In this document: one piece after another, positions 1 to 64,000 of the stretch
Layout of the letters: every line of letters begins with the position of its first letter
How positions within the stretch are numbered: position 1 is the stretch's first letter
Program-made: the position numbers and the translations under genes
Notes under the pieces: model-generated
The model's database searches: none
Seen by the model: only the letters and a program-made list of their open reading frames with translations
What the model was told of the DNA's origin: nothing
Assembly: GCA_944320495.1 (NCBI GenBank)
Contig: CALUHR010000009.1
Location: 32,001 to 96,000 of the forward strand
Length of the DNA stretch: 64,000 bases
Source: Candidatus Methanomethylophilaceae archaeon
GTDB lineage: Archaea > Thermoplasmatota > Thermoplasmata > Methanomassiliicoccales > Methanomethylophilaceae
Direction: 5' to 3'

Positions 1-3000
1 CCGCGCGGGACTCCCGAGCATGGCACTGCAACGTACTACTTCTCGCGGTCTTCCAACCTGGAATCGTTCAACAGCACCGAGAGACCGACGCAGGCCGGAA
101 CATACTACATGCTCGTCGTGGTCCGTGCAGTCACCGACGGAGGCGTCCATTACGAGAGGCTCGTGTCGGAACCTATCGAGTTCGAGATCCAGGTCAGGAC
201 GATAGACGTCCCCAGCATCGTGTTCTCCACCAAGTTCTCACCAGGGGACGTGCAGACTGTCGATCTGTCCGACCTCGGAATGGACCCTGATGACCAGGCC
301 TACGTGTCCATGAGCGGGGACAGCGGAACCTCCGCCGCCACGTACACGGCAATCCTGACCCTCACGGACAAGGTCAACTGCGCGTGGAACGTCGAAGGGG
401 GCACTAGCACGGAGGACCAGTCCGTGCAGTGGACCATCACGCCTCTGGAGGTGGAGTTCGACACTGACGACTTCGGCAGCCACGACGATGACGCGTACTA
501 CGACTACGACACTACCCTGAAGACGTACAACCCCAGCTTCTACGACTCCAAGTTCATGGACATCTCCGGCAACACGGGAAGGGATGCTGGCACATACACA
601 GTCATCGTCACCCTGACATCGACCGACTACGTCTGGAAGGGCATCGAGGAGAGGTCCGTGACAGTCGGCTGGAACATCGATCCGAGAGCGCTGACGATGC
701 CGACCCTCCGCTACGATACGATGGACGGCGCCAGCCTGGTCATCCCTTACGGGGGTTCCAGCATAACGGTGACCCTCAACGGGTTCGATGCCCAGACCAT
801 GGGCATAGTCACCCACGGGACCACTGTCTCGTCGTCGGATGACGGCACGATATCGTCCACTGTGGGCATAGGAAGCTACAGTTTCGATATATCCCTGAAG
901 ACCTCCAACTATGTGTGGGTCGGACAGGACGTTGACGTCAGGTCGATCCAACTCACTCTGAACGTCACGGCTAACCGCGTGGATGTGCCGGACGCGATGG
1001 AGAGCGAGTTCGAATACGACGGCGAGTCCCATTCGATCCTATTCGACGACACGTCGAACCTCATCATAGAGAACAATGTCCATACGAACGCCGGCACCTA
1101 TGTCGTCACGGTCCGTCCCGCCGAAGGATTCTACTGGCAGGACGGCACGTCCGACGCTGTCGAGTTCACTCTGACCATCGATAGAGTCACCGTCGTGATT
1201 ATGGTGGATGGGGACATAGAGGTCTGCTATGGGGAGGACATTCCCGAAATCGGATGGACCTACGCAGAGGGAAGCGACCGGTTCGTGAACGAGGATCTGA
1301 CGAACGGAACCATCGTGGTGACGATAATCCCAGGGGCCTCAAATGGAGATAATGTCGGAACATATCTGATACAAATGACGGCCGTTGCTGGCAACAACTA
1401 CATTGTCACCTGTCTGAATGGCAATCTGACAATCAATCCCGCGATAGTGGATGTGCCATCGGACATCGGGAACGTTCCCGGACTCGCCTACGACAGCGAT
1501 GGCGTCACGTTCGATCCTGCCATCCAGTGGGGTGATGAGTATGACGAGGGGACGATGTCCGTGAGCGACAACTTTGGCACCGACATCGGTGTACAGACCT
1601 CGTACCTGCACCTGAGGGATCCCATCAACCATGTCTGGAACACAGGAGCATCTGCCGACATCGAGTTCCATTGGGAGATCGTGAAGAAACCCGTGTCCAT
1701 CGTCATCCCAGACCAGGAGGGGTCTAATGTCCCAGGCGTGCCTGGACAGACTGTCGATCTCGGAGAGTACGAGGCGAGCGGAGAGCCTCTGGACATCGTG
1801 ATCGGAGGATTTGACAGCACCTGTATGCGTGTCGAATCGGACCCCGAGGGATGCTTCGCGATCGATCCCGTCACAGGCGTGATGACCATAACCGCCAAGG
1901 ACCTTGGGACATACACGATCCGCTTCTACCTGGTGGACGAGCACTACGAGTGGTCGTCCCCCACCAACTCCATCCTCATGACTCTCGCATCCCCGACACC
2001 AAAGGATGCTCTGATCATGACATTCACCTTCACGATTGTAGCGAATTCGGAAGGGGAGGAGTACACGGTCGAGGCGGGACACAATTCCCTCGTTTATGAC
2101 GGCGAGGAGCAGTCCTACGTACCAGATGGCTTCGACAGCGACCATATGACCCTAGGCGGGACCACGAATGCTACGATTCCAGGGACCTACACCGTGACGG
2201 TCACCCTGAAGGACCCCATCGACCGCTGGGGCTCTCTTGATGACGACGGGGATGGCACCATCTACATAACATGGACCATCACGAAGAGACCGGTCACGTT
2301 GACCGCCGAGAGTGGCAGCATGGCTCTCGGAGGAGACATGCCCGAACTGGACGTCCTCGGGACCGACGGTTTCGTCGACGATGGACTGGACGATCTCTTC
2401 ACGGTATCGTTCGACCTCGTCGACCCTGATGTCCCTGGGGAGTACACCGTCAGAGTCGAGAAGGTCGGTGACCATGCCGCCCTTGCCCACTACGACATTG
2501 AGTTCGTAGACGGTAAGATCCTCGTCATGTCGGGGGACTTCCGGGAACTCTTCGTCCTAGATGGCGTCACTGATCCGGAGACCTACAACGGTACGTACAT
2601 CACCAAGCCGATATCGTCCCCTCACCTCACTCTGGGGGAGGAGTACACCGTGACCTATGCCGACAACATAGACGTGGGGGTGGCGACCGTCACCATCACA
2701 GGATTGGGCAACTACTCCGACCAGAGCCTGTCCTTCCAGTTCGAGATCCTGAAGGCCGACCCGCCAATCAGGTTCGACCAGGAATCGGTGTCCAGATATC
2801 CCGATGACGGGTCCTTCACCAACCCCTTGGTGGTTCCCGACTATGTGGTGACCGAGGGTTCCGCTACGTACGTCAGCAGCGATCCATCCGTAGCATACGT
2901 GGACCCCGTGACCGGCCTTGTAACGACAGGTTCCGCAGGGACCGCGGTCATTACCGTGACGGTGCCGGGCACGGAGAATTACAACGATTCTACCGCCTGG

Positions 3001-3198
3001 TTCACGGTGATTGTCAGTAGCACCCCGATGGTCGTCATCCCTGGCGACGATGATGTCATCGTCCTTCCGGGACCCGAGACCGTGAAGTGGTATCAGAAGG
3101 ACATTTCCCTCTACATACTGCTGATCGTCATCCTCGTCGTCGGGTTCCTGCTGTACATCGTCTACACCGTGTGGAAGCGGAGGGGTGACGGGCAGTGA
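1..3198 (+). CDS. Large cell-surface/adhesin-like protein (5'-truncated) with tandem beta-rich Ig/MBG-like repeats and a C-terminal membrane anchor
   Basis: Frame is open from base 1 (PRGTPEHG...). Repeated AGTYTV.VTL motifs; Thr/Asp/Val-rich; ends in hydrophobic YILLIVILVVGFLLYIVY plus a basic tail; TGA at 3196-3198. Confidence 0.85.
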   Translation, partial: PRGTPEHGTATYYFSRSSNLESFNSTERPTQAGTYYMLVVVRAVTDGGVHYERLVSEPIEFEIQVRTIDVPSIVFSTKFSPGDVQTVDLSDLGMDPDDQAYVSMSGDSGTSAATYTAILTLTDKVNCAWNVEGGTSTEDQSVQWTITPLEVEFDTDDFGSHDDDAYYDYDTTLKTYNPSFYDSKFMDISGNTGRDAGTYTVIVTLTSTDYVWKGIEERSVTVGWNIDPRALTMPTLRYDTMDGASLVIPYGGSSITVTLNGFDAQTMGIVTHGTTVSSSDDGTISSTVGIGSYSFDISLKTSNYVWVGQDVDVRSIQLTLNVTANRVDVPDAMESEFEYDGESHSILFDDTSNLIIENNVHTNAGTYVVTVRPAEGFYWQDGTSDAVEFTLTIDRVTVVIMVDGDIEVCYGEDIPEIGWTYAEGSDRFVNEDLTNGTIVVTIIPGASNGDNVGTYLIQMTAVAGNNYIVTCLNGNLTINPAIVDVPSDIGNVPGLAYDSDGVTFDPAIQWGDEYDEGTMSVSDNFGTDIGVQTSYLHLRDPINHVWNTGASADIEFHWEIVKKPVSIVIPDQEGSNVPGVPGQTVDLGEYEASGEPLDIVIGGFDSTCMRVESDPEGCFAIDPVTGVMTITAKDLGTYTIRFYLVDEHYEWSSPTNSILMTLASPTPKDALIMTFTFTIVANSEGEEYTVEAGHNSLVYDGEEQSYVPDGFDSDHMTLGGTTNATIPGTYTVTVTLKDPIDRWGSLDDDGDGTIYITWTITKRPVTLTAESGSMALGGDMPELDVLGTDGFVDDGLDDLFTVSFDLVDPDVPGEYTVRVEKVGDHAALAHYDIEFVDGKILVMSGDFRELFVLDGVTDPETYNGTYITKPISSPHLTLGEEYTVTYADNIDVGVATVTITGLGNYSDQSLSFQFEILKADPPIRFDQESVSRYPDDGSFTNPLVVPDYVVTEGSATYVSSDPSVAYVDPVTGLVTTGSAGTAVITVTVPGTENYNDSTAWFTVIVSSTPMVVIPGDDDVIVLPGPETVKWYQKDISLYILLIVILVVGFLLYIVYTVWKRRGDGQ

Positions 3199-3497
3199 GC
3201 GCACACGACTGCATGGCCCTGATCGACGTCCTGGGCGAGAAGCACGTGCTGGAGATGTTGCTCTTCCTCCGCGAGAACGGGACATGCAATAAGAGCCAGC
3301 TGTACAGCGCTGTCTCCCGCGGTGCACGTATGCCGGACAAGCTGGACATGATGGAGGTCGTCGGGCTCATCGTCATCGACAGCGTCGACGGCTCCAGGTG
3401 CCACCGCGTCTCCCTGACGGACCTGGGCCGGAGGGTGAGCGACTTCCTTCATGACCTGATGGATGGCGCGTCCAATCGTGACCCGGCTGTCGCCCGA
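3195..3497 (+). CDS. Winged-helix (HxlR/MarR-like) transcriptional regulator; ends at CGA 3495-3497 (standard-code end 3671)
   Basis: GTG start overlaps the upstream TGA. wHTH pattern with the wing motif VSLTDLGRRV. 100 aa up to the CGA; the standard-code tail crosses a hairpin and the next promoter. Confidence 0.75.
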
Positions 3498-3550
3498 CGT
3501 TCCACGGCCGCCGACAAACGACTTACGGGCCCCCGGCCCGGAAACCCCTT

Positions 3551-3572
3551 CCGGCGTTCGTCCGGACGCCGG
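3551..3572. terminator. GC-rich hairpin
   Basis: CCGGCGT...ACGCCGG inverted repeat downstream of the wHTH CGA. Confidence 0.5.
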
Positions 3573-3662
3573 TATCACGATTCCTGGATCCTTCACATCC
3601 CGGTGGTAAGTGTCTGCGATTCGTGCGACCTCGGTGTCATCTTTTCAGAATTGTTATATGCC

Positions 3663-3690
3663 ATATGTTAGCATCAGAGCAACATATAAA
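3663..3690 (+). promoter_or_regulatory. Inverted repeat overlapping the TATA box of the EamA gene
   Basis: ATATGTT-N11-AACATAT; TATAAA at 3685-3690; ATG at 3715. Confidence 0.5.
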
Positions 3691-3714
3691 TCCGCACGTC
3701 GGGAGTTGCGGCGC

Positions 3715-4665
3715 ATGGTTCTCGGGAAGAGTGGGGCGGTCCTCTGCGCATTCATGGCGGCCGTGTTCTACGCGATCAGCTCGCCGGTCTCGAAGGTCCT
3801 GCTGGAGGACGTCTCCCCGTACCTCATGGCGGCCCTTCTGTACCTGGGGACGGGCATAGGCATGACTACCGTCCGCTCCGTCACGGGCGCAGGGAGGCGC
3901 GAGAAGCCCTACGGCCGCAAGGACCTGCCGTACGTCGTGGCGATGGTGGTGCTGGACATAGCGGCGCCCATACTGCTGATGTACGGGCTGCTGAGCTCCC
4001 CCGCGTCCTCGGTCTCGCTTCTGAACAACTTCGAGATCGTGGCCACGACAGTCATCGCCGTCGCGCTCTTCGGCGAGCGTGTTTCGGCGAGGATGTGGTT
4101 CGCGGTGGCGGTGATAACCCTGTCGGTCATCCTGCTGTCGTTGGACGGCGTCACGGGGCTGTCATTCAACCACGGCTCGCTCGCCGTGGTGGCCGCATGC
4201 GTCTGCTGGGGACTGGAGAACAACTGCACGGGGAGGCTCTCGTCCACCGGGCCGTCCAGGGTGGTCGCCATCAAGGGGGTGTTCTCCGGTCTCGGAGCGC
4301 TGGCAATCGCCCTGTTCATGGGCATGGGCTCCCCCACGCCGCTGGAGGTCGTCGCCGCCCTGCTGCTCGGGTTCGTCTCCTACGGGCTGAGCCTTTACCT
4401 GTACATCTCCGCCCAGGCGGCCCTGGGGGCGTCGAGGGTCAGCGCGTACTACGCCTCGGCGCCGTTCATCGGCGCCGTGCTCTCCCTCGCGATCCTGGGC
4501 GAGTCGCTGTCCGGAACGTACCTCGTCGCCCTCGTCGTGATGGCCGCAGGGGCCGCGATCATGACCTGGGACACCCTGCGCGCCGATCCCGGGGACCCGG
4601 ACGGACCGGGCCCCGGCGAGGGGACGCTCAGGCGGTCGGCGCGGGTTCGTAGGCGTACTTCCTGA
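3715..4665 (+). CDS. DMT/EamA family transporter
   Basis: About 10 hydrophobic segments in two EamA-like repeats (SASSVSLLNNFEIVAT; ALGASRVSAYYASAPF). Confidence 0.9.
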   Translation: MVLGKSGAVLCAFMAAVFYAISSPVSKVLLEDVSPYLMAALLYLGTGIGMTTVRSVTGAGRREKPYGRKDLPYVVAMVVLDIAAPILLMYGLLSSPASSVSLLNNFEIVATTVIAVALFGERVSARMWFAVAVITLSVILLSLDGVTGLSFNHGSLAVVAACVCWGLENNCTGRLSSTGPSRVVAIKGVFSGLGALAIALFMGMGSPTPLEVVAALLLGFVSYGLSLYLYISAQAALGASRVSAYYASAPFIGAVLSLAILGESLSGTYLVALVVMAAGAAIMTWDTLRADPGDPDGPGPGEGTLRRSARVRRRTS

Positions 4666-5263
4666 CGAACGGGATCAGCATGCAGCCGATGGCGTTGCCG
4701 ATCAGGACGAGCACGATAAAGATCAGCGAATCCAGGGTGAACGCGCCCGCGGAGCAGACGTAGAACATGTCGGCGATGGAGTGTTCGAATCCCGCCAGGA
4801 TGAACACGGGGACGCAGAAGAAGATCGCCAGGAAGCTCTTGCGCTGCTTGTAGAAGTCGACGGCGATGAACATCAGGATGCCGCACATCAGGCCCTTGAA
4901 GATCACGGTGTACCACTCGAGGGCGAGCTTCCCGTCCACCAGGGCGGGGGCGTTGTCGTAGGGCATCATCAGACCGATGAATAGGCATCCGATGAAGTTC
5001 CCGATGATGATCACGAGGATGTTCTTGAGGTAGGACGGGGGGTTCTCGACCGCGTATCCCACCTTGCCGGTGTAGAGGTCGAACCCGAAGGCGACGACCG
5101 TGAGGAGTCCGACGGAGAACATGATGGCCCCGACCCATTTGACGTCGCAGGCGAGGTATACGCACCCGCCGATGGAGATGGCGATCCCGGCCAGGAACGC
5201 CCTCAGCAGAATCCGCCAGTAGCGGCCTTTGTCAGAGCTCGTGGTAGTAGACGATGATGTCAT
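4628..5263 (-). CDS. Formate/nitrite transporter (FNT) family channel, short
   Basis: RAFLAGIAISIG, LYTG, GNFIG and GFEHSIADM motifs; 211 aa. Confidence 0.88.
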   Translation of the reverse strand: MTSSSTTTSSDKGRYWRILLRAFLAGIAISIGGCVYLACDVKWVGAIMFSVGLLTVVAFGFDLYTGKVGYAVENPPSYLKNILVIIIGNFIGCLFIGLMMPYDNAPALVDGKLALEWYTVIFKGLMCGILMFIAVDFYKQRKSFLAIFFCVPVFILAGFEHSIADMFYVCSAGAFTLDSLIFIVLVLIGNAIGCMLIPFVRKYAYEPAPTA

Positions 5264-5717
5264 GGTATGCCCCGTCGATGTGCCTGAACCCTCCGGGTAT
5301 CGTTCCGACCCGGTGGAACCCAAGGCTCTCATAGAGGTGTCTGGCTCCGGCGTTCTCCGCCACGACGGCGTTGAACTGCATGATGCGGAATCCCAGCCTG
5401 CGGGCCTGCTCCAGCGAGTCGAGGACCAGCGCCCTGCCGACGTGCATCCCGCGGGCCTCCGGATCGACGGCGTAGCTCGCGTTGGCGATGTGCCCGCAGC
5501 GCCCGACGTTGTTCGGGCGGATCTCGTACATGCCGACGATGCGGCCTTCCGACTCGGCCACGGCGCAGTATGAGAAGCCTCCGAAGAACACGGCCTCGCC
5601 ACCCTCGGGGATGGTATCCATCTGCGGGAACGCCTCCCCGTCCTCCACGACGATGTTCCAGATCCTGGCCATCTCGCGGAGGTCGGAATCGCGGCTTTGC
5701 CTGACCAGAACCTCCAT
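5232..5717 (-). CDS. GNAT family N-acetyltransferase
   Basis: VDPEARGMHVGRAL acetyl-CoA motif; NAGARHLYESLGF. Confidence 0.92.
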   Translation of the reverse strand: MEVLVRQSRDSDLREMARIWNIVVEDGEAFPQMDTIPEGGEAVFFGGFSYCAVAESEGRIVGMYEIRPNNVGRCGHIANASYAVDPEARGMHVGRALVLDSLEQARRLGFRIMQFNAVVAENAGARHLYESLGFHRVGTIPGGFRHIDGAYHDIIVYYHEL

Positions 5718-5804
5718 GGTCTGATGTCATCCCGTCCATACGATTTAAGGGAGCATGGCGGGGTCCTTCCCACCCTTTAAATCGGCCATGGCGTTCGCGG
5801 TCTC

Positions 5805-6731
5805 ATGCCCAGCGTTAAGCCGGTGAAGGCCGGATGGTGGAACGCCCTCAGGCCGTGGACACTCCACGGAGCGGTCGTGCCGGTGCTCATAGGAGGCGTC
5901 GTCGCATACGGCGACGTCGGCTTCGACGCGCTGTCCTGGGTCATGTTCGTCCTGATCCTGGTCGCGGGATGCCTGATACAGTCCGCATCCAACCTCCTCA
6001 ACACCTACGGCGACTTCAAGGCGGGGACCGACACGGTGGAGAACGAGACCAGGTCCCCCGAGCTGGTCACGGGCGTCCTGGATCCGCACTACGTCAAGAT
6101 GGCGGGGATCGCCTGCCTCGGGGCCACATGCCTGCTGGGTCTGATCTTCATATGGTACAGCGGATGGGAGATTCTCGTCTACGGGATCCTCGGGGTCCTG
6201 GGCGCCGGCATGTACACGACCGGCCTGTCCTACAAGTACCACGGCCTCGGCCAGCCCTCGGTCTTCCTGATGATGGGCATCCTGATGCCCCTCGGCACAT
6301 ACTGCGTTCTCGGCGGCGGATGGTTCTCCTGGGAGGTCCTCTGGCTCAGCATACCCAACGCGTTCCTCATCACAGCGGTCCTCTGCGGGAACGAGACCCG
6401 CGACTACGAGGAGGACAGGAAGGCGGGCGTGCGCACCCTCTGCAGCCACTTCTCGAGGGACGGGGCCCTGAGGCTGTACCTGTTCATGACCTCGATCGCC
6501 TATCCGATACTGCTCGTCCTGATCGCCGCCGGCATCGCGCCGTGGCCCTGCGCCCTGGCGTTCCTGTGCCTCTGGGACATGCGCATCCTCTGGCACAACG
6601 CGAAGATGTCCGCCGGCGACGCCCACGCCAACTTCATGCTGGTGCCCCTGTGCTTCAGGATGAACTGGCACTTCGGCGTGCTTCTCGTAGTCGGCTATAT
6701 AATCGGCGAGTTCATCATCCCGGTGATCTGA
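5805..6731 (+). CDS. menA: UbiA-family prenyltransferase, MenA (DHNA polyprenyltransferase)-like
   Basis: LRPWTL, NLLNTYGDFKAGTD and NETRDYEEDRKAGVRTL motifs; multi-TM. Confidence 0.75.
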   Translation: MPSVKPVKAGWWNALRPWTLHGAVVPVLIGGVVAYGDVGFDALSWVMFVLILVAGCLIQSASNLLNTYGDFKAGTDTVENETRSPELVTGVLDPHYVKMAGIACLGATCLLGLIFIWYSGWEILVYGILGVLGAGMYTTGLSYKYHGLGQPSVFLMMGILMPLGTYCVLGGGWFSWEVLWLSIPNAFLITAVLCGNETRDYEEDRKAGVRTLCSHFSRDGALRLYLFMTSIAYPILLVLIAAGIAPWPCALAFLCLWDMRILWHNAKMSAGDAHANFMLVPLCFRMNWHFGVLLVVGYIIGEFIIPVI

Positions 6732-6732
6732 C

Positions 6733-7479
6733 ATGGAAGAGGAGCTCAAGAAAGGGGTCCAGTTCGAGGGCAAGGAGGAATACATCAAGGATGTGTTCAC
6801 CGAGATCGCGGACTACTACGACGAGATGAACGAGATCATGTCCATGCACATGGTCCAGGGCTGGCACAAGTTCATGATGCGCAAGGCCGGCGACATCGCC
6901 GGGAAGAGGTGCCTCGACGTGGGCACCGGCACCGGGGAGATCGCCTTCCATGTCGCGAGGACCGCCGGTCCCGGCTCCACGGTCATCGGCGTGGACATCA
7001 CCCCGAGGATGCTGGAGCTCGCCGCGAAGAAGGAGAAGGAGCTCGACCTGCCGGTCAAGATCGACTGGAGGGTCGGGGACGCGCTCAACCTGGACATCCC
7101 GGACGACTCCGTCGACCTGGTCACATCCGGATACATGCTCCGCAACGTCACGGACATCCAGAAGGCGGTCTGCGAGATGCACCGCGTCCTGGCGCCCGGC
7201 GGCAGGGTCGTCGTGGCCGAGCTCTCCAAGCCGAAGAACGGCGTCATCCGCTTCTTCTACAACATCTACATGAAGAGGGTCAAGAGGTACGGCCGCAAGT
7301 ACGACAAGGGCAAGTCCATCGACGGCCGCCAGTCCGCCTACGAGTGGCTGACCTCATCGATAGAGGGGTTCCCCTATGGGGAGGACATGGTCAGGATCTT
7401 CCGCAAGGCCGGGTTCGAGGACGCCAGGTTCTATGTCAAGTCCTTCGGCGCCGTCAACATCTACGTGGGGACGAAATGA
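6733..7479 (+). CDS. ubiE: UbiE/MenG-family SAM methyltransferase
   Basis: VFTEIADYYDEMN, LDVGTGTG, GDALNL and MHRVLAPGG motifs. Confidence 0.88.
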   Translation: MEEELKKGVQFEGKEEYIKDVFTEIADYYDEMNEIMSMHMVQGWHKFMMRKAGDIAGKRCLDVGTGTGEIAFHVARTAGPGSTVIGVDITPRMLELAAKKEKELDLPVKIDWRVGDALNLDIPDDSVDLVTSGYMLRNVTDIQKAVCEMHRVLAPGGRVVVAELSKPKNGVIRFFYNIYMKRVKRYGRKYDKGKSIDGRQSAYEWLTSSIEGFPYGEDMVRIFRKAGFEDARFYVKSFGAVNIYVGTK

Positions 7480-8111
7480 GGGAGTACAACCTCTACCTCT
7501 TCGACTTCGACAACACCCTGTACGACACGAGCGCCGGCATCCACAGGATCCTCGAGGAGGTCCTGCCGGTCATCGGCGTGGATTACCGCAGGGAGGAGTT
7601 CACTAGGTACCTCGGGATGTCCATGGATGACATCTTCGACACGTATTCGAAGCGTCCGGACGCGTACGACGAGTATCGCTCCAGGTTCTACGATGCGGTG
7701 GCCACGAACTCCTACAGGGAGTCGGAGCCGTTCCCCGAGACGCTCCGCGTCCTGAGGGCCCTCAAGGACAGGGGCAAGCGCATCGGTATAGTGTCGGGGA
7801 AGATGCGCTACAAGATCGTGGACCTTCTGGAGGACCAGGGGCTCGGGGACATCCCCGAGACAATCGTGGGGTGGGACGACACCGACGCCCACAAGCCCGA
7901 CCCCGAACCGGTGGCGCTCGCGTTCTCGAGGTTCGACGTCCCCCGCGACAGGACGCTCTTCGTCGGCGACAGCTACAACGACGCCGGGGCTGCCAACGCC
8001 TTCGGTGTGGACTGCGCCATAGTCAAGCGTCCCGACGGATTCATGGCCGAGGACCTGCCCTGCAGGTACGAGATCCCCAGCCTGGAGGATCTGCTGGTCT
8101 GGGACGAGCGA
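7476..8111 (+). CDS. HAD-family hydrolase/phosphatase; ends at CGA 8109-8111 (standard-code end 8132)
   Basis: LFDFDNTL, HKPDPEP and FVGDS motifs; ATGA overlap with ubiE. Confidence 0.9.
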
Positions 8112-9185
8112 TCGCAGCATCCCCTGGGATGACAGCCTCATCAGCAGGTCCCGGGCCTCGCATATGCCGGACTCGGCGGACGCAGTGAGCAATCTTATCG
8201 CATCCCTGTCCGGCATCTCGATGCGTCCGGACAGTGCCAGGGCGCCGAGGTTGTACATGGCCGTCGGTTCTCCGGCATCCGATGCGCTCCTCAGCAGCGT
8301 CTCCGCACGTTCGATATCCCTGTCGATGAGCATGGATCCGAGCATCGACTGGGCGTAGACGAACCCGGCGTCGGAGGCCATCTCCATCCATTCCATCGCC
8401 TTGTTCTCGTCCCTCTCGCCGAGCGAACCGTCCATGAGCATCAGCGCGAGGTTGTACATCGCCTTGACGTCGCCGTCCAGTGCAGCATCTGTGAAGTATC
8501 CCTCCGCCTCCGCGAACTCACCGCGCTCGTAGAGGATCCCTCCGATGCACAGGCGGGCGTCGTTGTCACCCTGGTCCGCAGATGCGCGGAACCATCTCTC
8601 GGCCTCCTCGCGGTCGACGGGTATGCCGTCACCCGCGTCCAGCATCATGGCGAGATCGTACTGGGAGTCCGGGTCGCCCGCCTCGGCGGCCCTTCTATAG
8701 AGCTCCGCCGCGCGCGGCTTGTCCGGGAAGACGCCCTCGCCGGTGCGCAGGATATGGGCCAATATGCCGGCGGCCTCGGTGCTGGTGGACGCAGCCCTCT
8801 CGAGCCACATGACGGCCCTCTCCGGATTCGCCGCCACCCCGTTCCCTCCGCGGAGCATCGTCGCGGCGTTGATCATGCCCTTCTCGTATCCCGCCTCCGC
8901 GGCCCTCTCGAAGAGGGCGAGAGTCCGAGCGGGGTCGATGCCCATCATGATGCTCCCGAGGTTGCACATGGCCTTCGTGTTCCCGAGGTCGGATGCGCGC
9001 TTGAGGTACTCCGCGGCGGTGACCGTGTCCTGGGGGACGCCCTCGCCGACGATGTACATGTAGCCGAGCGACGACGACGCGTCCGCATCGCCCAGGTCCG
9101 AGGCCTGCCTGTACAGCTCGGCCGCCCTGCCGGGGTCCTGTTCGCGGACCTCGTCGCCCATCTTCCTGATCTCGGAGGCTTCCAT
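8112..9185 (-). CDS. Sel1-like repeat (SLR/TPR) protein; ends at CGA 8114-8112 (standard-code end 7461)
   Basis: About 9 repeats of A...LG.MY..G.GV..D...A..W...AA..G. The repeats end at SSQGML, immediately before the CGA. Confidence 0.88.
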
Positions 9186-9256
9186 GGGGGCGGAGGATGG
9201 TCGGTTCACGCTTAACCTTTAGGATGATTGATATCGGGGATGCGCATGCAGGTCGC

Positions 9257-9583
9257 ATGGCAAAGGCGAACGGGGTCATGGCGGGTCTGTTCTACATCGT
9301 GTTCGGGATAATCTGGATTGCGATGTGCGGGGCCATCCCGTCCGCCATCGGCTTCCTGTTCATGGTCGTGGGCGCCCTGGTCATCGCCTTCGGGGCCCTC
9401 ATGATCGTCAGGACGATCAGGGGCGGCGGTCCGCAGTCGTTCAGGGCGAGGACCTCCCGCCCGGAGGAGCCGTCCGAAGGGGAGCAGGAGCCGAAGGAGT
9501 ACAGCGGATACTGCCCGTACTGCGGCTCCCCCGCCGAGGAGGGCTACGAATACTGCCGCGTGTGCGGCAAGAGGATAGGGTGA
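9257..9583 (+). CDS. Membrane protein with C-terminal zinc ribbon
   Basis: 2 TM helices plus CPYCG...CRVCG; TGA stop. Confidence 0.85.
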   Translation: MAKANGVMAGLFYIVFGIIWIAMCGAIPSAIGFLFMVVGALVIAFGALMIVRTIRGGGPQSFRARTSRPEEPSEGEQEPKEYSGYCPYCGSPAEEGYEYCRVCGKRIG

Positions 9584-9587
9584 GACC

Positions 9588-9866
9588 TTGGACCGTCGCG
9601 ACCTGGTGTTCGTGATCCTGGTGGTCCTGGTCGGGGTGTCCGCCCTTTCGGTCATAGCCTACATGCTGTGGCCCGAGGGGTCCATGCCCTTCCCGTTCGG
9701 ATTCCTCCCCTTCATCTTCCTGTTCTTCCCGATCATTATACCGCTGAGCTGGAGGGGCAAAGGGAGCGCGAGGGTCGAGGACCCTGACGACTACTGTCCC
9801 GGATGCGGATGTCCGCTCGATCCGGAGTACGACTTCTGCACCGTATGTGGCCGGAGAATACGCCGA
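9588..9866 (+). CDS. Membrane protein with C-terminal zinc ribbon; ends at CGA 9864-9866 (standard-code end 9908)
   Basis: TTG start; 2 TM plus CPGCG...CTVCGRRIR; CGATG overlap with the next start. Confidence 0.8.
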
Positions 9867-10198
9867 TGCCGAGATGGGTCGGATGGGCGCTGCTGGCGGT
9901 CGGCATAATCTGGTTCTTCTGCTCGCCGGCGGTCATCGTGATCTACGGTCCGATAGGCATCCCCGTGCTCTTCGTCTCGTTCGTCCCTCTGATCCTGGGT
10001 TCCCTGATCATATCGGGGATGACCGGCAGATGGGCACCGCAGGTCTCCGTTCCAGCGGAGGATGCCCCGTCGGCCGAAGAGACGGACGGCGATGCCGACC
10101 TGGCCGCATCCGGATACTGTCCGTTCTGCGGATCGGTTGTCGAGGAATCCGACAGGACATGCGCCGTATGCGGAAGGTCGCTGCGCGGCAAGAGGCGA
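9866..10198 (+). CDS. Membrane protein with C-terminal zinc ribbon; ends at CGA 10196-10198 (standard-code end 10327)
   Basis: 2 TM plus CPFCG...CAVCGRSLRGKR. Confidence 0.8.
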
Positions 10199-10240
10199 CG
10201 GGAGCATCGCCGGATCCTGGGAGAATCCAAGGGGTTTGGG

Positions 10241-10267
10241 CCTCCGCCGGACGGATGCCGGCGGAGG
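10241..10267. terminator. 10-bp perfect hairpin between convergent genes
   Basis: CCTCCGCCGG-ACGGATG-CCGGCGGAGG. Confidence 0.65.
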
Positions 10268-10275
10268 GATGGGTA

Positions 10276-11688
10276 TCAGAAGGCCTTGGCCTTCTTGGAC
10301 TCGTACACGGCGCGGATGGCCTTGTAGAGCATGTACACGTCCATCTTGGCGGTGACCTCGATTGGCGCGTGCATGGACAGCACAGGGACGCCGATGTCCA
10401 CGGTGTCGATGCTGTGGATGGAGATCTCGGACGCGATGGTGCCCCCTCCGCCCAGGTCGATCTTCCCGAGCTCGCCGATCTGCCACCTGACGCCGGCATC
10501 CCTGAAGATGGAGATGACGTAATCCATCATCTCGGCGGACGCGTCGTTGGTCGAGTACTTGCCGCGGGATCCGTCGTACTTGGCGAGGCAGGGTCCCATG
10601 TTCATGAAGCAGCAGTTGTTCCTCTCCATGACGTCGGGGAAGGCGGGGTCGAACCCGGCGCTGACGTCGCACGAGAGGCAGACGGAGTTCCTCATGACGT
10701 CGCGGACCTCCGCGCCCTCGTCCTGGGCCAGGTCCTCGATGAAGTCCCTGAAGAAGAAGGACCTCATCCCGGTGACACCGTCGGACCCGGTCTCCTCCTT
10801 GTCCGCGAATATGGTCACGGTGGTGTACTCGGGGTTCTTGGTGTCCAGCTCGGCCATGAACTCGGCGTAGGCGCAGGAGCTGTCGTCCTGGCCGTAGGCG
10901 GCGATCATGGATCTGTCGAGCCCGAGGTCCCTCGGCTTGAACGCGGGGACGGCGCAGAGCTCGGCGGTCTCGAAGTCGTCCTCGGTGATGCCGTACTTGT
11001 CGTTGAGGATCTTCATGATCGCGAGCTTCACCCTCTCCTTGACCTTGTCGTCCTCGTAGGGGAGGGAGCCGATCAGGAGGTTCATCTGCTCGCCCTCGAT
11101 GACCTCGGAGGCGCCCTTGCGCATCTGATTCTGTGCGAGGTGCGGCAGGAGGTCCGTGATGAGGAACGCCGGCTCGTCATCCTCCTCGCCGATCCTGACC
11201 TTGACGGTCTCACCCTTCTTCGTGTACACGACTCCGCGGATGGAGAGCGGGATGGTGGTCCACTGGTACTTCTTGATCCCGCCGTAGTAGTGGGTCTTGA
11301 AGTAGGCCATCGCCCCGTCCTCGAACAGGGGGTGGGGCTTGAAGTCCAGCCTGGGGCTGTCGATGTGTGCGACGGTGACGCGGACGCCCTCGGACACCGG
11401 CCTCTTGCCCTTGGTGCACATGAGGATGGTCTTGTTGCGGTTGACCTTGTAGAACTTGGATCCGGCCTTCAGCTTGGATCCGCGGGCATACTCCCTGTAC
11501 CCGTGCTCCTCCAGTATCGGGAGCACGTAGTCGACGACCTCGCGCTCGGTCTTGTACGAGAGGAACTCCTTGTATCCCTCGCAGAACTCGTCGGCGTCCC
11601 TGAATGATTTGGGGGACTCCTCCGGGAGGCTCTTGCGGTTGGTGAGTATGTTCTCGGCCAGCTCCTGGCCCTTGCTCTTCTTCACCAT
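10276..11688 (-). CDS. M18 family aminopeptidase
   Basis: AHIDSPRL, YYGGIKKYQW, GQDDSSC, DKEETGS and SMHAPIE motifs. An alternative ATG lies at 11709. Confidence 0.92.
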   Translation of the reverse strand: MVKKSKGQELAENILTNRKSLPEESPKSFRDADEFCEGYKEFLSYKTEREVVDYVLPILEEHGYREYARGSKLKAGSKFYKVNRNKTILMCTKGKRPVSEGVRVTVAHIDSPRLDFKPHPLFEDGAMAYFKTHYYGGIKKYQWTTIPLSIRGVVYTKKGETVKVRIGEEDDEPAFLITDLLPHLAQNQMRKGASEVIEGEQMNLLIGSLPYEDDKVKERVKLAIMKILNDKYGITEDDFETAELCAVPAFKPRDLGLDRSMIAAYGQDDSSCAYAEFMAELDTKNPEYTTVTIFADKEETGSDGVTGMRSFFFRDFIEDLAQDEGAEVRDVMRNSVCLSCDVSAGFDPAFPDVMERNNCCFMNMGPCLAKYDGSRGKYSTNDASAEMMDYVISIFRDAGVRWQIGELGKIDLGGGGTIASEISIHSIDTVDIGVPVLSMHAPIEVTAKMDVYMLYKAIRAVYESKKAKAF

Positions 11689-11746
11689 GCGGACCCGTAG
11701 GGTCGCCATCTATACCCGTCTTTCGATGGTATCCTCGGCGACCGCG

Positions 11747-12511
11747 TCGTATCGAGGACGCCTCCCAGGGCGGCACCCAGGAGATCCCGTGGATGTCCAG
11801 GCGGTCGGGTGACACGATCACGGTCCTGTCATCCGGATGGCTCTCGAGATATTCCCTGAGGCTTCTGGCGTAGGCGCGGCTGCGAGGTTCGATCTGGACT
11901 GCGACCGCACTTCCATCCATGCTGTCGACGGTGAACGCCTCGGCGCGGTTGCCCGACCTCCAGCACGCGAGTTCCGGATGCACCCTGCGCATCTCGAGCA
12001 GGACTGCTGACACGGTCATGGCGTCCAGGAGGCTTTCCGGTTCGTAGCCGGGGGATGTTCCCGCCAGAACCCTCATGATCCCTGTGTCCGAGCAGAGCAG
12101 GATGGAACCCGCCCGAGATCCCTTCGAGAATATCGGGATCTCGACCGTGGCACCGGAGCTCTCCAGCGCATCCAGCGGTCCGCGCAGGTCCCTGAGGCGG
12201 AGCCCCGGGGAAACGCTCCCGTACATGAACTTCCGGTTGTTCCCCGACAGCTGCCTCGGTATGCTGCGGAGGATCCACAGGCATTTGGCGGAGAAGGCCT
12301 CGCCCCGCTCATCCGCGATGGAGTCCTCGAGATCATCCAGGATACATGAGAGCACCTCGTCCACGGAAGCGATGTCGCGCGTCTCAGCCCAGGCATCCAC
12401 GGCCTTCGGGATGCCGCCTACGGCGATGTATTCGTCGAAAAGCGTGCGCATGTCCGCGGGACCGTCCGATCCGTCGGCACCCAGCCTGGAGACGAACTCT
12501 CCGAACGGCAT
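11747..12511 (-). pseudogene. DUF4143-type C-terminal part of an AAA+ ATPase, lacking the P-loop domain; ends at CGA 11749-11747
   Basis: PMPFGEF, EYIAVGGIP, SIPRQLS..N.KF.Y and DTG motifs. No Walker A upstream; the mtnP gene lies directly upstream. Confidence 0.65.
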
Positions 12512-12621
12512 GGGGTCGGGGATGCCCCGGAGTGGACTTGGTGTCGAGCGTTGCACAAGTTGCGCAACGATGAGCAACCTAAAGAATGATGGCCCGGGGC
12601 GGATGCCCCGGGTGAAGAGGT

Positions 12622-13398
12622 TCAGATGGCTCCGCAACCTTTGGCGGCGCCGATGCACTCCTGGCATCCGTCCCCGATCTTGGGGAGGCCGCGCTCCAGG
12701 AGCATGAGGACGTTGTTGAGGCACTCGGCCATTGTCCTGTTTACCATGTCGATGTCCACGGGCTCGTCCTTCCAGACGTCATAGTCCGTGATGGTGGCGA
12801 GGCTGCAGTAGCACAGGCCGAGCTCCCTGGCGAGCTGGCACTCGGGGACCACGGTCATGCCGATGATGTCGGCGAAGTGCCTGAACATGTTGCTCTCCGC
12901 CATGGTGGAGAACCTGGGTCCTTCGATGCAGAGGTAGGTTCCTCCGAGGTGGTGCTTGAGGCCGAGCTCGGTGGCCGTGGCGTCGAAGATGCCGTTCAGA
13001 TACGGGCAGAACGGGTCCGGGATGGAGATGTGGACCGCCCTGTCGTCGAAGTAGGTGTAGTCGCGCCTCTTGGTGAAGTCGATGAACTGGTCGGCGATGA
13101 CGAGGTCCCCGGGGGCGTAGTCCTCCTGCAGGGATCCGACGGCGCAGGCGGAGATGACGTACTTGCATCCCAGCTCCTTCAGCGCCCACATGTTGGCCCT
13201 GTAGGGGACGTTGGTCGGGGGGTGCTGGTGCTGCTTGCCGTGGCGGTAGAGGAACGCGACCTCCACGCCGTTAATCCTGCCTATGAGTATGGGGTCGGAG
13301 GGTTTGCCGTACGGGGTGTCGGGGAAGACCTCCTCGATCATCTCGAAGGTGTCCGGGTTGTAGATCCCGGTGCCTCCGATGATAGCTATCTTGGGCAT
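12622..13398 (-). CDS. mtnP: S-methyl-5'-thioadenosine/thioinosine phosphorylase
   Basis: IIGGTG, TPYGKPS, RHG..H..PP, EGPRFST and GMTVVPE motifs. Confidence 0.93.
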   Translation of the reverse strand: MPKIAIIGGTGIYNPDTFEMIEEVFPDTPYGKPSDPILIGRINGVEVAFLYRHGKQHQHPPTNVPYRANMWALKELGCKYVISACAVGSLQEDYAPGDLVIADQFIDFTKRRDYTYFDDRAVHISIPDPFCPYLNGIFDATATELGLKHHLGGTYLCIEGPRFSTMAESNMFRHFADIIGMTVVPECQLARELGLCYCSLATITDYDVWKDEPVDIDMVNRTMAECLNNVLMLLERGLPKIGDGCQECIGAAKGCGAI

Positions 13399-13433
13399 GT
13401 CCGGTTTATTGTGACGCTGATAATAATATGATT

Positions 13434-13472
13434 GGAACGCGGACCGCTCACTTGTTGAAGGGTCCGCGTTCC
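13434..13472. terminator. 12-bp perfect inverted repeat downstream of the hisB-F-IE-PHP block
   Basis: GGAACGCGGACC-N15-GGTCCGCGTTCC. Confidence 0.6.
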
Positions 13473-13485
13473 TGGAACGGTTTCA

Positions 13486-14136
13486 TCAGGCGATGTGCCT
13501 GGTGGCCTCGTAGGGCGTGACGTGGAGGGCCCTCTCGGCCTCCTCCGGGGTCATGCCGGCCCCGAGGGCGACGACCAGCGCGGCCTTCTCGTCCATCAGG
13601 TTCTCCGGCGCGTGGGTGTCGGAGTCGATGACCATGTCGGCGCCCACGGCGCGGGCCATGTTGACGACGTGCCCGTTGGTGATGTTGTGCCCCATGCGGC
13701 CCGTGACCTCGATGAGGACGCCGTTGTCCTTGGCGAGCTGGGTCTCCTCAAGGGTGATGAACCCGGGGTGGGCGAGGACGTCGATCTCCGGATCCTCGGC
13801 GGACGCGCGGTTGGTGCCGGGGGCGACCGGCTCGGTGACTGTCTCCCCGTGGACCACGATCCACTCAGCCCCGTACTTCCTGGCGAGCTTGGCGACGTGC
13901 CCGATCTTGGACGGCGGGACGTGGGTGATCTCCACGCCGGGGATGACCTTGATGTAGTCCTCGCACAGCTCCACGGCCTTGGCGACGTTGGATGCGACGA
14001 ACTCCACGTTCGTCATGTCCACGTGGTCGGTGATGGCGATGACGTCGTGTCCGAGGACCATGGCCCTCCTAACCAGCTCGGCCGGGATGAGCTCCCCGTC
14101 GCTGAAGACGGTGTGGGTGTGGAGGTCGGCCCTCAT
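13486..14136 (-). CDS. PHP-family hydrolase, probable histidinol-phosphate phosphatase
   Basis: DLHTHT..SDG, ITDH, VHGET and DSDTH motifs; ATGA overlap with hisIE. Confidence 0.8.
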   Translation of the reverse strand: MRADLHTHTVFSDGELIPAELVRRAMVLGHDVIAITDHVDMTNVEFVASNVAKAVELCEDYIKVIPGVEITHVPPSKIGHVAKLARKYGAEWIVVHGETVTEPVAPGTNRASAEDPEIDVLAHPGFITLEETQLAKDNGVLIEVTGRMGHNITNGHVVNMARAVGADMVIDSDTHAPENLMDEKAALVVALGAGMTPEEAERALHVTPYEATRHIA

Positions 14137-14738
14137 TGCGCCCTCTCCCACAGCTTGCGGTATACCTCGGACATCGGGAGGCCGGTCTTCTCGATTGCGA
14201 CCATGGTGTGGTAGATGAGGTCGGCGAGCTCCCAGGCCATCTCGTCGGTGTCCTTGTCCTTGATGGCGAGGGCGAACTCGCCGGCCTCCTCGATGACCTT
14301 CTTGCACATGCGGGTCTCGTCGTTGTACAGCTTGCAGGTGTAGCTCTCCTCGGAGGGGTTCTCGAGCCTGTCGATGAGGACGCGTCTGAGCTCAGGGATG
14401 ATCGCCATGGTCTCCTCGGTGGATCCGAGGATGACCTCGTCGAAGCAGGAGGGCTTGCCGAGGTGGCAGGCGATGCCCCCGACCTGCTCGACCCTCGCCA
14501 GGAGGGTGTCGCCGTCGCAGTCGGCCTGCAGGGATTTGATCTTCTGGAAGTGCCCGGACTCCTCGCCCTTCTTCCACATCCTCTGCCTGCTCCTGGACCA
14601 GAAGTGGGTGTATCCGGTCTCCTTCATCAGGCGGACCGCCTCCTCGTTGGCCCAGGCGACCATGAGCACCTCGTTGGTGATGTAGTCCTGGACGACCACG
14701 GGGATGAGTCCGTTCGCATCGTACTTCAGTTCGCTCAT
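14133..14738 (-). CDS. hisIE: Bifunctional phosphoribosyl-AMP cyclohydrolase / phosphoribosyl-ATP diphosphatase
   Basis: [24 protein letters not shown] and ACH motifs, followed by KKVIEEAGE and ELADL.YH. Confidence 0.93.
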
Positions 14739-15487
14739 CTTACCTCGACTCCCTTGTCTCTGAGATACTGCTTGACCTCCGCCACGGTGCACTCGCCGTA
14801 GTGGAAGATCGATGCCGCGAGCGCGGCGGATGCGCCGGTCTGCGAGAACACGTCGTAGATGTGCTCCATGCTGCCGCAGCCGCCGGACGCGATGACCGGA
14901 ATGCTGACCTCGTCCGTCACGGCCGAGGTGAGCGGTATGTCGTAGCCGTTCTTGACGCCGTCCGTGTCCATGGACGTGAGGAGGATCTCCCCCGCCCCCA
15001 GGTCCTGGGCCCTCTGGGCCCATTCGATGGCGTCGATGCCGGTGCCCCTGGTGCCCCCGTGGGTGAAGACCTCCCAGTGGTCGCCCACGCGCTTCGCGTC
15101 TATGGCCACGACCACGCACTGCCTCCCGAAGCTCTCGGCGCATTCGCCGATGATGGACGGGTCCTTCACGGCGGCCGAGTTCACGGACACCTTGTCCGCC
15201 CCGGCGTTGAGCGCATCCCTCATGTCGGTCACGCTCCTGATGCCCCCTCCGACGGTCAGCGGGACGAACAGGTTGCTGGCCGTGCGTGTGACGATGTCGA
15301 GCATGGTCTGCCTCGTCTCGAGGGAGGCGGTGATGTCCAGGAAGGTGATCTCGTCGGCGCCCTGGGCCTCGTACTCCGCGGCCATGGTGGGCGGGTCCCC
15401 GACCTCCTTGAGTCCCTTGAAGTTGATCCCCTTGACGACCTTGCCCTCCTTCACGTCCAGGCAGGGTATGATCCTCTTCGCCAGCAT
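14735..15487 (-). CDS. hisF: Imidazole glycerol phosphate synthase cyclase subunit
   Basis: [24 protein letters not shown] and ALAASIFH motifs. Confidence 0.97.
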
Positions 15488-15491
15488 GGGA

Positions 15492-16040
15492 TCACCCGAT
15501 GACCTCGCGGTCCTTGGTCGAGAGCTCGGTGCCCCTCGGCCTCACGGCCTGGGAGAGCGCCTTGCCGACGGCCTTGAACGCAGCCTCCACGATGTGGTGT
15601 TCGTCGAATCCCCTGATGACCACTATGTGCAGGGTCATCCCGGTGGACATGGCGAGGCTCCTCATGTAGTGCGTGTAGAGCGGGTCCGGGAGGTCCACGT
15701 CAGCGTACGGGCGGTCGACCAGGTCGAGGGACGCCATGACGAGGGCGTCGTCCATGGGCACCACGGCAGTGGCCATCCTCTCGATGGGGCCGTCGCCGAG
15801 GGCCTGCCTGAGGGCCTTGCCGACGGTGATGGCGCAATCCTCGATGATGTGGTGGTCGTTGTCCCCCTCCGCGCTCATCGTGAGGTCGAAGGATGCGTAC
15901 CTTGCGAGCGTCTCGGTCATGTGCTTCAGGAACTGGATGTCGCTGGTGACGTCGAAGACGCCGCTACCGTCCAGGTCCAGGGAGACCGAGATGCGGGTCT
16001 CCCTCGTGCTGCGCTCAATCTGGGACTTCCTGGCGCTCAT
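15492..16040 (-). CDS. hisB: Imidazoleglycerol-phosphate dehydratase
   Basis: RSTRET.I, HHIIED, PMDDAL and [10 protein letters not shown] motifs; TTATAA at 16067-16072. Confidence 0.95.
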
Positions 16041-16093
16041 GTTAACGTCCACGCGATGTACCGCGCTTATAAGGGCATTTCTGAGCCGATGCT

Positions 16094-16510
16094 TCGGGCC
16101 CTCTCGGAGACGATCTCGTTGGACGTCACGATGTTGAGGCGCGGGCAGTCGGCGCAGATGCCGAGGTCCCCGCTGTATCCCTCGAAGACGTACAGCGCCT
16201 TCAGCAGGCCGCTCTCCTTCACGAAGTTGCAGATTCCGCAGAGCGACTCGGTGACGTCCGCTCCGTTGGAGATCTCGTCGGCCATCCTGGCTATCTCGGC
16301 GTAGAAGTCGTCCTTGTAGGCGCTGCGGTCGATCAGGTTGTTCCCGCCCCGCATGCCCTTGAGGTACTGGGACACCGCTGCGCTTGTGACGCCGAAGAGC
16401 TTGGCCACCTGTGTCTGGGTCATGCCGTGGCTGGTCACCAGGTCCCTGGCGAGCGCTCCGCGCGCTGTGGGCAGAATGTGTGTGACTATGAGCTCGCACG
16501 GCATCTTCAT
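16094..16510 (-). CDS. Archaeal HTH transcriptional regulator (COG2522-like); ends at CGA 16096-16094 (standard-code end 16067)
   Basis: MPCE..V..ILP..R..LA, Q..VA..FGVT.AAVSQY and C..C motifs. Confidence 0.8.
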
Positions 16511-16558
16511 GAGCGGTGTAACGACGTTAACGACTTCAAGATATCGGATGCCAGCGAC

Positions 16559-17179
16559 TCACTTCGGGGCGTTCTGGATCTTGGATGAGACGGCCTGTGT
16601 CTTCCCGGAGAACGCCACCCCATACAGAACGGTCATCCCATCCATGCCGTGCGCGTAGTTCCTGTCGACGATTTGGCCCAGGGCCCTCTCGGCGGCCGAG
16701 CGTAGCTCGTCCTTCCCGATCCTGTCTCTAGTCATGCGCTTAATCTCGATGACGACGTTTGGACCGCTCCCCCTTAGACGCTTCAGTCTGATGTCGTGAC
16801 ACTCGTCGCCTGATTCGAAGTCAGCGGTGATGTCGTAGTCCCTGAAAAGGCTCATTAGAGCCCGGTCACGAACGTCTGGTACGAGTGATCGTTGTCCAGC
16901 ACCCTGCCGCTGATGGCGCTCTGGAGCAGATCCCTCGGGCACATTCTCCATGCGTCCTGTGTCGTTGCAGCGGATGGCCTTGGACAGTCCCCTCATGGAT
17001 GACGACATCCCTTCCGCATCGATTCTGCGTATGATGGTGTCCGCGAACACGCCGTACATCCCCCTATCATGTATCCTGGGGGCGTAACCCGTGTCGGTTG
17101 GTACGGCTATCAGATATCTAGAAACGCGAGCACGTTGTAGATTCCGTTGCCGGCAATCTGCAGCATCTAGACCGGATGC
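16559..17179 (-). pseudogene. Degenerate remnant of an AAA-ATPase-like / PD-(D/E)XK nuclease gene
   Basis: ESGD...DI.L, VVIEIK, ALGQIVDRNYAHG and YGVAFSGK motifs. The N-terminus is missing, the central part looks scrambled, and there is an internal CGA at 16891-16889. Confidence 0.7.
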
Positions 17180-17209
17180 CTATCCGATGCCTCCGCAAAT
17201 TATTCGTTT

Positions 17210-17229
17210 TTCCTAATTATATTTAGGAA
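17210..17229. promoter_or_regulatory. Perfect palindrome, candidate repressor operator of the ABC uptake operon
   Basis: TTCCTAA-ttatat-TTAGGAA in an AT-rich stretch about 75 nt before the SBP ATG. Confidence 0.6.
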
Positions 17230-17304
17230 TACCATAAAAATAAATATGCCCGGTCCATCCCATCGGTGTCGGGAAACGGAGGTTCATGGAAAAAGGGTGA
17301 ATCC

Positions 17305-18453
17305 ATGAACAGCAAAATAGTGGTAGCCGTGGTGGCCGTCATAATCGTGATGGCGGCTGCGGCGGCTGTAGTGTTGACCAGGGATGGTGGGGAGGACGGT
17401 ACCGTCGAGGGAGTCACCGTCACCGATAGCTCGGGACGCGAAGTGTTCGTTCCGACACCTGTGGAAAGGGTGGCCATAACCGATCCAACCATCGTAGAGA
17501 TATTCGCACAGGCTGTAGGCGAGGGCTGGGAAGACTATGTGTGCCTGCTCCCGCAGGACATCGAAACCAGGGAGCCTGCGAAGTGGGCTCTGCTCAAGGA
17601 GACCTATCCGGAACTGGCCGACGTCCCGCTCTGTGCCGATGTGTATGGAACGGGTGCAATACCTGTCGATGACATCCTCAACTCGGAGCCCGACCTGGTG
17701 CTTCTCGCCGGCGCGACGGTGAACTATCTGCCCGGAGCGGAGGAGCAGATATCGGCTCTCGGTGACATACCCTGCATCTATCTCGAATTCTACGACAAGT
17801 CGTTCACCGACGGCATCGCCGAGGCCAACTACGGCATCCTCGGGGAGATCTTCGGGACGCAGTCGGTGGCCGACAGGATCGTGGACTACTACAACGAGAA
17901 GGTCAGCATCGCGAAGGACCGCATAGCATCCGCAGACAGGTCCTTCACGTACTACGTCGAGCTCCCGGGCTCCGACCCATCCGTCTACGGCAGCGTCGTG
18001 GCCATGGGATGCCCCGAGTTCGATATCCTGGGCGGCACCAACGTGTGCAGCAATCCGGCAGGAGTCGACATGGAATGGAACATCGAGAAGATGCTCCAAT
18101 CAGGGGACGGCGGTCCGGACTACATCGTCCTCATCAGCACCCCCTACTACAACGGGCCGGCGACCCTCGGATACGGATCTACGGCCACGGCGGAAGAGAT
18201 CCAGGATTCGTTCGAACCGTACCTCGAGAGGGCCGGATGGGACAACTTGAAGGCCGTCGAGGAGGGGAACGTCATGATCAACTACGGGGAGCTGAGGAAC
18301 AGCGCCCTCGGACTCATCGACCTCTACTCCGTCGCCGCGATGATCTATCCCGATCTGTTCACACTCGAGGAGGTCGAGCAGATCGCGGAGGACCTGGACG
18401 CCATGACGCCATTCGGATTCGAGGGTGTCTGGTACTACCACGTCGGAGCCTGA
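17305..18453 (+). CDS. Iron-siderophore/cobalamin-type ABC substrate-binding protein, membrane-anchored
   Basis: N-terminal TM; VTDSSGREV..P..VERV, EPDLV and W..LKAVEEGNV motifs. Confidence 0.88.
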   Translation: MNSKIVVAVVAVIIVMAAAAAVVLTRDGGEDGTVEGVTVTDSSGREVFVPTPVERVAITDPTIVEIFAQAVGEGWEDYVCLLPQDIETREPAKWALLKETYPELADVPLCADVYGTGAIPVDDILNSEPDLVLLAGATVNYLPGAEEQISALGDIPCIYLEFYDKSFTDGIAEANYGILGEIFGTQSVADRIVDYYNEKVSIAKDRIASADRSFTYYVELPGSDPSVYGSVVAMGCPEFDILGGTNVCSNPAGVDMEWNIEKMLQSGDGGPDYIVLISTPYYNGPATLGYGSTATAEEIQDSFEPYLERAGWDNLKAVEEGNVMINYGELRNSALGLIDLYSVAAMIYPDLFTLEEVEQIAEDLDAMTPFGFEGVWYYHVGA

Positions 18454-18458
18454 TCCCA

Positions 18459-19499
18459 TTGGGGGCCACAGCCGGGCGCGAGCTATACCGCAGGATGACG
18501 AGCCGCAGGGTCGCGATGATAGCGATGTTGGCGGCGATGGCGGTGGTACTGTTCGTAGTGAACTGCACATTCTTCATGAGATGGAGCCCGCTGGAGGCCC
18601 TCCAAACCATATTCGACCCGGGTTCGGTGAGCAGGTCGCTGGATTCGGTGGTCTGGAGCTATCGCATCCCCGAGAGCTGCTTCGCCGTACTGGTGGGGGT
18701 GGCCCTCGGGATGGCCGGTGCTGAGATGCAGACGGTTCTGAACAACCCCCTGGCGGAGCCCTACACCCTGGGGATATCCATGGCGGCCGCATTCGGAGCC
18801 GCCCTGGTGATAGGCTTCGGGTTCGGGACATCGTTCCTGGGCGGCTATGCGATGATCGTCGGGGCGTTCCTCATGTCCATGGTGGCCTGCGGGGCGATCT
18901 ATGCCGTCTCCAGGAGGAGGGGATCGTCGAGGACCACCATCATACTCACCGGGGTGGCGATGCTGTTCCTGTTCCAGGCCCTGGTGAACGCCGTTCAGTC
19001 CCTGGGTGGTAAGGAGGTGTCCAATTCCATCACTTTCTGGATGTTCGGCAACCTGGCCAGGTATCCGGACGAGATGGGATACGTGCTCGTACTGCTCATC
19101 GTCGTGGTCCTTGTGGCGGCGCTGTTCGCCATGAACATGTGGAAGCTCTCAGCGCTGAAACTGGGGGATGCCAAGGTCTACAGCATGGGCGTGGACGCTT
19201 CCAGGCTCAGGAGGAACACGATCATCGGGATATCGGTGGTCACGGCGGTCGCTGTCAGCTTCACCGGAACCATCGGATTCGTCGGGCTCGTGGGCCCCCA
19301 TGTGGCCAGGATGCTCGTGGGGGACGACCAGCGCTTCCTTCTGCCGATGTCCGCGCTTTGCGGCGCGGTGTTCCTCTGCGCCTCCTCCGTGCTGATCAAG
19401 GGGCTGGACCTCAGTCTCCCGGTGGGTGTGGTCACATCTCTGATCGGCGTTCCGTTCTTCCTCTATCTCGTACTGACTCGCAGGAGGTCGCTGGCATGA
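18459..19499 (+). CDS. FecCD/BtuC-family ABC permease
   Basis: RIPE, G.EMQTVLNNPLAEPYTLGIS and GTIGFVGLVGPHVAR motifs. TTG start inferred; alternative ATG at 18495. Confidence 0.92.
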   Translation: MGATAGRELYRRMTSRRVAMIAMLAAMAVVLFVVNCTFFMRWSPLEALQTIFDPGSVSRSLDSVVWSYRIPESCFAVLVGVALGMAGAEMQTVLNNPLAEPYTLGISMAAAFGAALVIGFGFGTSFLGGYAMIVGAFLMSMVACGAIYAVSRRRGSSRTTIILTGVAMLFLFQALVNAVQSLGGKEVSNSITFWMFGNLARYPDEMGYVLVLLIVVVLVAALFAMNMWKLSALKLGDAKVYSMGVDASRLRRNTIIGISVVTAVAVSFTGTIGFVGLVGPHVARMLVGDDQRFLLPMSALCGAVFLCASSVLIKGLDLSLPVGVVTSLIGVPFFLYLVLTRRRSLA

Positions 19500-20263
19500 C
19501 ACTCAGGACCGTGAATCTGAGTTTCTCATACGGCGGAGACCGGATACTGAGGGAGGTGTCGATAGAGGCCGGTTCCGGGGTCACCGCCCTGTTGGGTCCG
19601 AACGGTGCGGGGAAGTCCACGCTAGTGAAGTGTCTGTCGGGAGTCATCCGCCCGGATGGGGGTACGGCCGAATTCAACGGCATTGACCTGCTGGATACTC
19701 GTCGCGGAAGTCTTAGAATGGGCTATCTGGCACAGGATCTTCCGGCGGTCTCGGAGACCAATGTTCTGGAGATGATGCTCCTCGGGAGGATCAACTCCCT
19801 CGGCCTCGAGGTGGGCGTGGAGGACCTGGACAAGGCTTACGGCGCATTGGAGGACGCCGGCATAGAGGATCTGGCGGCCAGGGACTTTAATGAACTCAGC
19901 GGTGGGCAGCGTCAGATGGTCATGGCCGCCCAGTGTCTCGTCGACGATCCCGATCTGATAATACTTGACGAGCCGACGAACAACCTGGACATCCGCAGGG
20001 AGTTGGATTTGTTCGAGATGATGACCCGTTACACGGAGGAGCACGGCATCACCACACTGATGGTCCTGCACGATGTGAATTATGCCTCCAGGTTCGCGGG
20101 AAATGTCGTCGTTATGAGGGATGGCAAGGTGTATTCCACCGGCACTCCTGAGGAGGTCATCACGGAGGGGATGCTCCGCGATGTCTACGGCGTCGAGGCC
20201 AAAGTGGGGAGAGATGTCTTCGGGAATCCCCATGTGGAGGTCCTCCATTCGATCCGTCTCCGA
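19496..20263 (+). CDS. FepC/BtuD-type ABC ATPase; ends at CGA 20261-20263 (the standard code fuses it to the next gene)
   Basis: GPNGAGKS, LSGGQRQ, LDEPTNNLD and VLHD motifs; 255 aa up to the CGA. Confidence 0.88.
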
Positions 20264-20302
20264 TCCCATTCCACAGTCCAAACACGATCGGAAGTGTATG
20301 TT

Positions 20303-22099
20303 ATGAGTGAAAGCAAGGAGAAGAGACAGGGGAGGTTCTCGAAGCTCGCCGGTTATGCCGGAGGTCACAGGTACCTCACCTACGCGGCCATGATCCTGTC
20401 CGGATTGAGCGCGGCCATCTCCGTGGTGCCCTTCTATTACATCTGGAAGATGATCGAGGAGGTCCTCCGTGTGATGCCCGACTACGACCGGGCGGTCGGT
20501 CTGGCGAACGACGGATGGATGGCCCTAGGATTCACTGCCCTGGGGGTGCTGGTGTACATCGCGGCGCTCATGTGCTCCCATGTGGCGGCGTTCCGTGTCG
20601 CGAAGAACATCCGGAAGACATGCATCGAGCATGTCATCGAACTACCCCCGGGCGCGTTCGACATGATGGGATCGGGCAAGGTCAGGAGGACCATACAGGA
20701 TTCCGCCTCCGCCACCGAGACGTATCTGGCGCATCAGTTCCCGGATATGGCGGGCAGTGTCGTTCTGCCGCTAGCCATCCTGGTGATGCTGTTTCTGTTC
20801 GATTGGAGGCTGGGCATCGCCAGCCTCGTGCCCGTGGCCCTTGCCTTTCTGGTCATGTGGACCATGGTCGGCAGCAAGGTCATGAAAGAGCATATGGCGG
20901 CATACCAGGAGGCTCTCGGAGATGTCAACAAAGAGGCTGTGGAATATGTCCGCGGTATATCGGTCGTCAAGGCGTTCCAGCAGACCGTCGAGTCGTTCCA
21001 GGCGTTCAAGGAGTCGATACTCAGGTACAGCGAGTTCGTCATCAAGTACACAAGGTGGTGCAGGGGCAGGATGTGCCTATTCGTGGTCGCATCGAACCTG
21101 GCTTTCGCCTCTATTGTGATCATGGCGTTGGCCATCGACGGCTCTCTTGATTGGACGCCGGAGTTCCTCTCCGACTTCCTGTTCTATGTGATATTCACCC
21201 CGCTGGTCGGGGTGCTCCTCATGAGGATAATGTTCGCCAGCAATGAGGGCTACATCGTGGATGACGCGCTGTCGAGGGTCGATGACCTCATGGCCATCCG
21301 GCAGCTCCCCGAGCCAGATGATCCCAAGATCCCTTCCGATTCGACACTGAGGTTCGAGAATGTCACATTCACCTATCCCGGGGCGGACCGCCCGGCGGTG
21401 GATTCGTTCTCGCTGACGATGTCACCCGGTACCGTCACTGCGCTGGTGGGTCCGAGCGGCAGCGGCAAGAGCACCGTAGCCAATCTCGCCTGCAGGTTCT
21501 GGGATCCACAGTCCGGCAGGGTGATTGTCGGTGGCGTCGATCTCCGGGAGATCGGCGGGGCAAAGCTGGGCGAGATGATCTCGTTCGTGTTCCAGAGTTC
21601 CCATCTCATCAAGGGGACGCTGGCCGAGAACGTGAGAATTGCCAGACAGGACGCCTCTGTCGAGGAGGTGCTTGCAGCGCTTCATATGGCGCAGTGCGAT
21701 GACATACTGGCTAAGCTCCCGGAGGGTCTGGAGACGAATATAGGCCCAAGAGGCGTGTACCTCTCCGGGGGAGAGGTCCAGAGGGTGGCGATCGCACGCG
21801 CGATTCTCAAGGACTCCCCGATTGTGATACTCGACGAGGCCACGGCCTTCGCCGATCCCGAGAACGAGTACCTTGTGCAGCGTGCCTTTGAGAACCTATC
21901 CAAGGACAGGACAGTCCTGCTCATAGCGCATCGTCTCACGACAGTACGGGATGCCGACCAAATCTGCGTCATGAGGGACGGCCGCATTGTGGAGGTCGGG
22001 ACGCACCCAGAGCTGTTGGAGTCTCGTGGGGTTTACAGCAGGATGTGGAGCGACTACCAGCAGGCTCTTTCGTGGAAGGTTCAGGGGGCGGTGCAGTGA
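20303..22099 (+). CDS. ABC half-transporter (TMD + NBD), IrtA/YbtP-like
   Basis: 6-TM domain plus GPSGSGKS, LSGGEVQR and LDEATA. Confidence 0.9.
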   Translation: MSESKEKRQGRFSKLAGYAGGHRYLTYAAMILSGLSAAISVVPFYYIWKMIEEVLRVMPDYDRAVGLANDGWMALGFTALGVLVYIAALMCSHVAAFRVAKNIRKTCIEHVIELPPGAFDMMGSGKVRRTIQDSASATETYLAHQFPDMAGSVVLPLAILVMLFLFDWRLGIASLVPVALAFLVMWTMVGSKVMKEHMAAYQEALGDVNKEAVEYVRGISVVKAFQQTVESFQAFKESILRYSEFVIKYTRWCRGRMCLFVVASNLAFASIVIMALAIDGSLDWTPEFLSDFLFYVIFTPLVGVLLMRIMFASNEGYIVDDALSRVDDLMAIRQLPEPDDPKIPSDSTLRFENVTFTYPGADRPAVDSFSLTMSPGTVTALVGPSGSGKSTVANLACRFWDPQSGRVIVGGVDLREIGGAKLGEMISFVFQSSHLIKGTLAENVRIARQDASVEEVLAALHMAQCDDILAKLPEGLETNIGPRGVYLSGGEVQRVAIARAILKDSPIVILDEATAFADPENEYLVQRAFENLSKDRTVLLIAHRLTTVRDADQICVMRDGRIVEVGTHPELLESRGVYSRMWSDYQQALSWKVQGAVQ

Positions 22100-23844
22100 C
22101 CCTCAGGGAATACGCCATGCGCAGGTTCGCCCTGTCTGAGAACGGATATCTTAATCTGAAGCGCAGCACATTGGCGGTCATCCTGCATGACATCAGTCTG
22201 ATCGTACCGGTGATGATCCTGTTCATGCTCGTGTGCGACGTCATGGGCGACAACCCATACGATTTCGGGCTAGATCCTTGGATGTACATCGCTCTGTGCG
22301 TCGTGTCTGTGGCGCTGATGTATGTGACGTACCAGCATCAGTATAATCGCACGTACTTCGACACCTATGTCGAGAGCGCGGAGGTCCGCATCTCCCTGGC
22401 GGAGAGAATAAGGATGCTTCCCCTCTCGTACTTCTCCAAGAAGGACCCTACGGATCTGACGGTCCGCATAATGGGTGATGCCACCATGCAGGAGTCGGCC
22501 ATGACCCATTGGTTCCCGGAGCTCATCGGGGCGATGATCTACACCGTCGTCATGGGAGCGTGCATCATCGTGTTCTCACCCGCCATGGGTGTGGCCTCCC
22601 TATGGCCGGTGCCGTTCGCGTTTGCCATCGTCCTCCTGTCCAAGAGGGTCCAGAGGAGGTTCGCCGACACCAAGAACCGCAGGATGCTGGAGGTCACAGA
22701 GGGAATCCAGGAGTGTCTGGAGTGCCTGAGGGATCTGAGGGGCAACAATGCCGCGAATTCTTACGCGGAAAGACTCTTCTCCAGGATGGACAGGGTCGAA
22801 GGCAGTGAGATCCGCTCCGAGCTCGCCACCGCCGTGTTCGTGGTGGGGGCCCAGCTGCTTCTCAAATTCGGCATCGTCACCACAGCCGTGGTCGGAGGGA
22901 TCCTGCTGATCGATGGATCGATCGACGTAGTAGTTTTCCTGGCGTTCCTGATATTGATCTCCAGGCTCTACGATCCGTTGAACACGGCTCTGCAAAACCT
23001 CGCCGCGATGATCTCCGCGGAGTACAACATGGAGCGTATGCAGGAGATCAATGATCAGCCCGTGATGACTGGGACGACCGATTTCCGTCCGGACGGCTAT
23101 GATATAGTGTTTGACCAAGTCGGATTTTCATACGACGGAGGGGTCACGGTGTTGGGGGACGTATCCTTTACGGCGAAGCAGGGTGAGGTCACGGCGCTGG
23201 TGGGTCCCAGCGGCAGCGGTAAGTCCACGGCAGCGAAGCTCGCCGCCAGATTCTGGGATGTAGGCTCCGGAAGGATAACCATAGGGGGCGTGGATGTCTC
23301 GACGGTGGATCCGGAGACTCTGCTGTCGTGCTTCTCGATCGTCTTCCAGGATGTGACGCTGTTCAACACCACGGTGATGGAAAACATCCGCATCGGTAGA
23401 CGCGGGGCCACTGACGAGGAGGTCCTTGCTGCAGCGAGGGCGGCCAACTGTGACGAGTTCGTGTCCAGGCTTCCGGACGGGTATTCGACTGTCATCGGTG
23501 AGAACGGTGCCAAGCTATCGGGTGGTGAGAGGCAGAGGGTGTCGATCGCTAGGGCGATACTCAAGGACGCCCCGATCGTTCTGTTGGACGAGGCGACAGC
23601 CTCGCTCGATACAGAGTGCGAGACCCAGGTTCAGCATGCGCTCTCCATCCTTGTCAGGGGCAGGACCGTCCTCATCGTGGCGCACAGGATGCGCACGGTG
23701 GAGGGTGCCGACAGGATCGTGGTGCTATCTGGCGGGAGCGTATCCGAGCAAGGTTCCCCGAGAGAACTGATGGAAGAGGATGGGCAGTTCGCCCGCATGG
23801 TCTGCATTCAGCGGTTCTCGGACGAGTGGTCCATCAGGAGCTGA
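22096..23844 (+). CDS. ABC half-transporter (TMD + NBD), IrtB/YbtQ-like
   Basis: GTGA overlap with the upstream gene; GPSGSGKS, LSGGERQR and LDEATASLD. Confidence 0.9.
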   Translation: MTLREYAMRRFALSENGYLNLKRSTLAVILHDISLIVPVMILFMLVCDVMGDNPYDFGLDPWMYIALCVVSVALMYVTYQHQYNRTYFDTYVESAEVRISLAERIRMLPLSYFSKKDPTDLTVRIMGDATMQESAMTHWFPELIGAMIYTVVMGACIIVFSPAMGVASLWPVPFAFAIVLLSKRVQRRFADTKNRRMLEVTEGIQECLECLRDLRGNNAANSYAERLFSRMDRVEGSEIRSELATAVFVVGAQLLLKFGIVTTAVVGGILLIDGSIDVVVFLAFLILISRLYDPLNTALQNLAAMISAEYNMERMQEINDQPVMTGTTDFRPDGYDIVFDQVGFSYDGGVTVLGDVSFTAKQGEVTALVGPSGSGKSTAAKLAARFWDVGSGRITIGGVDVSTVDPETLLSCFSIVFQDVTLFNTTVMENIRIGRRGATDEEVLAAARAANCDEFVSRLPDGYSTVIGENGAKLSGGERQRVSIARAILKDAPIVLLDEATASLDTECETQVQHALSILVRGRTVLIVAHRMRTVEGADRIVVLSGGSVSEQGSPRELMEEDGQFARMVCIQRFSDEWSIRS

Positions 23845-23855
23845 AACATAAAAAC

Positions 23856-23873
23856 GGGCCCCTTCGGGGGTCC
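23856..23873 (+). terminator. TTCG-loop hairpin followed by a pyrimidine tract
   Basis: GGGCCCC-TTCG-GGGGTCC-TTTCTTC. Confidence 0.7.
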
Positions 23874-24040
23874 TTTCTTCTGTAGGTCGAGGGGATGCTG
23901 GGCCATTGGCGGACCCCGAACGCACTCCAATGGCAACGACCTCCATGCAGGCGTGCGCGTGCTTTCCGTTATTGGCGTCCAGATCCTCGAGATCGTCTGG
24001 GCAGTCTCCGATTTATACCATGCACACCACTCCGCCCTCC

Positions 24041-24718
24041 ATGGACAGGGACGAGGTCCAGAGGGTCAAGACCAAGCCGACGCTGGCTGATTTCGCCGAG
24101 ATGACCCTCGCCGTCTTCATAATGGCTCTGGGCGTCATCATCACCGTCAGGTCCCTCCAGGGCGTCTCCCCGGTGTCGTCCCTCACATACGTCCTCAGCC
24201 AGGTCGCCGACGTCTCACTGGGGACGATGACGTTCATCGTCTACTTCGTGTTCGTCCTGTTCCAGTGCGCCGTCTACAGGGACAGGGGTATGACCATCAG
24301 GGTCTTCAGCCAGCTGCCGTACACGATCCTGTACAGCGTCTGCATGGATGTGCTCGATTACGCGCTCGCGCCGCTCAGCGCGGAGACGCTGGCGGGCCAG
24401 TGGGGGCTCGTCCTGATCGGATGCATGCTCACCAGCCTGGCCATCGCCATGGAGGCGGACGCGAACGTGTCGATGCTCCCGGACGACGGTCTGATGCTCG
24501 CGGTCCACAGGGCCACGAAGATCCCCCTCGGCAGGAGTATCATCGTCGTGAACATTGTGTCCATAGCGGCGGCCTTCGCCATCTCCCTGGGTGTCCTGGG
24601 AGGATTCTACGGGGTCGGTCTGGGAACGATATTCATGGCCATCGCCCAGGGGTACATAGTCAAGGCGATGACGCCGATGTTCAGAAGGTTCCGCAAGCAC
24701 GGCCATCTGGATCTCCGA
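24041..24718 (+). CDS. YczE/YyaS/YitT-family membrane protein; ends at CGA 24716-24718 (standard-code end 25663)
   Basis: ALGV, G.SP.SS, SLG, D.LM and GVGLGTI motifs; TTTATA 24 nt before the ATG. Confidence 0.85.
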
Positions 24719-24775
24719 CGGCCGTGCCGGTGCGGGACGGGTTTCACGGAAATGCCGTCGTCACGATGTGTGGGA

Positions 24776-25489
24776 TCAGGCGGTCCAGGGGGTCTCCCAC
24801 TCCCAGGGCCTGATGACCTCGGTGTACAGGGCCAGTCCGACGACGGCTCCCTCTGCCCCCGCATCGGCGAGGATCCTCGCGTCCTCCTCGGACGTGATGC
24901 CCCCGGACGCTATGACCGGGCACGGGCAGGCCGAGATGAATCCGCGGGCCTGGGACTCGTCTATTCCTTTCCTCTGACCTTCCACATCGACGTTGGTGTT
25001 CAGGACGCCGGCCAGCGGGAGGTCGCGGATCTTGTCGAACATCTCCTCCACGGTCATCTGCGCGGACTCCTGCCATCCCTTGATGGCGATGCGTCCGCCC
25101 TTGGTGTCCATGGACAGGACGATCCGTCCGGGGTGGCGGTCGGCGATCTCCGCGAGCCATTCCGGTTCCTTGACGGCCTTGGTGCCTACGACCACGCGGT
25201 CCGCCCCTGCGGCAACGAGCTCGTCGACGGTCTCGGTGGACCTGATCCCGCCCCCGACCTCTGCGGGGACGCCGCATTCCTCGATGATCCTCTTGAAGAC
25301 GGGGATGTTCCCCTCCTTCCCGAAGGCGGCGTCCAGGTCCACCAGGTGGAGGTATCTGGCGCCCTTGGAGATCCACATCTCCGCCACGGAGGCCGGATCG
25401 GGCATGACGATCTGCTGGCTGCCGGGGACTCCCCCGACGAGCTGGACCACCTGGTGGTCCATGACGTCCACCGCGGGTATGACCCTCAC
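24776..25489 (-). CDS. hisA: ProFAR isomerase
   Basis: VIPAVD, LHLVDLDAA, EVGGGIRS and IASGGI motifs; GTG start overlaps the hisH stop. Confidence 0.95.
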   Translation of the reverse strand: MRVIPAVDVMDHQVVQLVGGVPGSQQIVMPDPASVAEMWISKGARYLHLVDLDAAFGKEGNIPVFKRIIEECGVPAEVGGGIRSTETVDELVAAGADRVVVGTKAVKEPEWLAEIADRHPGRIVLSMDTKGGRIAIKGWQESAQMTVEEMFDKIRDLPLAGVLNTNVDVEGQRKGIDESQARGFISACPCPVIASGGITSEEDARILADAGAEGAVVGLALYTEVIRPWEWETPWTA

Positions 25490-26088
25490 AGTACCGACTC
25501 CGCGAATGAGATGAAGTTCCTGAGGAATGCCATGCCCGACGCGCTGCTCTTCTCGGGATGGAACTGGGTGCCGTACGTGTTGGCCTTGCGGAAGAACGCC
25601 GGCACGGTCTTCCCCTCGTATTCGGTGGTGCCGATGGTGACGTCCTCGTCCGGACTGCCGTAGTAGGAATGGACGAAGTAGAAGTGGTCGTCGGGCACGC
25701 CGTCCATCAGGGGATCCCCCGATTCCACGGTGTTCCAGCCCATGTGGGGGACGATCTCGGCCTCGAGGGGCACAACGCGTCCCTTTATGACGCCGAGTCC
25801 GGGGGACCTGCCCTCGTCGCTGCCCTCGAACAGGATCTGCATGCCTATGCATATCCCGAGCGCGGGGGTCCCGGAGAGGAGCCTCTCCATGATCTCGTCG
25901 CGGTAGGGCTCCAGCCTCTCCATCGTCTTGTCGAAGGCCCCGACGCCGGGGAAGACTATGCATTCCGCATCGAGCACTTCCCTCATGTCGGTGACCACCT
26001 CGACCCTGGCGCCGCAGTTCTCCAGCGAGCGCCTTATCGAGTACAGGTTCCCGACGCCGTAGTCGGTGAGCGTGATGCTCAGCGGCAT
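25486..26088 (-). CDS. hisH: Imidazole glycerol phosphate synthase glutaminase subunit
   Basis: DYGVGNL, PGVGAF, GICIGMQ, PHMGWN and QFHPEKS motifs. Confidence 0.96.
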   Translation of the reverse strand: MPLSITLTDYGVGNLYSIRRSLENCGARVEVVTDMREVLDAECIVFPGVGAFDKTMERLEPYRDEIMERLLSGTPALGICIGMQILFEGSDEGRSPGLGVIKGRVVPLEAEIVPHMGWNTVESGDPLMDGVPDDHFYFVHSYYGSPDEDVTIGTTEYEGKTVPAFFRKANTYGTQFHPEKSSASGMAFLRNFISFAESVL

Positions 26089-27134
26089 TCCTCGATCACC
26101 TCGGCGGTCTTCTCGAGGAGCAGGGCGTTGAGCTCCGGTGTGCCCACGGTGGGCCTGACGCAGTTCTCCGTCCTCCTCTTGGCGCCGAAGTCCCTGATGA
26201 GGATGCCCCGCTCCTTGAGGCCGGACACGAGTGCGGTGTGGTCCACGGGGGACCTGGCGAGTATGAAGTTGGCGTCGGAATGGAAGGTCTCGAACCCGAG
26301 CTTCCTGAGGCCGGCCTCGAGCTTCGGGCGCTCCTGTCTGACCATGTCGACGCTGCGGCGTATGAAGTCCTGGTCGTGCACGGCGGCTATGGCGGCCCCC
26401 TCGCTCACGGCGTTCAGCGAGTAGGGGATCTTCACGCTGGCCATCATGTCGGCCAGCTTCCTGTTGGACGCCATGTATCCGACGCGCATCGCCGCGAGGG
26501 CGTACGCCTTGGAGAAGGTCCTGGTGACGACGAGGTTGTCGAACTCCCCGACCCTGCGGATGAGCCCCTCGCCGGAGTACTCGGTGTACGCCTCGTCGAT
26601 GACGACGATGCCCTCGAACCTGGAGAGGAGGTCCTCGATGTCCCTGTCGCGGAAGCAGTTCCCGGTGGGATTGTTGGGGGACGGGATGATGGTGAGCTTC
26701 GCCCCCGTCCTGACCATGGAGTCGACGTCCAGCTGGAAGTCGTCGGTCAGATCGACCATGATCGCCTTGCCGCCGTTGCTCTTGACGAAGTAGTCGTAGA
26801 GCGAATACGATGGGTAGGGCAGGGCGGTGTCGTCCCCCCAGTTGGTGAACGTTTTGAAGATGACGTCGATCATCTCGTCGGACCCGTTCCCGGCTATGAT
26901 GGTGTCGGGGTCCAGGCCGTAGAGCTCGCCCAGGGCCTCCCTCAGGCCGCCGGAGTAGGTGTCCGGGTAGGCGTTGAGGTCCCACTCATGGGTGCGGAGG
27001 TACTCCGCCGCGGCGGGGTTCGATCCGAGGACGTTGGTGTTGGTGTCGAGGCGCACCTCGCCGTGCAGCTTGGGGTTGTAGTACTTGACGAAATCCCTCG
27101 CCGTCTCCCTCATTATGCTGCGGTCCGCGTCCAT
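26079..27134 (-). CDS. hisC: Histidinol-phosphate aminotransferase
   Basis: GNGSDE, PNNPTG, DEAY and RTFSKAYALAAMRVGY motifs. Confidence 0.95.
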   Translation of the reverse strand: MDADRSIMRETARDFVKYYNPKLHGEVRLDTNTNVLGSNPAAAEYLRTHEWDLNAYPDTYSGGLREALGELYGLDPDTIIAGNGSDEMIDVIFKTFTNWGDDTALPYPSYSLYDYFVKSNGGKAIMVDLTDDFQLDVDSMVRTGAKLTIIPSPNNPTGNCFRDRDIEDLLSRFEGIVVIDEAYTEYSGEGLIRRVGEFDNLVVTRTFSKAYALAAMRVGYMASNRKLADMMASVKIPYSLNAVSEGAAIAAVHDQDFIRRSVDMVRQERPKLEAGLRKLGFETFHSDANFILARSPVDHTALVSGLKERGILIRDFGAKRRTENCVRPTVGTPELNALLLEKTAEVIEECR

Positions 27135-27997
27135 CAGTTCACCAGCCTCTCGATGGCGGTGGTGAGGATTCCCTTGGCCCCGATCTTCTTCAGTTCGAGG
27201 ATGGTGTGGAAGGTGTCCTTGCTGTCGATGACCGCGTGGAGCGCGACGTATCCGCTGTTGCCGGCGATGTCGAGGATGGTGGGCCCCTCGAGTCCGGGGA
27301 CGATCCTCTCGGCGTCGGCGATGCGGTCCTTGGGGACGTTGGCCATGAGGTACTTCTTGCGCTCGGCGTCGATGACGCTCCTGATGGAGTCCGCGAGCTC
27401 GTCTATGGCGTCGCCGCACCTGTCCATGGCCTCGCGGCTGGTGAAGATGCAGGCCTGGGAGTCCAGGATCCTGGCGGCCTCCACCATCCTGTTCATCTTG
27501 AGGGTGGATCCGGTGGACACGAGGTCGACGATGAAGTCGGAGATGCCGATGTAGGGCATGACCTCGGCCGCGCCGGTGACCTCGATGACCTTGACGTCCT
27601 TGCCGATGGACTCGAAGTAGAGCCTGGCTATGTTGGGGTACGAGGTGGCGGCCCTGCTGCCGTCCCTGATCTGGGACGCATCGGTTATGCCACTGCTCTC
27701 GGGGACCGCCACGGCCATGTGGCAGTATCCGAACTCTAGGGGCAGCCTCTCGACCAGTTCGTATCCGGACTCGGCCACCTGGTCCTGGCCGGTGATTCCA
27801 AGGTCGATGGCTCCGGAGGCTATGAACTCAGGTATGTCCTGGGCCCTGAGGAACAGCACCTCCACATCATGGTTCCTAGCTCTGATGTAGAGCTTCCTGC
27901 CGATATCCTCTCCAAGGTCGATCCCCGACTTGGTCAGGAGCTCGACCGCCCTCTCGTTGAGGCGCCCTTTGTTTGGCACACCGAATTTAAGCGTCAT
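27134..27997 (-). CDS. hisG: ATP phosphoribosyltransferase, long form
   Basis: VPNKGRL, DLGITG.D, ATSYP and DLVSTGSTL motifs. Confidence 0.96.
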   Translation of the reverse strand: MTLKFGVPNKGRLNERAVELLTKSGIDLGEDIGRKLYIRARNHDVEVLFLRAQDIPEFIASGAIDLGITGQDQVAESGYELVERLPLEFGYCHMAVAVPESSGITDASQIRDGSRAATSYPNIARLYFESIGKDVKVIEVTGAAEVMPYIGISDFIVDLVSTGSTLKMNRMVEAARILDSQACIFTSREAMDRCGDAIDELADSIRSVIDAERKKYLMANVPKDRIADAERIVPGLEGPTILDIAGNSGYVALHAVIDSKDTFHTILELKKIGAKGILTTAIERLVN

Positions 27998-28092
27998 GTT
28001 GCCTCGCTCCACCCAATGTCTGATGGTATAAGGACATTTACGGTTGCGAGTCCTGGGAGTCGCTAAATACGTCGCAGGGGAATCATCGGGTC

Positions 28093-28644
28093 ATGGATGT
28101 CTCGGAAGTCCTTTCGGGGCTGAGGGGTCAGGCGGGTACCGTGGACGCCCAGCTGATGTCTGACGGGCTGTTCTCCAGGATACTGGCGGAGGAGTCCACG
28201 GTGGTCGGTGCGGGGGGCACGATGCCGGTCAGGAACGTCGGCATCGAGGAATGCTCCGAACGCGACCACAGGTTCTGCATCTTCCTGCGTCCCGGAGGCA
28301 TAGACAGCCAGAGGGGGCCGGGGACCCACACGATGATCATGAGGGACGGTCAGGGACGCGTCGTCGGATACGACATCCCCCGGGACGAGATACCGATCTG
28401 GCGCAGCAGGACGGACGTGATCTTCCTGTCCGACGACTTCGTGATGTTCTCGGATGCGATAACCCACGGGCAGGTCACCATGGAGATCCACTCCCGCCCG
28501 TACAGGGGCGAAGGCGACTGGATCCCGGAGTCCTGCAGGTCGATAATCTGGTTCCCGTGCTCGACCAGCTCGCTGATACTCGGGGAGTCCTACGGCGTCA
28601 CGGTCGGGACGGTCTCCGCGGCGATCGTCGCGATGGATCTTTGA
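28093..28644 (+). CDS. Hypothetical protein
   Basis: TATA-like element 25 nt upstream; host-like codon use; no family recognised. Confidence 0.6.
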   Translation: MDVSEVLSGLRGQAGTVDAQLMSDGLFSRILAEESTVVGAGGTMPVRNVGIEECSERDHRFCIFLRPGGIDSQRGPGTHTMIMRDGQGRVVGYDIPRDEIPIWRSRTDVIFLSDDFVMFSDAITHGQVTMEIHSRPYRGEGDWIPESCRSIIWFPCSTSSLILGESYGVTVGTVSAAIVAMDL

Positions 28645-28651
28645 AGAAGGT

Positions 28652-28669
28652 CCGGGGCATGGGCCCCGG
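28652..28669. terminator. Hairpin between convergent genes
   Basis: CCGGGGC-ATGG-GCCCCGG. Confidence 0.55.
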
Positions 28670-28678
28670 GAAGGAATT

Positions 28679-29743
28679 TCAGAGGATGCCGGTGGCCTTG
28701 GCCAGCTCAGCGTTGAGGACGGATCCGCCGGCGCCGCCCCTGAGGGTGTTGTGGGACATGGCGAAGGCCTTGTAGTATCCGTTGCTCTGTCTGAGTCTGC
28801 CGACGGTCACGGCCATGCCGCGTGCCCTGGCGGGCCTCCCGGCCATGGCGTCGAACACGGGCTGGGGGCGGTTGTCCTCGGTCCTGACGATGATGGGCTG
28901 CTCGGGAGCGGACGGAAGTCCGAGCCTCTGGGGCTCGCCGCGGAAGCCGGTCAGGCATGCGGACAGCTCGTCGAGGGTGGGCTGCTGCTCCATGTCCAGT
29001 ACGAGGGACTCGAGGTGGCCGTCGACGACGGGGACCCTGGCGCAGTTCGCCATGACCTTGAATCCGGCGTAGCGGAACTCCCCGTCCTCGTAGGTGCCGA
29101 GCATCTTGGCGAGCTCGGTCTCCATCTTCTCCTCCTCGTGGCTGATGAAGGGCACGACGTTGCCGACGGCGTCGAGCGACGGGACGCCTGGGTAGCCAGC
29201 TCCGGAGAGCGCCTGGTAGGTGGACACGAAGACCTGCCTGAGCCCGAACGCCTGGTTGATGGCGTGGAGGGGAGCGGCGATGCCGGTGGACGAGCAGTTC
29301 GCGTTGGTGACGATGTATCCGCCGGTCTCGGAGTAGGTGGGCTGGTCCCTGATGGAGGCCATCTGGGCTGGGTTGACCTCGGGGATGATGATGGGCACGT
29401 GGGCGTCCATCCTGTGGGACCCCGCGTTGGTGAAGACCGCCACGCCGGCCTGTGCCAGCTCGGTCTCGGTGGGTCCGGCGAGGTCCGACGGGATGCCGCT
29501 GAAGGCGATCCTGCAGTTCTTGGAGATCTTGGCGATGTCCATGGTCTCGATCCTGCGGTCCATGGTGTCGTCCAGGTACTCGTGGTCCCTGACCTTGAGG
29601 ACGTCTCCTAGCCTCTTGCCGTTCGACCTCTCCGATGCGTAAAGCCCCTCGATCTCGAACCAGGGGTGGTCCTCCAGCATCTGGATGAACCTCTGACCGA
29701 TCATCCCCGTTGCACCGAGGACTGCGACGCTGATCTTGCTCAT
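28679..29743 (-). CDS. asd: Aspartate-semialdehyde dehydrogenase
   Basis: LGATGMIGQRF, NANCS, QALSGAG, SHEEEKM and HNTLRGGAGG motifs. Confidence 0.96.
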   Translation of the reverse strand: MSKISVAVLGATGMIGQRFIQMLEDHPWFEIEGLYASERSNGKRLGDVLKVRDHEYLDDTMDRRIETMDIAKISKNCRIAFSGIPSDLAGPTETELAQAGVAVFTNAGSHRMDAHVPIIIPEVNPAQMASIRDQPTYSETGGYIVTNANCSSTGIAAPLHAINQAFGLRQVFVSTYQALSGAGYPGVPSLDAVGNVVPFISHEEEKMETELAKMLGTYEDGEFRYAGFKVMANCARVPVVDGHLESLVLDMEQQPTLDELSACLTGFRGEPQRLGLPSAPEQPIIVRTEDNRPQPVFDAMAGRPARARGMAVTVGRLRQSNGYYKAFAMSHNTLRGGAGGSVLNAELAKATGIL

Positions 29744-29784
29744 TGCGGATACACTCCGATGCGCGTGCATCCCCGCTACGATAT

Positions 29785-30540
29785 TTAATGTGTCGATGCG
29801 GACCTGTTGATGAGGCTGGCTATGTATCCGGCCCCGAACCCGTTGTCGATGTTGACGACGCTCACGCCGCTGGAGCAGGAGTTGAGCATGGCAAGGAGTG
29901 CTGCCACGCCTCCGAACGACGCCCCGTATCCGATGCTGGTGGGGACCGCGATGACCGGGCAGTCCGCCATCCCGCCGACGACGCTGGCCAGAGCCCCCTC
30001 CATGCCGGCGACGGCGACGATGGCGTTCGACGACATTATCTCCTCGGCATGGGCCATCAGCCTGTGGAGTCCGGAGACGCCCGCGTCGTAGATGCGGACC
30101 ACCTTGTTGCCCAGGGCCTCAGCGGTCTGGGCCGCCTCCTCGGCCACGGGTATGTCGCTGGTGCCCGCCGTGACGACGGCTATCTGTCCGCGGCGCTCCT
30201 CCGTCGGCGTTCCGGCTATGCCTATGCGGCTCACGGGATCGTACCTCAGCCCGATCAATCCGGACACCGCTTCGGCGGATGATTGCGGCAGACGTGTGAT
30301 GATGACGGATCCGGACCCGGACGCTAGGAGCCTCTCCGCTATGGACGCTATCTGTCCGGGGGTCTTGGTCTCGCCGAAGATGACCTCCGGCACACCCTGG
30401 CGCATCCCACGGTGGAGGTCCACCTTGGCGAACCCCAGGTCCTCGAACGGCTCCATGCGCAGCATGAGCGCGGCGTCATCGGGGGACACGGCCCCTGCGG
30501 CCACCTGGCCGAGCAGTCTCCTCAGCTCCATCTCATCCAT
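29785..30540 (-). CDS. larB: Nickel-pincer cofactor biosynthesis carboxylase LarB
   Basis: DLHR..RQG.PEVIFG..K, AGTSD.PVAEEA, AGMEGAL and VVNIDNGFGA motifs. Confidence 0.9.
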   Translation of the reverse strand: MDEMELRRLLGQVAAGAVSPDDAALMLRMEPFEDLGFAKVDLHRGMRQGVPEVIFGETKTPGQIASIAERLLASGSGSVIITRLPQSSAEAVSGLIGLRYDPVSRIGIAGTPTEERRGQIAVVTAGTSDIPVAEEAAQTAEALGNKVVRIYDAGVSGLHRLMAHAEEIMSSNAIVAVAGMEGALASVVGGMADCPVIAVPTSIGYGASFGGVAALLAMLNSCSSGVSVVNIDNGFGAGYIASLINRSASTH

Positions 30541-31297
30541 CTCTCACATCCTCCGATATCGAAATCCTGGTGAACCATCCCGAGAGGGCGGCCCCGATCT
30601 CCCCGCTGCGTCCCATCGCCTTATCCCTCTGCGACGCGGGCATCTCGACCCTTGCCGATGTCCCGTCGGTGCGGACGCGGAAGCCGCTGAAACCGAGCCC
30701 GCGCACCACATCCTCGCTGCTCTCTACGATGTCCAGCAGTTCCCGGGTGAGCGGTACGCCGGTGTCCACCCTGGTCGCCCGGCACGAGTCGGACGGCAGG
30801 TCCCATGTGACGAGCCCGTCGACCCTGGAGAGATCCCTGATGCGGTCCTTGGTGAGGCCCGCGTCCCTGAGCGGCGAGACGATGCCCAGTTCTCTGATGG
30901 CCCTCATCCCCGGCCTGTCATCCTCCGCGTCCGAGGCGTTTGTCCCGTCTGCTATGACGGGATATCCCATTCCGAAAGCCGCTTCGCGTATGGCGGAGAA
31001 CATGGCGCGCTTGCAGTGGTAGCAGCGATCGGCCCTGTTCTCCGAGATCTCCGGGATCCCGAGGAAGTCAATGTCCAGGACCATGGGTTCCAGCCCCTCC
31101 TCCAGGCACAGTACGATGGCGCGCTCGACCTCCGTCTCGCGGGACAGATGGGTCCTCACGATGACCGGGAGGACGTCCGCTCCCGAGGCATTGGCGCGGT
31201 GCAGGAGGAAGGCGGAGTCCGTGCCTCCGGAGAGGGCTATCGCTACCTTCCCGTTGGCGTCGAAGAAGGATTGGAGGGTCTCTTCGCTCACGTCCAC
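30533..31297 (-). CDS. larE: ATP-dependent sacrificial sulfur transferase LarE
   Basis: ALSGGTDS, RCYHCK, DGTN.D..RPG, SPL and CRATR motifs. Confidence 0.88.
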   Translation of the reverse strand: MDVSEETLQSFFDANGKVAIALSGGTDSAFLLHRANASGADVLPVIVRTHLSRETEVERAIVLCLEEGLEPMVLDIDFLGIPEISENRADRCYHCKRAMFSAIREAAFGMGYPVIADGTNASDAEDDRPGMRAIRELGIVSPLRDAGLTKDRIRDLSRVDGLVTWDLPSDSCRATRVDTGVPLTRELLDIVESSEDVVRGLGFSGFRVRTDGTSARVEMPASQRDKAMGRSGEIGAALSGWFTRISISEDVRDG

Positions 31298-31333
31298 TCT
31301 CAGACCGACGGCGGTTAAAATCTGTTCCGCCGG

Positions 31334-31606
31334 TCACTCGAAGATGTGCTTCTGCCTCTCCTTCGAGATCGACAGCAGGACCTCGGCGATCTGGGACGCC
31401 TCGAACTCCGTCAGGCTGACCTCTTCGCAGAGCTCCTTGTAGTGCTGCTTGACCTCGCGCTCCTTGTCTTCGTCCCAGTAGCGCTGGTGTGAGTTCTTCT
31501 TGGCCTTCGCCAGCTCGTCGGCGATCTCCATGCGGGTGGCTATGAGGTCGATGATCTGCTCGTCGATCGCCTCGATCTGAGACCGGAGCTCATCTGTGTC
31601 GGACAT
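31334..31606 (-). CDS. Chorismate mutase (AroQ type)
   Basis: LRSQI..ID..I..L...R motif; RE..V. Confidence 0.85.
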   Translation of the reverse strand: MSDTDELRSQIEAIDEQIIDLIATRMEIADELAKAKKNSHQRYWDEDKEREVKQHYKELCEEVSLTEFEASQIAEVLLSISKERQKHIFE

Positions 31607-31731
31607 TTCGATCACATCTACCTCAAGGCGAATAGATAAACTTTGGCGGACGCGACGGGGATGCCTCGCTCTCCCGGATTACATCGTGTCACTGCTGACC
31701 TTTAAATCCTGATACCACGATTCGAATAATT

Positions 31732-32229
31732 ATGGACATAGTGGAATCAAAATTCAAGTCCACTCCTGCGCAGGCCGCGGTGGTGGACCTCTTCCTGAGG
31801 GTGGGGGTCAGGATCGAGGACGGTCGCGCATGGTGCGACGGCATAGTCCTCGGCGACTGTGCCATCGGACGCGCGGCGGGCGTGGACCGCAGGGTGGTGA
31901 GGGCCACCATAGAGAAGATAGCGGGGGATCCAGATCTCCTGAGGATCTTCTCCAAGCTGAACTGCACCCTGTCCATGGTGGACATGGCGCCCGAGATCGG
32001 ATGCTCGTCCATAGTTATAACCCCGACCGATTCCCGCATGCCGGGCATCCTGGCGGACGTGACGTCGGTGCTGTACAAGCACGGCGTCTCCGTCAGGCAG
32101 GCGATGGTGGACGACGGCGGCATGGACGGCTCCGCCGAACTCCAGGTGGTCGCCTACGGCAGGATCCCGCCCGAGGCCATCCCCGAGCTGAAATCCTGCC
32201 GCGGCGTTAAGAGCGTTCTTATAAAGTGA
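31732..32229 (+). CDS. Regulator of amino-acid metabolism with ACT domain
   Basis: N-terminal HTH-like VDRRVV..T; C-terminal PGILADVT ACT motif. Confidence 0.82.
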   Translation: MDIVESKFKSTPAQAAVVDLFLRVGVRIEDGRAWCDGIVLGDCAIGRAAGVDRRVVRATIEKIAGDPDLLRIFSKLNCTLSMVDMAPEIGCSSIVITPTDSRMPGILADVTSVLYKHGVSVRQAMVDDGGMDGSAELQVVAYGRIPPEAIPELKSCRGVKSVLIK

Positions 32230-33853
32230 CCTTCAGGTCGAGGGTCTTGAGGACCTTCTTGGGACAGGCCTGCTCGCACCTGCGGCAGGCCGTCCCGGCG
32301 CACCTGTCGGACTGGATCTCGGCCACGAAGGACGAGGCGCCCTCGGGCCTTATGGTCAGCGCCCTCTCGGGGCACTCGCGGACGCAGCTCTTGCATCCGA
32401 TGCATCCCTCGACGACGCCGCTGAGGATGGTGCCGGACTTGATGATCCTGACCTTGCACTCCTCGGTGTCGGGGAGGTCGCGCTTGGCGAACCTCTCCAC
32501 CTTCACTACGGAGGTGTCGGGCGCGACGGGGATGTGCTTCATGTTGTACATGTCGAGCATGTCGTTGTACATGGCCATCGGCATACTGGTGCACCAGAGG
32601 GAGTACTCCACGGAGTAGAGGTTCTTGAAGAACTCCGAGGTGGCGAACATGACGTGGTCTGCCCTGAGCTGCTTCGCGAACTCGCGGAGGCTGTCGAGGT
32701 CGACCTCGCCGAGGATGATCCTCCTGGCCAGGCCGATGGAGGTGTTCCCGAACTGGACGATGTGGGTGGCGCCAGGCGCGACCATTCCGACCTCCATGGC
32801 CTTGCGGGCGTCTACATAGAGTCCGGACGCACCGGACATGTAGGCCTTCCTGACGTCCTCGATCCAGACGCCTGCGGCGTCCATGAGGGTGAGGAATCCG
32901 GCGCGGAGCGCTCCGATCGCCTTCCCGGCCTCGTCGACGTCGTGGGAGCTGATGACGATGCCGTCCTGAAGGGTCAGGGTCCCGGTCTCGGTCATGATCT
33001 TGGGAGGCTGGACGATGCCGGTCTTCATCCCGTTGGCGAGGGCGGCGATGACGCCGGTCCCGGTGATGCCGATGGCCTTGCCGTGCATGGGCCCCTCCTC
33101 GATGACAGCTCCGGTGAGGGGGTCGATGAGGTCGCCCTCCACGGGCGCGAGGGTGTCGTCGAGGACGTAGCATCTCCATCCCCTGTCGGTGATGGCGATC
33201 TCGCTCAGCGCGCCGGGGGCGGCGAGCATCCCGCGCTCAATCTCCTGCCCCTCCAGGGCGGGACCGGCGGCCGCGGACCCGCTGTAGATTTTTCCGTTGA
33301 CGATGAGGGCCATCTCGGCGTTCGTGCCGTAGTCGACGATGATGCAGGGCTCCTTCTCCTCGAGGATGTCCGTCATCATCATCATGGCGATGGCGTCGGC
33401 GCCGATCTCGTGCCTGACCGCAGGGGGGATGATGACCTCCGCGTCCGGCATGCCGTGGATCCCGAGGGACTCGGCGGAGACGATGTCCCCGTTCCTCGGA
33501 GGGGAGACGACGCCCAGTTCGTCCAGCATGTTCTTGCCGGCGAAGGCTAGGTCGCGGATCTCGATGTTCTGGAACAGCGAGAGCTGGAAGGGGTTGCCGC
33601 AGACGCCGATCTTCTCGACCTTGGACAGGTCGATGTTCAGCTCCGCGAAGAGGTTGTTGATCGCTCCGATCATGAGTCCGTGGGCGACCTCCTGTCCCGC
33701 CTTCATGGCGAAGTTGACGTGGTCGATGACGTTCATGCCGGGTATGGGGTGGCGCTCGGTGATCGCCGTCGCCACGGTCTTCTTGGAATCCAGGTCGATG
33801 GCCTGGCAGCGGAATCCGCTGGTTCCGATGTCGAGTGCTATGCCGTATCTCAT
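32219..33853 (-). CDS. ramA: Methylamine methyltransferase corrinoid protein reductive activase
   Basis: ALDIGTSG, HP.PGMNV.DH, DYGTNAE and GSAAAGPA motifs; C-terminal 2x[4Fe-4S] CIGCKSC...CP. Confidence 0.92.
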   Translation of the reverse strand: MRYGIALDIGTSGFRCQAIDLDSKKTVATAITERHPIPGMNVIDHVNFAMKAGQEVAHGLMIGAINNLFAELNIDLSKVEKIGVCGNPFQLSLFQNIEIRDLAFAGKNMLDELGVVSPPRNGDIVSAESLGIHGMPDAEVIIPPAVRHEIGADAIAMMMMTDILEEKEPCIIVDYGTNAEMALIVNGKIYSGSAAAGPALEGQEIERGMLAAPGALSEIAITDRGWRCYVLDDTLAPVEGDLIDPLTGAVIEEGPMHGKAIGITGTGVIAALANGMKTGIVQPPKIMTETGTLTLQDGIVISSHDVDEAGKAIGALRAGFLTLMDAAGVWIEDVRKAYMSGASGLYVDARKAMEVGMVAPGATHIVQFGNTSIGLARRIILGEVDLDSLREFAKQLRADHVMFATSEFFKNLYSVEYSLWCTSMPMAMYNDMLDMYNMKHIPVAPDTSVVKVERFAKRDLPDTEECKVRIIKSGTILSGVVEGCIGCKSCVRECPERALTIRPEGASSFVAEIQSDRCAGTACRRCEQACPKKVLKTLDLKVTL

Positions 33854-34671
33854 GCCCTCATCTCCTTCTTGATTGTGTAAGCCGCGCTGTTGACCGCCAT
33901 GACCGCGGCCCCTATCTCCAGCGGGTCGTGGATTATCGCCTTGCACCTGGTGCGCCCCTCCAGGTCGTAGTAGTGGGGGACGCCGGGGCTGGATATGATC
34001 GATCCCTGGGCGATGATCTCCCCGGGGATGATGTAGGGCGCGGCGTTGATCAGCAGCGTGTTGTCCGAGATGGCGTTCTCGACCCCCCTTATAGCCTTTG
34101 CGCCCAGAGGTATGAGGGCTTCGGCCTTCGAGTAGTCGATATCGGTGACCTGCACGTTCGCGCCCCAGTCCAGGAGGATGCGTGTCGCCCAGGACCCGAC
34201 CCTGCCGGCCCCGACGACGAGCACGTCCTTCCCCTCGACGCCGCCGGCCGCGTTCTTGAGGCACACGGAGTATCCCATGGCGGTGCCCCAGGAGTTGTCG
34301 GTGTACTTGCGCTCGGCGGTGTTGTAGGCGATGAACATGGGGTCGTCGGACATCATGATGATGTCGGCGCCGAGGTTCGTGGCCTCCGAGAACCCTGCGA
34401 CGTCGGTGCCCTGGGTCACGCATCCGCGCATCCCGAGCCTGGTGGTGATGGCGTTCACGGATTTGGCGAATCCGCCGATGATGCCGAGTCCGGAGGTGAT
34501 CGGGATCGCCGCCGCGAAGAACCTCGAGAAGTCGTAGTCGTCCATCTCCAGGCCGGCCGCCTCCATGGCGATCCCCTTGACGGTCTTGCCCGTCATCTTC
34601 ATCAGCCTGGTGTCGAGGTCCATCTTGTCGTCGGGGACCCCCCAGATCATGTCCTCTGTGAGCCTTGTCAT
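33850..34671 (-). CDS. pylD: Pyrrolysine synthase PylD
   Basis: MTRLT, PITSGLG.IGGF, TDVAG, GAGRVG and HDPLEIG motifs. Confidence 0.93.
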   Translation of the reverse strand: MTRLTEDMIWGVPDDKMDLDTRLMKMTGKTVKGIAMEAAGLEMDDYDFSRFFAAAIPITSGLGIIGGFAKSVNAITTRLGMRGCVTQGTDVAGFSEATNLGADIIMMSDDPMFIAYNTAERKYTDNSWGTAMGYSVCLKNAAGGVEGKDVLVVGAGRVGSWATRILLDWGANVQVTDIDYSKAEALIPLGAKAIRGVENAISDNTLLINAAPYIIPGEIIAQGSIISSPGVPHYYDLEGRTRCKAIIHDPLEIGAAVMAVNSAAYTIKKEMRA

Positions 34672-34672
34672 C

Positions 34673-35851
34673 TCATACCTCCTTGGGTGAGGCGTCGCTG
34701 AGCGAATCCACCCCGCAAGCCTCCATTATCGCCCGCATCACCGACAGGCGGCGGTCTTCGGCCTCCTCGGGGGTCGCCCCGGAGACCATGAAAGTTCCGT
34801 GCCACTCCTCCGCCCCGGGGGAGTAGTCGCTTATCGAGTCGTCCGATCCGAACAGCCCGCTCTCCATCCTGGGCGAGCGGACGTGGGAGAACTCCTTCTC
34901 CCCGGTCGTCTCAAGGGCGCCGTCCTTGAAATGCAGATGCCAGTAGATCCCGGCGCCCCTGCTGCTCGAGACCCCGGTCCATTGCCCTAGCCTCGATTCG
35001 ACGAGCTGGCGCAGCAGGTTGATGCCGGTGGCGGTGAGTATCGCGGCCGGCGTCTGGCTGGGGATGCGAGCGTCGATCTCCAGGTACCTCAGGCCCTTCG
35101 GGGTCTGGATGGCCTCGACGTCCATGAGTCCCCTGAGGCCGAGCCTCTCGGCGGTCCTCTCGGAGCATCCCCTGAATCCCTCCTCGTCCTCCGGTGTGAG
35201 CATCCCGGGGAAGCAGCGGACCTCCTTGCAGTCGTAGCCGCCGTCGAGGACGACCTCTGTCACGATGTAGCTCCTGGCTGTGCGTCCGTCTCCGATGACC
35301 TCCATCGACAGGCTCCTGCCGTGGACGAACTCCTGGATCACGACCTCCTGTCCCATGGACTCGACCCTGCGGACGCCCGCCTCGAGCTCGGCGTCGTCGT
35401 GCGCGACGGACACTCCGAGGCTCCCGCTCAGGGAGGAGGGCTTGACGATGACCGGGAATCCGCACTCAGGCCATCTGCCGGGGAGCGGGACGCCCGCCGC
35501 CCGCATCAGCTCGTTGGATTCGAGCTTGGACTGGGAGACGTCGTAGGCGCGTATGTCGAAGAGGAACGGGATCCCAGCTTCGGAGAGGACGGCGTCCAGC
35601 CTCATGAGCAGGTCGTGCTCCTCGCAGGCCGGCAGGACGGCGTCGCAGGTGCGGAACACCCTCATTGCCCGGTCGGGATCGTTTAGCGGATTGAGGACAT
35701 GCGGCTCGTCGCAGATGGACAGCGCGGGGGCATCGCCCCTCCTGTCGATCACGACGGTCTCGTATCCGGCCTTGTGTGCGAGGAAGACGGCCTCCATGCC
35801 CTGGAGGGCGCCGCCGACTATGCAGAGCCTCGTCTCCAGTCCCCCGATCAG
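34673..35851 (-). CDS. pylC: 3-methylornithine--L-lysine ligase PylC; probable CTG start at 35851 or 35839
   Basis: IVGGALQG.E...LA.KAG, KPSS.SGS.GV, EIDARIPSQTP; ATP-grasp fold. Confidence 0.92.
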   Translation of the reverse strand: MIGGLETRLCIVGGALQGMEAVFLAHKAGYETVVIDRRGDAPALSICDEPHVLNPLNDPDRAMRVFRTCDAVLPACEEHDLLMRLDAVLSEAGIPFLFDIRAYDVSQSKLESNELMRAAGVPLPGRWPECGFPVIVKPSSLSGSLGVSVAHDDAELEAGVRRVESMGQEVVIQEFVHGRSLSMEVIGDGRTARSYIVTEVVLDGGYDCKEVRCFPGMLTPEDEEGFRGCSERTAERLGLRGLMDVEAIQTPKGLRYLEIDARIPSQTPAAILTATGINLLRQLVESRLGQWTGVSSSRGAGIYWHLHFKDGALETTGEKEFSHVRSPRMESGLFGSDDSISDYSPGAEEWHGTFMVSGATPEEAEDRRLSVMRAIMEACGVDSLSDASPKEV

Positions 35852-36669
35852 TCGAGCTTGCACCCGTTGAGGTAGGTGTTGCTCTTCCCGGTCTTCCTGA
35901 CGCTGCTCTTGCCGTTCTTGAGCATGAGGAGCCTCTCGAGCCCGAATCCCACGCCCGCCCACGGCTCGTGGACGTCGTGCGCCGGGTCGAGGATGTGGGG
36001 TCCGACGGCTCCGGAGGCGACCTCCGTGCCGTTCACCTCGACGTCGAGCGTCTCCACGTAGACGTCGGACTCCTCCCTGGACAGGGTGTAGTCGAGTCCA
36101 GCGGCCTCCATGACGATGGCGATATACTCCTTCAGGCACTCGGTCGGGTCCCCGTCGGGTCCCATGTCCACCAGGTTCATCATGGTGAACTCCTCGAGGT
36201 GCCTGTAGCTCTTGGATTCCTTCCTGAAGCACTGGCCGATCTCGAAGATCTTGACCGGGCCGTCGGTGTGGTCCCTGAGCCTGCGCATGACGACGTAGAG
36301 GTTGGGCGCCAGCATGGGCCTCAGCGCGCGCTTGTCGTCTATGAAGAAAACCTGCTTGTACAGGTCGTGCTCGGGGGTGATGGTCATCTTCGCAAGCTGC
36401 TGCGTGGAGATGATGGTGGGGGTGCGGACCTCGATGAATCCGTGGGCCACGAGGGCGTCCCTGATCCTGCACTCGAGCTCGGACAGGTCGTGCCTGGTGG
36501 GGGAGGCGATCATGTCGGCGATGGCCGCGTCGTTGGCCGCTTCGGTCTTCGACATGAGCTTGGCGAACTGCCTGTCGCGCTCCGCTGCATCCTGGAAGTC
36601 CAGATCGGAATAGTCGTCGTCGCCGTACTCCATCAGGTGCTGGATCTGGGGGTCCGTGAATCCTGTCAT
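35848..36669 (-). CDS. pylS: Pyrrolysyl-tRNA synthetase, N-terminal-domain-less (PylSc) type
   Basis: RALRPMLAPNLY, CFRKES, LEEFTMMNLV, GFGLERL and YLNG motifs; 273 aa. Confidence 0.97.
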   Translation of the reverse strand: MTGFTDPQIQHLMEYGDDDYSDLDFQDAAERDRQFAKLMSKTEAANDAAIADMIASPTRHDLSELECRIRDALVAHGFIEVRTPTIISTQQLAKMTITPEHDLYKQVFFIDDKRALRPMLAPNLYVVMRRLRDHTDGPVKIFEIGQCFRKESKSYRHLEEFTMMNLVDMGPDGDPTECLKEYIAIVMEAAGLDYTLSREESDVYVETLDVEVNGTEVASGAVGPHILDPAHDVHEPWAGVGFGLERLLMLKNGKSSVRKTGKSNTYLNGCKLD

Positions 36670-36684
36670 TTGTAACACTGTCCA

Positions 36685-36755
36685 TGGCGAAAGGCCGGGG
36701 TGTCGATCCCCGCTGGCTAGGTTTTAGAGACCCGCTGGTCGCCGGACCGCCCTCC
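36685..36755 (-). tRNA. pylT: tRNA-Pyl (CUA anticodon)
   Basis: Reverse complement GGAGGGCGGTCCGGCGACCAGCGGGTCTCTAAAACCTAGCCAGCGGGGATCGACACCCCGGCCTTTCGCCA. 71 nt, CTA anticodon, encoded CCA, 15 nt upstream of pylS. Confidence 0.96.
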
Positions 36756-36778
36756 TTGGGAGAAATGCCGTGCCAACC

Positions 36779-36787
36779 GTATTTAAC
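36779..36787 (-). promoter_or_regulatory. TATA box of the pylT-pylSCD-ramA transcript
   Basis: GTTAAATAC about 24 nt upstream of the pylT 5' end. Confidence 0.55.
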
Positions 36788-36948
36788 GGTTCGCTAGACA
36801 CCGGCATACCCTGGATTGTCTCAATGGATTTAATAGCTTTCTCGGACCAGTGCGAGCTACACGGGTATGACCGAAGCCTCGTTATGAAGTAAAATTGATA
36901 TAGGATGGGTGAGGCCGAACACACGGCCAGCACCACTGATTGGAGCGG

Positions 36949-37314
36949 TCAGTCGAATTCGACGTCCTCGTTCTGGGTGACCGTGAACTTGATCCCCGCA
37001 TCGGTCATGAGGTTGCTGATGGTGTCGGCGAGGCGGTTCAGGTCCTGGGACTTGGAGTACGTCTTGAGGTAGAACTCGCTCCTGTCCATCGGGAACACGA
37101 GGCGGATCTTGCCCTTCCTGTTGTATCCCTCGGGCTTCCTGTTCTGCTCGAGATCCGACATGTTGAGGTCGATCAGCATCTGGAGGATCTCCTCCTCCTC
37201 GGGCATCTGGCCGATGTCGTCGAGCAGGAGTTTGAGAATGTCGGGGAACACCGGAGCCAGGTCCTTGTAGGGGGTCTTGCCTTTCAGCAGGAAGTTGACG
37301 CTGTAGACCTTCAT
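36949..37314 (-). CDS. Hypothetical protein
   Basis: Clean 121-aa ORF with host codon use. Confidence 0.75.
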   Translation of the reverse strand: MKVYSVNFLLKGKTPYKDLAPVFPDILKLLLDDIGQMPEEEEILQMLIDLNMSDLEQNRKPEGYNRKGKIRLVFPMDRSEFYLKTYSKSQDLNRLADTISNLMTDAGIKFTVTQNEDVEFD

Positions 37315-37394
37315 CGGGCGACGAACCTAGGCCGCCGTATTTATCGTTGTTGGCCCGGAATCCCTATTATAGATTGGAACCCATGTCGCGACCC

Positions 37395-38678
37395 ATGAGG
37401 ACCGCACTCACGGTCGCGGGTTCGGATTCTATAGGCGGTGCCGGCATCCAGGCGGATGTCAGGGCAATGTCCGTCGTCGGAGTCCATGCTGCGACAGTCA
37501 TCACCGCCGTCACCGCGCAGAACACATGCGGGGTAGACGACATCCTCCCGCTGCCGGAGGAGTTCATCAAAGAGCAGCTGGAATCCGTCCTGAGGGACGC
37601 GGATGTGAAGGCGATCAAGACCGGTATGCTGTACAGCGCGGAGATCGTTGGGACGGTCGCCGATATCCTGGAGGATCATGAGGCCCCCCTGGTCGTGGAT
37701 CCGGTTATGGCCGCCAGCACCGGGAGGTCCCTCTCCGACGACGGCCTGGTCGAGGCCATGAGGAGGAAGCTCCTGCCCATATGCGAGCTCGTCACCCCGA
37801 ACAGGGCGGAGGCCGAGGCCCTCGCCAAGATGCAGATAAAGACCAAGGACGACGAGAGGCTCGCGGCCGAGCTGATCGGGAAGGGCGGTTCCGCCGTGCT
37901 CATGAAAGGCGGTCACTACAACGCCCCTACCGTCACGGACGTGCTCTACCTGTCGTCCGAGTTCACGAAGATCGAATACCCCCGCCTCAAGAAGGCCGGC
38001 CACGGCAGCGGGTGCGTCCTGTCGTCGTACATCACCGCGCACATGGCCAAGGGCATGGACATCGCCAACGCCGTGTTCCAGTCCAGGGAGATGATCCAGG
38101 AGGCCATCGCCACCCAGTACTCCGTCGGGAGGGGCGACCAGGTCGTCAACCCGATGGTCCAGAGAGGGGACAGCGAGGGATTCATGGTGCTGGACGCGCT
38201 CGATTCGGCCGCCTCCCGCATCCTCGACGTCGTCCCGGAGGAGCTCGTGCCCAAGGGCGGGATGAACATCGCTATGGCGATGAGGAAAGCCGCCGGGCCA
38301 GAGCAGATTGCCGCCATCGACAAGAGGATGACCGTCCGCAACGGTATGATCCGCAAGGGCGGGCCCGCCAAGTTCGGTGTGGCCGAGGGGCTGTCATATG
38401 TCCTCATGGGCGTCATGAAGAAGGATCCCGAGACCCGCTGCGTGATGAGCCTCGCCTATTCCGACGACATGATGGGCGTCATGGAGGAGGTCGGGCTCAG
38501 GGCGGTCACTGCCGACATGGTCAAGGACCGGATGATGGAGTCTGCCGAGAAGGCCGTCGCCAAGGTCAAGGGGATGCCCGACGCCATTGTGGACAAGGGC
38601 AACAAGAAGGAGCGCGTCGTGCGCCTCCTGGCCAGGGATACGGCGGACATGATGTCCAAGCTGGACCAGATTCTCTGA
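37395..38678 (+). CDS. thiD: HMP/HMP-P kinase ThiD fused to a ThiN-like domain
   Basis: MRTALTVAGSDS.GGAGIQAD, LVVDPVM, TPN..EAE, KGGH and HGSGC motifs. The C-terminal domain has GPAKFG. Confidence 0.9.
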   Translation: MRTALTVAGSDSIGGAGIQADVRAMSVVGVHAATVITAVTAQNTCGVDDILPLPEEFIKEQLESVLRDADVKAIKTGMLYSAEIVGTVADILEDHEAPLVVDPVMAASTGRSLSDDGLVEAMRRKLLPICELVTPNRAEAEALAKMQIKTKDDERLAAELIGKGGSAVLMKGGHYNAPTVTDVLYLSSEFTKIEYPRLKKAGHGSGCVLSSYITAHMAKGMDIANAVFQSREMIQEAIATQYSVGRGDQVVNPMVQRGDSEGFMVLDALDSAASRILDVVPEELVPKGGMNIAMAMRKAAGPEQIAAIDKRMTVRNGMIRKGGPAKFGVAEGLSYVLMGVMKKDPETRCVMSLAYSDDMMGVMEEVGLRAVTADMVKDRMMESAEKAVAKVKGMPDAIVDKGNKKERVVRLLARDTADMMSKLDQIL

Positions 38679-38682
38679 AACC

Positions 38683-38700
38683 GACGGCCTTCGGGCCGTC
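38683..38700. terminator. TTCG tetraloop hairpin
   Basis: GACGGCC-TTCG-GGCCGTC followed by TTATCACTTTTT. Confidence 0.7.
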
Positions 38701-38753
38701 CCCATTATCACTTTTTAAAAGATGAACCCTGGGCAGTGCCCAGGGAAATGATT

Positions 38754-39653
38754 TCAAGCGTTGATTGAGACGATCTCGATCACGAAGTACAGGGTGACGT
38801 TGCACCTCTCGGCGCAGGTCTTGTACGAGAAGGTGCTTCCGTCGACATCGGTCACGTAGACGGTGTTCCCGTCCTCGTCGATGGCCTGGAGCATCTGGAT
38901 CCCGTCGCCGGCGGCGATGGTGTTCTCGAAGGAGATGACGACCTCGTAGTTACCCTCGGAGTCGAATCCGTTGACGGTGTAGAAGACGTCGCCGAAGGCA
39001 CTGTCCTCGTTGCCGATGTAGTCGTACTTGACGCCGGTGCTGGGCATGTTGGTGATGATGACGCTGTTGTCGGTGACGTCGTAGATCACGCTGGCCTGCC
39101 ATCCGTAGGCGCTGGTGAACGCGATGGCGGATCCCGCCTTGAGGTCGACGTCGGGGTACATGTCGTCGAAGGCCTCCTTGGTCATCGTCTGCGTGGCCGG
39201 GACGCTCAGGGTGGTCGAGACGCCGTTGTGCATGGAGTCGCTGGGTGCGACGTACCCGTCTCCGACGAGGATCTCGAGCTCGATCTTGTCTCCGACCTTG
39301 TGGCCGATGAGGGCATTCTCGAAAGCGGCGAGGTAGTCCCCATCTCCGACCGTGACGTCTATGGGCTTGAAGGAGCTGGACGAGTATTCGTTCGACTTGA
39401 CGTAGCCGTCGTTGTCATCCACACCGGAGAGGCTGGTGTCGAAGACGACGGATCCGTCCTCGGTGTAGTAGCCGTAGTAGCTGCCTGTGTAGTTCACCTC
39501 GACGGTGTCTCCGTACGCGACCTTCGTGTCATCCGACTGGATGTAATGTTCGTCAACGTAGACGCCAAGGACGCCCACGCATGCCACGACGAAAACGACG
39601 AAGCAGACCGAGAAAATCGGGTCTCTCTTCTTCTTTATGCCTTCGCCTGTCAT
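38754..39653 (-). CDS. Membrane-anchored FKBP-type peptidyl-prolyl isomerase with a large insertion
   Basis: N-terminal TM; GDTVEVNYTG..VFDT, FENALIGHKVG and TLYFVIEIV motifs. Confidence 0.82.
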   Translation of the reverse strand: MTGEGIKKKRDPIFSVCFVVFVVACVGVLGVYVDEHYIQSDDTKVAYGDTVEVNYTGSYYGYYTEDGSVVFDTSLSGVDDNDGYVKSNEYSSSSFKPIDVTVGDGDYLAAFENALIGHKVGDKIELEILVGDGYVAPSDSMHNGVSTTLSVPATQTMTKEAFDDMYPDVDLKAGSAIAFTSAYGWQASVIYDVTDNSVIITNMPSTGVKYDYIGNEDSAFGDVFYTVNGFDSEGNYEVVISFENTIAAGDGIQMLQAIDEDGNTVYVTDVDGSTFSYKTCAERCNVTLYFVIEIVSINA

Positions 39654-39737
39654 CTGATATCGGAAGGCACCGATACCCTTGTTATAGATAAAGGGTTCGT
39701 AGAGGCGTTCAGCATCGGGGATGATGTGCCAGAGCCT

Positions 39738-40325
39738 TCATCTGACCCTGAAGTTGACGCCCCATCCGCGGGCCATCTCCCAGCATCTCTCCTCGGACTC
39801 GGGAGGGATCGTGCCTCCGACGACGGAGACCGTGACGTCGTCTAGGCAGCGGCTGATCTCCTCGATGAACTCCAGGATCGCCGGGTACGAGCGGTCCCCG
39901 AAGGCCGGGCGGCAGAGCTCCTCGTACTCCTCGGCCGAGGAGGCGTTGAGACTCACCGAGACCGCGTCCAGGACATGTGCCAGATCAGGGACGATGTCTC
40001 TTCCGTTGATGAGGCTCCCGAGCCCGTTGGTGTCCAGGCGGACCCTGGCCCCGACCTCCGACCTTATGCGGCGCGCTATGGTCAGGAGGTCGTCCAGGCG
40101 CTCCGTGGGCTCCCCGTATCCGCAGAACACGATCTCCCTGGCGTCGCTCGCCCTCTCGATTATCTCGGACACGACCTCGTCGGAGGTCGGCTCACGGTCG
40201 AGCCAGAGGTCGTCCGCGTCCCCCAGACGGCGGGTGGCGTTCCTGACGCAGAACGTGCAGGCGCACGGGCATCTGTTGGTCATGTTGATGTACCAGGTGG
40301 ACCCGTAGCGGTAGAGGATGCTCAT
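39738..40325 (-). CDS. Short radical SAM protein (TatD-associated type)
   Basis: YINMTNRCPCACTFC, VFCGYGEP, LDTNG and VSLNA motifs. Confidence 0.85.
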   Translation of the reverse strand: MSILYRYGSTWYINMTNRCPCACTFCVRNATRRLGDADDLWLDREPTSDEVVSEIIERASDAREIVFCGYGEPTERLDDLLTIARRIRSEVGARVRLDTNGLGSLINGRDIVPDLAHVLDAVSVSLNASSAEEYEELCRPAFGDRSYPAILEFIEEISRCLDDVTVSVVGGTIPPESEERCWEMARGWGVNFRVR

Positions 40326-40407
40326 CGTCCCGTACTTCGACGGCATCCATGATAAACCTGTTCGATCAACGGGAAACGCCGTATACTGGAGCGCCGTTCC
40401 CCTGTTC

Positions 40408-41061
40408 ATGTTCGATCTTTACGTCGTCACCGATTCCGACCTCTCCCGCGGACGCACCGACGCCGAGACGGCGCGTCTCGCCTACGAGGGTGGCGCCGAT
40501 GCGGTGCAGCTCAGGATGAAGCACACCGACGGAGGGGAGATGCTTGCCCAGGCGAGGGAGATCGCGGCGATGGCGCAGGAGATGGGACGGTTCTTCTTCG
40601 TGAACGATCGCGTGGACGTCGCCATGGCCTCCGGCGCAGACGGCGTCCATCTGGGTCAGTCGGACATCCCCGTGGGGACGGCGAGGAGGCTCATGGGGGA
40701 CGACGCGATCATCGGAGTCTCCGTGCAGACGGTCGAACAGGCGGTGGCCGCCGTCGAGGGCGGCGCGGATTATCTCGGCGTCGGGTCCATCTTCAGGACG
40801 TCGACCAAGCCCGACGCCGTCCAGGCGCTAGGACTCGGTGCCGTGTTCGAGATAAGGCAGGCCGTGGACGTACCGATTGTCGCCATCGGCGGGATAAACC
40901 GCGGGAACATCCAGGATGTCATACGCGCAGGAGCGGATGCGGCAGCGGTGGTCTCGGCCGTCGTCGCCCAGGACGATCCCCGTGCCGCCGCCCACGAGCT
41001 CAGGGATCTTATCCTCAAGGTCAGGCCGCACGTGGTCCCGGAGGAGGTCCCTGAGGACCGA
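40408..41061 (+). CDS. thiE: Thiamine-phosphate synthase; ends at CGA 41059-41061 (standard-code end 41109)
   Basis: LYVVTD, VQLRMK, VNDRVD, GVHLGQSD, GSIFRTSTK and AIGGI motifs. Confidence 0.93.
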
Positions 41062-41129
41062 TCGTCCTCACACGCTTTCCGAGCGTCCCCTCCCTTCTTT
41101 AATATATAACAGAGGGCCTAGCCCCCTCC

Positions 41130-43604
41130 ATGCGTCCACAGGAAGACTATCTGCGCGATTTCGCCATCCTGATGACGGACAAGGGGGTCGTGGCCGTATC
41201 TGACCCTCAGCAGATAGCCGTTTACGATTACCTAGACCATTCCGGCAGGAGGAGGCCCAGCGACATAGCCGACGCTCTCGGCCTGCCGTCTTCGTCCCTG
41301 CACTTCGTGCTGGACAAGATGGTCGATTCGGGGATCATTATGAGGTCCAAGCCGGACCCGGCGAAGAAGGAGGTGTACTACTCGGTCCTCGCCCAGAAGA
41401 TCGCGGGCTCCGCCGAACCGTCCCCGACCGCCGCAGAGGATTGCCAGAGGGTGTTCGCCCATCAGGATGACAAGTACCGCGGCGTGGCCAGTGTGGCCAA
41501 CATGTTCGAGAGCTACGCCGCCGAGATCGGGCTGGAGCACAGCCAGCTGAGGTCCAGGTACGTAAGGGACCTGGCCGCCGCCATGAGGGACGATATCGGC
41601 ACTGGGGCGCTGGAGTCGGTGATGCAGGCCATAAAGGACCGCTTCACCGCGCTCACCGGGTACAGGATGAGCGTCTACTCTCTGAATCCGCCCACGATCA
41701 TCTTCGAGGGTGACAAGATTCTGTCCTCCAACATGGACATGCTGTCCGGTCTGGTATCGTTCATGATGACCAACGCCACGGGCAGGACCCTCGGGGTCAG
41801 GTCCGTCGAGGACTTCAGCAACGAGGAGACGTCCAGGTTCAAGGTCACATACGACCGCGTGGAGGAGGCTCCTGAGCCGTACATCAACACTTCGCTCCCC
41901 CAGCTCGGGGAGCCGGAGAGGTTCCTGGTCCTGGACATCGACGGGCGCGTCGCGCTGCTGCTGAACGACATCCAGACCAAGCTGGTGGACGCCATCTACG
42001 AGAGGCCTCTCTGCGTGACGGACGTGGTGAACACGGTCGGGATGCCCAGGTCCACCGTGACGACCAATCTGCTCAGGATGGTCGAGGAGGGAGTGGCATC
42101 CGTGTTCTACTCCGAGTCCGGGGCCTTGTACTACGGTCTCAGCTGCTCGATCCTCATGAAGAGGGTGCGTAGGGTCAGCAGGGATTCGACCCTCACGAGG
42201 GCCGCGGTGAGGTCGGCGATCTCCGGCAACGCGTTCCTGGAGGGCTATCTCCAGTACATGCTCGCGTCACTGCAGGAGCTCGGTTTCGAGACCGACTACC
42301 TGATGGTCGTCCTGGGCGCCAAGTACATGAGGGTCGCCGGACAGGACGGACCCAAGAACTTCGATTCTTACTTCGGCAAGATGTCGGACATCGCCAAGGT
42401 GTTCGGGCTGTCGCTGAGCGTCGTCTCGGTGTACCCGCTGACCATCGGCATCACCAAGGACGGCGAGGGGGAGGCCCCGGCGCCGGCCATGACCTTCGTG
42501 AAGGGGATGGCTCATCAGGGACTGGAGATGGCCTCCTCGGGAATATTCGTCAGAGTCTCGGAGGAGACGCCTGACGACATGCGCGTGTCGTTCAAGGAGA
42601 TCTACCCGTCGCTGAGCATGACGCCGGCGGCGGGATCCGAGGCCGAAGCGGAGGCCGAGGCCGCGCCGACCAAGAAGAAGAGGACGTCCTCCGTCAGGGA
42701 GGCGCTTCGCAACAGGAGCGCCAGGTCCGACGGCAGCCCCGTCAGGACGATGCGCTACATCACCGGCATAGCCGTGGTGCTGTTCGCCGCCGTGCTCGTG
42801 GTCTTCTCGATGGGAGGCGGTATGGACAATACCGCCACCGCCGAGACATATACGATAGATGTCGACGCCGAGGGCGTCACGCTCTACGACGTGACCGGTG
42901 TCGAGATCGAGATGCCCTATGTCGTCCCCGCCAACGGCACCGTGTCGTTCTCCGTCGACCTCGGAGAAGCAGAGGCCGTGGGCATGGTCATCAACGGCAA
43001 GGCGATCCCGCTCGACCGGATGTACGAGGCCGTCGACGGCGTGTACACTGTGACCGTGGACCGCGATATGGATCTCGAGGAGCTCAGGACCGTAACCGTG
43101 TCGAACGGGCTGTCCGCCAGCATCTACGATTTCGGCTATGCGGTCGATGCCTCCTACGCATACAACTTCGACGGGTACTACTCGGCCGTCGACTACATCT
43201 CCTCCGCAGGGGCCCTCTGGACCACCGCGGACGCGTGGATGGTGCTCACGCCCGGCGAGAACGGATACGTCTCCATCGATGACGACGCCGATGTGTACCT
43301 GGACAGGATCGTCGTCCCCGCATGGAGCGACGTCTCCGCCTCGTCTGAGACGCTCCCCGCCGACTACGTCACGGTGGACCTGCAGGGCGAGTACGAGGTC
43401 TGCGGATTCCATGTCGAGGGCGAGATGAAGGTCGCCGCGGGAGAATCCGTGACGCTGGAGTTCGTCAGCACCGACGGTCCCGTCGTCCTCACGCTGACCG
43501 AGGGCGGAAGGGAGTCCAATCTCCCGATGTCGCTCGACCGGACGTTCGTCCTCGAGGTCGACGCCGATTCGACGGTGTCGTACCAGCACACGATCGTACG
43601 CTGA
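41130..43604 (+). CDS. Membrane-anchored regulator: two wHTH-containing modules, a TM helix and an extracellular beta domain
   Basis: RPSDIADALGLPSSSLHFVLDKMVDSG and CVTDVVNTVGMPRSTVTTNLLRMVEEG; TM ITGIAVVLFAAVLVVF; acidic beta-rich C-terminus. Confidence 0.75.
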   Translation: MRPQEDYLRDFAILMTDKGVVAVSDPQQIAVYDYLDHSGRRRPSDIADALGLPSSSLHFVLDKMVDSGIIMRSKPDPAKKEVYYSVLAQKIAGSAEPSPTAAEDCQRVFAHQDDKYRGVASVANMFESYAAEIGLEHSQLRSRYVRDLAAAMRDDIGTGALESVMQAIKDRFTALTGYRMSVYSLNPPTIIFEGDKILSSNMDMLSGLVSFMMTNATGRTLGVRSVEDFSNEETSRFKVTYDRVEEAPEPYINTSLPQLGEPERFLVLDIDGRVALLLNDIQTKLVDAIYERPLCVTDVVNTVGMPRSTVTTNLLRMVEEGVASVFYSESGALYYGLSCSILMKRVRRVSRDSTLTRAAVRSAISGNAFLEGYLQYMLASLQELGFETDYLMVVLGAKYMRVAGQDGPKNFDSYFGKMSDIAKVFGLSLSVVSVYPLTIGITKDGEGEAPAPAMTFVKGMAHQGLEMASSGIFVRVSEETPDDMRVSFKEIYPSLSMTPAAGSEAEAEAEAAPTKKKRTSSVREALRNRSARSDGSPVRTMRYITGIAVVLFAAVLVVFSMGGGMDNTATAETYTIDVDAEGVTLYDVTGVEIEMPYVVPANGTVSFSVDLGEAEAVGMVINGKAIPLDRMYEAVDGVYTVTVDRDMDLEELRTVTVSNGLSASIYDFGYAVDASYAYNFDGYYSAVDYISSAGALWTTADAWMVLTPGENGYVSIDDDADVYLDRIVVPAWSDVSASSETLPADYVTVDLQGEYEVCGFHVEGEMKVAAGESVTLEFVSTDGPVVLTLTEGGRESNLPMSLDRTFVLEVDADSTVSYQHTIVR

Positions 43605-43620
43605 AACCAATTCCCCTGCC

Positions 43621-44850
43621 ATGCGCTGTCCGAACTGCGGAGCCGACGTGGTGGGGGATTCCCCATTCTGTCCTAGCTGCGGAGCCGACCTGACCTCCAA
43701 GGTGCGCTCCCGCAGGAGGTTTCTGCTCAACGTGGACCGTGGCGTCCGTCATGGGGCTGCCGCGGCGATCACGTTCATGGCCGTGGTGTCGGTCCTAGCC
43801 GTGGTCCTGTCCGCATTCCCTGCTCCCGCGGTGGAGTCCCCGGGACCGGACGACACCTTCCTACCGCCCGATGACGCCATGGAGCTGAACGACGGATACG
43901 TCGTCCTCGGCGGTGCGTTCTCCGACGGGACCATGTCCGCCAAGGTGGACGGCGAGGGATATCTGGACATCACATTATCGGATGCCGTCGCCGACGGATG
44001 CCACACGTTCCTGTGGGATTTCAGGGACGTCGCCTCTGCGGAATCGTACATGCTGACCAAGACGGAGCAGCAGTATCCGGGCGCGGCATCGACCCTCGAG
44101 TGGATCGAGCCGGACTACGGCGAGTGGACCGTCACGGTGACGTGCGTGTCCGACGAGGGCCAGACCGTCGTTCGGGGGACCATATCGTATTACGGAGACC
44201 TGGAGGAGACAATGGTCTGGGAGCACGAGGGCAGGACCCTCAGGGTGACCTACGGGATATCCCTGGGAGTGTACGCCGCCGCTCTGACGGCCGACTTGCC
44301 AAGGGAGGAGGACTCCGTGTCTGCGGCGCTCGGATGCGTGGATGCGGATGCGGCATCCGCCCTCGAGTCGCTGATCTGGGAGGCATACTCCTCCACGTTC
44401 ACCTTCGACCGCTCGTCCACGGACTACGCCCGCTGCATCCTGTCGTTCGTATCATCATGCATAGAAACTCGCGACGACCTCACCGCGTTCGGCACCTCGG
44501 TGTACTGGAGCACTCCCGTCGAGACCCTGTACAACGGCTACGGCGACACGGGGGACAAGGCCGTCCTCGCAGCGTCCCTTCTGGTTGCCGCCGGCTTCGA
44601 TGTGGCGCTGGCGGATCTGCCGGGGATCTGGGCTGTCGCCTTGTCCGGATGCATGGTCGGGTCCGATGTCCCATCGGGATATGCGGTCCTGGGGATCCCT
44701 GTCGGCGGAACCCTCTACCACGTCTGCTCCGTGGACGGGTTCATGGGCATCGGGATCATGCCGGACCTTTACGGGTACGACGGCGGGATAACCTTCTGCG
44801 GGGAGGTGGCGGGCGGAAGGTACGGACTGACGCTCTGCACAACGAATTAA
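43621..44850 (+). CDS. Zinc-ribbon/TM protein with a degenerate transglutaminase-like domain
   Basis: MRCPNCG...CPSCG; TM; YW.TPVETL..G.GDTGD. Confidence 0.75.
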   Translation: MRCPNCGADVVGDSPFCPSCGADLTSKVRSRRRFLLNVDRGVRHGAAAAITFMAVVSVLAVVLSAFPAPAVESPGPDDTFLPPDDAMELNDGYVVLGGAFSDGTMSAKVDGEGYLDITLSDAVADGCHTFLWDFRDVASAESYMLTKTEQQYPGAASTLEWIEPDYGEWTVTVTCVSDEGQTVVRGTISYYGDLEETMVWEHEGRTLRVTYGISLGVYAAALTADLPREEDSVSAALGCVDADAASALESLIWEAYSSTFTFDRSSTDYARCILSFVSSCIETRDDLTAFGTSVYWSTPVETLYNGYGDTGDKAVLAASLLVAAGFDVALADLPGIWAVALSGCMVGSDVPSGYAVLGIPVGGTLYHVCSVDGFMGIGIMPDLYGYDGGITFCGEVAGGRYGLTLCTTN

Positions 44851-44873
44851 TACCGATTGGCAGTCGGCGGTCC

Positions 44874-45254
44874 ATGGCTTTCGGATCCGGCGCTCCATCG
44901 GAGGAGTACAAGCTCGTCGTCCTCGTAAGGACGGATCTCGACATGGGCAAGGGCAAGATCGCGGCCCAGGTCGGTCACGCCTCGGTCGAATGCGCCCTGA
45001 GGGCCGAGAAGAAGGACAAGCGCGCCTTCGACATCTGGATGAACGGCGGTCAGAAGAAGGTCGTCCTCAAGGTCGCCAACAAGGACGAGATGGTCCGCTA
45101 CATGTCCGAGGCCAAGAGCCGCGGGCTCTACGCGTGCATGATCACCGATGCCGGCCGCACCGAGGTCGAGCCCGGGACCAACACCTGCGTCGGCATTGGT
45201 CCCGCCCCCGGCTCCGAGATAGACCGCGTGACCGGCGGCCTCAAGATGCTCCGA
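44874..45254 (+). CDS. pth2: Peptidyl-tRNA hydrolase Pth2; ends at CGA 45252-45254 (standard-code end 45356)
   Basis: KLVVLVRTDL.MGKGKIAAQVGHA, QKKVVLK and DAGRTEV.PG motifs; TGGLKML terminus. Confidence 0.95.
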
Positions 45255-45768
45255 TCGCGGTCAGCCTGCCGCTGCGGGTGTCGAAGACATACCCGCGCAC
45301 GGCCACATCCGAGGGGATCAGCGGGTGCCCGCTTATCAGCCGGACCGTGGACATGACCTCGTCCTTGGGGCCGGCCAGTCCGTTCAGCCAGCCGTCGATG
45401 TCCGCCGACTCGATCGCGGCCTCATCTATTCCCCTGGCCTTCATGTGCTCCCTCATCCCGTCCGCCGTCACCTTGCGGGCACCGCAGTCGGTGTGGCCGA
45501 TGACGGCTATCTCGGTGACCCCCAGTTCGTAGACCGCGATGAGCACCGAGTGCATGGTGTCGCCGTAGGGGTCTCTGATGCTGGCCCCGGAGTTCCTGAT
45601 CATCGCCGCGTCGCCGTCGCGGATCCCCAGAGCCCAGGGCAGGAGGCGGGTCAGGCGGGCGTCCATGCATGATATCACGGCGAGGCCCATCCTCGGGACC
45701 TTCGGCGCATCCTCCATCTCCGCGGATCCAAGGAACACGCGGTTGTTCTCGAGGAGCCGGTCGCTCAC
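45241..45768 (-). CDS. Beta-class carbonic anhydrase
   Basis: SCMDARL, IRNSGA and GHTDCG motifs; GTG start. Confidence 0.9.
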   Translation of the reverse strand: MSDRLLENNRVFLGSAEMEDAPKVPRMGLAVISCMDARLTRLLPWALGIRDGDAAMIRNSGASIRDPYGDTMHSVLIAVYELGVTEIAVIGHTDCGARKVTADGMREHMKARGIDEAAIESADIDGWLNGLAGPKDEVMSTVRLISGHPLIPSDVAVRGYVFDTRSGRLTAIGAS

Positions 45769-46556
45769 AGCTCCTCCCACCTCGCACGGGAGTCCACGGT
45801 CTCGGAATCCATGGAGTCGAGGGCGTCGAGCAGGGCCGGACGGAACGTCCCGGGTCCGCTGCATCTCGTGGCGGCGATCTCCGCGGCTACGTTGAACACC
45901 GTGATCGCGGATGCCACAGACTCCAGGGACGGGCCGCAGGCGCCGACGTAGCATCCGACCACGGACGACAGCATGCATCCGGTGCCCGACACGCGGGACT
46001 GGTAGCTGCTGCCGTTGGACAGTCTCAGGACGGTCCTGCCGTCGGAGACGTAGTCCGTCTCACCGGTGGCCGCGACCACGCATCCGTAGGATTCCGCCAG
46101 ACTCCTGACGCTCTCGGCCTCATCCGACGAACCGCGGGAGTCCACGCCCTCGACCCTCCCTCCGAGTCCGGAGAGCACGCCGATCTCACCGGCGTTCCCC
46201 TTGATGACGGCCGGATTCAGCCCCATGAGCATGCGGGCGGTCTCGGTGCGGTATCCGGTGGCTCCCGCTCCCACGGGGTCCAGGATCATCGGGACGCCCT
46301 TCGAACGGGCGCATTCGGCGGCGATGCGCATGGAGCCGACGGTCCTCTCGTTCAGGGTGCCGATGTTCAGGACCGTGGCCGAGGAGATGGCCACCATCTC
46401 GGGGACGTCCTCGGCGGCATCGGTCATAACCGGCGATCCGCCGGCGCAGATGCACACGTTGGCGCAGTCGTTGACTGTGACATAGTTGGTGATGTGGTGC
46501 ACCAGCGGGACGGTCCCTCTCACACGGGCCATGAACTCGGAAGGTCTGGCGTTCAT
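45765..46556 (-). CDS. thiM: Hydroxyethylthiazole kinase
   Basis: PLVHHITNYV, LNIGTL, LDPVGAGA, IKGNAGEI and SGTGC motifs. Confidence 0.95.
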   Translation of the reverse strand: MNARPSEFMARVRGTVPLVHHITNYVTVNDCANVCICAGGSPVMTDAAEDVPEMVAISSATVLNIGTLNERTVGSMRIAAECARSKGVPMILDPVGAGATGYRTETARMLMGLNPAVIKGNAGEIGVLSGLGGRVEGVDSRGSSDEAESVRSLAESYGCVVAATGETDYVSDGRTVLRLSNGSSYQSRVSGTGCMLSSVVGCYVGACGPSLESVASAITVFNVAAEIAATRCSGPGTFRPALLDALDSMDSETVDSRARWEEL

Positions 46557-46590
46557 GCGCACCGTTATGCCCGTCGTCTATAACCGACCA

Positions 46591-48279
46591 TCGGACCGAC
46601 TCGATCCTGCATGCGAAGATCGCATCCTCCGGGTGATGCCCTTCGGACGTGTCCCCGATCTCGAAGGAATCCCCGCTGGTCTCGCAGAGGACGAACCTGT
46701 ACCCCAGTATCTCGATGCCGTATCCGGGGGCGTCCAGATCCACGGCGGGCATCGCATGGTCGTCGAAGAGCAGGAACGCCGTCCGATAGCCGGAGAGGCC
46801 CATGATCGTGCCGAACAGGAACGTGGTGTCCTCGCAGTCCCCGCCACCGTCCCACAGGGTCTCCACCGGGAACTTCCAGTACTCATGGGATCCGCGCGTG
46901 TCGATGTCCTCCAGGTACGGCACCGACTGGACGAACTCGAGGACGAACTCCGCGTACTGCAGCCTGTCCAGCCCGGAGCCGAGCTCCATCAGCTTCTCGG
47001 CCATCCTGACGATGACGGGGTCGTCCGGCGTGTAGAACGTCTCCATGTGGGACTGGTAATGCTGTGCGAACCTGGGAAGGGTCGGATCATCATACTCATG
47101 GGCGTACGCCTGGCTGAGGAACACCGTGTCGGAGTACCGGTACCTGATGCCGTCGTACACCCAGGTGAATGAGAACGTCCTCTCGTCCTCGATGAGGAAC
47201 TCGAGGGTGGTGGTGACGCCGTCGATGGCCTTGGTCGCCGTGTACAGCCCCGGGGACTCAGGGCGTGCGACTGCTCCTCCCGAGGCATCGGTGATCTCCG
47301 CGTCTCCGAACCCCATGTCGATGACGTCCTGGAAGCCACTGACGACGACGTATCCGCTCGATGCGCAGGCGCGATAGACGTCGGACGGGGACGGCATGAG
47401 CACCGTGAGCGTGCGGTCGGTGGTGGCGAGGTGGCCGTTCACGTACCATCCCTCGAAACCGTCCCCGTAGGCGTACAGGAACAGCGGCTTGTTGGCATCC
47501 GCCTCCATGACCTCCACCGTCAGCGGATGGTCCGCGTAAACGTTCGGGGCGAACGATGTGTCCGGGTCGTAGCCGAAGACCTCTGTGGTCTCGTAGACGA
47601 CCGTCCCCTCGGTACCCATCCGGGATTCGATCATCATCGGAATCAGGAGGTCCTTGACCCACATGGTGTCGCCGCCCCTGGTCCAGACAGTGACCCTCTC
47701 CTCTCCCATGAACTGGTTGCCGGCGTACGTCCATCCGTCGGTGATGCTCCGGCACCAGCCGGAATGCGACGACCCGTCGGTCCATCCCCCGTCCGGCCAG
47801 GAGTAGAAGACGTTCCTGTCCTGGCTCACCAGCGCCATGCCGTCCCTGACGGTGTCGTAGCCCCAGGTGACGGTCCCCTCGACGGTGTGCGGGATGTCCC
47901 CGTTCCTGTACTCGCCGAAGACGTCCATGGTCCATCCGGTGCCCACGCGCGTGTCCTCCACCCATTTGGCGTAGAGGATGATGTGACCGCGGAGATCGGG
48001 GCTTATCGCCATGATGGGGTTGGTGAGAGCGGCCTCGGTGCACCATCCGGCGAACCAGTACCCTTCCCTCTCGGGGATGGGCAGGGTCGCGGAGGATCCC
48101 GCCACGTAGTATCCCGGGGCGTCCGTCGGAAGGGTTCCCCCGTCCGTGCGGTAGCTGATGTAGAACCTCTCGCCGTCCCGGACCTCCGTGTCGTCCAGCA
48201 CGGTGGTCGCGACGACCGCGGATGCGAGCGTGGCGAACGCCAGGGCAATGGCGACGGCGGCCAGCACGGACTTCCTCAT
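46591..48279 (-). CDS. Secreted protein with InlB B-repeat and C-terminal transglutaminase-like Cys protease domain; ends at CGA 46593-46591 (standard-code end 46186)
   Basis: Signal/TM segment; LPIPEREGYWFAGW...LYAKW; FVQSVPY, YWKFPVETL..GGGDCED and DH motifs. Confidence 0.8.
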
Positions 48280-48355
48280 GGCCGGGGCATCCGTCTATCA
48301 TCCTTAAATCATGCAGACCGACAGGCTTTAACGCCGTTGATTCATTCACCCGGAC

Positions 48356-48763
48356 ATGGCGATGATCGACATCGAGTACAGGCACCCCGAGGCGGATCCG
48401 GACGACCCCACCATAAGGCGTCGCACGAACGCCGTCATGTCCCAGTACATCAGGGACCTCATCTTCGAGATGCAGATGGCGGACATCTCGTGCGCGTTCA
48501 AGGAGACCGTGACGGAGGACGGCACCAGGGACGTCAGGATAAACGGCAGGACGATCCCGGAGATCATCGAGGGGCTCCAGATCAAGATGCTCGAGGAGGA
48601 GGACTCCTGCGACCTCGGGAGCACCAGGATGGTCAAGTTCGGCAGGCCCACCCTGGACTGGAAGAGGGAGTGGGTCGAGGACGTGCCCGACACCATCATG
48701 AAGAACGCGATCGCCAAGGTGTTCGCGGACGAGAACAGGAACAGGATCGACGTCATCAACTGA
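48356..48763 (+). CDS. Hypothetical protein
   Basis: 135-aa ORF with TATA-like element at about -25 and host codon use. Confidence 0.7.
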   Translation: MAMIDIEYRHPEADPDDPTIRRRTNAVMSQYIRDLIFEMQMADISCAFKETVTEDGTRDVRINGRTIPEIIEGLQIKMLEEEDSCDLGSTRMVKFGRPTLDWKREWVEDVPDTIMKNAIAKVFADENRNRIDVIN

Positions 48764-48853
48764 AACGGTCCCGGGCCGCCGCACGGCGGTCCCCGACCTT
48801 CCAGGTCCCATCGGACCATCACCCTTATGAGAGGCCCCGCCATCGCAACGGCC

Positions 48854-50779
48854 ATGTTCGAGATACTCAGGCGGGACGGACTCGCCAGGATAGGCAGGTT
48901 CACCGTCGGCGACAAGGTCGTCGAGACCCCGGCTCTGCTCCCGGTGGTCAACCCAAAGATCTGCACCGTGCCGCCCAGGGAGCTCCACGACAGGTTCGGA
49001 TTCAACGCTCTGATTACCAACTCATACATCATACGCAACATCCCCGAGCTCAAGGAGAAGGCCCAGGCCATGGGGCTGCACGAGATGCTCGACTTCCCCG
49101 GGGTCATCATGACGGATTCCGGCACGTTCCAGAGCCACATGTACGGCGAGGTCGAGGTCACCAACGAGGAGATCGTCGAGTTCCAGAAGTCCATCGGCAC
49201 GGACATAGGCACGGTCCTCGACGTGTTCACGGAGCCGGACTGGTCCCATGAGAAGACCAAGCGCTCCCTGGAGACCACCCTCGAGAGGACGAGGAAGGCG
49301 TGCGAGATCAAGGGGAAGATGATGATCAACGGCGTCGTGCAGGGTTCCATCTACACCGATCTCCGCGAGTACAGCGCCTCCGCCATGGCCGACATGGACG
49401 TGGACGTCCACCCCGTCGGAGGCGTTGTGCCGCTGATGGAGCAGTACCGCTACTCCGAGCTGGTCGATGTGGTCATGGCATCGAAGAAGGGTCTCAACCC
49501 CTCGCGCCCGGTACATCTCTTCGGCGCCGGGCATCCGATGATCCTCGCTCTGGCAACGCTGATGGGCTGCGACCTCTTCGATTCCGCATCCTACGCCAAG
49601 TTCGCCAGGGACGACAGGATGATGTTCCTCGACGGGACGTTCAGGCTCCAGGACATGCAGACACTGGACTGCGGATGTCCCGCCTGCCAGGGCCACACCC
49701 TTCAGGACCTCAGGAAGATGAGCAAGAACGCCCGCACCAAGCTCATCGCCGAGCACAACCTCTACCAGATCACGCAGGAGCTGGCACTCGTCAAGAGATA
49801 CCTCCGCGAGGGCAGGCTCTGGGAGCTCGCCGAGATCCGCTGCCGCGCCCACCCGGCGCTGCTCGACGGTCTCAGGAGGCTGAGGGAGTGGCAGGACCTC
49901 ATGGAGCGCTACGATCCCATAAGCAGGGAGGGGGCGGTGTTCTACACAGGTCCGGAGACCCGCGCCAGGCCGGTCTACATGAGATACGCCGAGAGGCTGA
50001 ACTCCAGATACGTCCCCGAGACCAGGAAGGCCGCGTTGTTCCCCGAGCCCTCGGGCAAGCCGTACAGCAGACCGTACGCGGAGGAGTTCGCCAGGGTCCG
50101 CCGCGCAGGGTACACCCCGGTGGTGGCCAGCCCGTGGGGTCCCGTCCCCGCCGAGCTGGATGAACTCTATCCTCTGGCGCAGTCCGTCTTCCCGGAGTGC
50201 CAGGACCGCGAGACCCAGGAGGAGTCCGAGAGGCTCACCGCCGAGTTCCTGGAGTCAAAGTTCGACGTGGCCGTGGAGTACGACCAGGTCCCGGATGCAG
50301 AGGGGGAGGATGTCGATGCGGACAAGATCCGTGCCAAGGCCGTCGCCCGCTACCAGTTCGGCATCGATGCCGCCGATGCGCTGTTCAGGGAGCCCATCGA
50401 GCTCGTGAAGTCGAAGAAGACGGGGAAGATCCGCAACGTCATATCCGACGGGGAGCACGTCCTCTCCATGCGTGCCGGCGATGGGATGTACACCCTCAGG
50501 ATGGAGGGCGCCAAGAGGATCGTCGCCGCCGTGTCCGCGCCCTACATGCGCGTCGCGGTGGTCGAGGACTCCGTCCCGTTCGTATCGGAGGGGAGGAACG
50601 CGTTCGCACAGTTCGTGCTCTCCTGCGATCCCGACATCCGCCCGATGGAGGAGGTCATCGTGACCGACCCGTCGGACAGGCCCATCGCCACAGGCAGGGC
50701 GTTCCTGACCGCTTTCGAGATGGGCTCGATGAAGAAGGGGATGGCCGTCAAGGTCAGGTCCGGCTCGGACGACGAATGA
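48854..50779 (+). CDS. tgtA: Archaeosine tRNA-guanine(15) transglycosylase with PUA domain
   Basis: TDSGTFQ, GTDIGT.LD, HLFGAGHP, DLFDSA and CGCPAC..H motifs; C-terminal PUA. Confidence 0.95.
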   Translation: MFEILRRDGLARIGRFTVGDKVVETPALLPVVNPKICTVPPRELHDRFGFNALITNSYIIRNIPELKEKAQAMGLHEMLDFPGVIMTDSGTFQSHMYGEVEVTNEEIVEFQKSIGTDIGTVLDVFTEPDWSHEKTKRSLETTLERTRKACEIKGKMMINGVVQGSIYTDLREYSASAMADMDVDVHPVGGVVPLMEQYRYSELVDVVMASKKGLNPSRPVHLFGAGHPMILALATLMGCDLFDSASYAKFARDDRMMFLDGTFRLQDMQTLDCGCPACQGHTLQDLRKMSKNARTKLIAEHNLYQITQELALVKRYLREGRLWELAEIRCRAHPALLDGLRRLREWQDLMERYDPISREGAVFYTGPETRARPVYMRYAERLNSRYVPETRKAALFPEPSGKPYSRPYAEEFARVRRAGYTPVVASPWGPVPAELDELYPLAQSVFPECQDRETQEESERLTAEFLESKFDVAVEYDQVPDAEGEDVDADKIRAKAVARYQFGIDAADALFREPIELVKSKKTGKIRNVISDGEHVLSMRAGDGMYTLRMEGAKRIVAAVSAPYMRVAVVEDSVPFVSEGRNAFAQFVLSCDPDIRPMEEVIVTDPSDRPIATGRAFLTAFEMGSMKKGMAVKVRSGSDDE

Positions 50780-50788
50780 CCGGGCCAC

Positions 50789-50808
50789 GGGGGCGCGTCG
50801 GCGCCCCC
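50789..50808. terminator. Hairpin between convergent genes
   Basis: GGGGGCGC-GTCG-GCGCCCCC. Confidence 0.6.
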
Positions 50809-50824
50809 GGCCCCAAAAACGATT

Positions 50825-52042
50825 TCAGCTCTCTGAGACCGACGCTGCAATGGCGTCGGCCAGCGCCTCCAGTTCGGGCACCTGCTCCGGTGCCAGGGAG
50901 GACTTTATCGTCAGGGTCTCGCCGACCTTGGTCATGCCCTTCATGCCGGACACGCGCTCCTCGATGATCCTGTCGGCCTGGGGCGCCCAGGAGCCGTTGC
51001 CGATGACGGAGTACCTCCTGTTCTGGACCGCCATGATCTCCATGTCCTCTATCGTGGAGGACATCGACGGGTGCAGGGCGTTGTTGTACGTCGTGGATGC
51101 GAACACGATGTTGGTGAAGCGGAATGCGTCCGCCACCGCGTAGGACGGATGCTCGACGGTCATGCTGTGCATGGTGACGTTCTCCACGCCGCGCTCCTTC
51201 AGCATGATGGCGAGCCTCTCGGCGACCGCCGCGGTGTTCCCGTAGACGGAGGTGTAGGCTATGGTCACACCCCTCTCCTCGGGCTCGTATCTGCTCCAGA
51301 GGTCGTACTTGCCGAGTATGTATCCGAGGTCGCTCCTCCATATGGGCCCGTGGAGCGGGCAGATCATGTCGATGGGGACGTCCTTCAGCTTGGCGATGAC
51401 GTTCTGGACCTTCGCCCCGTACTTCCCGACTATGTTCGCGTAGTACCTCCTGGCCTCGTTCAGGTAGTCCCTGTCGAAGTCGGTCTCGTCCGCATAGAGC
51501 GCTCCGGAGACCGCCTTGAACGTCCCGAAAGCGTCGGCCGAGAAGAGGATCCTCTCGCCCACGTCGTAGGTGAACATGACCTCGGGCCAGTGGACCATCA
51601 CGGCGAAGTAGAACCTCAGGGTGTGTTTCCCCACTACGAGCTCGTCGCCCTCCTTGACGACCATCCTGTTCTTCGGGCTGATGCGGTAGAAGTTCTCCAG
51701 CATGTCGAAGGTTTTGGAGTTCCCGACCACGGTGACCTCCGGCCAGGCTTCGAGTACCTGTGTGATGCAGGCGCCGTGGTCCGGCTCCATGTGGTTGATG
51801 ATCAGGTAGTCCAGGTCCCTCCCGTCCATGGTCTTGCGGAGGTTCCTCCAGAACTTCGAGGCGATGGAGGAGTCCACAGTGTCAAGGAGGCACGTCTTTC
51901 CCTCGGAGCTGATGAGGTACGAGTTGTACGAGACCCCCTCGGGTATCGGGAACGCTCCCTCGAAAATCGTGGCGGTGCGGTCGTCCCCGCCGATCCAGAA
52001 GATGTCGTCCCTTATGGGCACGGCCGTATCCTTAGGTATCAT
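50825..52042 (-). CDS. fprA: Flavodiiron protein (FprA type)
   Basis: GVSYNSYLI, INHMEPDH, VHWPE, SADAFG, PLHGP and YTSVYGNT motifs. Confidence 0.93.
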   Translation of the reverse strand: MIPKDTAVPIRDDIFWIGGDDRTATIFEGAFPIPEGVSYNSYLISSEGKTCLLDTVDSSIASKFWRNLRKTMDGRDLDYLIINHMEPDHGACITQVLEAWPEVTVVGNSKTFDMLENFYRISPKNRMVVKEGDELVVGKHTLRFYFAVMVHWPEVMFTYDVGERILFSADAFGTFKAVSGALYADETDFDRDYLNEARRYYANIVGKYGAKVQNVIAKLKDVPIDMICPLHGPIWRSDLGYILGKYDLWSRYEPEERGVTIAYTSVYGNTAAVAERLAIMLKERGVENVTMHSMTVEHPSYAVADAFRFTNIVFASTTYNNALHPSMSSTIEDMEIMAVQNRRYSVIGNGSWAPQADRIIEERVSGMKGMTKVGETLTIKSSLAPEQVPELEALADAIAASVSES

Positions 52043-52113
52043 GCGGGTGCGGAGGTCTCCCGGGCTTAAAGAAGATGGCCCGGGGACCTCGGATGGAATG
52101 TCTGTTAACGCCG

Positions 52114-52647
52114 TTATGACCTGTAGTACACCGACCTCTTCATGGGGAGGACGTTCTCGCAGGTCTCGGCGACCTCCGTGAGCTCGGAGGGCATGTCGTC
52201 GACGACGGGCTGGTGCTCCGTGTCTGACAGGACGGCGAAGGTCGGGCTCCTGGACGAGAACTGGAGCCTCATGGCCTCCGCGGTGTCCCCGCCCATTCTC
52301 TCCGACAGTGTGGAATCCCAGCCCTCGGGCGCCCAGTCCTCCAGCCTCTGGTAGTACGCGTCCAGGGCGACCTCCACCTTGGATGCGGTAACCGCGATGC
52401 CCATGTCCGGTCTTCCGACGACCCATTCGGCGAAGAGCCTGGCGCCCTGCCCGTGCTCCAGACGGCCGACGCATGTCCAGAACGGATCGAAGTCGAGTCC
52501 GAGATTCCGGGCGGCCTCGGCGGGCAGCCCCGGTCTGACGAGGGTGCATCTGCCTTCGCCAACCCACCATCTGATGCGGTTGTGGTCTGCGGGGAACCAG
52601 ATGTGCCCCGCCCTCTGCATGGCCTCCGGGCTGTCGTCGTAGCTCAT
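52114..52647 (-). CDS. Hypothetical protein
   Basis: 177-aa ORF; no family recognised. Confidence 0.6.
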   Translation of the reverse strand: MSYDDSPEAMQRAGHIWFPADHNRIRWWVGEGRCTLVRPGLPAEAARNLGLDFDPFWTCVGRLEHGQGARLFAEWVVGRPDMGIAVTASKVEVALDAYYQRLEDWAPEGWDSTLSERMGGDTAEAMRLQFSSRSPTFAVLSDTEHQPVVDDMPSELTEVAETCENVLPMKRSVYYRS

Positions 52648-52796
52648 GGGGCTCGCATTCCGATGTCTTCATAATAAAAGGGCGCACGGGACGGACGGGG
52701 ATTAAGCCCGGTTGAGGGCCTGATGTAATAAAATGGGCAGTTGGAACCGTCATCCAAATATAATTCGCGGTGCATGCCAGACGTAGGTGTGAGCTA

Positions 52797-53426
52797 GTGG
52801 ACAAGGTAGAGATGTCGCCCATCCTCCTCTCTCCCGGCAACAGGCTGGTGACGGTCTTCGGAGGGGGTAGGGTCGCCCTTCGCAAATGCCGCCATTTTGA
52901 CGGATTCAGGATACGCGTGGTCTCCGAGGAGGTCATGCCCGAGCTGAGGGAGCTGGCGGAGGAGGTCCTCATCGATTCCATCGACAGGGACAACGTCCTG
53001 CGCTACATCGAGGGGTCCGACATCGTCGTGGCCGCCACGTCCGACCACGCGCTCAACGATATGATAAGGGACACCGCTATGTCCCGGGGGATAATGACCA
53101 ACTCCGCCCACGGCGGAGGGGACGTCCTAATACCATCGACCCTCCACAGGGACGGCTGGACGGTCTGCGTGTCATCCGAGGGTCGCGTCCCGGCGTTCCC
53201 ACCCTATGTGATCGAGAGGATCGACGAGATGCTCGACCCATCGTACGATGCGATGCTGGCACTGCTGGTCGACCTGAGGGTCGTCATAAGGGAGAGGATA
53301 CCCACGCAGCCAGGTAGGGCGGAGTTCCTCGCAGGGGTGCTCGCAGATGAGGACGTCTGGGACCTCCTGAGGGAGGGCCGCGGCGGGGAGGCGAGGGAGC
53401 TGGCTCTCGCGAGGGGAGGTCTCCGA
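52797..53426 (+). CDS. sirC: Precorrin-2 dehydrogenase (SirC/CysG N-terminal type); CGA 53424-53426 is directly followed by TGA
   Basis: VFGGGRVALRK, VVAATSD and VCVSSEG.P motifs. Start uncertain (GTG 52797 or ATG 52812). Confidence 0.85.
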
Positions 53427-54667
53427 TGATAGTTAGCATGCATGTTACGCACACCTCGGCCGGAGGCACGACGGGTCTGAACGACGTCGTCCCGAGGCTG
53501 GAGGAGGAGGCGGCCAAACGTCTGCCGGGCATACAGTGGATCTCGGAGTACGTGGTGGTCCGCACCTGCAACCGTTTCGAGATTTACGCCGCCACTGGCA
53601 GCAACCTCTCGGTCAGGGAGTTCTTCGATTCGATGATCAGGACGATAGTCCCCTCGTCGAACATCTCGTACACGCTGGACGACAGGGACAGCATCAAGCA
53701 CCTCTTCAGGGTGGTCTGCGGTCTGGACTCCCTCATCGTCGGCGAGGACCAGATCCAGCATCAGGTCCGTGAGTCGTACATGAGGGCGAGAGAGGAGGGA
53801 CATGTCGGAAGCATGCTCTCCCATCTGTTCGACAAGGCGATGGCCGTCGGCAAAAGGGTCAGGACCGAGACGTCCCTGAACAAGGGGGCCGTATCGGTGG
53901 GATCCGCGGCGGTGGAGCTGGCCGAGGGTCGTCTGGGGGACCTGTCCGGCAAGAGCATCACGATCCTGGGGGCGGGCGACATAGCGTCCGTCATCGCGAA
54001 GAACCTTATGGGCAAGAACCTGGGCACCGTCGTCGTCTCCAACCGTACGTACAGCCGCGCCATAGAGCTGGCGAGCGAGCTGGGCGGCAAGGCCGTCAGC
54101 ATGGCCAGGATGACCGACGCCGTGGCGGACTCGGACGTTGTCCTGGTGGCCACGGGCGCACCGCACGCCGTGCTCAAGTGCAGTCATGTCAGCGAGGCCA
54201 TGGCAAGGAGACCGGACCGCCCGCTGCTTGTGATCGATGTAAGCATACCCAGGAACACCGAGGACTCGGTGTCCGGGATACCGAACGTCGACGTGGAGAA
54301 CATGGACTCGCTGCAGTCCATAGCCATGAGGAACGTCGAGCGCCGCAAGTCGGAGATCGCCGCCGCCGAGAGGATCATCACGGAGGAGCTGGCGAAGATC
54401 GACTCGGAGCAGAAGGAGCAGTACGCCAACGACGTCATCAGGCGCATTGGGATCAAGCTCGCGGGCATACGCGAGCATGAGCTTGGAACCGCTAGGTCTC
54501 GTGTGGGTTCCGCCGACATGGAGGAGATCCTCGAAGACCTGTCAAGGGCGATGGTCAACAAGATCACCGCCGAGCTTTACAAGAATCTGAGGGAGGCATC
54601 CCGCGACGGCCGCATGGAGACTTGCGGCGCCGCTGTGGAGCTCTTCGGACTGGAGGATTCGGAATGA
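53426..54667 (+). CDS. hemA: Glutamyl-tRNA reductase
   Basis: RTCNRFE, GLDSLIVGEDQI, ILGAG and DVSIPRN motifs. Confidence 0.96.
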   Translation: MIVSMHVTHTSAGGTTGLNDVVPRLEEEAAKRLPGIQWISEYVVVRTCNRFEIYAATGSNLSVREFFDSMIRTIVPSSNISYTLDDRDSIKHLFRVVCGLDSLIVGEDQIQHQVRESYMRAREEGHVGSMLSHLFDKAMAVGKRVRTETSLNKGAVSVGSAAVELAEGRLGDLSGKSITILGAGDIASVIAKNLMGKNLGTVVVSNRTYSRAIELASELGGKAVSMARMTDAVADSDVVLVATGAPHAVLKCSHVSEAMARRPDRPLLVIDVSIPRNTEDSVSGIPNVDVENMDSLQSIAMRNVERRKSEIAAAERIITEELAKIDSEQKEQYANDVIRRIGIKLAGIREHELGTARSRVGSADMEEILEDLSRAMVNKITAELYKNLREASRDGRMETCGAAVELFGLEDSE

Positions 54668-55632
54668 TGTACCCGGAAGTTCGCCTCAGGAGGCTGAGGC
54701 AGAGTCAGAGGATGAGGGACCTGGTCTGCGAGACGCGCGTCAGCAAGGACGAGCTCATGCTCCCCATGTTCTTCGATGCGAACATCGGCGAGACGAAGTA
54801 CACGGACTCCATGCCCGGCGTGCCGACCCACCCGCTCAGCGGATACGACGCCATCGCGTCCGGCATCCAGGACAGCGGTGTCGGGTCGGTCCTGGTCTTC
54901 GGCGTCCCATCGCACAAGGACCCCACGGGCACCGGCGCCTATGAGGAGCACGGCGTGGTCCAGAAGGCCATCGAGGGCCTCAAGGAGAACTCGGACCTGC
55001 TGGTCGCGGCCGATCTCTGCCTGTGCGAGTACACCGACCACGGTCACTGCGGGGTCCTCACGGAGGATGGGGAGGTGCTCAACGACGAGACCCTCGACCT
55101 CTACGCGAGGACCGCCGTCTCCCAGGCCCAGGCCGGTGCGGACATGATCGCACCCAGCGGCATGATGGACGGCGAGGTCGCCGCCATCAGGCAGGCCCTG
55201 GACGACGCCGGGTTCAAGAACGTCCCCATCATGGGTTACAGCGCCAAGTTCCAGTCCGCGTTCTACGGACCGTTCCGCGACATCGCGGACTCCGCTCCCG
55301 GCAAGGGGGACCGCGCCGGATACCAGATGGCCTGGGGCAACGCCCGCGAGGCCATGAGGGAGATCGAGTTCGACATCGCCGAGGGCGCGGACATCATCAT
55401 GGTCAAGCCCGCCCTGCCCTATCTGGACATAATCAGGATGGCGAGGGACCGCTACGACATGCCCATAGCCGCCTACCAGGTCTCTGGCGAGTACGCCATG
55501 ATCAAGGCCGCGGCCGCCAACGGATGGATCGACGAGCAGCGCATCATGCGCGAGTCCATCACCGCGATCAAGCGCGCCGGCGCCGACATCATAATCACCT
55601 ATTTCGCCGAGGACATGGCGAGGATGCTCTGA
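54664..55632 (+). CDS. hemB: Porphobilinogen synthase
   Basis: DLCLCEYTDHGHCG, APSGMMDG, FYGPFRD and MVKPA motifs. Confidence 0.97.
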   Translation: MMYPEVRLRRLRQSQRMRDLVCETRVSKDELMLPMFFDANIGETKYTDSMPGVPTHPLSGYDAIASGIQDSGVGSVLVFGVPSHKDPTGTGAYEEHGVVQKAIEGLKENSDLLVAADLCLCEYTDHGHCGVLTEDGEVLNDETLDLYARTAVSQAQAGADMIAPSGMMDGEVAAIRQALDDAGFKNVPIMGYSAKFQSAFYGPFRDIADSAPGKGDRAGYQMAWGNAREAMREIEFDIAEGADIIMVKPALPYLDIIRMARDRYDMPIAAYQVSGEYAMIKAAAANGWIDEQRIMRESITAIKRAGADIIITYFAEDMARML

Positions 55633-55636
55633 TACC

Positions 55637-56905
55637 ATGGACCAGTCTGCGAAGCTCTACGAGGAGTCCCGCGGGCTCGCGCCCGGAGGCGTCAGCAGCC
55701 CCGTCAGGATGTTCCAGCCCAACCCCCTCTTCATCGCGAAGGGCCAGGGGTCCAGGGTCACCGACGTCGACGGCGAGGAGTTCATCGACCTGTGCATGGC
55801 GTACGGGCCTCTCATCGCCGGCCACGCACATCCTGAGGTCACTGCCGCGGTGCAGGAGCAGATCGTCAAGGGAACCGTCTACGGCGCCCCGTCCGAGCCC
55901 GAGCTGGCGCTAGTGAGGAGGATCGCCTCGGCGGTCCCATCGGCGGACATGGTCCGTCTGGCCAACTCCGGCACGGAGGCCACAATGCACGCGATACGCA
56001 CCGCTCGCGGGTACACGGGCAGGTTCGGCGTCGTGAAGATGAACGGCGGGTTCCACGGGGCGCACGACGCCGTCCTCGTCAAGGCCGGCTCCGGATCGGC
56101 CGAGGGGGTCCCCTCCTCGAAGGGCGTCCCGTCGGGTGCCACCCAGTACACCCACACCGTCGAGTACAACGACATCCAGGCCATGAGCGACCTCCTCGAG
56201 AAGGACAAGGACATCGCCTGTGTCATCATGGAGCCGGTCCTCGGAAACGTCGGCGTGATCCCTCCGGAGGAGGGCTACCTCGAGGAGGTCAGGAAGGTCA
56301 CGCGCGAGAACGACGTGGTCCTGATCTTCGACGAGGTCATCACCGGCTTCCGTCTCGGGCCCAACTGCGCTCAGGGCCGCTTCGGCGTGACCCCGGACAT
56401 GACCACCATGGGCAAGATCATCGGCGGCGGCTATCCCGCCGGCGCGTTCGCTGGAAGGCGCGACATCATGGAGATGGTCGCTCCGCAGGGCCCCGTCTAC
56501 GTCGCTGGGACCTTCGCCGGCAACCCGGTCACGGCCGCAGCCGGACTGGCCACCATCGACCTCATGGCCAGGGGGGACAACTATCAGACCCTGGAGAGGA
56601 GGAGCGACAGGCTCACCTCCGCGATCCGCGACGCCATGGCCGACAGCGGCGTGCCCGGATGCGTGAACTCCATCGGATCGATGTTCTCGATCTACTTCGG
56701 ACCGGAGCAGGTCCGCAACGCCACCGACGCCGAGAGGACGGACCGCGAGGTCTTCGGCAGGATGTTCCGCTACATGCTGAAGCACGGCGTCTACATGGCA
56801 CCGTCCGCACTGGAGGACAGCTTCGTGTCCATCGCGCACACGGATGAGGACATCGACACCCTCTGCGAGGCCTTCTCCGGATTCATGAGAGAGGAGTCCA
56901 GATGA
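55637..56905 (+). CDS. hemL: Glutamate-1-semialdehyde 2,1-aminomutase
   Basis: PGGVSSPVR, NSGTEAT, FDEVITGFR and GKIIGGGYP motifs. Confidence 0.97.
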   Translation: MDQSAKLYEESRGLAPGGVSSPVRMFQPNPLFIAKGQGSRVTDVDGEEFIDLCMAYGPLIAGHAHPEVTAAVQEQIVKGTVYGAPSEPELALVRRIASAVPSADMVRLANSGTEATMHAIRTARGYTGRFGVVKMNGGFHGAHDAVLVKAGSGSAEGVPSSKGVPSGATQYTHTVEYNDIQAMSDLLEKDKDIACVIMEPVLGNVGVIPPEEGYLEEVRKVTRENDVVLIFDEVITGFRLGPNCAQGRFGVTPDMTTMGKIIGGGYPAGAFAGRRDIMEMVAPQGPVYVAGTFAGNPVTAAAGLATIDLMARGDNYQTLERRSDRLTSAIRDAMADSGVPGCVNSIGSMFSIYFGPEQVRNATDAERTDREVFGRMFRYMLKHGVYMAPSALEDSFVSIAHTDEDIDTLCEAFSGFMREESR

Positions 56906-57777
56906 GGGTAGGCTCCAGGGAGTCCAAGCTGGCGATGCGCCAGACCGAGATCTTCGTCCAGCGCATGGCTGTGGCGAACCCGGACGTGACGTGCGAGGTC
57001 GTCGGGATGAAGGCCCTGGGGGACATCGACCTGAAGTCCAGGTTGGACCAGCTCCCGAAGACCGGGGCCTTCGTCCGCGAGCTGGATGACGCGATCCTCC
57101 GCGGGGAGATCGACTGCTCGGTGAACTCCCTGAAGGACATCCCCATCGACATGGACCCGGAGCTCGTCATCGCGGCCATGTTCGACAGGGACGACCCCCG
57201 GGATGTCGTACTGCCGTGCCCCCTCGAGGAGCTCCCCGAGGGCGCCCGCGTGGGCACGGCGTCCGTCCGCAGGGAGAGCATCCTCAGGGACGTCAGGCCC
57301 GACCTCGTGATCGAGCCGCTGAGGGGCAACATCCACACGCGCCTCTCCCGTCTCGATGCGGGGGACTTCGACGCGATCATACTCGCCAAGGCAGGTCTGG
57401 ACAGGATGGGCATAGACAGGCCCATGCACGTCCTCGACGACACGGTGTTCGTGCCGGCCCCCGCCCAGGGCATCATAGCGGTCGAGTGCAGGTCCGATGA
57501 CCAGGAGACGCGCTCCAGGATCTCCAAGCTTGAGAGCCGCAGGTCCAGGGCCGAGGCGGGCGTCGAGCGCGGCATCATGAAGCTGATGGGTGCGGGGTGC
57601 TCCTCGCCCGTGGGAATAAACGCGAAGATGGTCGGTGACTCGATCCATGTCGAGGCCGTGTCATACACGTACACCGAGGAGCCGAGGAGGGTCTCCACGG
57701 ACCTCCCGGTCGACTACGTGATGGACGAGCTCCTGGATATCGCCGAGTACCTGACAGGCAGGAGGGATTCGATATGA
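56902..57777 (+). CDS. hemC: Hydroxymethylbilane synthase
   Basis: GSRESKLA, SLKDIP, LRGNI.TRL, PAPAQG and GCSSP motifs. Confidence 0.96.
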   Translation: MRVGSRESKLAMRQTEIFVQRMAVANPDVTCEVVGMKALGDIDLKSRLDQLPKTGAFVRELDDAILRGEIDCSVNSLKDIPIDMDPELVIAAMFDRDDPRDVVLPCPLEELPEGARVGTASVRRESILRDVRPDLVIEPLRGNIHTRLSRLDAGDFDAIILAKAGLDRMGIDRPMHVLDDTVFVPAPAQGIIAVECRSDDQETRSRISKLESRRSRAEAGVERGIMKLMGAGCSSPVGINAKMVGDSIHVEAVSYTYTEEPRRVSTDLPVDYVMDELLDIAEYLTGRRDSI

Positions 57778-58517
57778 CAGGCAAGGTTTATCTTGTGGGG
57801 GCGGGACCCGGCGACCTGGGCCTGTTCACCGTGAAAGGGCTGCAGCTGCTGAGGGAGGCCGACGTCGTCATGTACGACGCCCTGGCCAACCCCGACCTGC
57901 TCCGCGAGTGCAGGTCCGACGCGGAGCTGATAGACGCCGGCAAGCGCGCGCGGGACCATCATCTCAGCCAGTGGCAGACGAACGAGCTCCTGGTAAAGTA
58001 CGCCCAGGAGGGCAAGGTCGTCGTCCGTCTCAAGGGGGGCGACCCGTTCCTGTTCGGGCGCGGGGCCGAGGAGGCCGAGGAGCTGAGGAAGGCGGGGGCC
58101 GAGGTCCACGTCGTCCCCGGTGTGTCCTCGTCGATATCCGTTCCGGAGCTCGCCGGCATACCGGTCACGCACAGGGACTACGCGTCCATGGTGACCTTCA
58201 TCACAGGCCACGAGAAGGACGGCCGCGAGGGCGACCGCATCGACTGGGGGTCCCTTGTGAACGGCCACGGCACGCTCGTGATACTCATGGGCCTGGGCAA
58301 CGCCGGCAACATCTCCAGGCAGCTTATCGAGGGCGGCATGTCCCCAGACATGCCCGCCGCGGTCATATCCAAGGGCTCAACGCCCGAGCAGAGGGTCGAG
58401 GTCACCACCGTATCAGGTCTAGAGGCAACCATCCGCGACAAGGCGCTGGAGCCTCCGGGCATAATGGTCATCGGCGAGGTGGCCTCGGTCCGTGAGAGGC
58501 TGGGTGACCTGGTATGA
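57774..58517 (+). CDS. cobA: Uroporphyrinogen-III C-methyltransferase
   Basis: VGAGPGD, RLKGGDPFLFGRG, VPGVSS and ITGHE motifs. Confidence 0.96.
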   Translation: MTGKVYLVGAGPGDLGLFTVKGLQLLREADVVMYDALANPDLLRECRSDAELIDAGKRARDHHLSQWQTNELLVKYAQEGKVVVRLKGGDPFLFGRGAEEAEELRKAGAEVHVVPGVSSSISVPELAGIPVTHRDYASMVTFITGHEKDGREGDRIDWGSLVNGHGTLVILMGLGNAGNISRQLIEGGMSPDMPAAVISKGSTPEQRVEVTTVSGLEATIRDKALEPPGIMVIGEVASVRERLGDLV

Positions 58518-59278
58518 CCACGATAGGGTTCACCAGGCCGTCCAAGAGGCTCCCGGACGCCGTCAAGGAGGCGAGGGACCTCGGGTTCGACGTCATGGTG
58601 GCGCCGTCCCTGGAGATCCTCCCAGGCGAGGATTCGGAGTTCAAGAGGCTGGAGGAGTCGATCCCCGGGAGCATCGTCGTGTTCTGCTCTTCCACAGCGG
58701 TGGAGGAGTGCCAGGCGCGCTTCGGCAACGGTCTCGCGGGCATGGTCTCCGGGGTGAAGGTCGTGTCGATAGGCCCCGCCACCACGGCGAAGCTGAAGGC
58801 CGCGGGCATCGAGCCGTCGGCCGTCCCGGAGGACTACTCGTCCTACGGTCTCGTGGACCTCCTCAAGGGGGAGGCATCCGGTTCCCGCATCGTCCTGGTG
58901 AGGTCCGACAGCGGCACCGACGTGCTCTCCGACGGCCTCAGGGAGGCCGGTGCGGACGTCGTGGACGTCGCCGTCTACCGTCTCAGGGAGGCCGGCATGG
59001 GCAACGGCATGCTCCATATGATGATCTCCCTCAAGCAGGGGAAGATCGACGCTCTGGCGTTCTCCTCGCCCATGTCCGCGTCGTCCTTCATCTCGAAGCT
59101 CGAAGATCGCTACGGCAAGGAGAGGGCGGCGGAGTATCTTCACGGGACGAAGATCGCGGCCATAGGGCTGCCAACATCCAGGAAGCTGGAGGAACTGGGG
59201 TTCAAGCCCGACATAGTGCCGGAGAAGACGACCTTCCACGACATGCTGCTGGCCATCCGCGAGGAGTTCCAGCAGTGA
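58514..59278 (+). CDS. hemD: Uroporphyrinogen-III synthase
   Basis: FTRP, IGPAT, L..GLREAG..V..V.VY, FSSP and AIG.PT motifs; operon position. Confidence 0.9.
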   Translation: MTTIGFTRPSKRLPDAVKEARDLGFDVMVAPSLEILPGEDSEFKRLEESIPGSIVVFCSSTAVEECQARFGNGLAGMVSGVKVVSIGPATTAKLKAAGIEPSAVPEDYSSYGLVDLLKGEASGSRIVLVRSDSGTDVLSDGLREAGADVVDVAVYRLREAGMGNGMLHMMISLKQGKIDALAFSSPMSASSFISKLEDRYGKERAAEYLHGTKIAAIGLPTSRKLEELGFKPDIVPEKTTFHDMLLAIREEFQQ

Positions 59279-59285
59279 GAAAACA

Positions 59286-59300
59286 GGGGCCGATGGCCCC
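59286..59300. terminator. Hairpin after hemD
   Basis: GGGGCC-GAT-GGCCCC. Confidence 0.55.
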
Positions 59301-59304
59301 CACT

Positions 59305-59715
59305 TCACTGGTTCCCGAGCAGCCTGAAGCAGCACGGGACCTGGCGGCAGGCGTTGGTGAACAGATACACCTGCGTGTCCCTGCCCTTGAGCTTCTCGAG
59401 AGCTTTCTGCCAGTCCATCACGGGCACATCCTGCTCAACGATCCAGTTGATCCTGGTGTCCCCGGACGTCATGTCGTCCATGACGCGCACGAGGTCTCTG
59501 GCGAAGTCCACGTCGTTGTCGATGAGGAAGTCCCTGTCGAGCATCACGACCTTGGAGTCCGGCTCCTGTCTCTCTATCTCGCCTCTCACCAGGTCTATCA
59601 GGAATTGCATCCCGTCCGTGCGGAGGCCACCAATTGATCCAATGTTGCGGTCAGAAACGAAGCCGGACACCTTGTCGCGGGGGTCGCTCTCCGAAGGGCA
59701 GGACTGTATTAGCAT
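59305..59715 (-). CDS. Hypothetical protein, paralog-like to 60543-60875
   Basis: ATG at 59715; VSGFVSDRNIG motif. Confidence 0.6.
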   Translation of the reverse strand: MLIQSCPSESDPRDKVSGFVSDRNIGSIGGLRTDGMQFLIDLVRGEIERQEPDSKVVMLDRDFLIDNDVDFARDLVRVMDDMTSGDTRINWIVEQDVPVMDWQKALEKLKGRDTQVYLFTNACRQVPCCFRLLGNQ

Positions 59716-59897
59716 GAGGTCCGGATGCGCATCGGCGATAGAAATCGATTGGGGTGGATACCACAGGGCGATGGGAACTGGATATGGACGATTAATGATG
59801 TAAGAATTATAAATGATAGACAATAGCTTATAATCCTGTTTGTACACGCTCAGATATAAGTAGAACGACAATCCTATACTTCAGCCGAGGTTATCCA

Positions 59898-60479
59898 ATG
59901 TCATTCTTCGATAACACGAAAATCGCTGGATGGGGCCTGTTCCTCGTCGCCATCCTGTCGATCATCAGCGCCATCATCTCCATCTACAACGGAGCGGTGA
60001 AGGAGGGCGATGACAGGCTCGCTCTCGTCGTCGCCGGTATCGGTGCGCTTCTGGCGGCCTTCATCTACTTCGGTTTCGGAAACAGCGTCCGCAAGGGCGA
60101 GATTGACAAGAAGATCGACGTCCTCGCTCAGTTCGTCAAGACTGTCGGACTCGCCACCATCGTCGCCTCTCTGTTCGGAGCGATCGCTGGAACCTGGGGA
60201 GTCAGCATCTCCACCTGGTCCAACGTCGGTATGATAATCCTCGGTATCATCATCTGCTGGATCGCCGGCAAGATCAACGACGGCAAGACCACCAACTTCG
60301 ACAGGATCCTTTGGATCATCCTGGTCGTCATCTTCCTCGTCTTCTTCATCCTCAGGCTCTCCGGAGCATTCGGCGGAGCATGGTACGACATCCTCGCCAG
60401 CATCCTGATGGCCATCGTCTACCTCTACATGCTCATCTTCATGTTCGACAGCGATGTCAGGAAGAGGATGGGTATCTGA
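59898..60479 (+). CDS. Multi-pass membrane protein
   Basis: About 6 TM segments; strongly biased, highly-expressed-type codon use. Confidence 0.8.
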   Translation: MSFFDNTKIAGWGLFLVAILSIISAIISIYNGAVKEGDDRLALVVAGIGALLAAFIYFGFGNSVRKGEIDKKIDVLAQFVKTVGLATIVASLFGAIAGTWGVSISTWSNVGMIILGIIICWIAGKINDGKTTNFDRILWIILVVIFLVFFILRLSGAFGGAWYDILASILMAIVYLYMLIFMFDSDVRKRMGI

Positions 60480-60542
60480 TCCGGAAGGATCCGATCGAAA
60501 CCCCTTCCCAAACCCTTTACCTTCTGTCGCGTTCCCCGTCTC

Positions 60543-60875
60543 ATGAGCTGCTGTTCCGCCGAGGAGGACCCCGCCACCCTGGAGGCCAGGGTCTCAGCAT
60601 TCGTCTCCGACCGTTCCGTGGGCGCGGTGACCGGCCCCCGCAGGATGTCCCGCGAGGACTTCGTCAGATACGTAGCGGATGCGGCCAGGACCAAGGGCAA
60701 GGATGTGGTCGTCGAGCCGGCCCCGGGGGACCGCGCCGGTACTCTGGTTTTCATGCACTGGAAGGATGTCGACGACAGTGTGCTGGCCTCCAATCCGGAC
60801 GCCGACATCCTATGCGGCCAGGATTTGTGCCACCAGGTCCCCGTCGTCATACGCCTGAACAGGCTGGATGACTGA
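60543..60875 (+). CDS. Hypothetical protein
   Basis: 110-aa ORF; VSAFVSDRSVG motif. Confidence 0.6.
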   Translation: MSCCSAEEDPATLEARVSAFVSDRSVGAVTGPRRMSREDFVRYVADAARTKGKDVVVEPAPGDRAGTLVFMHWKDVDDSVLASNPDADILCGQDLCHQVPVVIRLNRLDD

Positions 60876-60887
60876 GACAACCATTAA

Positions 60888-61451
60888 ATGGTCCGGACTC
60901 GCCTCCATATCCTGGTGAATTCAGTGGAGGTAGTCGTTGAGAAGTACAATCCCTGGAAGAACTCGATGGTGTCGGGAGTGCTCCTGCTCATCGTCGGTAT
61001 CCTTCTCGCCGCCCTTCAGGGCGAGGGTCTCAAATGGATCATCATCCTCGCCGGGGTCCTCATGCTCGTGTACGGAGCGCTGTCCATCTACGATACGTAC
61101 AGCTCCGGATTCAAGTTCGGAATGACCATGGGCATAGTGGTCGCCGTCATAGGTCTGGTCCTGATCATCGTCCCCAACCTCATCGCGGACATCGCGATGG
61201 CCCTGCTCGCCCTGCTGCTCATAATCATTGGTCTGATGTCGCTACTGGGGGCGGCGCCGGGATTCGCTATAGCGTCCGGATCGAGGTTCGTGTCGATAAT
61301 CGTCGGGGCGATCTTCATCGTCCTCGGTGTTGTCGCCATATTCAACCTGGACGACACCGCCGACGTGATAATGATCGTCATCGGGGTCATGACCGCCCTC
61401 ATGGGTCTGCTCCAGATCTTCAGCTCCTACCAGCTCAAGAAGGTCTGCTGA
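60888..61451 (+). CDS. HdeD/DUF308-like membrane protein
   Basis: Repeated G.L.II.G hairpin TM pairs. The true start is probably a downstream GTG. Confidence 0.75.
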   Translation: MVRTRLHILVNSVEVVVEKYNPWKNSMVSGVLLLIVGILLAALQGEGLKWIIILAGVLMLVYGALSIYDTYSSGFKFGMTMGIVVAVIGLVLIIVPNLIADIAMALLALLLIIIGLMSLLGAAPGFAIASGSRFVSIIVGAIFIVLGVVAIFNLDDTADVIMIVIGVMTALMGLLQIFSSYQLKKVC

Positions 61452-61486
61452 AACGGTTTCCGGGAAGGGGGTGTGTCCCCTCCCCA

Positions 61487-61768
61487 TCACTTCTGTCCCG
61501 TGATCTTGATCACGTGGTATCCGAACTCGGTCTGAACCGGTCCTACGACGTCGCCGGTCTTCCCGGCGAAGCAGGCGTCCTCGAAGGGCTTGACCATCTG
61601 TCCCTTGGCGAACCATCCGAGGTCCCCTCCCTTGGCCTTGGAGGGGCATTTGGAGAACCTCTTCGCCAGGGTGGCGAAGTCCTCGCCCTTGGCGAGGCGG
61701 TCCATGATGCTCTGGGCGTCCTTCTCGTTCGGTACGAGGATGTGCGAAGCGCGTACGGTCTTGACCAT
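61487..61768 (-). CDS. ppiC: Parvulin-type peptidyl-prolyl isomerase
   Basis: VRASHILV, LAKRFSKCPS...GGDLG, MVKPFE and TEFGYHVI motifs. Confidence 0.93.
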   Translation of the reverse strand: MVKTVRASHILVPNEKDAQSIMDRLAKGEDFATLAKRFSKCPSKAKGGDLGWFAKGQMVKPFEDACFAGKTGDVVGPVQTEFGYHVIKITGQK

Positions 61769-61895
61769 GCCGACGTGAATCGGCACGGACGATATAATGC
61801 TCCCGTCCGACATCCGATTCAACGCCGTTAACTGGCCTTCATTCCGACCGGTTCCCACCCAGTTCCTTAAATCAGAGGACGTCGACCCTCGGGTC

Positions 61896-62669
61896 ATGAT
61901 ATTCGTCTTCTCCGGCACGGGGAACTCGTACGCGGCCGCCAAGCGCATCTCCGAAGCCATCGGCTCCGGCATGATCGACATCGCCGCGGCGGTGAGGTAC
62001 AAGCGCTACACCTACGACGCCAAGGGAGAGCCCGTCGGGTTCGTGTTCCCCACCTACTACTACGGGCTCCCGCGCATGGTCCTCGAGTTCGCCAGGAACG
62101 TCACAGTCCTGAACCCCGGCAGGGTGTTCGCCGTGACCACCTGCGGGGAGGAGTCCGGAGGGGCCTGCGAGATGCTCGCCGAGGAGCTCGGCAGTCGTCT
62201 GAGGGTCGATGCATCCTACGACGTGGTCATGCCCGACAACTCCGTCTTCGCCTTCGACCCCCCGACAAAGGAGCAGGCGGAGGAGACGCTGAGGGCCGCC
62301 GACGCCGAGATCGACCGCATCATAGGGTCCATCAAGGCGGGTGAGTCGGGAGACATGTGCGCCCACAAGGGTGACAAGGACTGGAGGGAGATCTATGCGC
62401 TCTACGACGAGCAGCGCGTGACGGAGCCCTTCAGGATCACCGACGCCTGCATCGAGTGCAGGATCTGCGAGGACATCTGCCCGGAGCAGATCATCAAGGT
62501 CTACCACAGGAAGCCGGTCTGGGACGAGGAGAAGTGCTCCCTCTGCATGGCCTGCATCCAGATGTGCCCCAAGGGGGCGATAGAGTACGGCGATGCCACG
62601 GTGAACCGCGGCAGGTACTACAACCCAATCTTCTACGAGAGGACCATCGGGATACCGCTGAAGTACCGA
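61896..62669 (+). CDS. EFR1-family flavodoxin/ferredoxin fusion; ends at CGA 62667-62669 (standard-code end 62717)
   Basis: FSGTGNS, FPTYY and MPDN motifs; CIECRICEDICP and CSLCMACIQMCP. Confidence 0.9.
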
Positions 62670-62722
62670 TCGCGCTCGGCACGAAGAAATACGGTGCTCG
62701 CGTTGGGGGTCACGTGAATCCC

Positions 62723-64000
62723 ATGGGCTTCAGGGAAGACAGCAACATTCCGGCGGGGCCGCTCAATCCGGACGGCCAGAGGTTCGAGACGGTCATGCTC
62801 CACGCAGGGCAGGAGACCCCGGACCCGTCGACGGGCGCCCGCGCGACGCCGCTCTATCTGACCACATCCTACGTCTTCGGCAGCTGCGACGAGGCGGCCG
62901 ACATCTTCGCGATGAGGAAGCCCGGGAACATATACTCCCGTCTCACGAACCCCACCACGGAGGCCTTCGAGAGGCGCATAGCCGCCCTGGAGGGCGCAAC
63001 GGCCGCCCTGGCCGTCGCATCCGGTGCGGCGGCCATCGCGTACGTGGTCGAGAATCTGACCCGCACGGGCGATCACATCGTCTCCGCCAACACGATCTAT
63101 GGCGGGACCTTCAACTACTTCCAGCACGGGATAAGGGCCCACGGCGTGGAATGCACGTTCGTAGATCCGACGCAGCCCGGGACCGTCGGGAACTTCGAGG
63201 ATGCCATCAGGGAGAACACGAGGATGGTCTTCGTAGAGACCATCGGAAACCCCAACGCCAACCTGATCGATATCGACGCGCTGGCGGAAATGTGTCATTC
63301 CCACGGCGTGCCGCTCGTGGTCGACAACACCTTCGCCACCCCGTACCTGTTCAGGCCGCTGGACCACGGCGCCGACATCGTCATCGAGTCTGCCACCAAG
63401 TTCATCGGCGGGCACGGCGCCGTCCTAGGAGGGGTGATAGCGGAGAACGGCAGGTTCGACTGGGAGGGGTCCGGCAGGTTCCCCTGGATGTCGGAGCCCG
63501 ATCCGAGCTACCACGGCGTGTCCTTCACCGGGGCATTCCAGGATTCTCCTGTGTGCAATCGCATCCGCGCCCTGATTCTCAGGGACATGGGCGCATGCAT
63601 CTCTCCGTTCAACTCCTTCGCCCTCATGCTGGGCCTCGAGACGCTTTCCCTGAGGGTGGAGCGTCATGTGTACAACGCGCAGCGCGTGGTCGAGTTCCTG
63701 AGGGACCATCCCAAGGTCGAGCGCGTGAACCATCCGATGCTGGAGGACCATCCGGACCACACCCTGTACGAGCGCTACTTCCCGAACGGCGCGGGGTCCA
63801 TCTTCACCATAGAGACTGCCGGGGGCAAGGAGGGGGCGAAGCGCTTCGCCGACTCGCTGAGGATGTTCTCACTCCTTGCCAATGTCGCCGACATGAAGTC
63901 GCTGGTCATCCACCCCGCAGGCACCACGCACTCGCAGATGACCGAGGAGGAGCTCCGCGACGCCGGCATAGGCCCGTCCACCGTCCGTCTATCGATCGGA
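62723..64000 (+). CDS. metY: O-acetylhomoserine/O-acetylserine sulfhydrylase (3'-truncated)
   Basis: [37 protein letters not shown] and [11 protein letters not shown] motifs; open to the window end. Confidence 0.92.

Follow-up and report, generated by a model that had tools for sequence, protein, structure and literature searches.

CGA is most likely a leaky fourth stop codon in a gut methanogen and several of its relatives

Fourteen genes with CGA at the expected end

The window analysed here, a stretch of 64,000 nucleotides, belongs to a MAG of 1.77 Mb from the Methanomassiliicoccales, in a genus that also holds Ca. Methanoprimaticola. A sequence-only reading had claimed that 14 of its genes have an in-frame CGA at the expected C-terminus, and all 14 codons are in frame at the coordinates that follow. 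A small wHTH-like gene ends at CGA 3495..3497 (plus strand), after which a non-coding tail of 57 codons runs to a TAG at 3669 and GC3 falls from 0.85 to 0.63. The plus-strand gene for a HAD hydrolase ends at 8109..8111 with a tail of 6 codons, its HAD_2 profile (Pfam) being fully matched upstream, and converges on a minus-strand Sel1-repeat gene that ends at 8112..8114 with a tail of 216 codons; the best Sel1 stretch (residues 183–218 of 368) lies upstream of the CGA, across which GC3 drops from 0.80 to 0.60. The terminal CGAs of these two convergent genes make up the palindrome CGATCG, each supplying one half. Two zinc-ribbon genes on the plus strand end at 9864..9866 (tail of 13 codons; ribbon at residues 72–92, CGA at codon 96) and at 10196..10198 (tail of 42 codons, which runs into the 3' end of a gene on the minus strand). 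On the minus strand, a gene of 343 codons ends at 11747..11749 with a tail of 178 codons and a GC3 of 0.78 before and 0.38 after CGA; it had been labelled DUF4143, and a Pfam search gave no family for it, DUF4143 included. An HTH_3 regulator gene, also on the minus strand, ends at 16094..16096 (tail of 8 codons; GC3 0.95 upstream, 0.62 downstream).

The consequences of reading on are largest for the ABC ATPase gene (FepC) that ends at 20261..20263 (plus strand), where the standard code adds 611 codons and creates an in-frame fusion with the next ABC exporter; a second, complete ABC_membrane plus ABC_tran protein starts downstream of this CGA. A plus-strand gene for a YitT/DUF6198-like membrane protein ends at 24716..24718, with its domain at residues 83–274, CGA at codon 289 and a tail of 314 codons. 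The plus-strand thiE ends at 41059..41061 (tail of 15 codons), the place at which its orthologs also end, with TGA in two relatives (G006, G016) and CGA in two others (G018, G009). In pth2 (45252..45254, plus strand, tail of 33 codons), position 115 of the 115-position PTH2 profile falls on residue 157 and CGA is codon 158. A surface-protein gene of 567 codons (TGase-like) ends on the minus strand at 46591..46593 with a tail of 134 codons, and its GC3 falls from 0.85 to 0.52. On the plus strand, sirC ends at 53424..53426 with a TGA directly 3' of the CGA, and its ortholog in G013 ends at the same residue; the next gene's ATG overlaps this CGA (CGATGA). The last case, a 4Fe-4S protein gene labelled EFR1 in the sequence-only reading, ends at 62667..62669 (plus strand, tail of 15 codons) at codon 297, the projected end of its G013 ortholog.

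Throughout the window, Pfam domains stop at or upstream of the CGA, and GC3 falls from 0.73–0.95 to 0.38–0.73 in 12 of the 13 tailed genes, the exception being the second zinc-ribbon gene (0.73 before, 0.81 after). The earlier claim of tails or a fusion in 13 genes stands; the range of 7 to more than 300 residues given with it becomes 6–611 codons, the shortest being the HAD tail. Its further statement that intact genes of the window lack interior CGA codons is borne out, and the four interior CGAs that a codon-usage scan found in the whole genome all lie on contigs other than that of the window.

Placement of CGA in the genome and in related species

Gene sets were defined from codon-position GC, with no trained gene finder, and orthologs were sampled from at most 100 kb of sequence per relative (such as G018; the genome under study is G000). 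The trait is genome-wide: about 19% of genes hit CGA exactly at the position of their orthologs' TGA or TAA, with loss of the coding signal at that point. Under strict criteria, 154 genes end at CGA and 653 at TGA. We also ran a flank test on every codon genome-wide, dividing occurrences with coding signal on both sides by those with coding signal upstream only. CGA gave 12/590 (0.02), next to TAA (0.024), TGA (0.036) and TAG (0.059), and the lowest ratio for any other sense codon was 0.23 (TTA). Around CGA, the GC3 periodicity falls from 0.88 before to 0.67 after, as against 0.84–0.86 after other rare codons. Among 236 genes with an ortholog end, 38 overrun that end by at least three codons; in these 38, CGA occupies the ortholog stop position exactly in 11 and within two codons in 16, no other codon is found there more than twice and TGG is not found at all.

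The sequence contexts of terminal CGAs are diverse, with T as base +4 in 51% (C 20%, G 17%, A 12%), and 28% overlap the next start codon as CGATG. Standard stops follow them closely. After CGA, the median distance to the next in-frame standard stop is 15 codons, versus 28 after TGA (p=1e-6), and with a same-frame downstream gene these medians become 11 and 283, respectively; tandem CGA-TGA accounts for 8.4% of ends, against 2.9% in the comparison. This enrichment of backup stops indicates that read-through matters, and hence that termination at CGA may be inefficient.

Gene interiors present the opposite picture. A genome-wide codon-usage scan counted 9292 AGG, 5495 CGC, 739 CGT, 740 AGA and 345 CGG codons, and CGA contributes 4 of the roughly 16,600 interior Arg codons, a deficit of about 180-fold relative to CGT; CGA is rare across the whole order. 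The four that remain include conserved sense positions. One is R79 of aRF1, the only CGA in that gene here; at the genome-wide interior rate, a protein with 23 Arg would have one or more CGA codons with a probability of 0.006. Of 41 orthologs at genus level, 39 have CGA at site 79, and all 84 aRF1 loci of the family have at least one CGA, at a few N-domain positions only (79, 26, 12, 124, 28, 51); the reading frame continues through the codon, so that no programmed +1 frameshift is needed. In ribosomal protein L18e, all 30 distinct sequences from the genus have CGA as codon 30, a feature shared by four further families in the order; an Rfam search at this site gave no match. The third lies in the linker of a GmhA–GmhB fusion gene, in which GmhB lacks a separate start codon; it is the sole CGA of the gene in G002, G004 and G006, is joined by a second CGA at the gene end in the genome under study, and is replaced by Lys in Methanomassiliicoccus. 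The fourth, in a gene on contig C5, marks the junction of a soluble domain and a membrane anchor. At these four sites, base +4 is C (aRF1, C5 gene) or G (L18e, GmhA–GmhB), against a preference for T at gene ends; apart from this bias, seen over four interior sites, we found no positional rule and no SECIS- or PYLIS-like element.

CGA thus serves both gene ends and conserved sense positions in one genome, in the presence of its cognate tRNA. The loss of tRNA-Arg(UCG), part of the mechanism put forward from the sequence alone, is not supported: the tRNA is encoded at C13:413317-413390, carries A20 and C35, looks functional and is kept throughout the genus, where its stems show compensatory changes. 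Its anticodon arm is unusual, with an A31.A39 mismatch, the sole mismatched pair, in genes of the G000 type and another odd anticodon loop in those of the G008 type; in Methanomassiliicoccus the arm is canonical. The NIKS and YxCxxxF motifs of aRF1 proved ordinary, and among aRF1 changes common to high-trait genomes we found none obviously tied to first-base recognition.

The trait recurs in assemblies of other species: 11/45 in G010, 9/56 in G018, 2/6 in G003 and 2/34 in G013. Gene ends compared with G018 comprise 8 CGA/CGA and 46 TGA/TGA pairs, and the CGA ends compared with G010 comprise seven shared, six TGA>CGA and two CGA>TGA.

CGA as a probable leaky terminator

In this gut methanogen, and in several organisms related to it, CGA most likely acts as a fourth, leaky stop codon, and we put at about three in four the probability of the full reading, in which CGA is a leaky terminator, is decoded as Arg at a small number of programmed positions and takes part in a prfB-like feedback on aRF1. 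Here and in a sub-clade of the genus, CGA would end about one gene in five and would have been swapped with TGA over evolutionary time, a dual and leaky meaning rather than a clean reassignment. The retained, atypical tRNA-Arg(UCG) would compete with termination, and because of this competition a few fixed interior CGAs would be read through as Arg: aRF1 R79, L18e codon 30, the GmhA–GmhB linker and probably the C5 junction. The terminating agent would most likely be aRF1, taking CGA as a near-cognate of UGA, and the CGA in every aRF1 gene suggests negative feedback, in which abundant aRF1 would cause termination within its own mRNA. The original proposal that CGA is read as termination survives in that CGA likely marks where about every fifth gene truly ends. 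It survives without the tRNA loss, and not as a dedicated stop, for aRF1 R79, L18e codon 30 and the GmhA–GmhB linker need read-through and backup stops are enriched. Counting against a leaky stop are the genus-wide retention of tRNA-Arg(UCG), unexpected for a stop codon; the requirement of the essential, highly expressed L18e, and also of aRF1, for CGA as Arg; and the ordinary motifs of aRF1. For the Methanomassiliicoccales more broadly, we think it reasonably likely that at least a Methanoprimaticola-type sub-clade, with roots in the order, has CGA as a leaky fourth stop read by aRF1 and uses the leak for aRF1 autoregulation and for two products (GmhA versus GmhA–GmhB).

One rival is tolerated stop-loss, in which CGA would always mean Arg, GC pressure would have fixed TGA>CGA changes and the tails would be translated to the next standard stop. 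The tRNA is there to read CGA, tails are shorter than the neutral expectation and same-frame downstream fusions are avoided, as would fit translated and costly tails, and a TGA:CGA ratio of 4:1 despite a strong C-over-T bias makes CGA ends look mildly disfavoured. However, the equally GC-ward TGA>TGG change has left no trace at ortholog stops, versus 11–16 cases for CGA; 25% of tails past CGA run beyond 41 codons and 10% beyond 132, whole-gene fusions among them; CGA ends are stable across species; and neither the interior deficit nor the presence of a fixed CGA in all aRF1 genes is accounted for. Because CGA alone is enriched at ortholog stops, and is nearly absent inside genes, we concur with the sequence-only reading that plain stop-loss with normal Arg decoding does not fit, and we regard it as unlikely. 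An explanation in which a weak or scarce tRNA leaves CGA mostly undecodable, and aPelota/ABCE1 followed by Pth2 release the chain while aRF1 does not read the codon, gains from the odd anticodon arms of the G000 and G008 types and from the order-wide rarity of CGA. It would be a costly route for ending 19% of all proteins, gives no reason for the retention of CGA specifically in aRF1 and sits uneasily with the frequent CGATG overlaps, the layout of ordinary terminate-and-reinitiate coupling; we think it improbable.

C-to-U editing of mRNA, which would make UGA from CGA under a standard genetic code, needs a single base change and agrees with the standard aRF1 motifs, but it would have to spare the fixed CGAs of aRF1, L18e and the GmhA–GmhB linker and either ignore some 95,000 out-of-frame CGA trinucleotides or edit them all, and terminal CGAs share no uniform context. 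We know of no editing of this kind in archaea and hold it to be very unlikely. The chance that T was miscalled as C at TGA stops, in assembly, consensus or database, is close to nil: the trait falls on partly different genes in several species with independent assemblies, which argues against an assembly artefact, and its contexts are too diverse for a single motif. Moreover, some 40 assemblies, produced by many projects and with many assemblers, have the aRF1 CGA; one of them is the isolate-type record Ca. Methanoprimaticola sp. MG2.

Known systems and what a CGA stop would mean

To our knowledge, CGA has not been established as a stop in any free-living organism; the accepted code changes of bacteria, archaea and nuclei that we know of all run from stop to sense or from sense to another sense, and we know of sense codons captured as stops in organelles only. 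If CGA terminates here, this would be the first sense-to-stop code change in a cellular genome, on top of TAG as Pyl in the same organisms; it would show that free-living cells can take this route, provide an 'ambiguous intermediate' found in nature, one that still has its tRNA, and suggest a new kind of release-factor feedback. In these methanogens, which are common in human and animal guts, standard gene callers would lengthen or fuse about one-fifth of the proteins.

Sense-to-stop changes in organelles (NCBI tables 2, 22 and 23) include the mitochondrial gain of AGA/AGG in vertebrates, TCA in Scenedesmus and TTA in Thraustochytrium as stops. The present case resembles these in that a codon for an amino acid occupies, at gene ends, the stop positions of relatives and has been cleared from interiors; it differs in that it concerns CGA in a cellular, archaeal genome, the cognate tRNA persists, a few conserved CGAs within genes have to be decoded and the codon appears leaky. 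The bacterial RF2 gene prfB is autoregulated through an in-frame UGA. Here, too, a release-factor gene carries what appears to be its own stop codon early in frame, with at least one copy conserved family-wide, although no frameshift is involved, passage would be read-through by tRNA-Arg and conservation is what points to feedback.

Yeast eRF1 is reported to misread CGA (PMC7379694), a parallel in which a class I release factor of the eukaryotic and archaeal type, with eRF3, acts on CGA when tRNA decoding is poor; in yeast it is low-level quality control on artificial CGA runs, not a regular means of ending genes. The sequence-only reading knew of no described code with CGA as a stop, a statement now qualified by the KACI preprint (bioRxiv 10.64898/2026.04.02.715157), which raised this possibility in archaea and left it open. 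It concerns two hydrothermal-vent assemblies with CGG reassigned to Trp and conserved domains devoid of CGA; these organisms are unrelated, have about 50% GC and yielded no tRNA-UCG, and the preprint, unlike the present work, contains no gene-end analysis. The same preprint describes homology-based code-inference tools as blind to stop gains.

A further comparison is with stops of dual meaning, such as UGA/Sec and the UAG/Pyl of Code 34 in Methanomethylophilus and others (bioRxiv 10.1101/2024.09.30.615893), whose authors recognised no stops other than TGA and TAA and did not mention CGA at any point, or with the context-dependent stops of Condylostoma and Blastocrithidia (PMC4967479). The likeness lies in one codon acting as terminator and as sense, with a tRNA of unusual anticodon stem alongside the release factor; the direction is the opposite, since here a sense codon would have gained a stop function.

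CGA at gene ends in the window and across the genome

The genome under study (G000; 1.77 Mb in 14 contigs, 62% GC), with the window at C9:32001-96000, belongs to a genus that, in a scan of public genomes for the release factor aRF1, takes in many MAGs of gut and rumen origin, from projects unrelated to one another, besides Ca. Methanoprimaticola sp. MG2. Its true reading frames have a third-position GC content (GC3) of about 0.9 and encode arginine mostly as AGG and CGC. The sequence-only reading had placed an in-frame CGA at the expected end of 14 window genes, and we verified all 14. It was also right that the standard code adds a tail in 13 of them, although the shortest has 6 codons rather than 7; the range is 6 to 611 codons. 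Past the CGA, GC3 falls to the non-coding level in 12 of the 13 tailed genes; the exception is the zinc-ribbon gene Zn2, whose tail shows a rise (0.73 to 0.81) owing to its overlap with a gene on the minus strand. Pfam domains stop at the CGA or before it (the PTH2 profile ends one residue ahead of the CGA of pth2), and the gene labelled FepC is, under the standard code, fused to a complete second ABC transporter. In sirC, a TGA lies directly 3' of the CGA. At window positions 8109-8114, the palindrome CGATCG gives one terminal CGA to each of two convergent genes, HAD (+) and Sel1 (-), and this hexamer is the commonest at CGA ends genome-wide (32/283). Window genes of the strict set end in TGA (32), CGA (8) or TAA (2), and none of them in TAG. 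The thiE protein was found in the public sequence collection neither with its tail nor without it.

To build a genome-wide gene set, we took ORFs from stop to stop and kept those whose GC content by codon position matched a sense frame, requiring GC1 > GC2. Across 1096 such ORFs, CGA counts per decile of ORF length were 751, 396, 118, 35, 7, 6, 14, 31, 86 and 297. A flank test, which compares coding signal on both sides of a codon with signal on the upstream side only, gave 12/590 (0.02) for CGA, next to 0.024 for TAA, 0.036 for TGA and 0.059 for TAG; the lowest value for a sense codon was 0.23 (TTA). Under strict criteria, 154 genes end in CGA and 653 in TGA, and a codon-usage log-odds scan counted only 4 interior CGAs, compared with 9292 AGG, 5495 CGC, 739 CGT, 740 AGA and 345 CGG. 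Most TAA and TAG ORF ends lack upstream codon periodicity, that is, they close non-coding tails, which, together with the missing TAG-ended window genes, fits the published code of the family with TAG as pyrrolysine; no CUA-anticodon tRNA was among the ARAGORN predictions. A sense reading of TAG, apparent in 220 genes, was rejected as an artefact of antisense frames with equally high GC3, because the 86% share of G before TAG equals the share of TAC among tyrosine codons.

Ortholog ends and distribution among relatives

Ortholog ends were drawn from up to 100 kb of each of about 40 relatives. Among 236 genes with a known ortholog end, 197 end at the same place and 38 run on past it. In these 38, CGA stands exactly at the ortholog stop in 11 and at most two codons away in 16, every other codon is found at the stop position at most twice, and TGG, which like CGA is a single GC-ward step from TGA, is never found there.

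CGA ends are frequent in two relatives, G010 (11/45) and G018 (9/56), and also occur in G003 (2/6) and G013 (2/34). Counts are low in G008 (1/36), G015 (1/58) and G006 (0/22), as they are in G024, from another family (0/24), and in six genomes of five other families pooled (1/48). The genes affected in other assemblies partly differ from those of G000, while G018, 96% identical to it, has CGA at all eight comparable ends (8/8), and the comparison with G010 yields seven shared CGA ends, six TGA>CGA and two CGA>TGA. The presence of the trait in other assemblies, in partly different genes, together with the shared ends, excludes an assembly artefact; to judge from these alignments, CGA ends are stable and heritable.

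A retained tRNA, aRF1 and interior CGA codons

Loss of tRNA-Arg(UCG), the mechanism first proposed, does not hold: the gene is present at C13:413317-413390 (loci L055-L084 and L224-L228), beside UCU, CCU, CCG and GCG species. It is kept across the genus with compensatory anticodon-stem changes, and for that reason is probably functional. The 31.39 pair is mismatched in every copy of the G000 type (A.A, C.A or U.C), and the tRNAs of G000 and G018 carry U32 and C38 as well. G008, G015 and G007 have a second odd form, apparently with C at position 33, and Methanomassiliicoccus (G024) has a canonical anticodon arm. Type and trait strength show no clean correlation, as G004, G002 and G013 combine the G000-type arm with few CGA ends. 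Minimum-free-energy folding did not reproduce the cloverleaves, and the folds were left out of the analysis.

The aRF1 gene (C2:85942-87135, minus strand; L013) has ordinary NIKS and YxCxxxF motifs, both intact in the N-domain comparison of high-trait with low-trait genomes; the T/D/E differences within YxCxxxF show no clear relation to the trait. In the GTx loop, the counterpart of the eukaryotic GTS motif, an alignment of nine aRF1 sequences shows G28S in G000 only (GRST, against GRGT in eight relatives); G010 has the trait without it. The gene itself contains exactly one CGA, at R79, with a chance of about 0.006 by the genome-wide interior rate. Among 41 genus-level orthologs, 39 have CGA there too, and all 84 family aRF1 loci (84/84) contain at least one CGA, at few positions that all lie in the N-domain (79, 26, 12, 124, 28 and 51); genes of the genus have exactly one, and those of the rest of the family as many as five. 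Some contigs with a Methanomethylophilaceae aRF1 (among loci L085-L168) are filed as Ruminococcus sp., Bifidobacteriaceae, Lachnospiraceae, Prevotella hominis or Dialister hominis and are probably mis-binned or mislabelled MAGs.

In the ribosomal protein gene L18e (C13:191554-191913, minus strand; L169/L190), every one of the 30 distinct genus sequences (30/30) has CGA as codon 30 (IW-R-D), and so do four further families of the order. Other rare codons around it are also conserved (CTT34, AAA38, GAA45 and AAA50), which suggests an RNA-level constraint; the locus gave no Rfam match to an RNA element that would explain the frozen CGA. The fused enzyme GmhA (SIS)-GmhB (HAD) (C13:193621-194703, minus strand; L249) has a CGA in its linker, the sole one inside the gene in G000, G002, G004 and G006; in G000 a second CGA is the terminator. 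The linker CGA occurs in at least six genus species, five read directly (G010 included) and G018 deduced from its open frame. The same position is lysine in Methanomassiliicoccus and another arginine codon in G012, and the junction in G007 is frame-broken and full of stops. The phosphatase half, GmhB, has no start codon; a reading as two separate genes was rejected, as the outgroups have an uninterrupted fusion with lysine at the junction. A fourth interior CGA (C5:178733, plus strand; L251), in a protein without a Pfam match, separates a soluble domain from two predicted membrane helices, shares the CGA CTC context of aRF1 and belongs to a gene that terminates at a further CGA; it may allow soluble and anchored forms of the protein. 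A candidate on C8 was rejected because it marks an ordinary boundary between two genes that share a frame. Elsewhere on C5, very long ORFs (1,400-1,800 codons) cluster at C5:89758-119349 and C5:193336-222480; several are open on both strands of the same DNA, with few arginine codons, and they are probably repetitive surface proteins.

Probable leaky termination at CGA and its alternatives

The fixed interior CGAs of aRF1, L18e and GmhA-GmhB, together with an enrichment of backup stops, speak against the dedicated stop first proposed. After CGA, the next in-frame standard stop comes at a median of 15 codons, compared with 28 after TGA, and 11 compared with 283 where the downstream gene is in the same frame; tandem CGA-TGA accounts for 8.4% of ends, against 2.9% for TGA ends. 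The findings are most simply explained by CGA acting as a leaky terminator of translation. Termination would account for CGA at gene ends, for the enrichment of this codon alone and for its near-complete absence from gene interiors, and leakage through the retained tRNA-Arg(UCG) would account for the backup stops as well as the few interior CGAs that are conserved. These would be placed where a partial stop is useful, namely for aRF1 feedback and for making two products from one gene. Termination, its agent and any regulatory role are what we infer from sequence.

Tolerated stop-loss, with CGA read as arginine throughout, is in our judgement very unlikely. The enrichment is for CGA only and never for TGG, and is therefore not general stop-loss, in line with the earlier argument that simple TGA>CGA stop-loss with normal decoding fails; long tails and gene fusions occur, and the CGA of aRF1 would be left unexplained. 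Still harder to credit is C-to-U editing of CGA, a process that is not known in archaea and would need to leave the interior sites untouched. As for how leaky termination would be carried out, release by ribosome stalling and rescue seems improbable, and aRF1 is the more likely agent, given the CGA in its own gene and given that yeast eRF1 is reported to misread CGA (PMC7379694).

Literature searches did not turn up any account of a CGA stop in Methanomassiliicoccales; for these archaea, the Code 34 paper (bioRxiv 10.1101/2024.09.30.615893) gives TGA and TAA as the only stops and does not mention CGA. The sequence-only reading knew of no described code with a dedicated CGA stop; this needs qualifying, as a 2026 preprint (10.64898/2026.04.02.715157) considers the possibility of one for two unrelated vent archaea, without gene-end analysis. 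A likeness that we propose is with bacterial prfB, where an in-frame UGA gives feedback, as the in-frame CGA of aRF1 might do here.

Follow-up and report, generated by a model that had tools for sequence, protein, structure and literature searches.

The frame which the standard code reads as a single protein of an importer ATPase and an exporter half in a Candidatus Methanomethylophilaceae archaeon, a gut methanogen, most probably represents two separate genes, a gene for a FepC-type ATPase ended at CGA, a codon usually read as arginine, at position 20261 and a gene for an ABC exporter half-transporter started at the ATG at position 20303, with all evidence being computational. Positions refer to the window, the entire stretch of 64,000 nucleotides that has been analysed. 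The positions of the CGA codons, the behaviour of CGA in this genome and in those of relatives and the fact that the island harbouring the two genes was gained recently have been observed. A split into an ATPase of 255 aa and an exporter half of 598 aa, the core of the original prediction, is supported by the genome-wide occurrence of CGA, the stops of relatives, the properties of the spacer and the N-termini of homologues. In the mechanism proposed, translation of the ATPase would end at CGA 20261, backed up by the CGA at 20285, and the exporter half-transporter would be initiated independently at ATG 20303 with the Shine-Dalgarno-like GGAAGTG in front. The junction would thus obey a putative genome-wide rule by which CGA, especially with U as the next base, marks gene ends in this archaeon.

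By direct reading, the two CGA codons and the ATG are found where they had been proposed, at 20261-20263, 20285-20287 and 20303-20305 of the plus strand in one frame. Both CGA codons have T as the next base; the second, within CGATCG, lies 8 codons past the first. The standard-code open reading frame 19139..22099 shows no interruption along its full length and its product, counted from the FepC ATG at 19496, comprises 867 aa with Pfam ABC_tran followed by ABC_membrane and ABC_tran and with RSHSTVQTRSEVYV as the linker, in agreement with the ATPase-TMD-ATPase join originally described. Equally, the 255 aa anticipated for FepC are obtained if translation stops at the first CGA, a length which is valid only if CGA terminates the gene; the ATG at 19496 overlaps the FecCD stop at 19499 in an ATGA. 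The spacer of 39 nt (20264..20302, plus strand) has a non-coding-like codon make-up, with a mean codon log-odds of -0.90 and a GC3 of 42% versus +0.41 and 77% in the two flanking genes, where just 0.24% of 12-codon windows score as low. Located 6 nt 5' of ATG 20303 on the plus strand, GGAAGTG (20290..20296) matches GGAGGTG in 6/7 positions; such Shine-Dalgarno-like matches are found at 12.5% of predicted starts versus 3.7% of internal ATGs.

The N-termini of exporter homologues of 590-600 aa coincide with ATG 20303. Among the best 120 of 3,935 matches from 5.8 billion proteins, a comparison that did not cover the 'longer' length class, no fusion occurs outside this species; the only junction-spanning proteins among the matches listed stem from the cluster of the own species, which holds 37 variants, and all others are exporters of 563-611 aa. 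The assertion that the fusion is unexpected for either family is in line with this lack of a counterpart outside the species among the matches listed, and the test for a natural NBD-TMD-NBD family, conservation of the fusion in other organisms, remains unmet within these best 120 of 3,935 matches. Relatives with equal FepC-exporter order carry stops at the junction, a TGA overlapping the ATG in L041 and G054, TAA TAA in G020 and, in L047, a CGA followed in one frame by TGA and TAG. FepC homologues in the genus and in relatives end 0-13 residues past a common motif, with standard stops in the relatives; as the C-terminal tail varies among homologues, length alone cannot fix the gene end.

A genuine 867-aa fusion, in which CGA would be plain arginine and the importer ATPase would be tethered to the exporter half by a linker of 14 residues, appears highly improbable, although the frame is open by the standard code. 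In ABC folds, both ends to be joined would be cytoplasmic, and 12 strain variants preserve the fused frame together with both linker arginines; the latter finding, available at the protein level only, is compatible with either reading. Excess variability of the linker among strain variants is not significant at this level (P = 0.10). On the other hand, the absence of a fusion outside this species among the matches listed, the stops in relatives of equal gene order, the non-coding codon use of the linker and the contrary genome-wide pattern of CGA all speak against a fusion, as does the inference that the two ATPase copies needed per importer are ill-suited to a tether to one exporter half. An assembly or sequencing artefact at the junction can practically be dismissed, as no support for it has been found there, gene calls on no fewer than 12 contigs (ENA, Logan and NCBI assemblies) give proteins of this 867-aa length, and further assemblies of the genus share CGA gene ends.

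The behaviour of CGA across the genome (1.77 Mb, 61% GC) carries much of the argument for two genes. In 1,264 open reading frames picked by GC3 bias, CGA is flanked by coding-like sequence on both sides only 5 times, compared to 403 times for CGG and 844 times for CGT. An iterative self-training gene finder, which admitted antisense open reading frames in high-GC genomes, was dropped, and a purine-based filter was too loose. When CGA was given a neutral score, 45-72 open reading frames had their first CGA exactly at the codon that follows the end of coding potential; for CGG, the number is 1-9. When the next standard stop was required to be more than 12 codons off, since frequent codons near true stops inflate the counts otherwise, CGA peaks 4-fold just past the coding end (48 open reading frames); the 18 control codons, among which are all codons one base away from a stop, show no such peak. 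T follows 47/65 CGA ends (72%) versus 23% of CGA genome-wide, 23% of later downstream CGAs and 29% of standard stops. The next in-frame stop is found at a median of 6 codons after CGA ends versus 15 after standard stops (P about 1e-9). As expected for a stop codon, CGA is nearly absent inside genes, with a handful of exceptions, and is located at coding ends and at sites where orthologues have standard stops. For example, the gene for an HTH-domain protein (16094..16510, minus strand) ends with CGA (16094-16096) just before hisB in 6 genomes of the same genus versus TAA, TAG or TGA in 15 others; by the standard code, it is read as one fusion with hisB. The gene for a YczE/DUF6198 membrane protein (24041..24718, plus strand) equally ends with CGA (24716), as it does in the nearest relative G077, with indels of 8 nt and 3 nt directly after.

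A similar distribution might be conceived if many TGA stops had changed to CGA neutrally and were tolerated as short C-terminal extensions with the code unaltered. TGA to CGA is one transition, relatives have standard stops at the equivalent sites and the near back-up stops could reflect survivorship. However, the build-up at coding ends is confined to CGA and does not extend to TGG, GGA, AGA, TCA or further one-step neighbours, and the preference for a following T (72% vs 29% at standard stops) stays unexplained. Furthermore, read-through would add 30 codons or more at 46 of the 157 CGA ends and 100 or more at 20, with the 867-aa fusion among these long extensions as well as a run of 315 codons antisense through hisA. 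Neutral loss of stops is thus considered very unlikely.

How CGA would be read as an end is a matter of inference. The gene for tRNA-Arg(UCG) is present and folds into a cloverleaf, and CGA could consequently be read as arginine. Its anticodon arm, however, deviates, with an A31-A39 mismatch, U32 and C38, versus C32 in 11/11, A38 in 10/11 and paired 31-39 in 11/11 of the tRNA-Arg(UCG) of relatives. The single release factor aRF1, in which the standard NIKS, YxCxxxF and GGQ motifs are all kept, is inferred, without data on release or tRNA function, to read CGA-U as stop by outcompeting the weakened tRNA-Arg(UCG). A few CGAs persist within apparently intact genes, namely in aRF1, in a flavodoxin-like gene and at a GmhA/GmhB junction that has no start codon, which indicates that CGA is not a pure stop. 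Almost every aRF1 gene of the family retains an in-frame CGA, perhaps as a sensor which balances the release factor versus the weak tRNA-Arg(UCG), a regulatory role that is only inferred.

Termination at CGA may therefore be somewhat leaky and covered by nearby stops, which is again an inference. At the junction, most ribosomes would end at CGA 20261 and a measurable share would insert arginine via tRNA-Arg(UCG), giving rise to a FepC whose 8-residue tail runs up to the second CGA and, in rare cases, to the full fusion. Such leakiness, a possibility to which we give only tentative credence, is in accordance with the retained tRNA-Arg(UCG) gene, the in-gene CGAs in aRF1 and a few other genes and the enrichment of back-up stops past CGA ends; on the other hand, two successive CGA-T would demand two rare events for the full fusion, and the deviant anticodon arm argues against efficient insertion of arginine. 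It is a refinement of the two-gene explanation and no replacement for it. Alternatively, the end might be created at the level of the RNA or the ribosome, by C-to-U editing of CGA to UGA or by stalling at an effectively unassigned CGA plus rescue. The DNA pattern fits equally; C-to-U editing of mRNA is, however, not known to us from archaea. In yeast, CGA is a slow codon on which eRF1/eRF3 are able to act (PMC7379694). As competition with the release factor is indicated by the preferred context and by the retention of CGA in aRF1 genes, an end made by editing or rescue is regarded as improbable. Somewhat favoured on balance is the view that aRF1 of this lineage reads CGA, chiefly CGA-U, as a true fourth stop codon, the spread of which has been caught midway. 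The share of genes ended by CGA is about 19% in this species and about 0 in three others sampled from the genus; within this single genus, it would then have climbed to about 20% from about 0. The family members sampled hardly use CGA, which is rare in their coding DNA.

The two genes at the junction belong to a cluster of transporter genes on the plus strand, consisting of a substrate-binding protein (Peripla_BP_2; 17266..18453, ended by TGA, true start uncertain), a FecCD-family permease (18459..19499, Pfam FecCD E 4.8e-75) with its TGA overlapping the FepC ATG, the FepC/FecE-type ATPase with a Pfam ABC_tran domain (19496..20263 with the proposed CGA terminator), a first exporter-fold half-transporter (20303..22099, 598 aa, ended by TGA; Pfam ABC_membrane and ABC_tran, NCBIfam) and a second one (22072..23844, about 590 aa, ended by TGA, start approximate). 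The 255-aa FepC aligns end to end with NCBIfam models of 251-266 positions such as FecE and with FhuC 7lb8, and family membership is met by a single ABC_tran (about 250-265 aa expected) adjoining a FecCD permease and Peripla_BP_2. An NCBIfam equivalog cut-off is not reached by FepC (F420-0 ABC ATPase, 192.6 bits vs 372; FecE, 190.5 vs 375), which leaves the substrate of the transporter cluster undetermined. The exporter pair equally fulfils expectation as two adjacent paralogous genes with ABC_membrane followed by ABC_tran, about 590-600 aa each.

That these genes lie on an acquired island, as had been suspected, is confirmed by an insertion of 7,492 bp (16548..24039) in the his operon between an HTH-hisB-hisF-hisIE block and YczE-hisA-hisH-hisC-hisG (flanking genes assigned with Pfam), which is absent from this site in G077. 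There, 75 nt occupy the site and the flanks are 98.0% (left) and 95.4% (right) identical (blastn). With presence and absence between close relatives, a conserved site and a deviant composition (59.2% GC versus 63.8% in the flanks), the test for a genomic island is met; marks of mobility are not, with no terminal direct or inverted repeats at the island, no tRNA in the window and no integrase among the window proteins scanned with Pfam. The YczE/DUF6198 gene is located outside the island and is common to G077. Together with it, the six genes 17266-24718 encompass 2,454 codons, of which 140 encode arginine (CGC 29, CGG 7, CGT 11, AGA 15, AGG 78) and none is an in-gene CGA (0/140); 2/6 genes, FepC and YczE/DUF6198, are ended by CGA, and the CGA trinucleotide occurs 382 times over the six phases of the 7.4 kb of the cluster. 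Bacterial homologues of the exporter pair contain between 0 and 7 in-frame CGA in about 1,160 codons; at their rate, roughly 7 would be expected in the cluster, and the absence is more than a chance effect. The notion that acquired genes also follow the CGA rule is upheld as to the missing internal CGA, but needs correction in that this absence is no proof of adaptation after transfer. Archaeal homologues have zero CGA in all cases examined, and the island's lack of CGA consequently needs no adaptation. With CGA also being rare in the family members sampled, the island most likely originates from a related archaeon already without in-gene CGA, and from such a donor the operon would have been functional on arrival. 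The origin rests on identity ranks of the exporter, 86-89% for P0003, 76-77% for P0005, 63-73% for the other archaeal homologues and about 50% for Clostridia. The Clostridia loci examined have the exporter pair without an importer gene within 4 kb upstream, and a metagenome scan recovered only exporters of about 50-60% identity on human-gut contigs of about 45% GC with unrelated DNA upstream. In practical terms, the locus reads as a chelate-type ABC importer with an exporter-fold pair behind it, both of an ordinary kind and acquired recently in a single block.

If CGA ends genes, this would be the first sense-to-stop change found described for a free-living organism; to our knowledge, none has been established outside organelles, and no description of CGA stops in Methanomassiliicoccales was found in the literature. 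Roughly a fifth of the genes of this species would in that case carry a wrong standard annotation, in the form of false fusions such as the 867-aa protein, spuriously long C-terminal tails or antisense run-ons. Were CGA a true fourth stop, operons sensible only under the new code would move only between hosts sharing that code. The intermediate steps of a reassignment become open to direct tests through the graded use among relatives, the preferred context, the near back-up stops, the deviant tRNA and the retention of CGA in release-factor genes.

Codes with sense-to-stop changes occur in organelles (NCBI tables 2, 22 and 23), with AGA/AGG in vertebrate mitochondria, TCA in Scenedesmus and TTA in Thraustochytrium mitochondria. 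There, as here, an amino-acid codon vanishes inside genes and turns up at gene ends; in contrast, the present case concerns a free-living archaeon with the cognate tRNA gene still present, a few in-gene CGAs left and a use that varies among close relatives. Bacterial RF2 is autoregulated via an in-frame UGA in prfB, equally a release-factor gene with an in-frame codon whose reading depends on the abundance of the factor, whereas aRF1 contains CGA and involves no frameshift. Among transporters, the nearest parallel is provided by type II ABC importers (FhuBC, FecCDE, BtuCD) and an exporter-fold pair (MsbA-like; IrtAB/YbtPQ-like by gene context): the substrate-binding protein, FecCD permease, 255-aa ATPase and two ABC_membrane plus ABC_tran halves are found here as in iron-chelate clusters, although no NCBIfam equivalog cut-off is reached. 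In yeast, misreading of CGA by eRF1/eRF3 is an error or rescue event on reporters (PMC7379694); likewise, a release factor of the aRF1 family is proposed to act on CGA, one base off UGA, under slow decoding, but here as the normal end for about a fifth of the genes. For two Njordarchaeales assemblies, a possible CGA stop has been raised but not tested, with CGA missing from recognisable domains as well; these belong to another phylum, with CGG reassignment and loss of tRNA-UCG, and Methanomassiliicoccales are not mentioned (bioRxiv 10.64898/2026.04.02.715157). The CGA/CGG reassignments identified by Codetta, a method blind to stops, are sense-to-sense (Trp or Gln) in low-GC bacteria; they share that rare arginine codons of the CGN box are those changing meaning (PMC8629427), and the genome here is high in GC, in contrast to the low-GC genomes of known CGN reassignments. 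New here are the preference for a following T, the close back-up stops, the deviant anticodon arm of the tRNA and the genus-level variation in the share of CGA-ended genes.

The in-frame CGA codons at 20261 and 20285 and the ATG at 20303, on which the original prediction was built, were all found upon direct reading of the sequence. They share the frame of an ORF (19139..22099) without stop under the standard code, which from ATG 19496, sharing ATGA with the stop of the permease gene upstream, encodes 867 aa with the Pfam domains ABC_tran, ABC_membrane and ABC_tran in this order and RSHSTVQTRSEVYV as the linker at the junction (20261-20305). With CGA taken as a stop, the region consists of six genes encoding a Peripla_BP_2 binding protein, a FecCD permease, a FepC/FecE-type ATPase of 255 aa, two half-transporters with the exporter fold (598 aa and about 590 aa) and a YczE/DUF6198 membrane protein. 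No internal CGA occurs in these genes (2,454 codons, 140 of them for arginine), CGA is the terminal codon in two of the six, and the trinucleotide is plentiful out of frame in the region. The gene cluster itself is ordinary; its interest lies in the genetic code.

That the 867-aa ORF represents two genes is supported with good confidence. When the region across the junction was used as a query against 5.8 billion proteins, the only junction-spanning form among the matches listed was an 867-aa cluster (98% identical, 37 members), while all others listed were exporters of 563-611 aa covering the exporter part alone; among those matches, the fusion is thus confined to the species of this genome, G000, in line with the expectation that neither family has such an architecture. 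The N-termini of homologous exporters coincide with the residues encoded from ATG 20303, and termination at CGA 20261 would yield, as predicted, a typical FepC, its 255 aa agreeing with the FecE and heme-type models (255-261 positions) and with FhuC. In relatives with the same gene order, the genes are separated by TGA overlapping the exporter ATG (locus L041 and genome G054), by TAA TAA (genome G020) or, with both genes in one frame as in G000, by CGA followed by T and then TGA and TAG (locus L047). Equally, in eleven same-genus genomes a standard stop closes the FepC homologue 0-13 residues past the conserved motif located before the CGA in G000. Excluding CGA, the spacer (20264..20302) consists of 12 codons, whose mean log-odds is -0.90 and GC3 42%, compared with +0.41 and 77% for the two genes, and only 0.24% of equal windows within these genes score as low. 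The motif GGAAGTG is located 6 nt upstream of ATG 20303; matches of this quality precede 12.5% of predicted starts versus 3.7% of internal ATGs. In twelve strain variants, both linker arginines are kept and the linker is variable at 2/14 positions versus 3.5-3.8% in the two genes, a difference that is not significant (P = 0.10).

Genome-wide, the use of CGA at gene ends was assessed in 1,264 ORFs chosen by GC3 bias, with a codon log-odds score trained on ORF middles (G000: 1.77 Mb, 14 contigs, about 61% GC, archaeal tRNA set). Only 5 in-frame CGA codons, versus 403 CGG and 844 CGT, have coding-like sequence on both sides. With CGA given a neutral score in locating the end of coding potential, the first CGA is the codon right after the coding end in 45 cases versus 1 for CGG, a count limited to ORFs with the coding end more than 10 codons upstream of the standard stop. 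Among all ORFs, 285 (22%) contain a CGA between mid-gene and standard stop, which in 157 lies at -3 to +4 codons relative to the coding end. CGA ends might be thought to derive from simple neutral loss of stops; in a stricter control, CGA piles up at the coding end (in 48 cases, 4 times the density of CGA further downstream), with no such pile-up for TGG, GGA, AGA, TCA, TTA, TGC, TGT, CAA, CAG, AAA, GAA, TAC, TAT, CGG, CGT, CAT, GAT or CCT, and this restriction to CGA argues against such a loss. Two regularities are new in this analysis. T is the next base in 47/65 coding-end CGAs (72%), compared with 23% for all genomic CGA and equally 23% for later downstream in-frame CGAs, and the next in-frame stop of any kind follows at a median of 6 codons after a CGA end versus 15 after a standard stop (P about 1e-9). 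As both junction CGAs are followed by T and lie 8 codons apart, the junction fits both patterns. The codon most commonly following a coding-end CGA in G000 is TCG, giving CGATCG.

The window contains further CGA ends. For the HTH gene (16094-16510, minus strand), the terminal codon is CGA in G000, G077, G091, G068, G069 and G084, while fifteen other same-genus genomes have TAA, TAG or TGA no more than a few residues from this position; under the standard code the gene is fused to hisB through CGA in G000. CGA 24716 closes the YczE gene in G000 and likewise in G077; the two genomes differ by 8-nt and 3-nt indels within about 40 nt past this codon, which would not be tolerable in a coding region. 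On the other hand, a few CGAs with C or G as next base are located inside apparently intact genes. On the minus strand of contig C13 (near reverse-strand offset 357785), CGA-G, with no start codon after it, joins a GmhA-like (SIS) end to a GmhB-like (HAD, FIDRDD motif) start, a candidate either for a sense-decoded CGA or for a genuine bifunctional protein. On the plus strand of contig C8, close to 55684, a flavodoxin-like gene carries CGA-C within a conserved-looking GKTI-r-PF stretch, so that either this CGA is sense-decoded or the gene is broken.

In sampled members of the family, CGA is a rare codon (0.3-0.5 per 1,000 codons of coding DNA). Compared with one method on 100-kb samples (40 kb for G090), ORFs with CGA at the coding end amounted to 16/75 and 9/58 in two samples of G000, 4/65 in G072, 3/78 in G052, 3/79 in G089, 1/26 in G090, 1/64 in G074, 0/72 in G031, 0/69 in G067 and 1/72 in G058 of another genus.

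The cluster was also proposed to be an acquired island, which is borne out by 7,492 bp in G000 (16548-24039) at a site occupied by 75 nt in the nearest relative G077. It is flanked by the histidine operon on the opposite strand (12622-16510 and 24776-27997), with hisG, hisC, hisH and hisA on one side and the HTH gene, hisB, hisF and hisIE on the other; in the majority of the same-genus genomes sampled, hisA and hisB have the HTH-domain gene between them, and the three are contiguous in most of those with both neighbours captured. With flanks 98.0% (left) and 95.4% (right) identical to those of G077 at the DNA level, the gain is very recent. Island GC is 59.2% versus 63.8% in the flanks, and neither marking repeats nor mobility genes were found when looked for. 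The exporter shares 86-89% identity with the relative P0003 and 76-77% with P0005; for records of Methanomethylophilaceae and other Thermoplasmata the value is 63-73%, and for Clostridia about 50%. The donor was most likely a related archaeon. That acquired genes follow the CGA rule holds insofar as internal CGA is absent, but no adaptation after transfer is needed, since in-frame CGA is equally zero in these genes at all nine archaeal homologous loci (0-7 at eight bacterial ones). In archaea, the exporter pair is linked to SBP-FecCD-FepC, divergently or in tandem; at the Clostridia loci examined (L038-L068), no importer gene lies within 4 kb upstream of the pair. The archaeal-type cluster, AGG-rich and free of CGA, is also present at locus L043 (64% identity), from a record titled Gudongella sp. 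MAG; this contig, binned as a bacterium, may be misbinned. G113, listed in the genus of G000, has the cluster (loci L041/L027) on DNA of 46% GC, as determined from L041.

A tRNA-Arg(UCG) gene is present in G000 (C13:413317-413390; L107:1501-1574). Positions 31-39, 32 and 38 of tRNAs tune decoding; G000 alone has unpaired A31-A39, U32 and C38, compared with C32 and paired 31-39 in all eleven family relatives and A38 in 10/11. The gene is only 75-83% identical to those of relatives, and in 38/50 family genomes no match was found at E<=0.001. In the single aRF1 gene (contig C2, L071:1084-2346, minus strand), the NIKS, YxCxxxF and GGQ motifs are standard. Its only in-frame CGA, at codon 78 and with C as next base, is kept in 18/18 same-genus genomes examined. 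Of 32 family aRF1 genes, 31 contain one CGA or more, with the arginine sites varying between genes (loci L248-L305; 41/704 arginine codons), compared with about 0.2 per gene expected from CGA rarity. In YxCxxxF, the F is preceded by T in G000 and in most members of the genus, by D in G067 and G074, and by Q in G083; this residue is only loosely tied to CGA use, as G031 has T, yet no CGA ends in its sample. By inference from sequence alone, the deviant tRNA and the CGAs of the aRF1 genes suggest that aRF1 and tRNA-Arg(UCG) may compete at CGA, a competition possibly used for setting release-factor levels; CGA termination would thereby be somewhat leaky.

No published report of CGA stops in Methanomassiliicoccales was found. 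In a Codetta survey, CGA was reassigned to Trp, in low-GC bacteria only (PMC8629427). An action of eRF1/eRF3 on CGA is proposed in a study of yeast (PMC7379694), and a 2026 preprint raises a possible CGA stop, untested there, in two Njordarchaeales assemblies (bioRxiv 10.64898/2026.04.02.715157).
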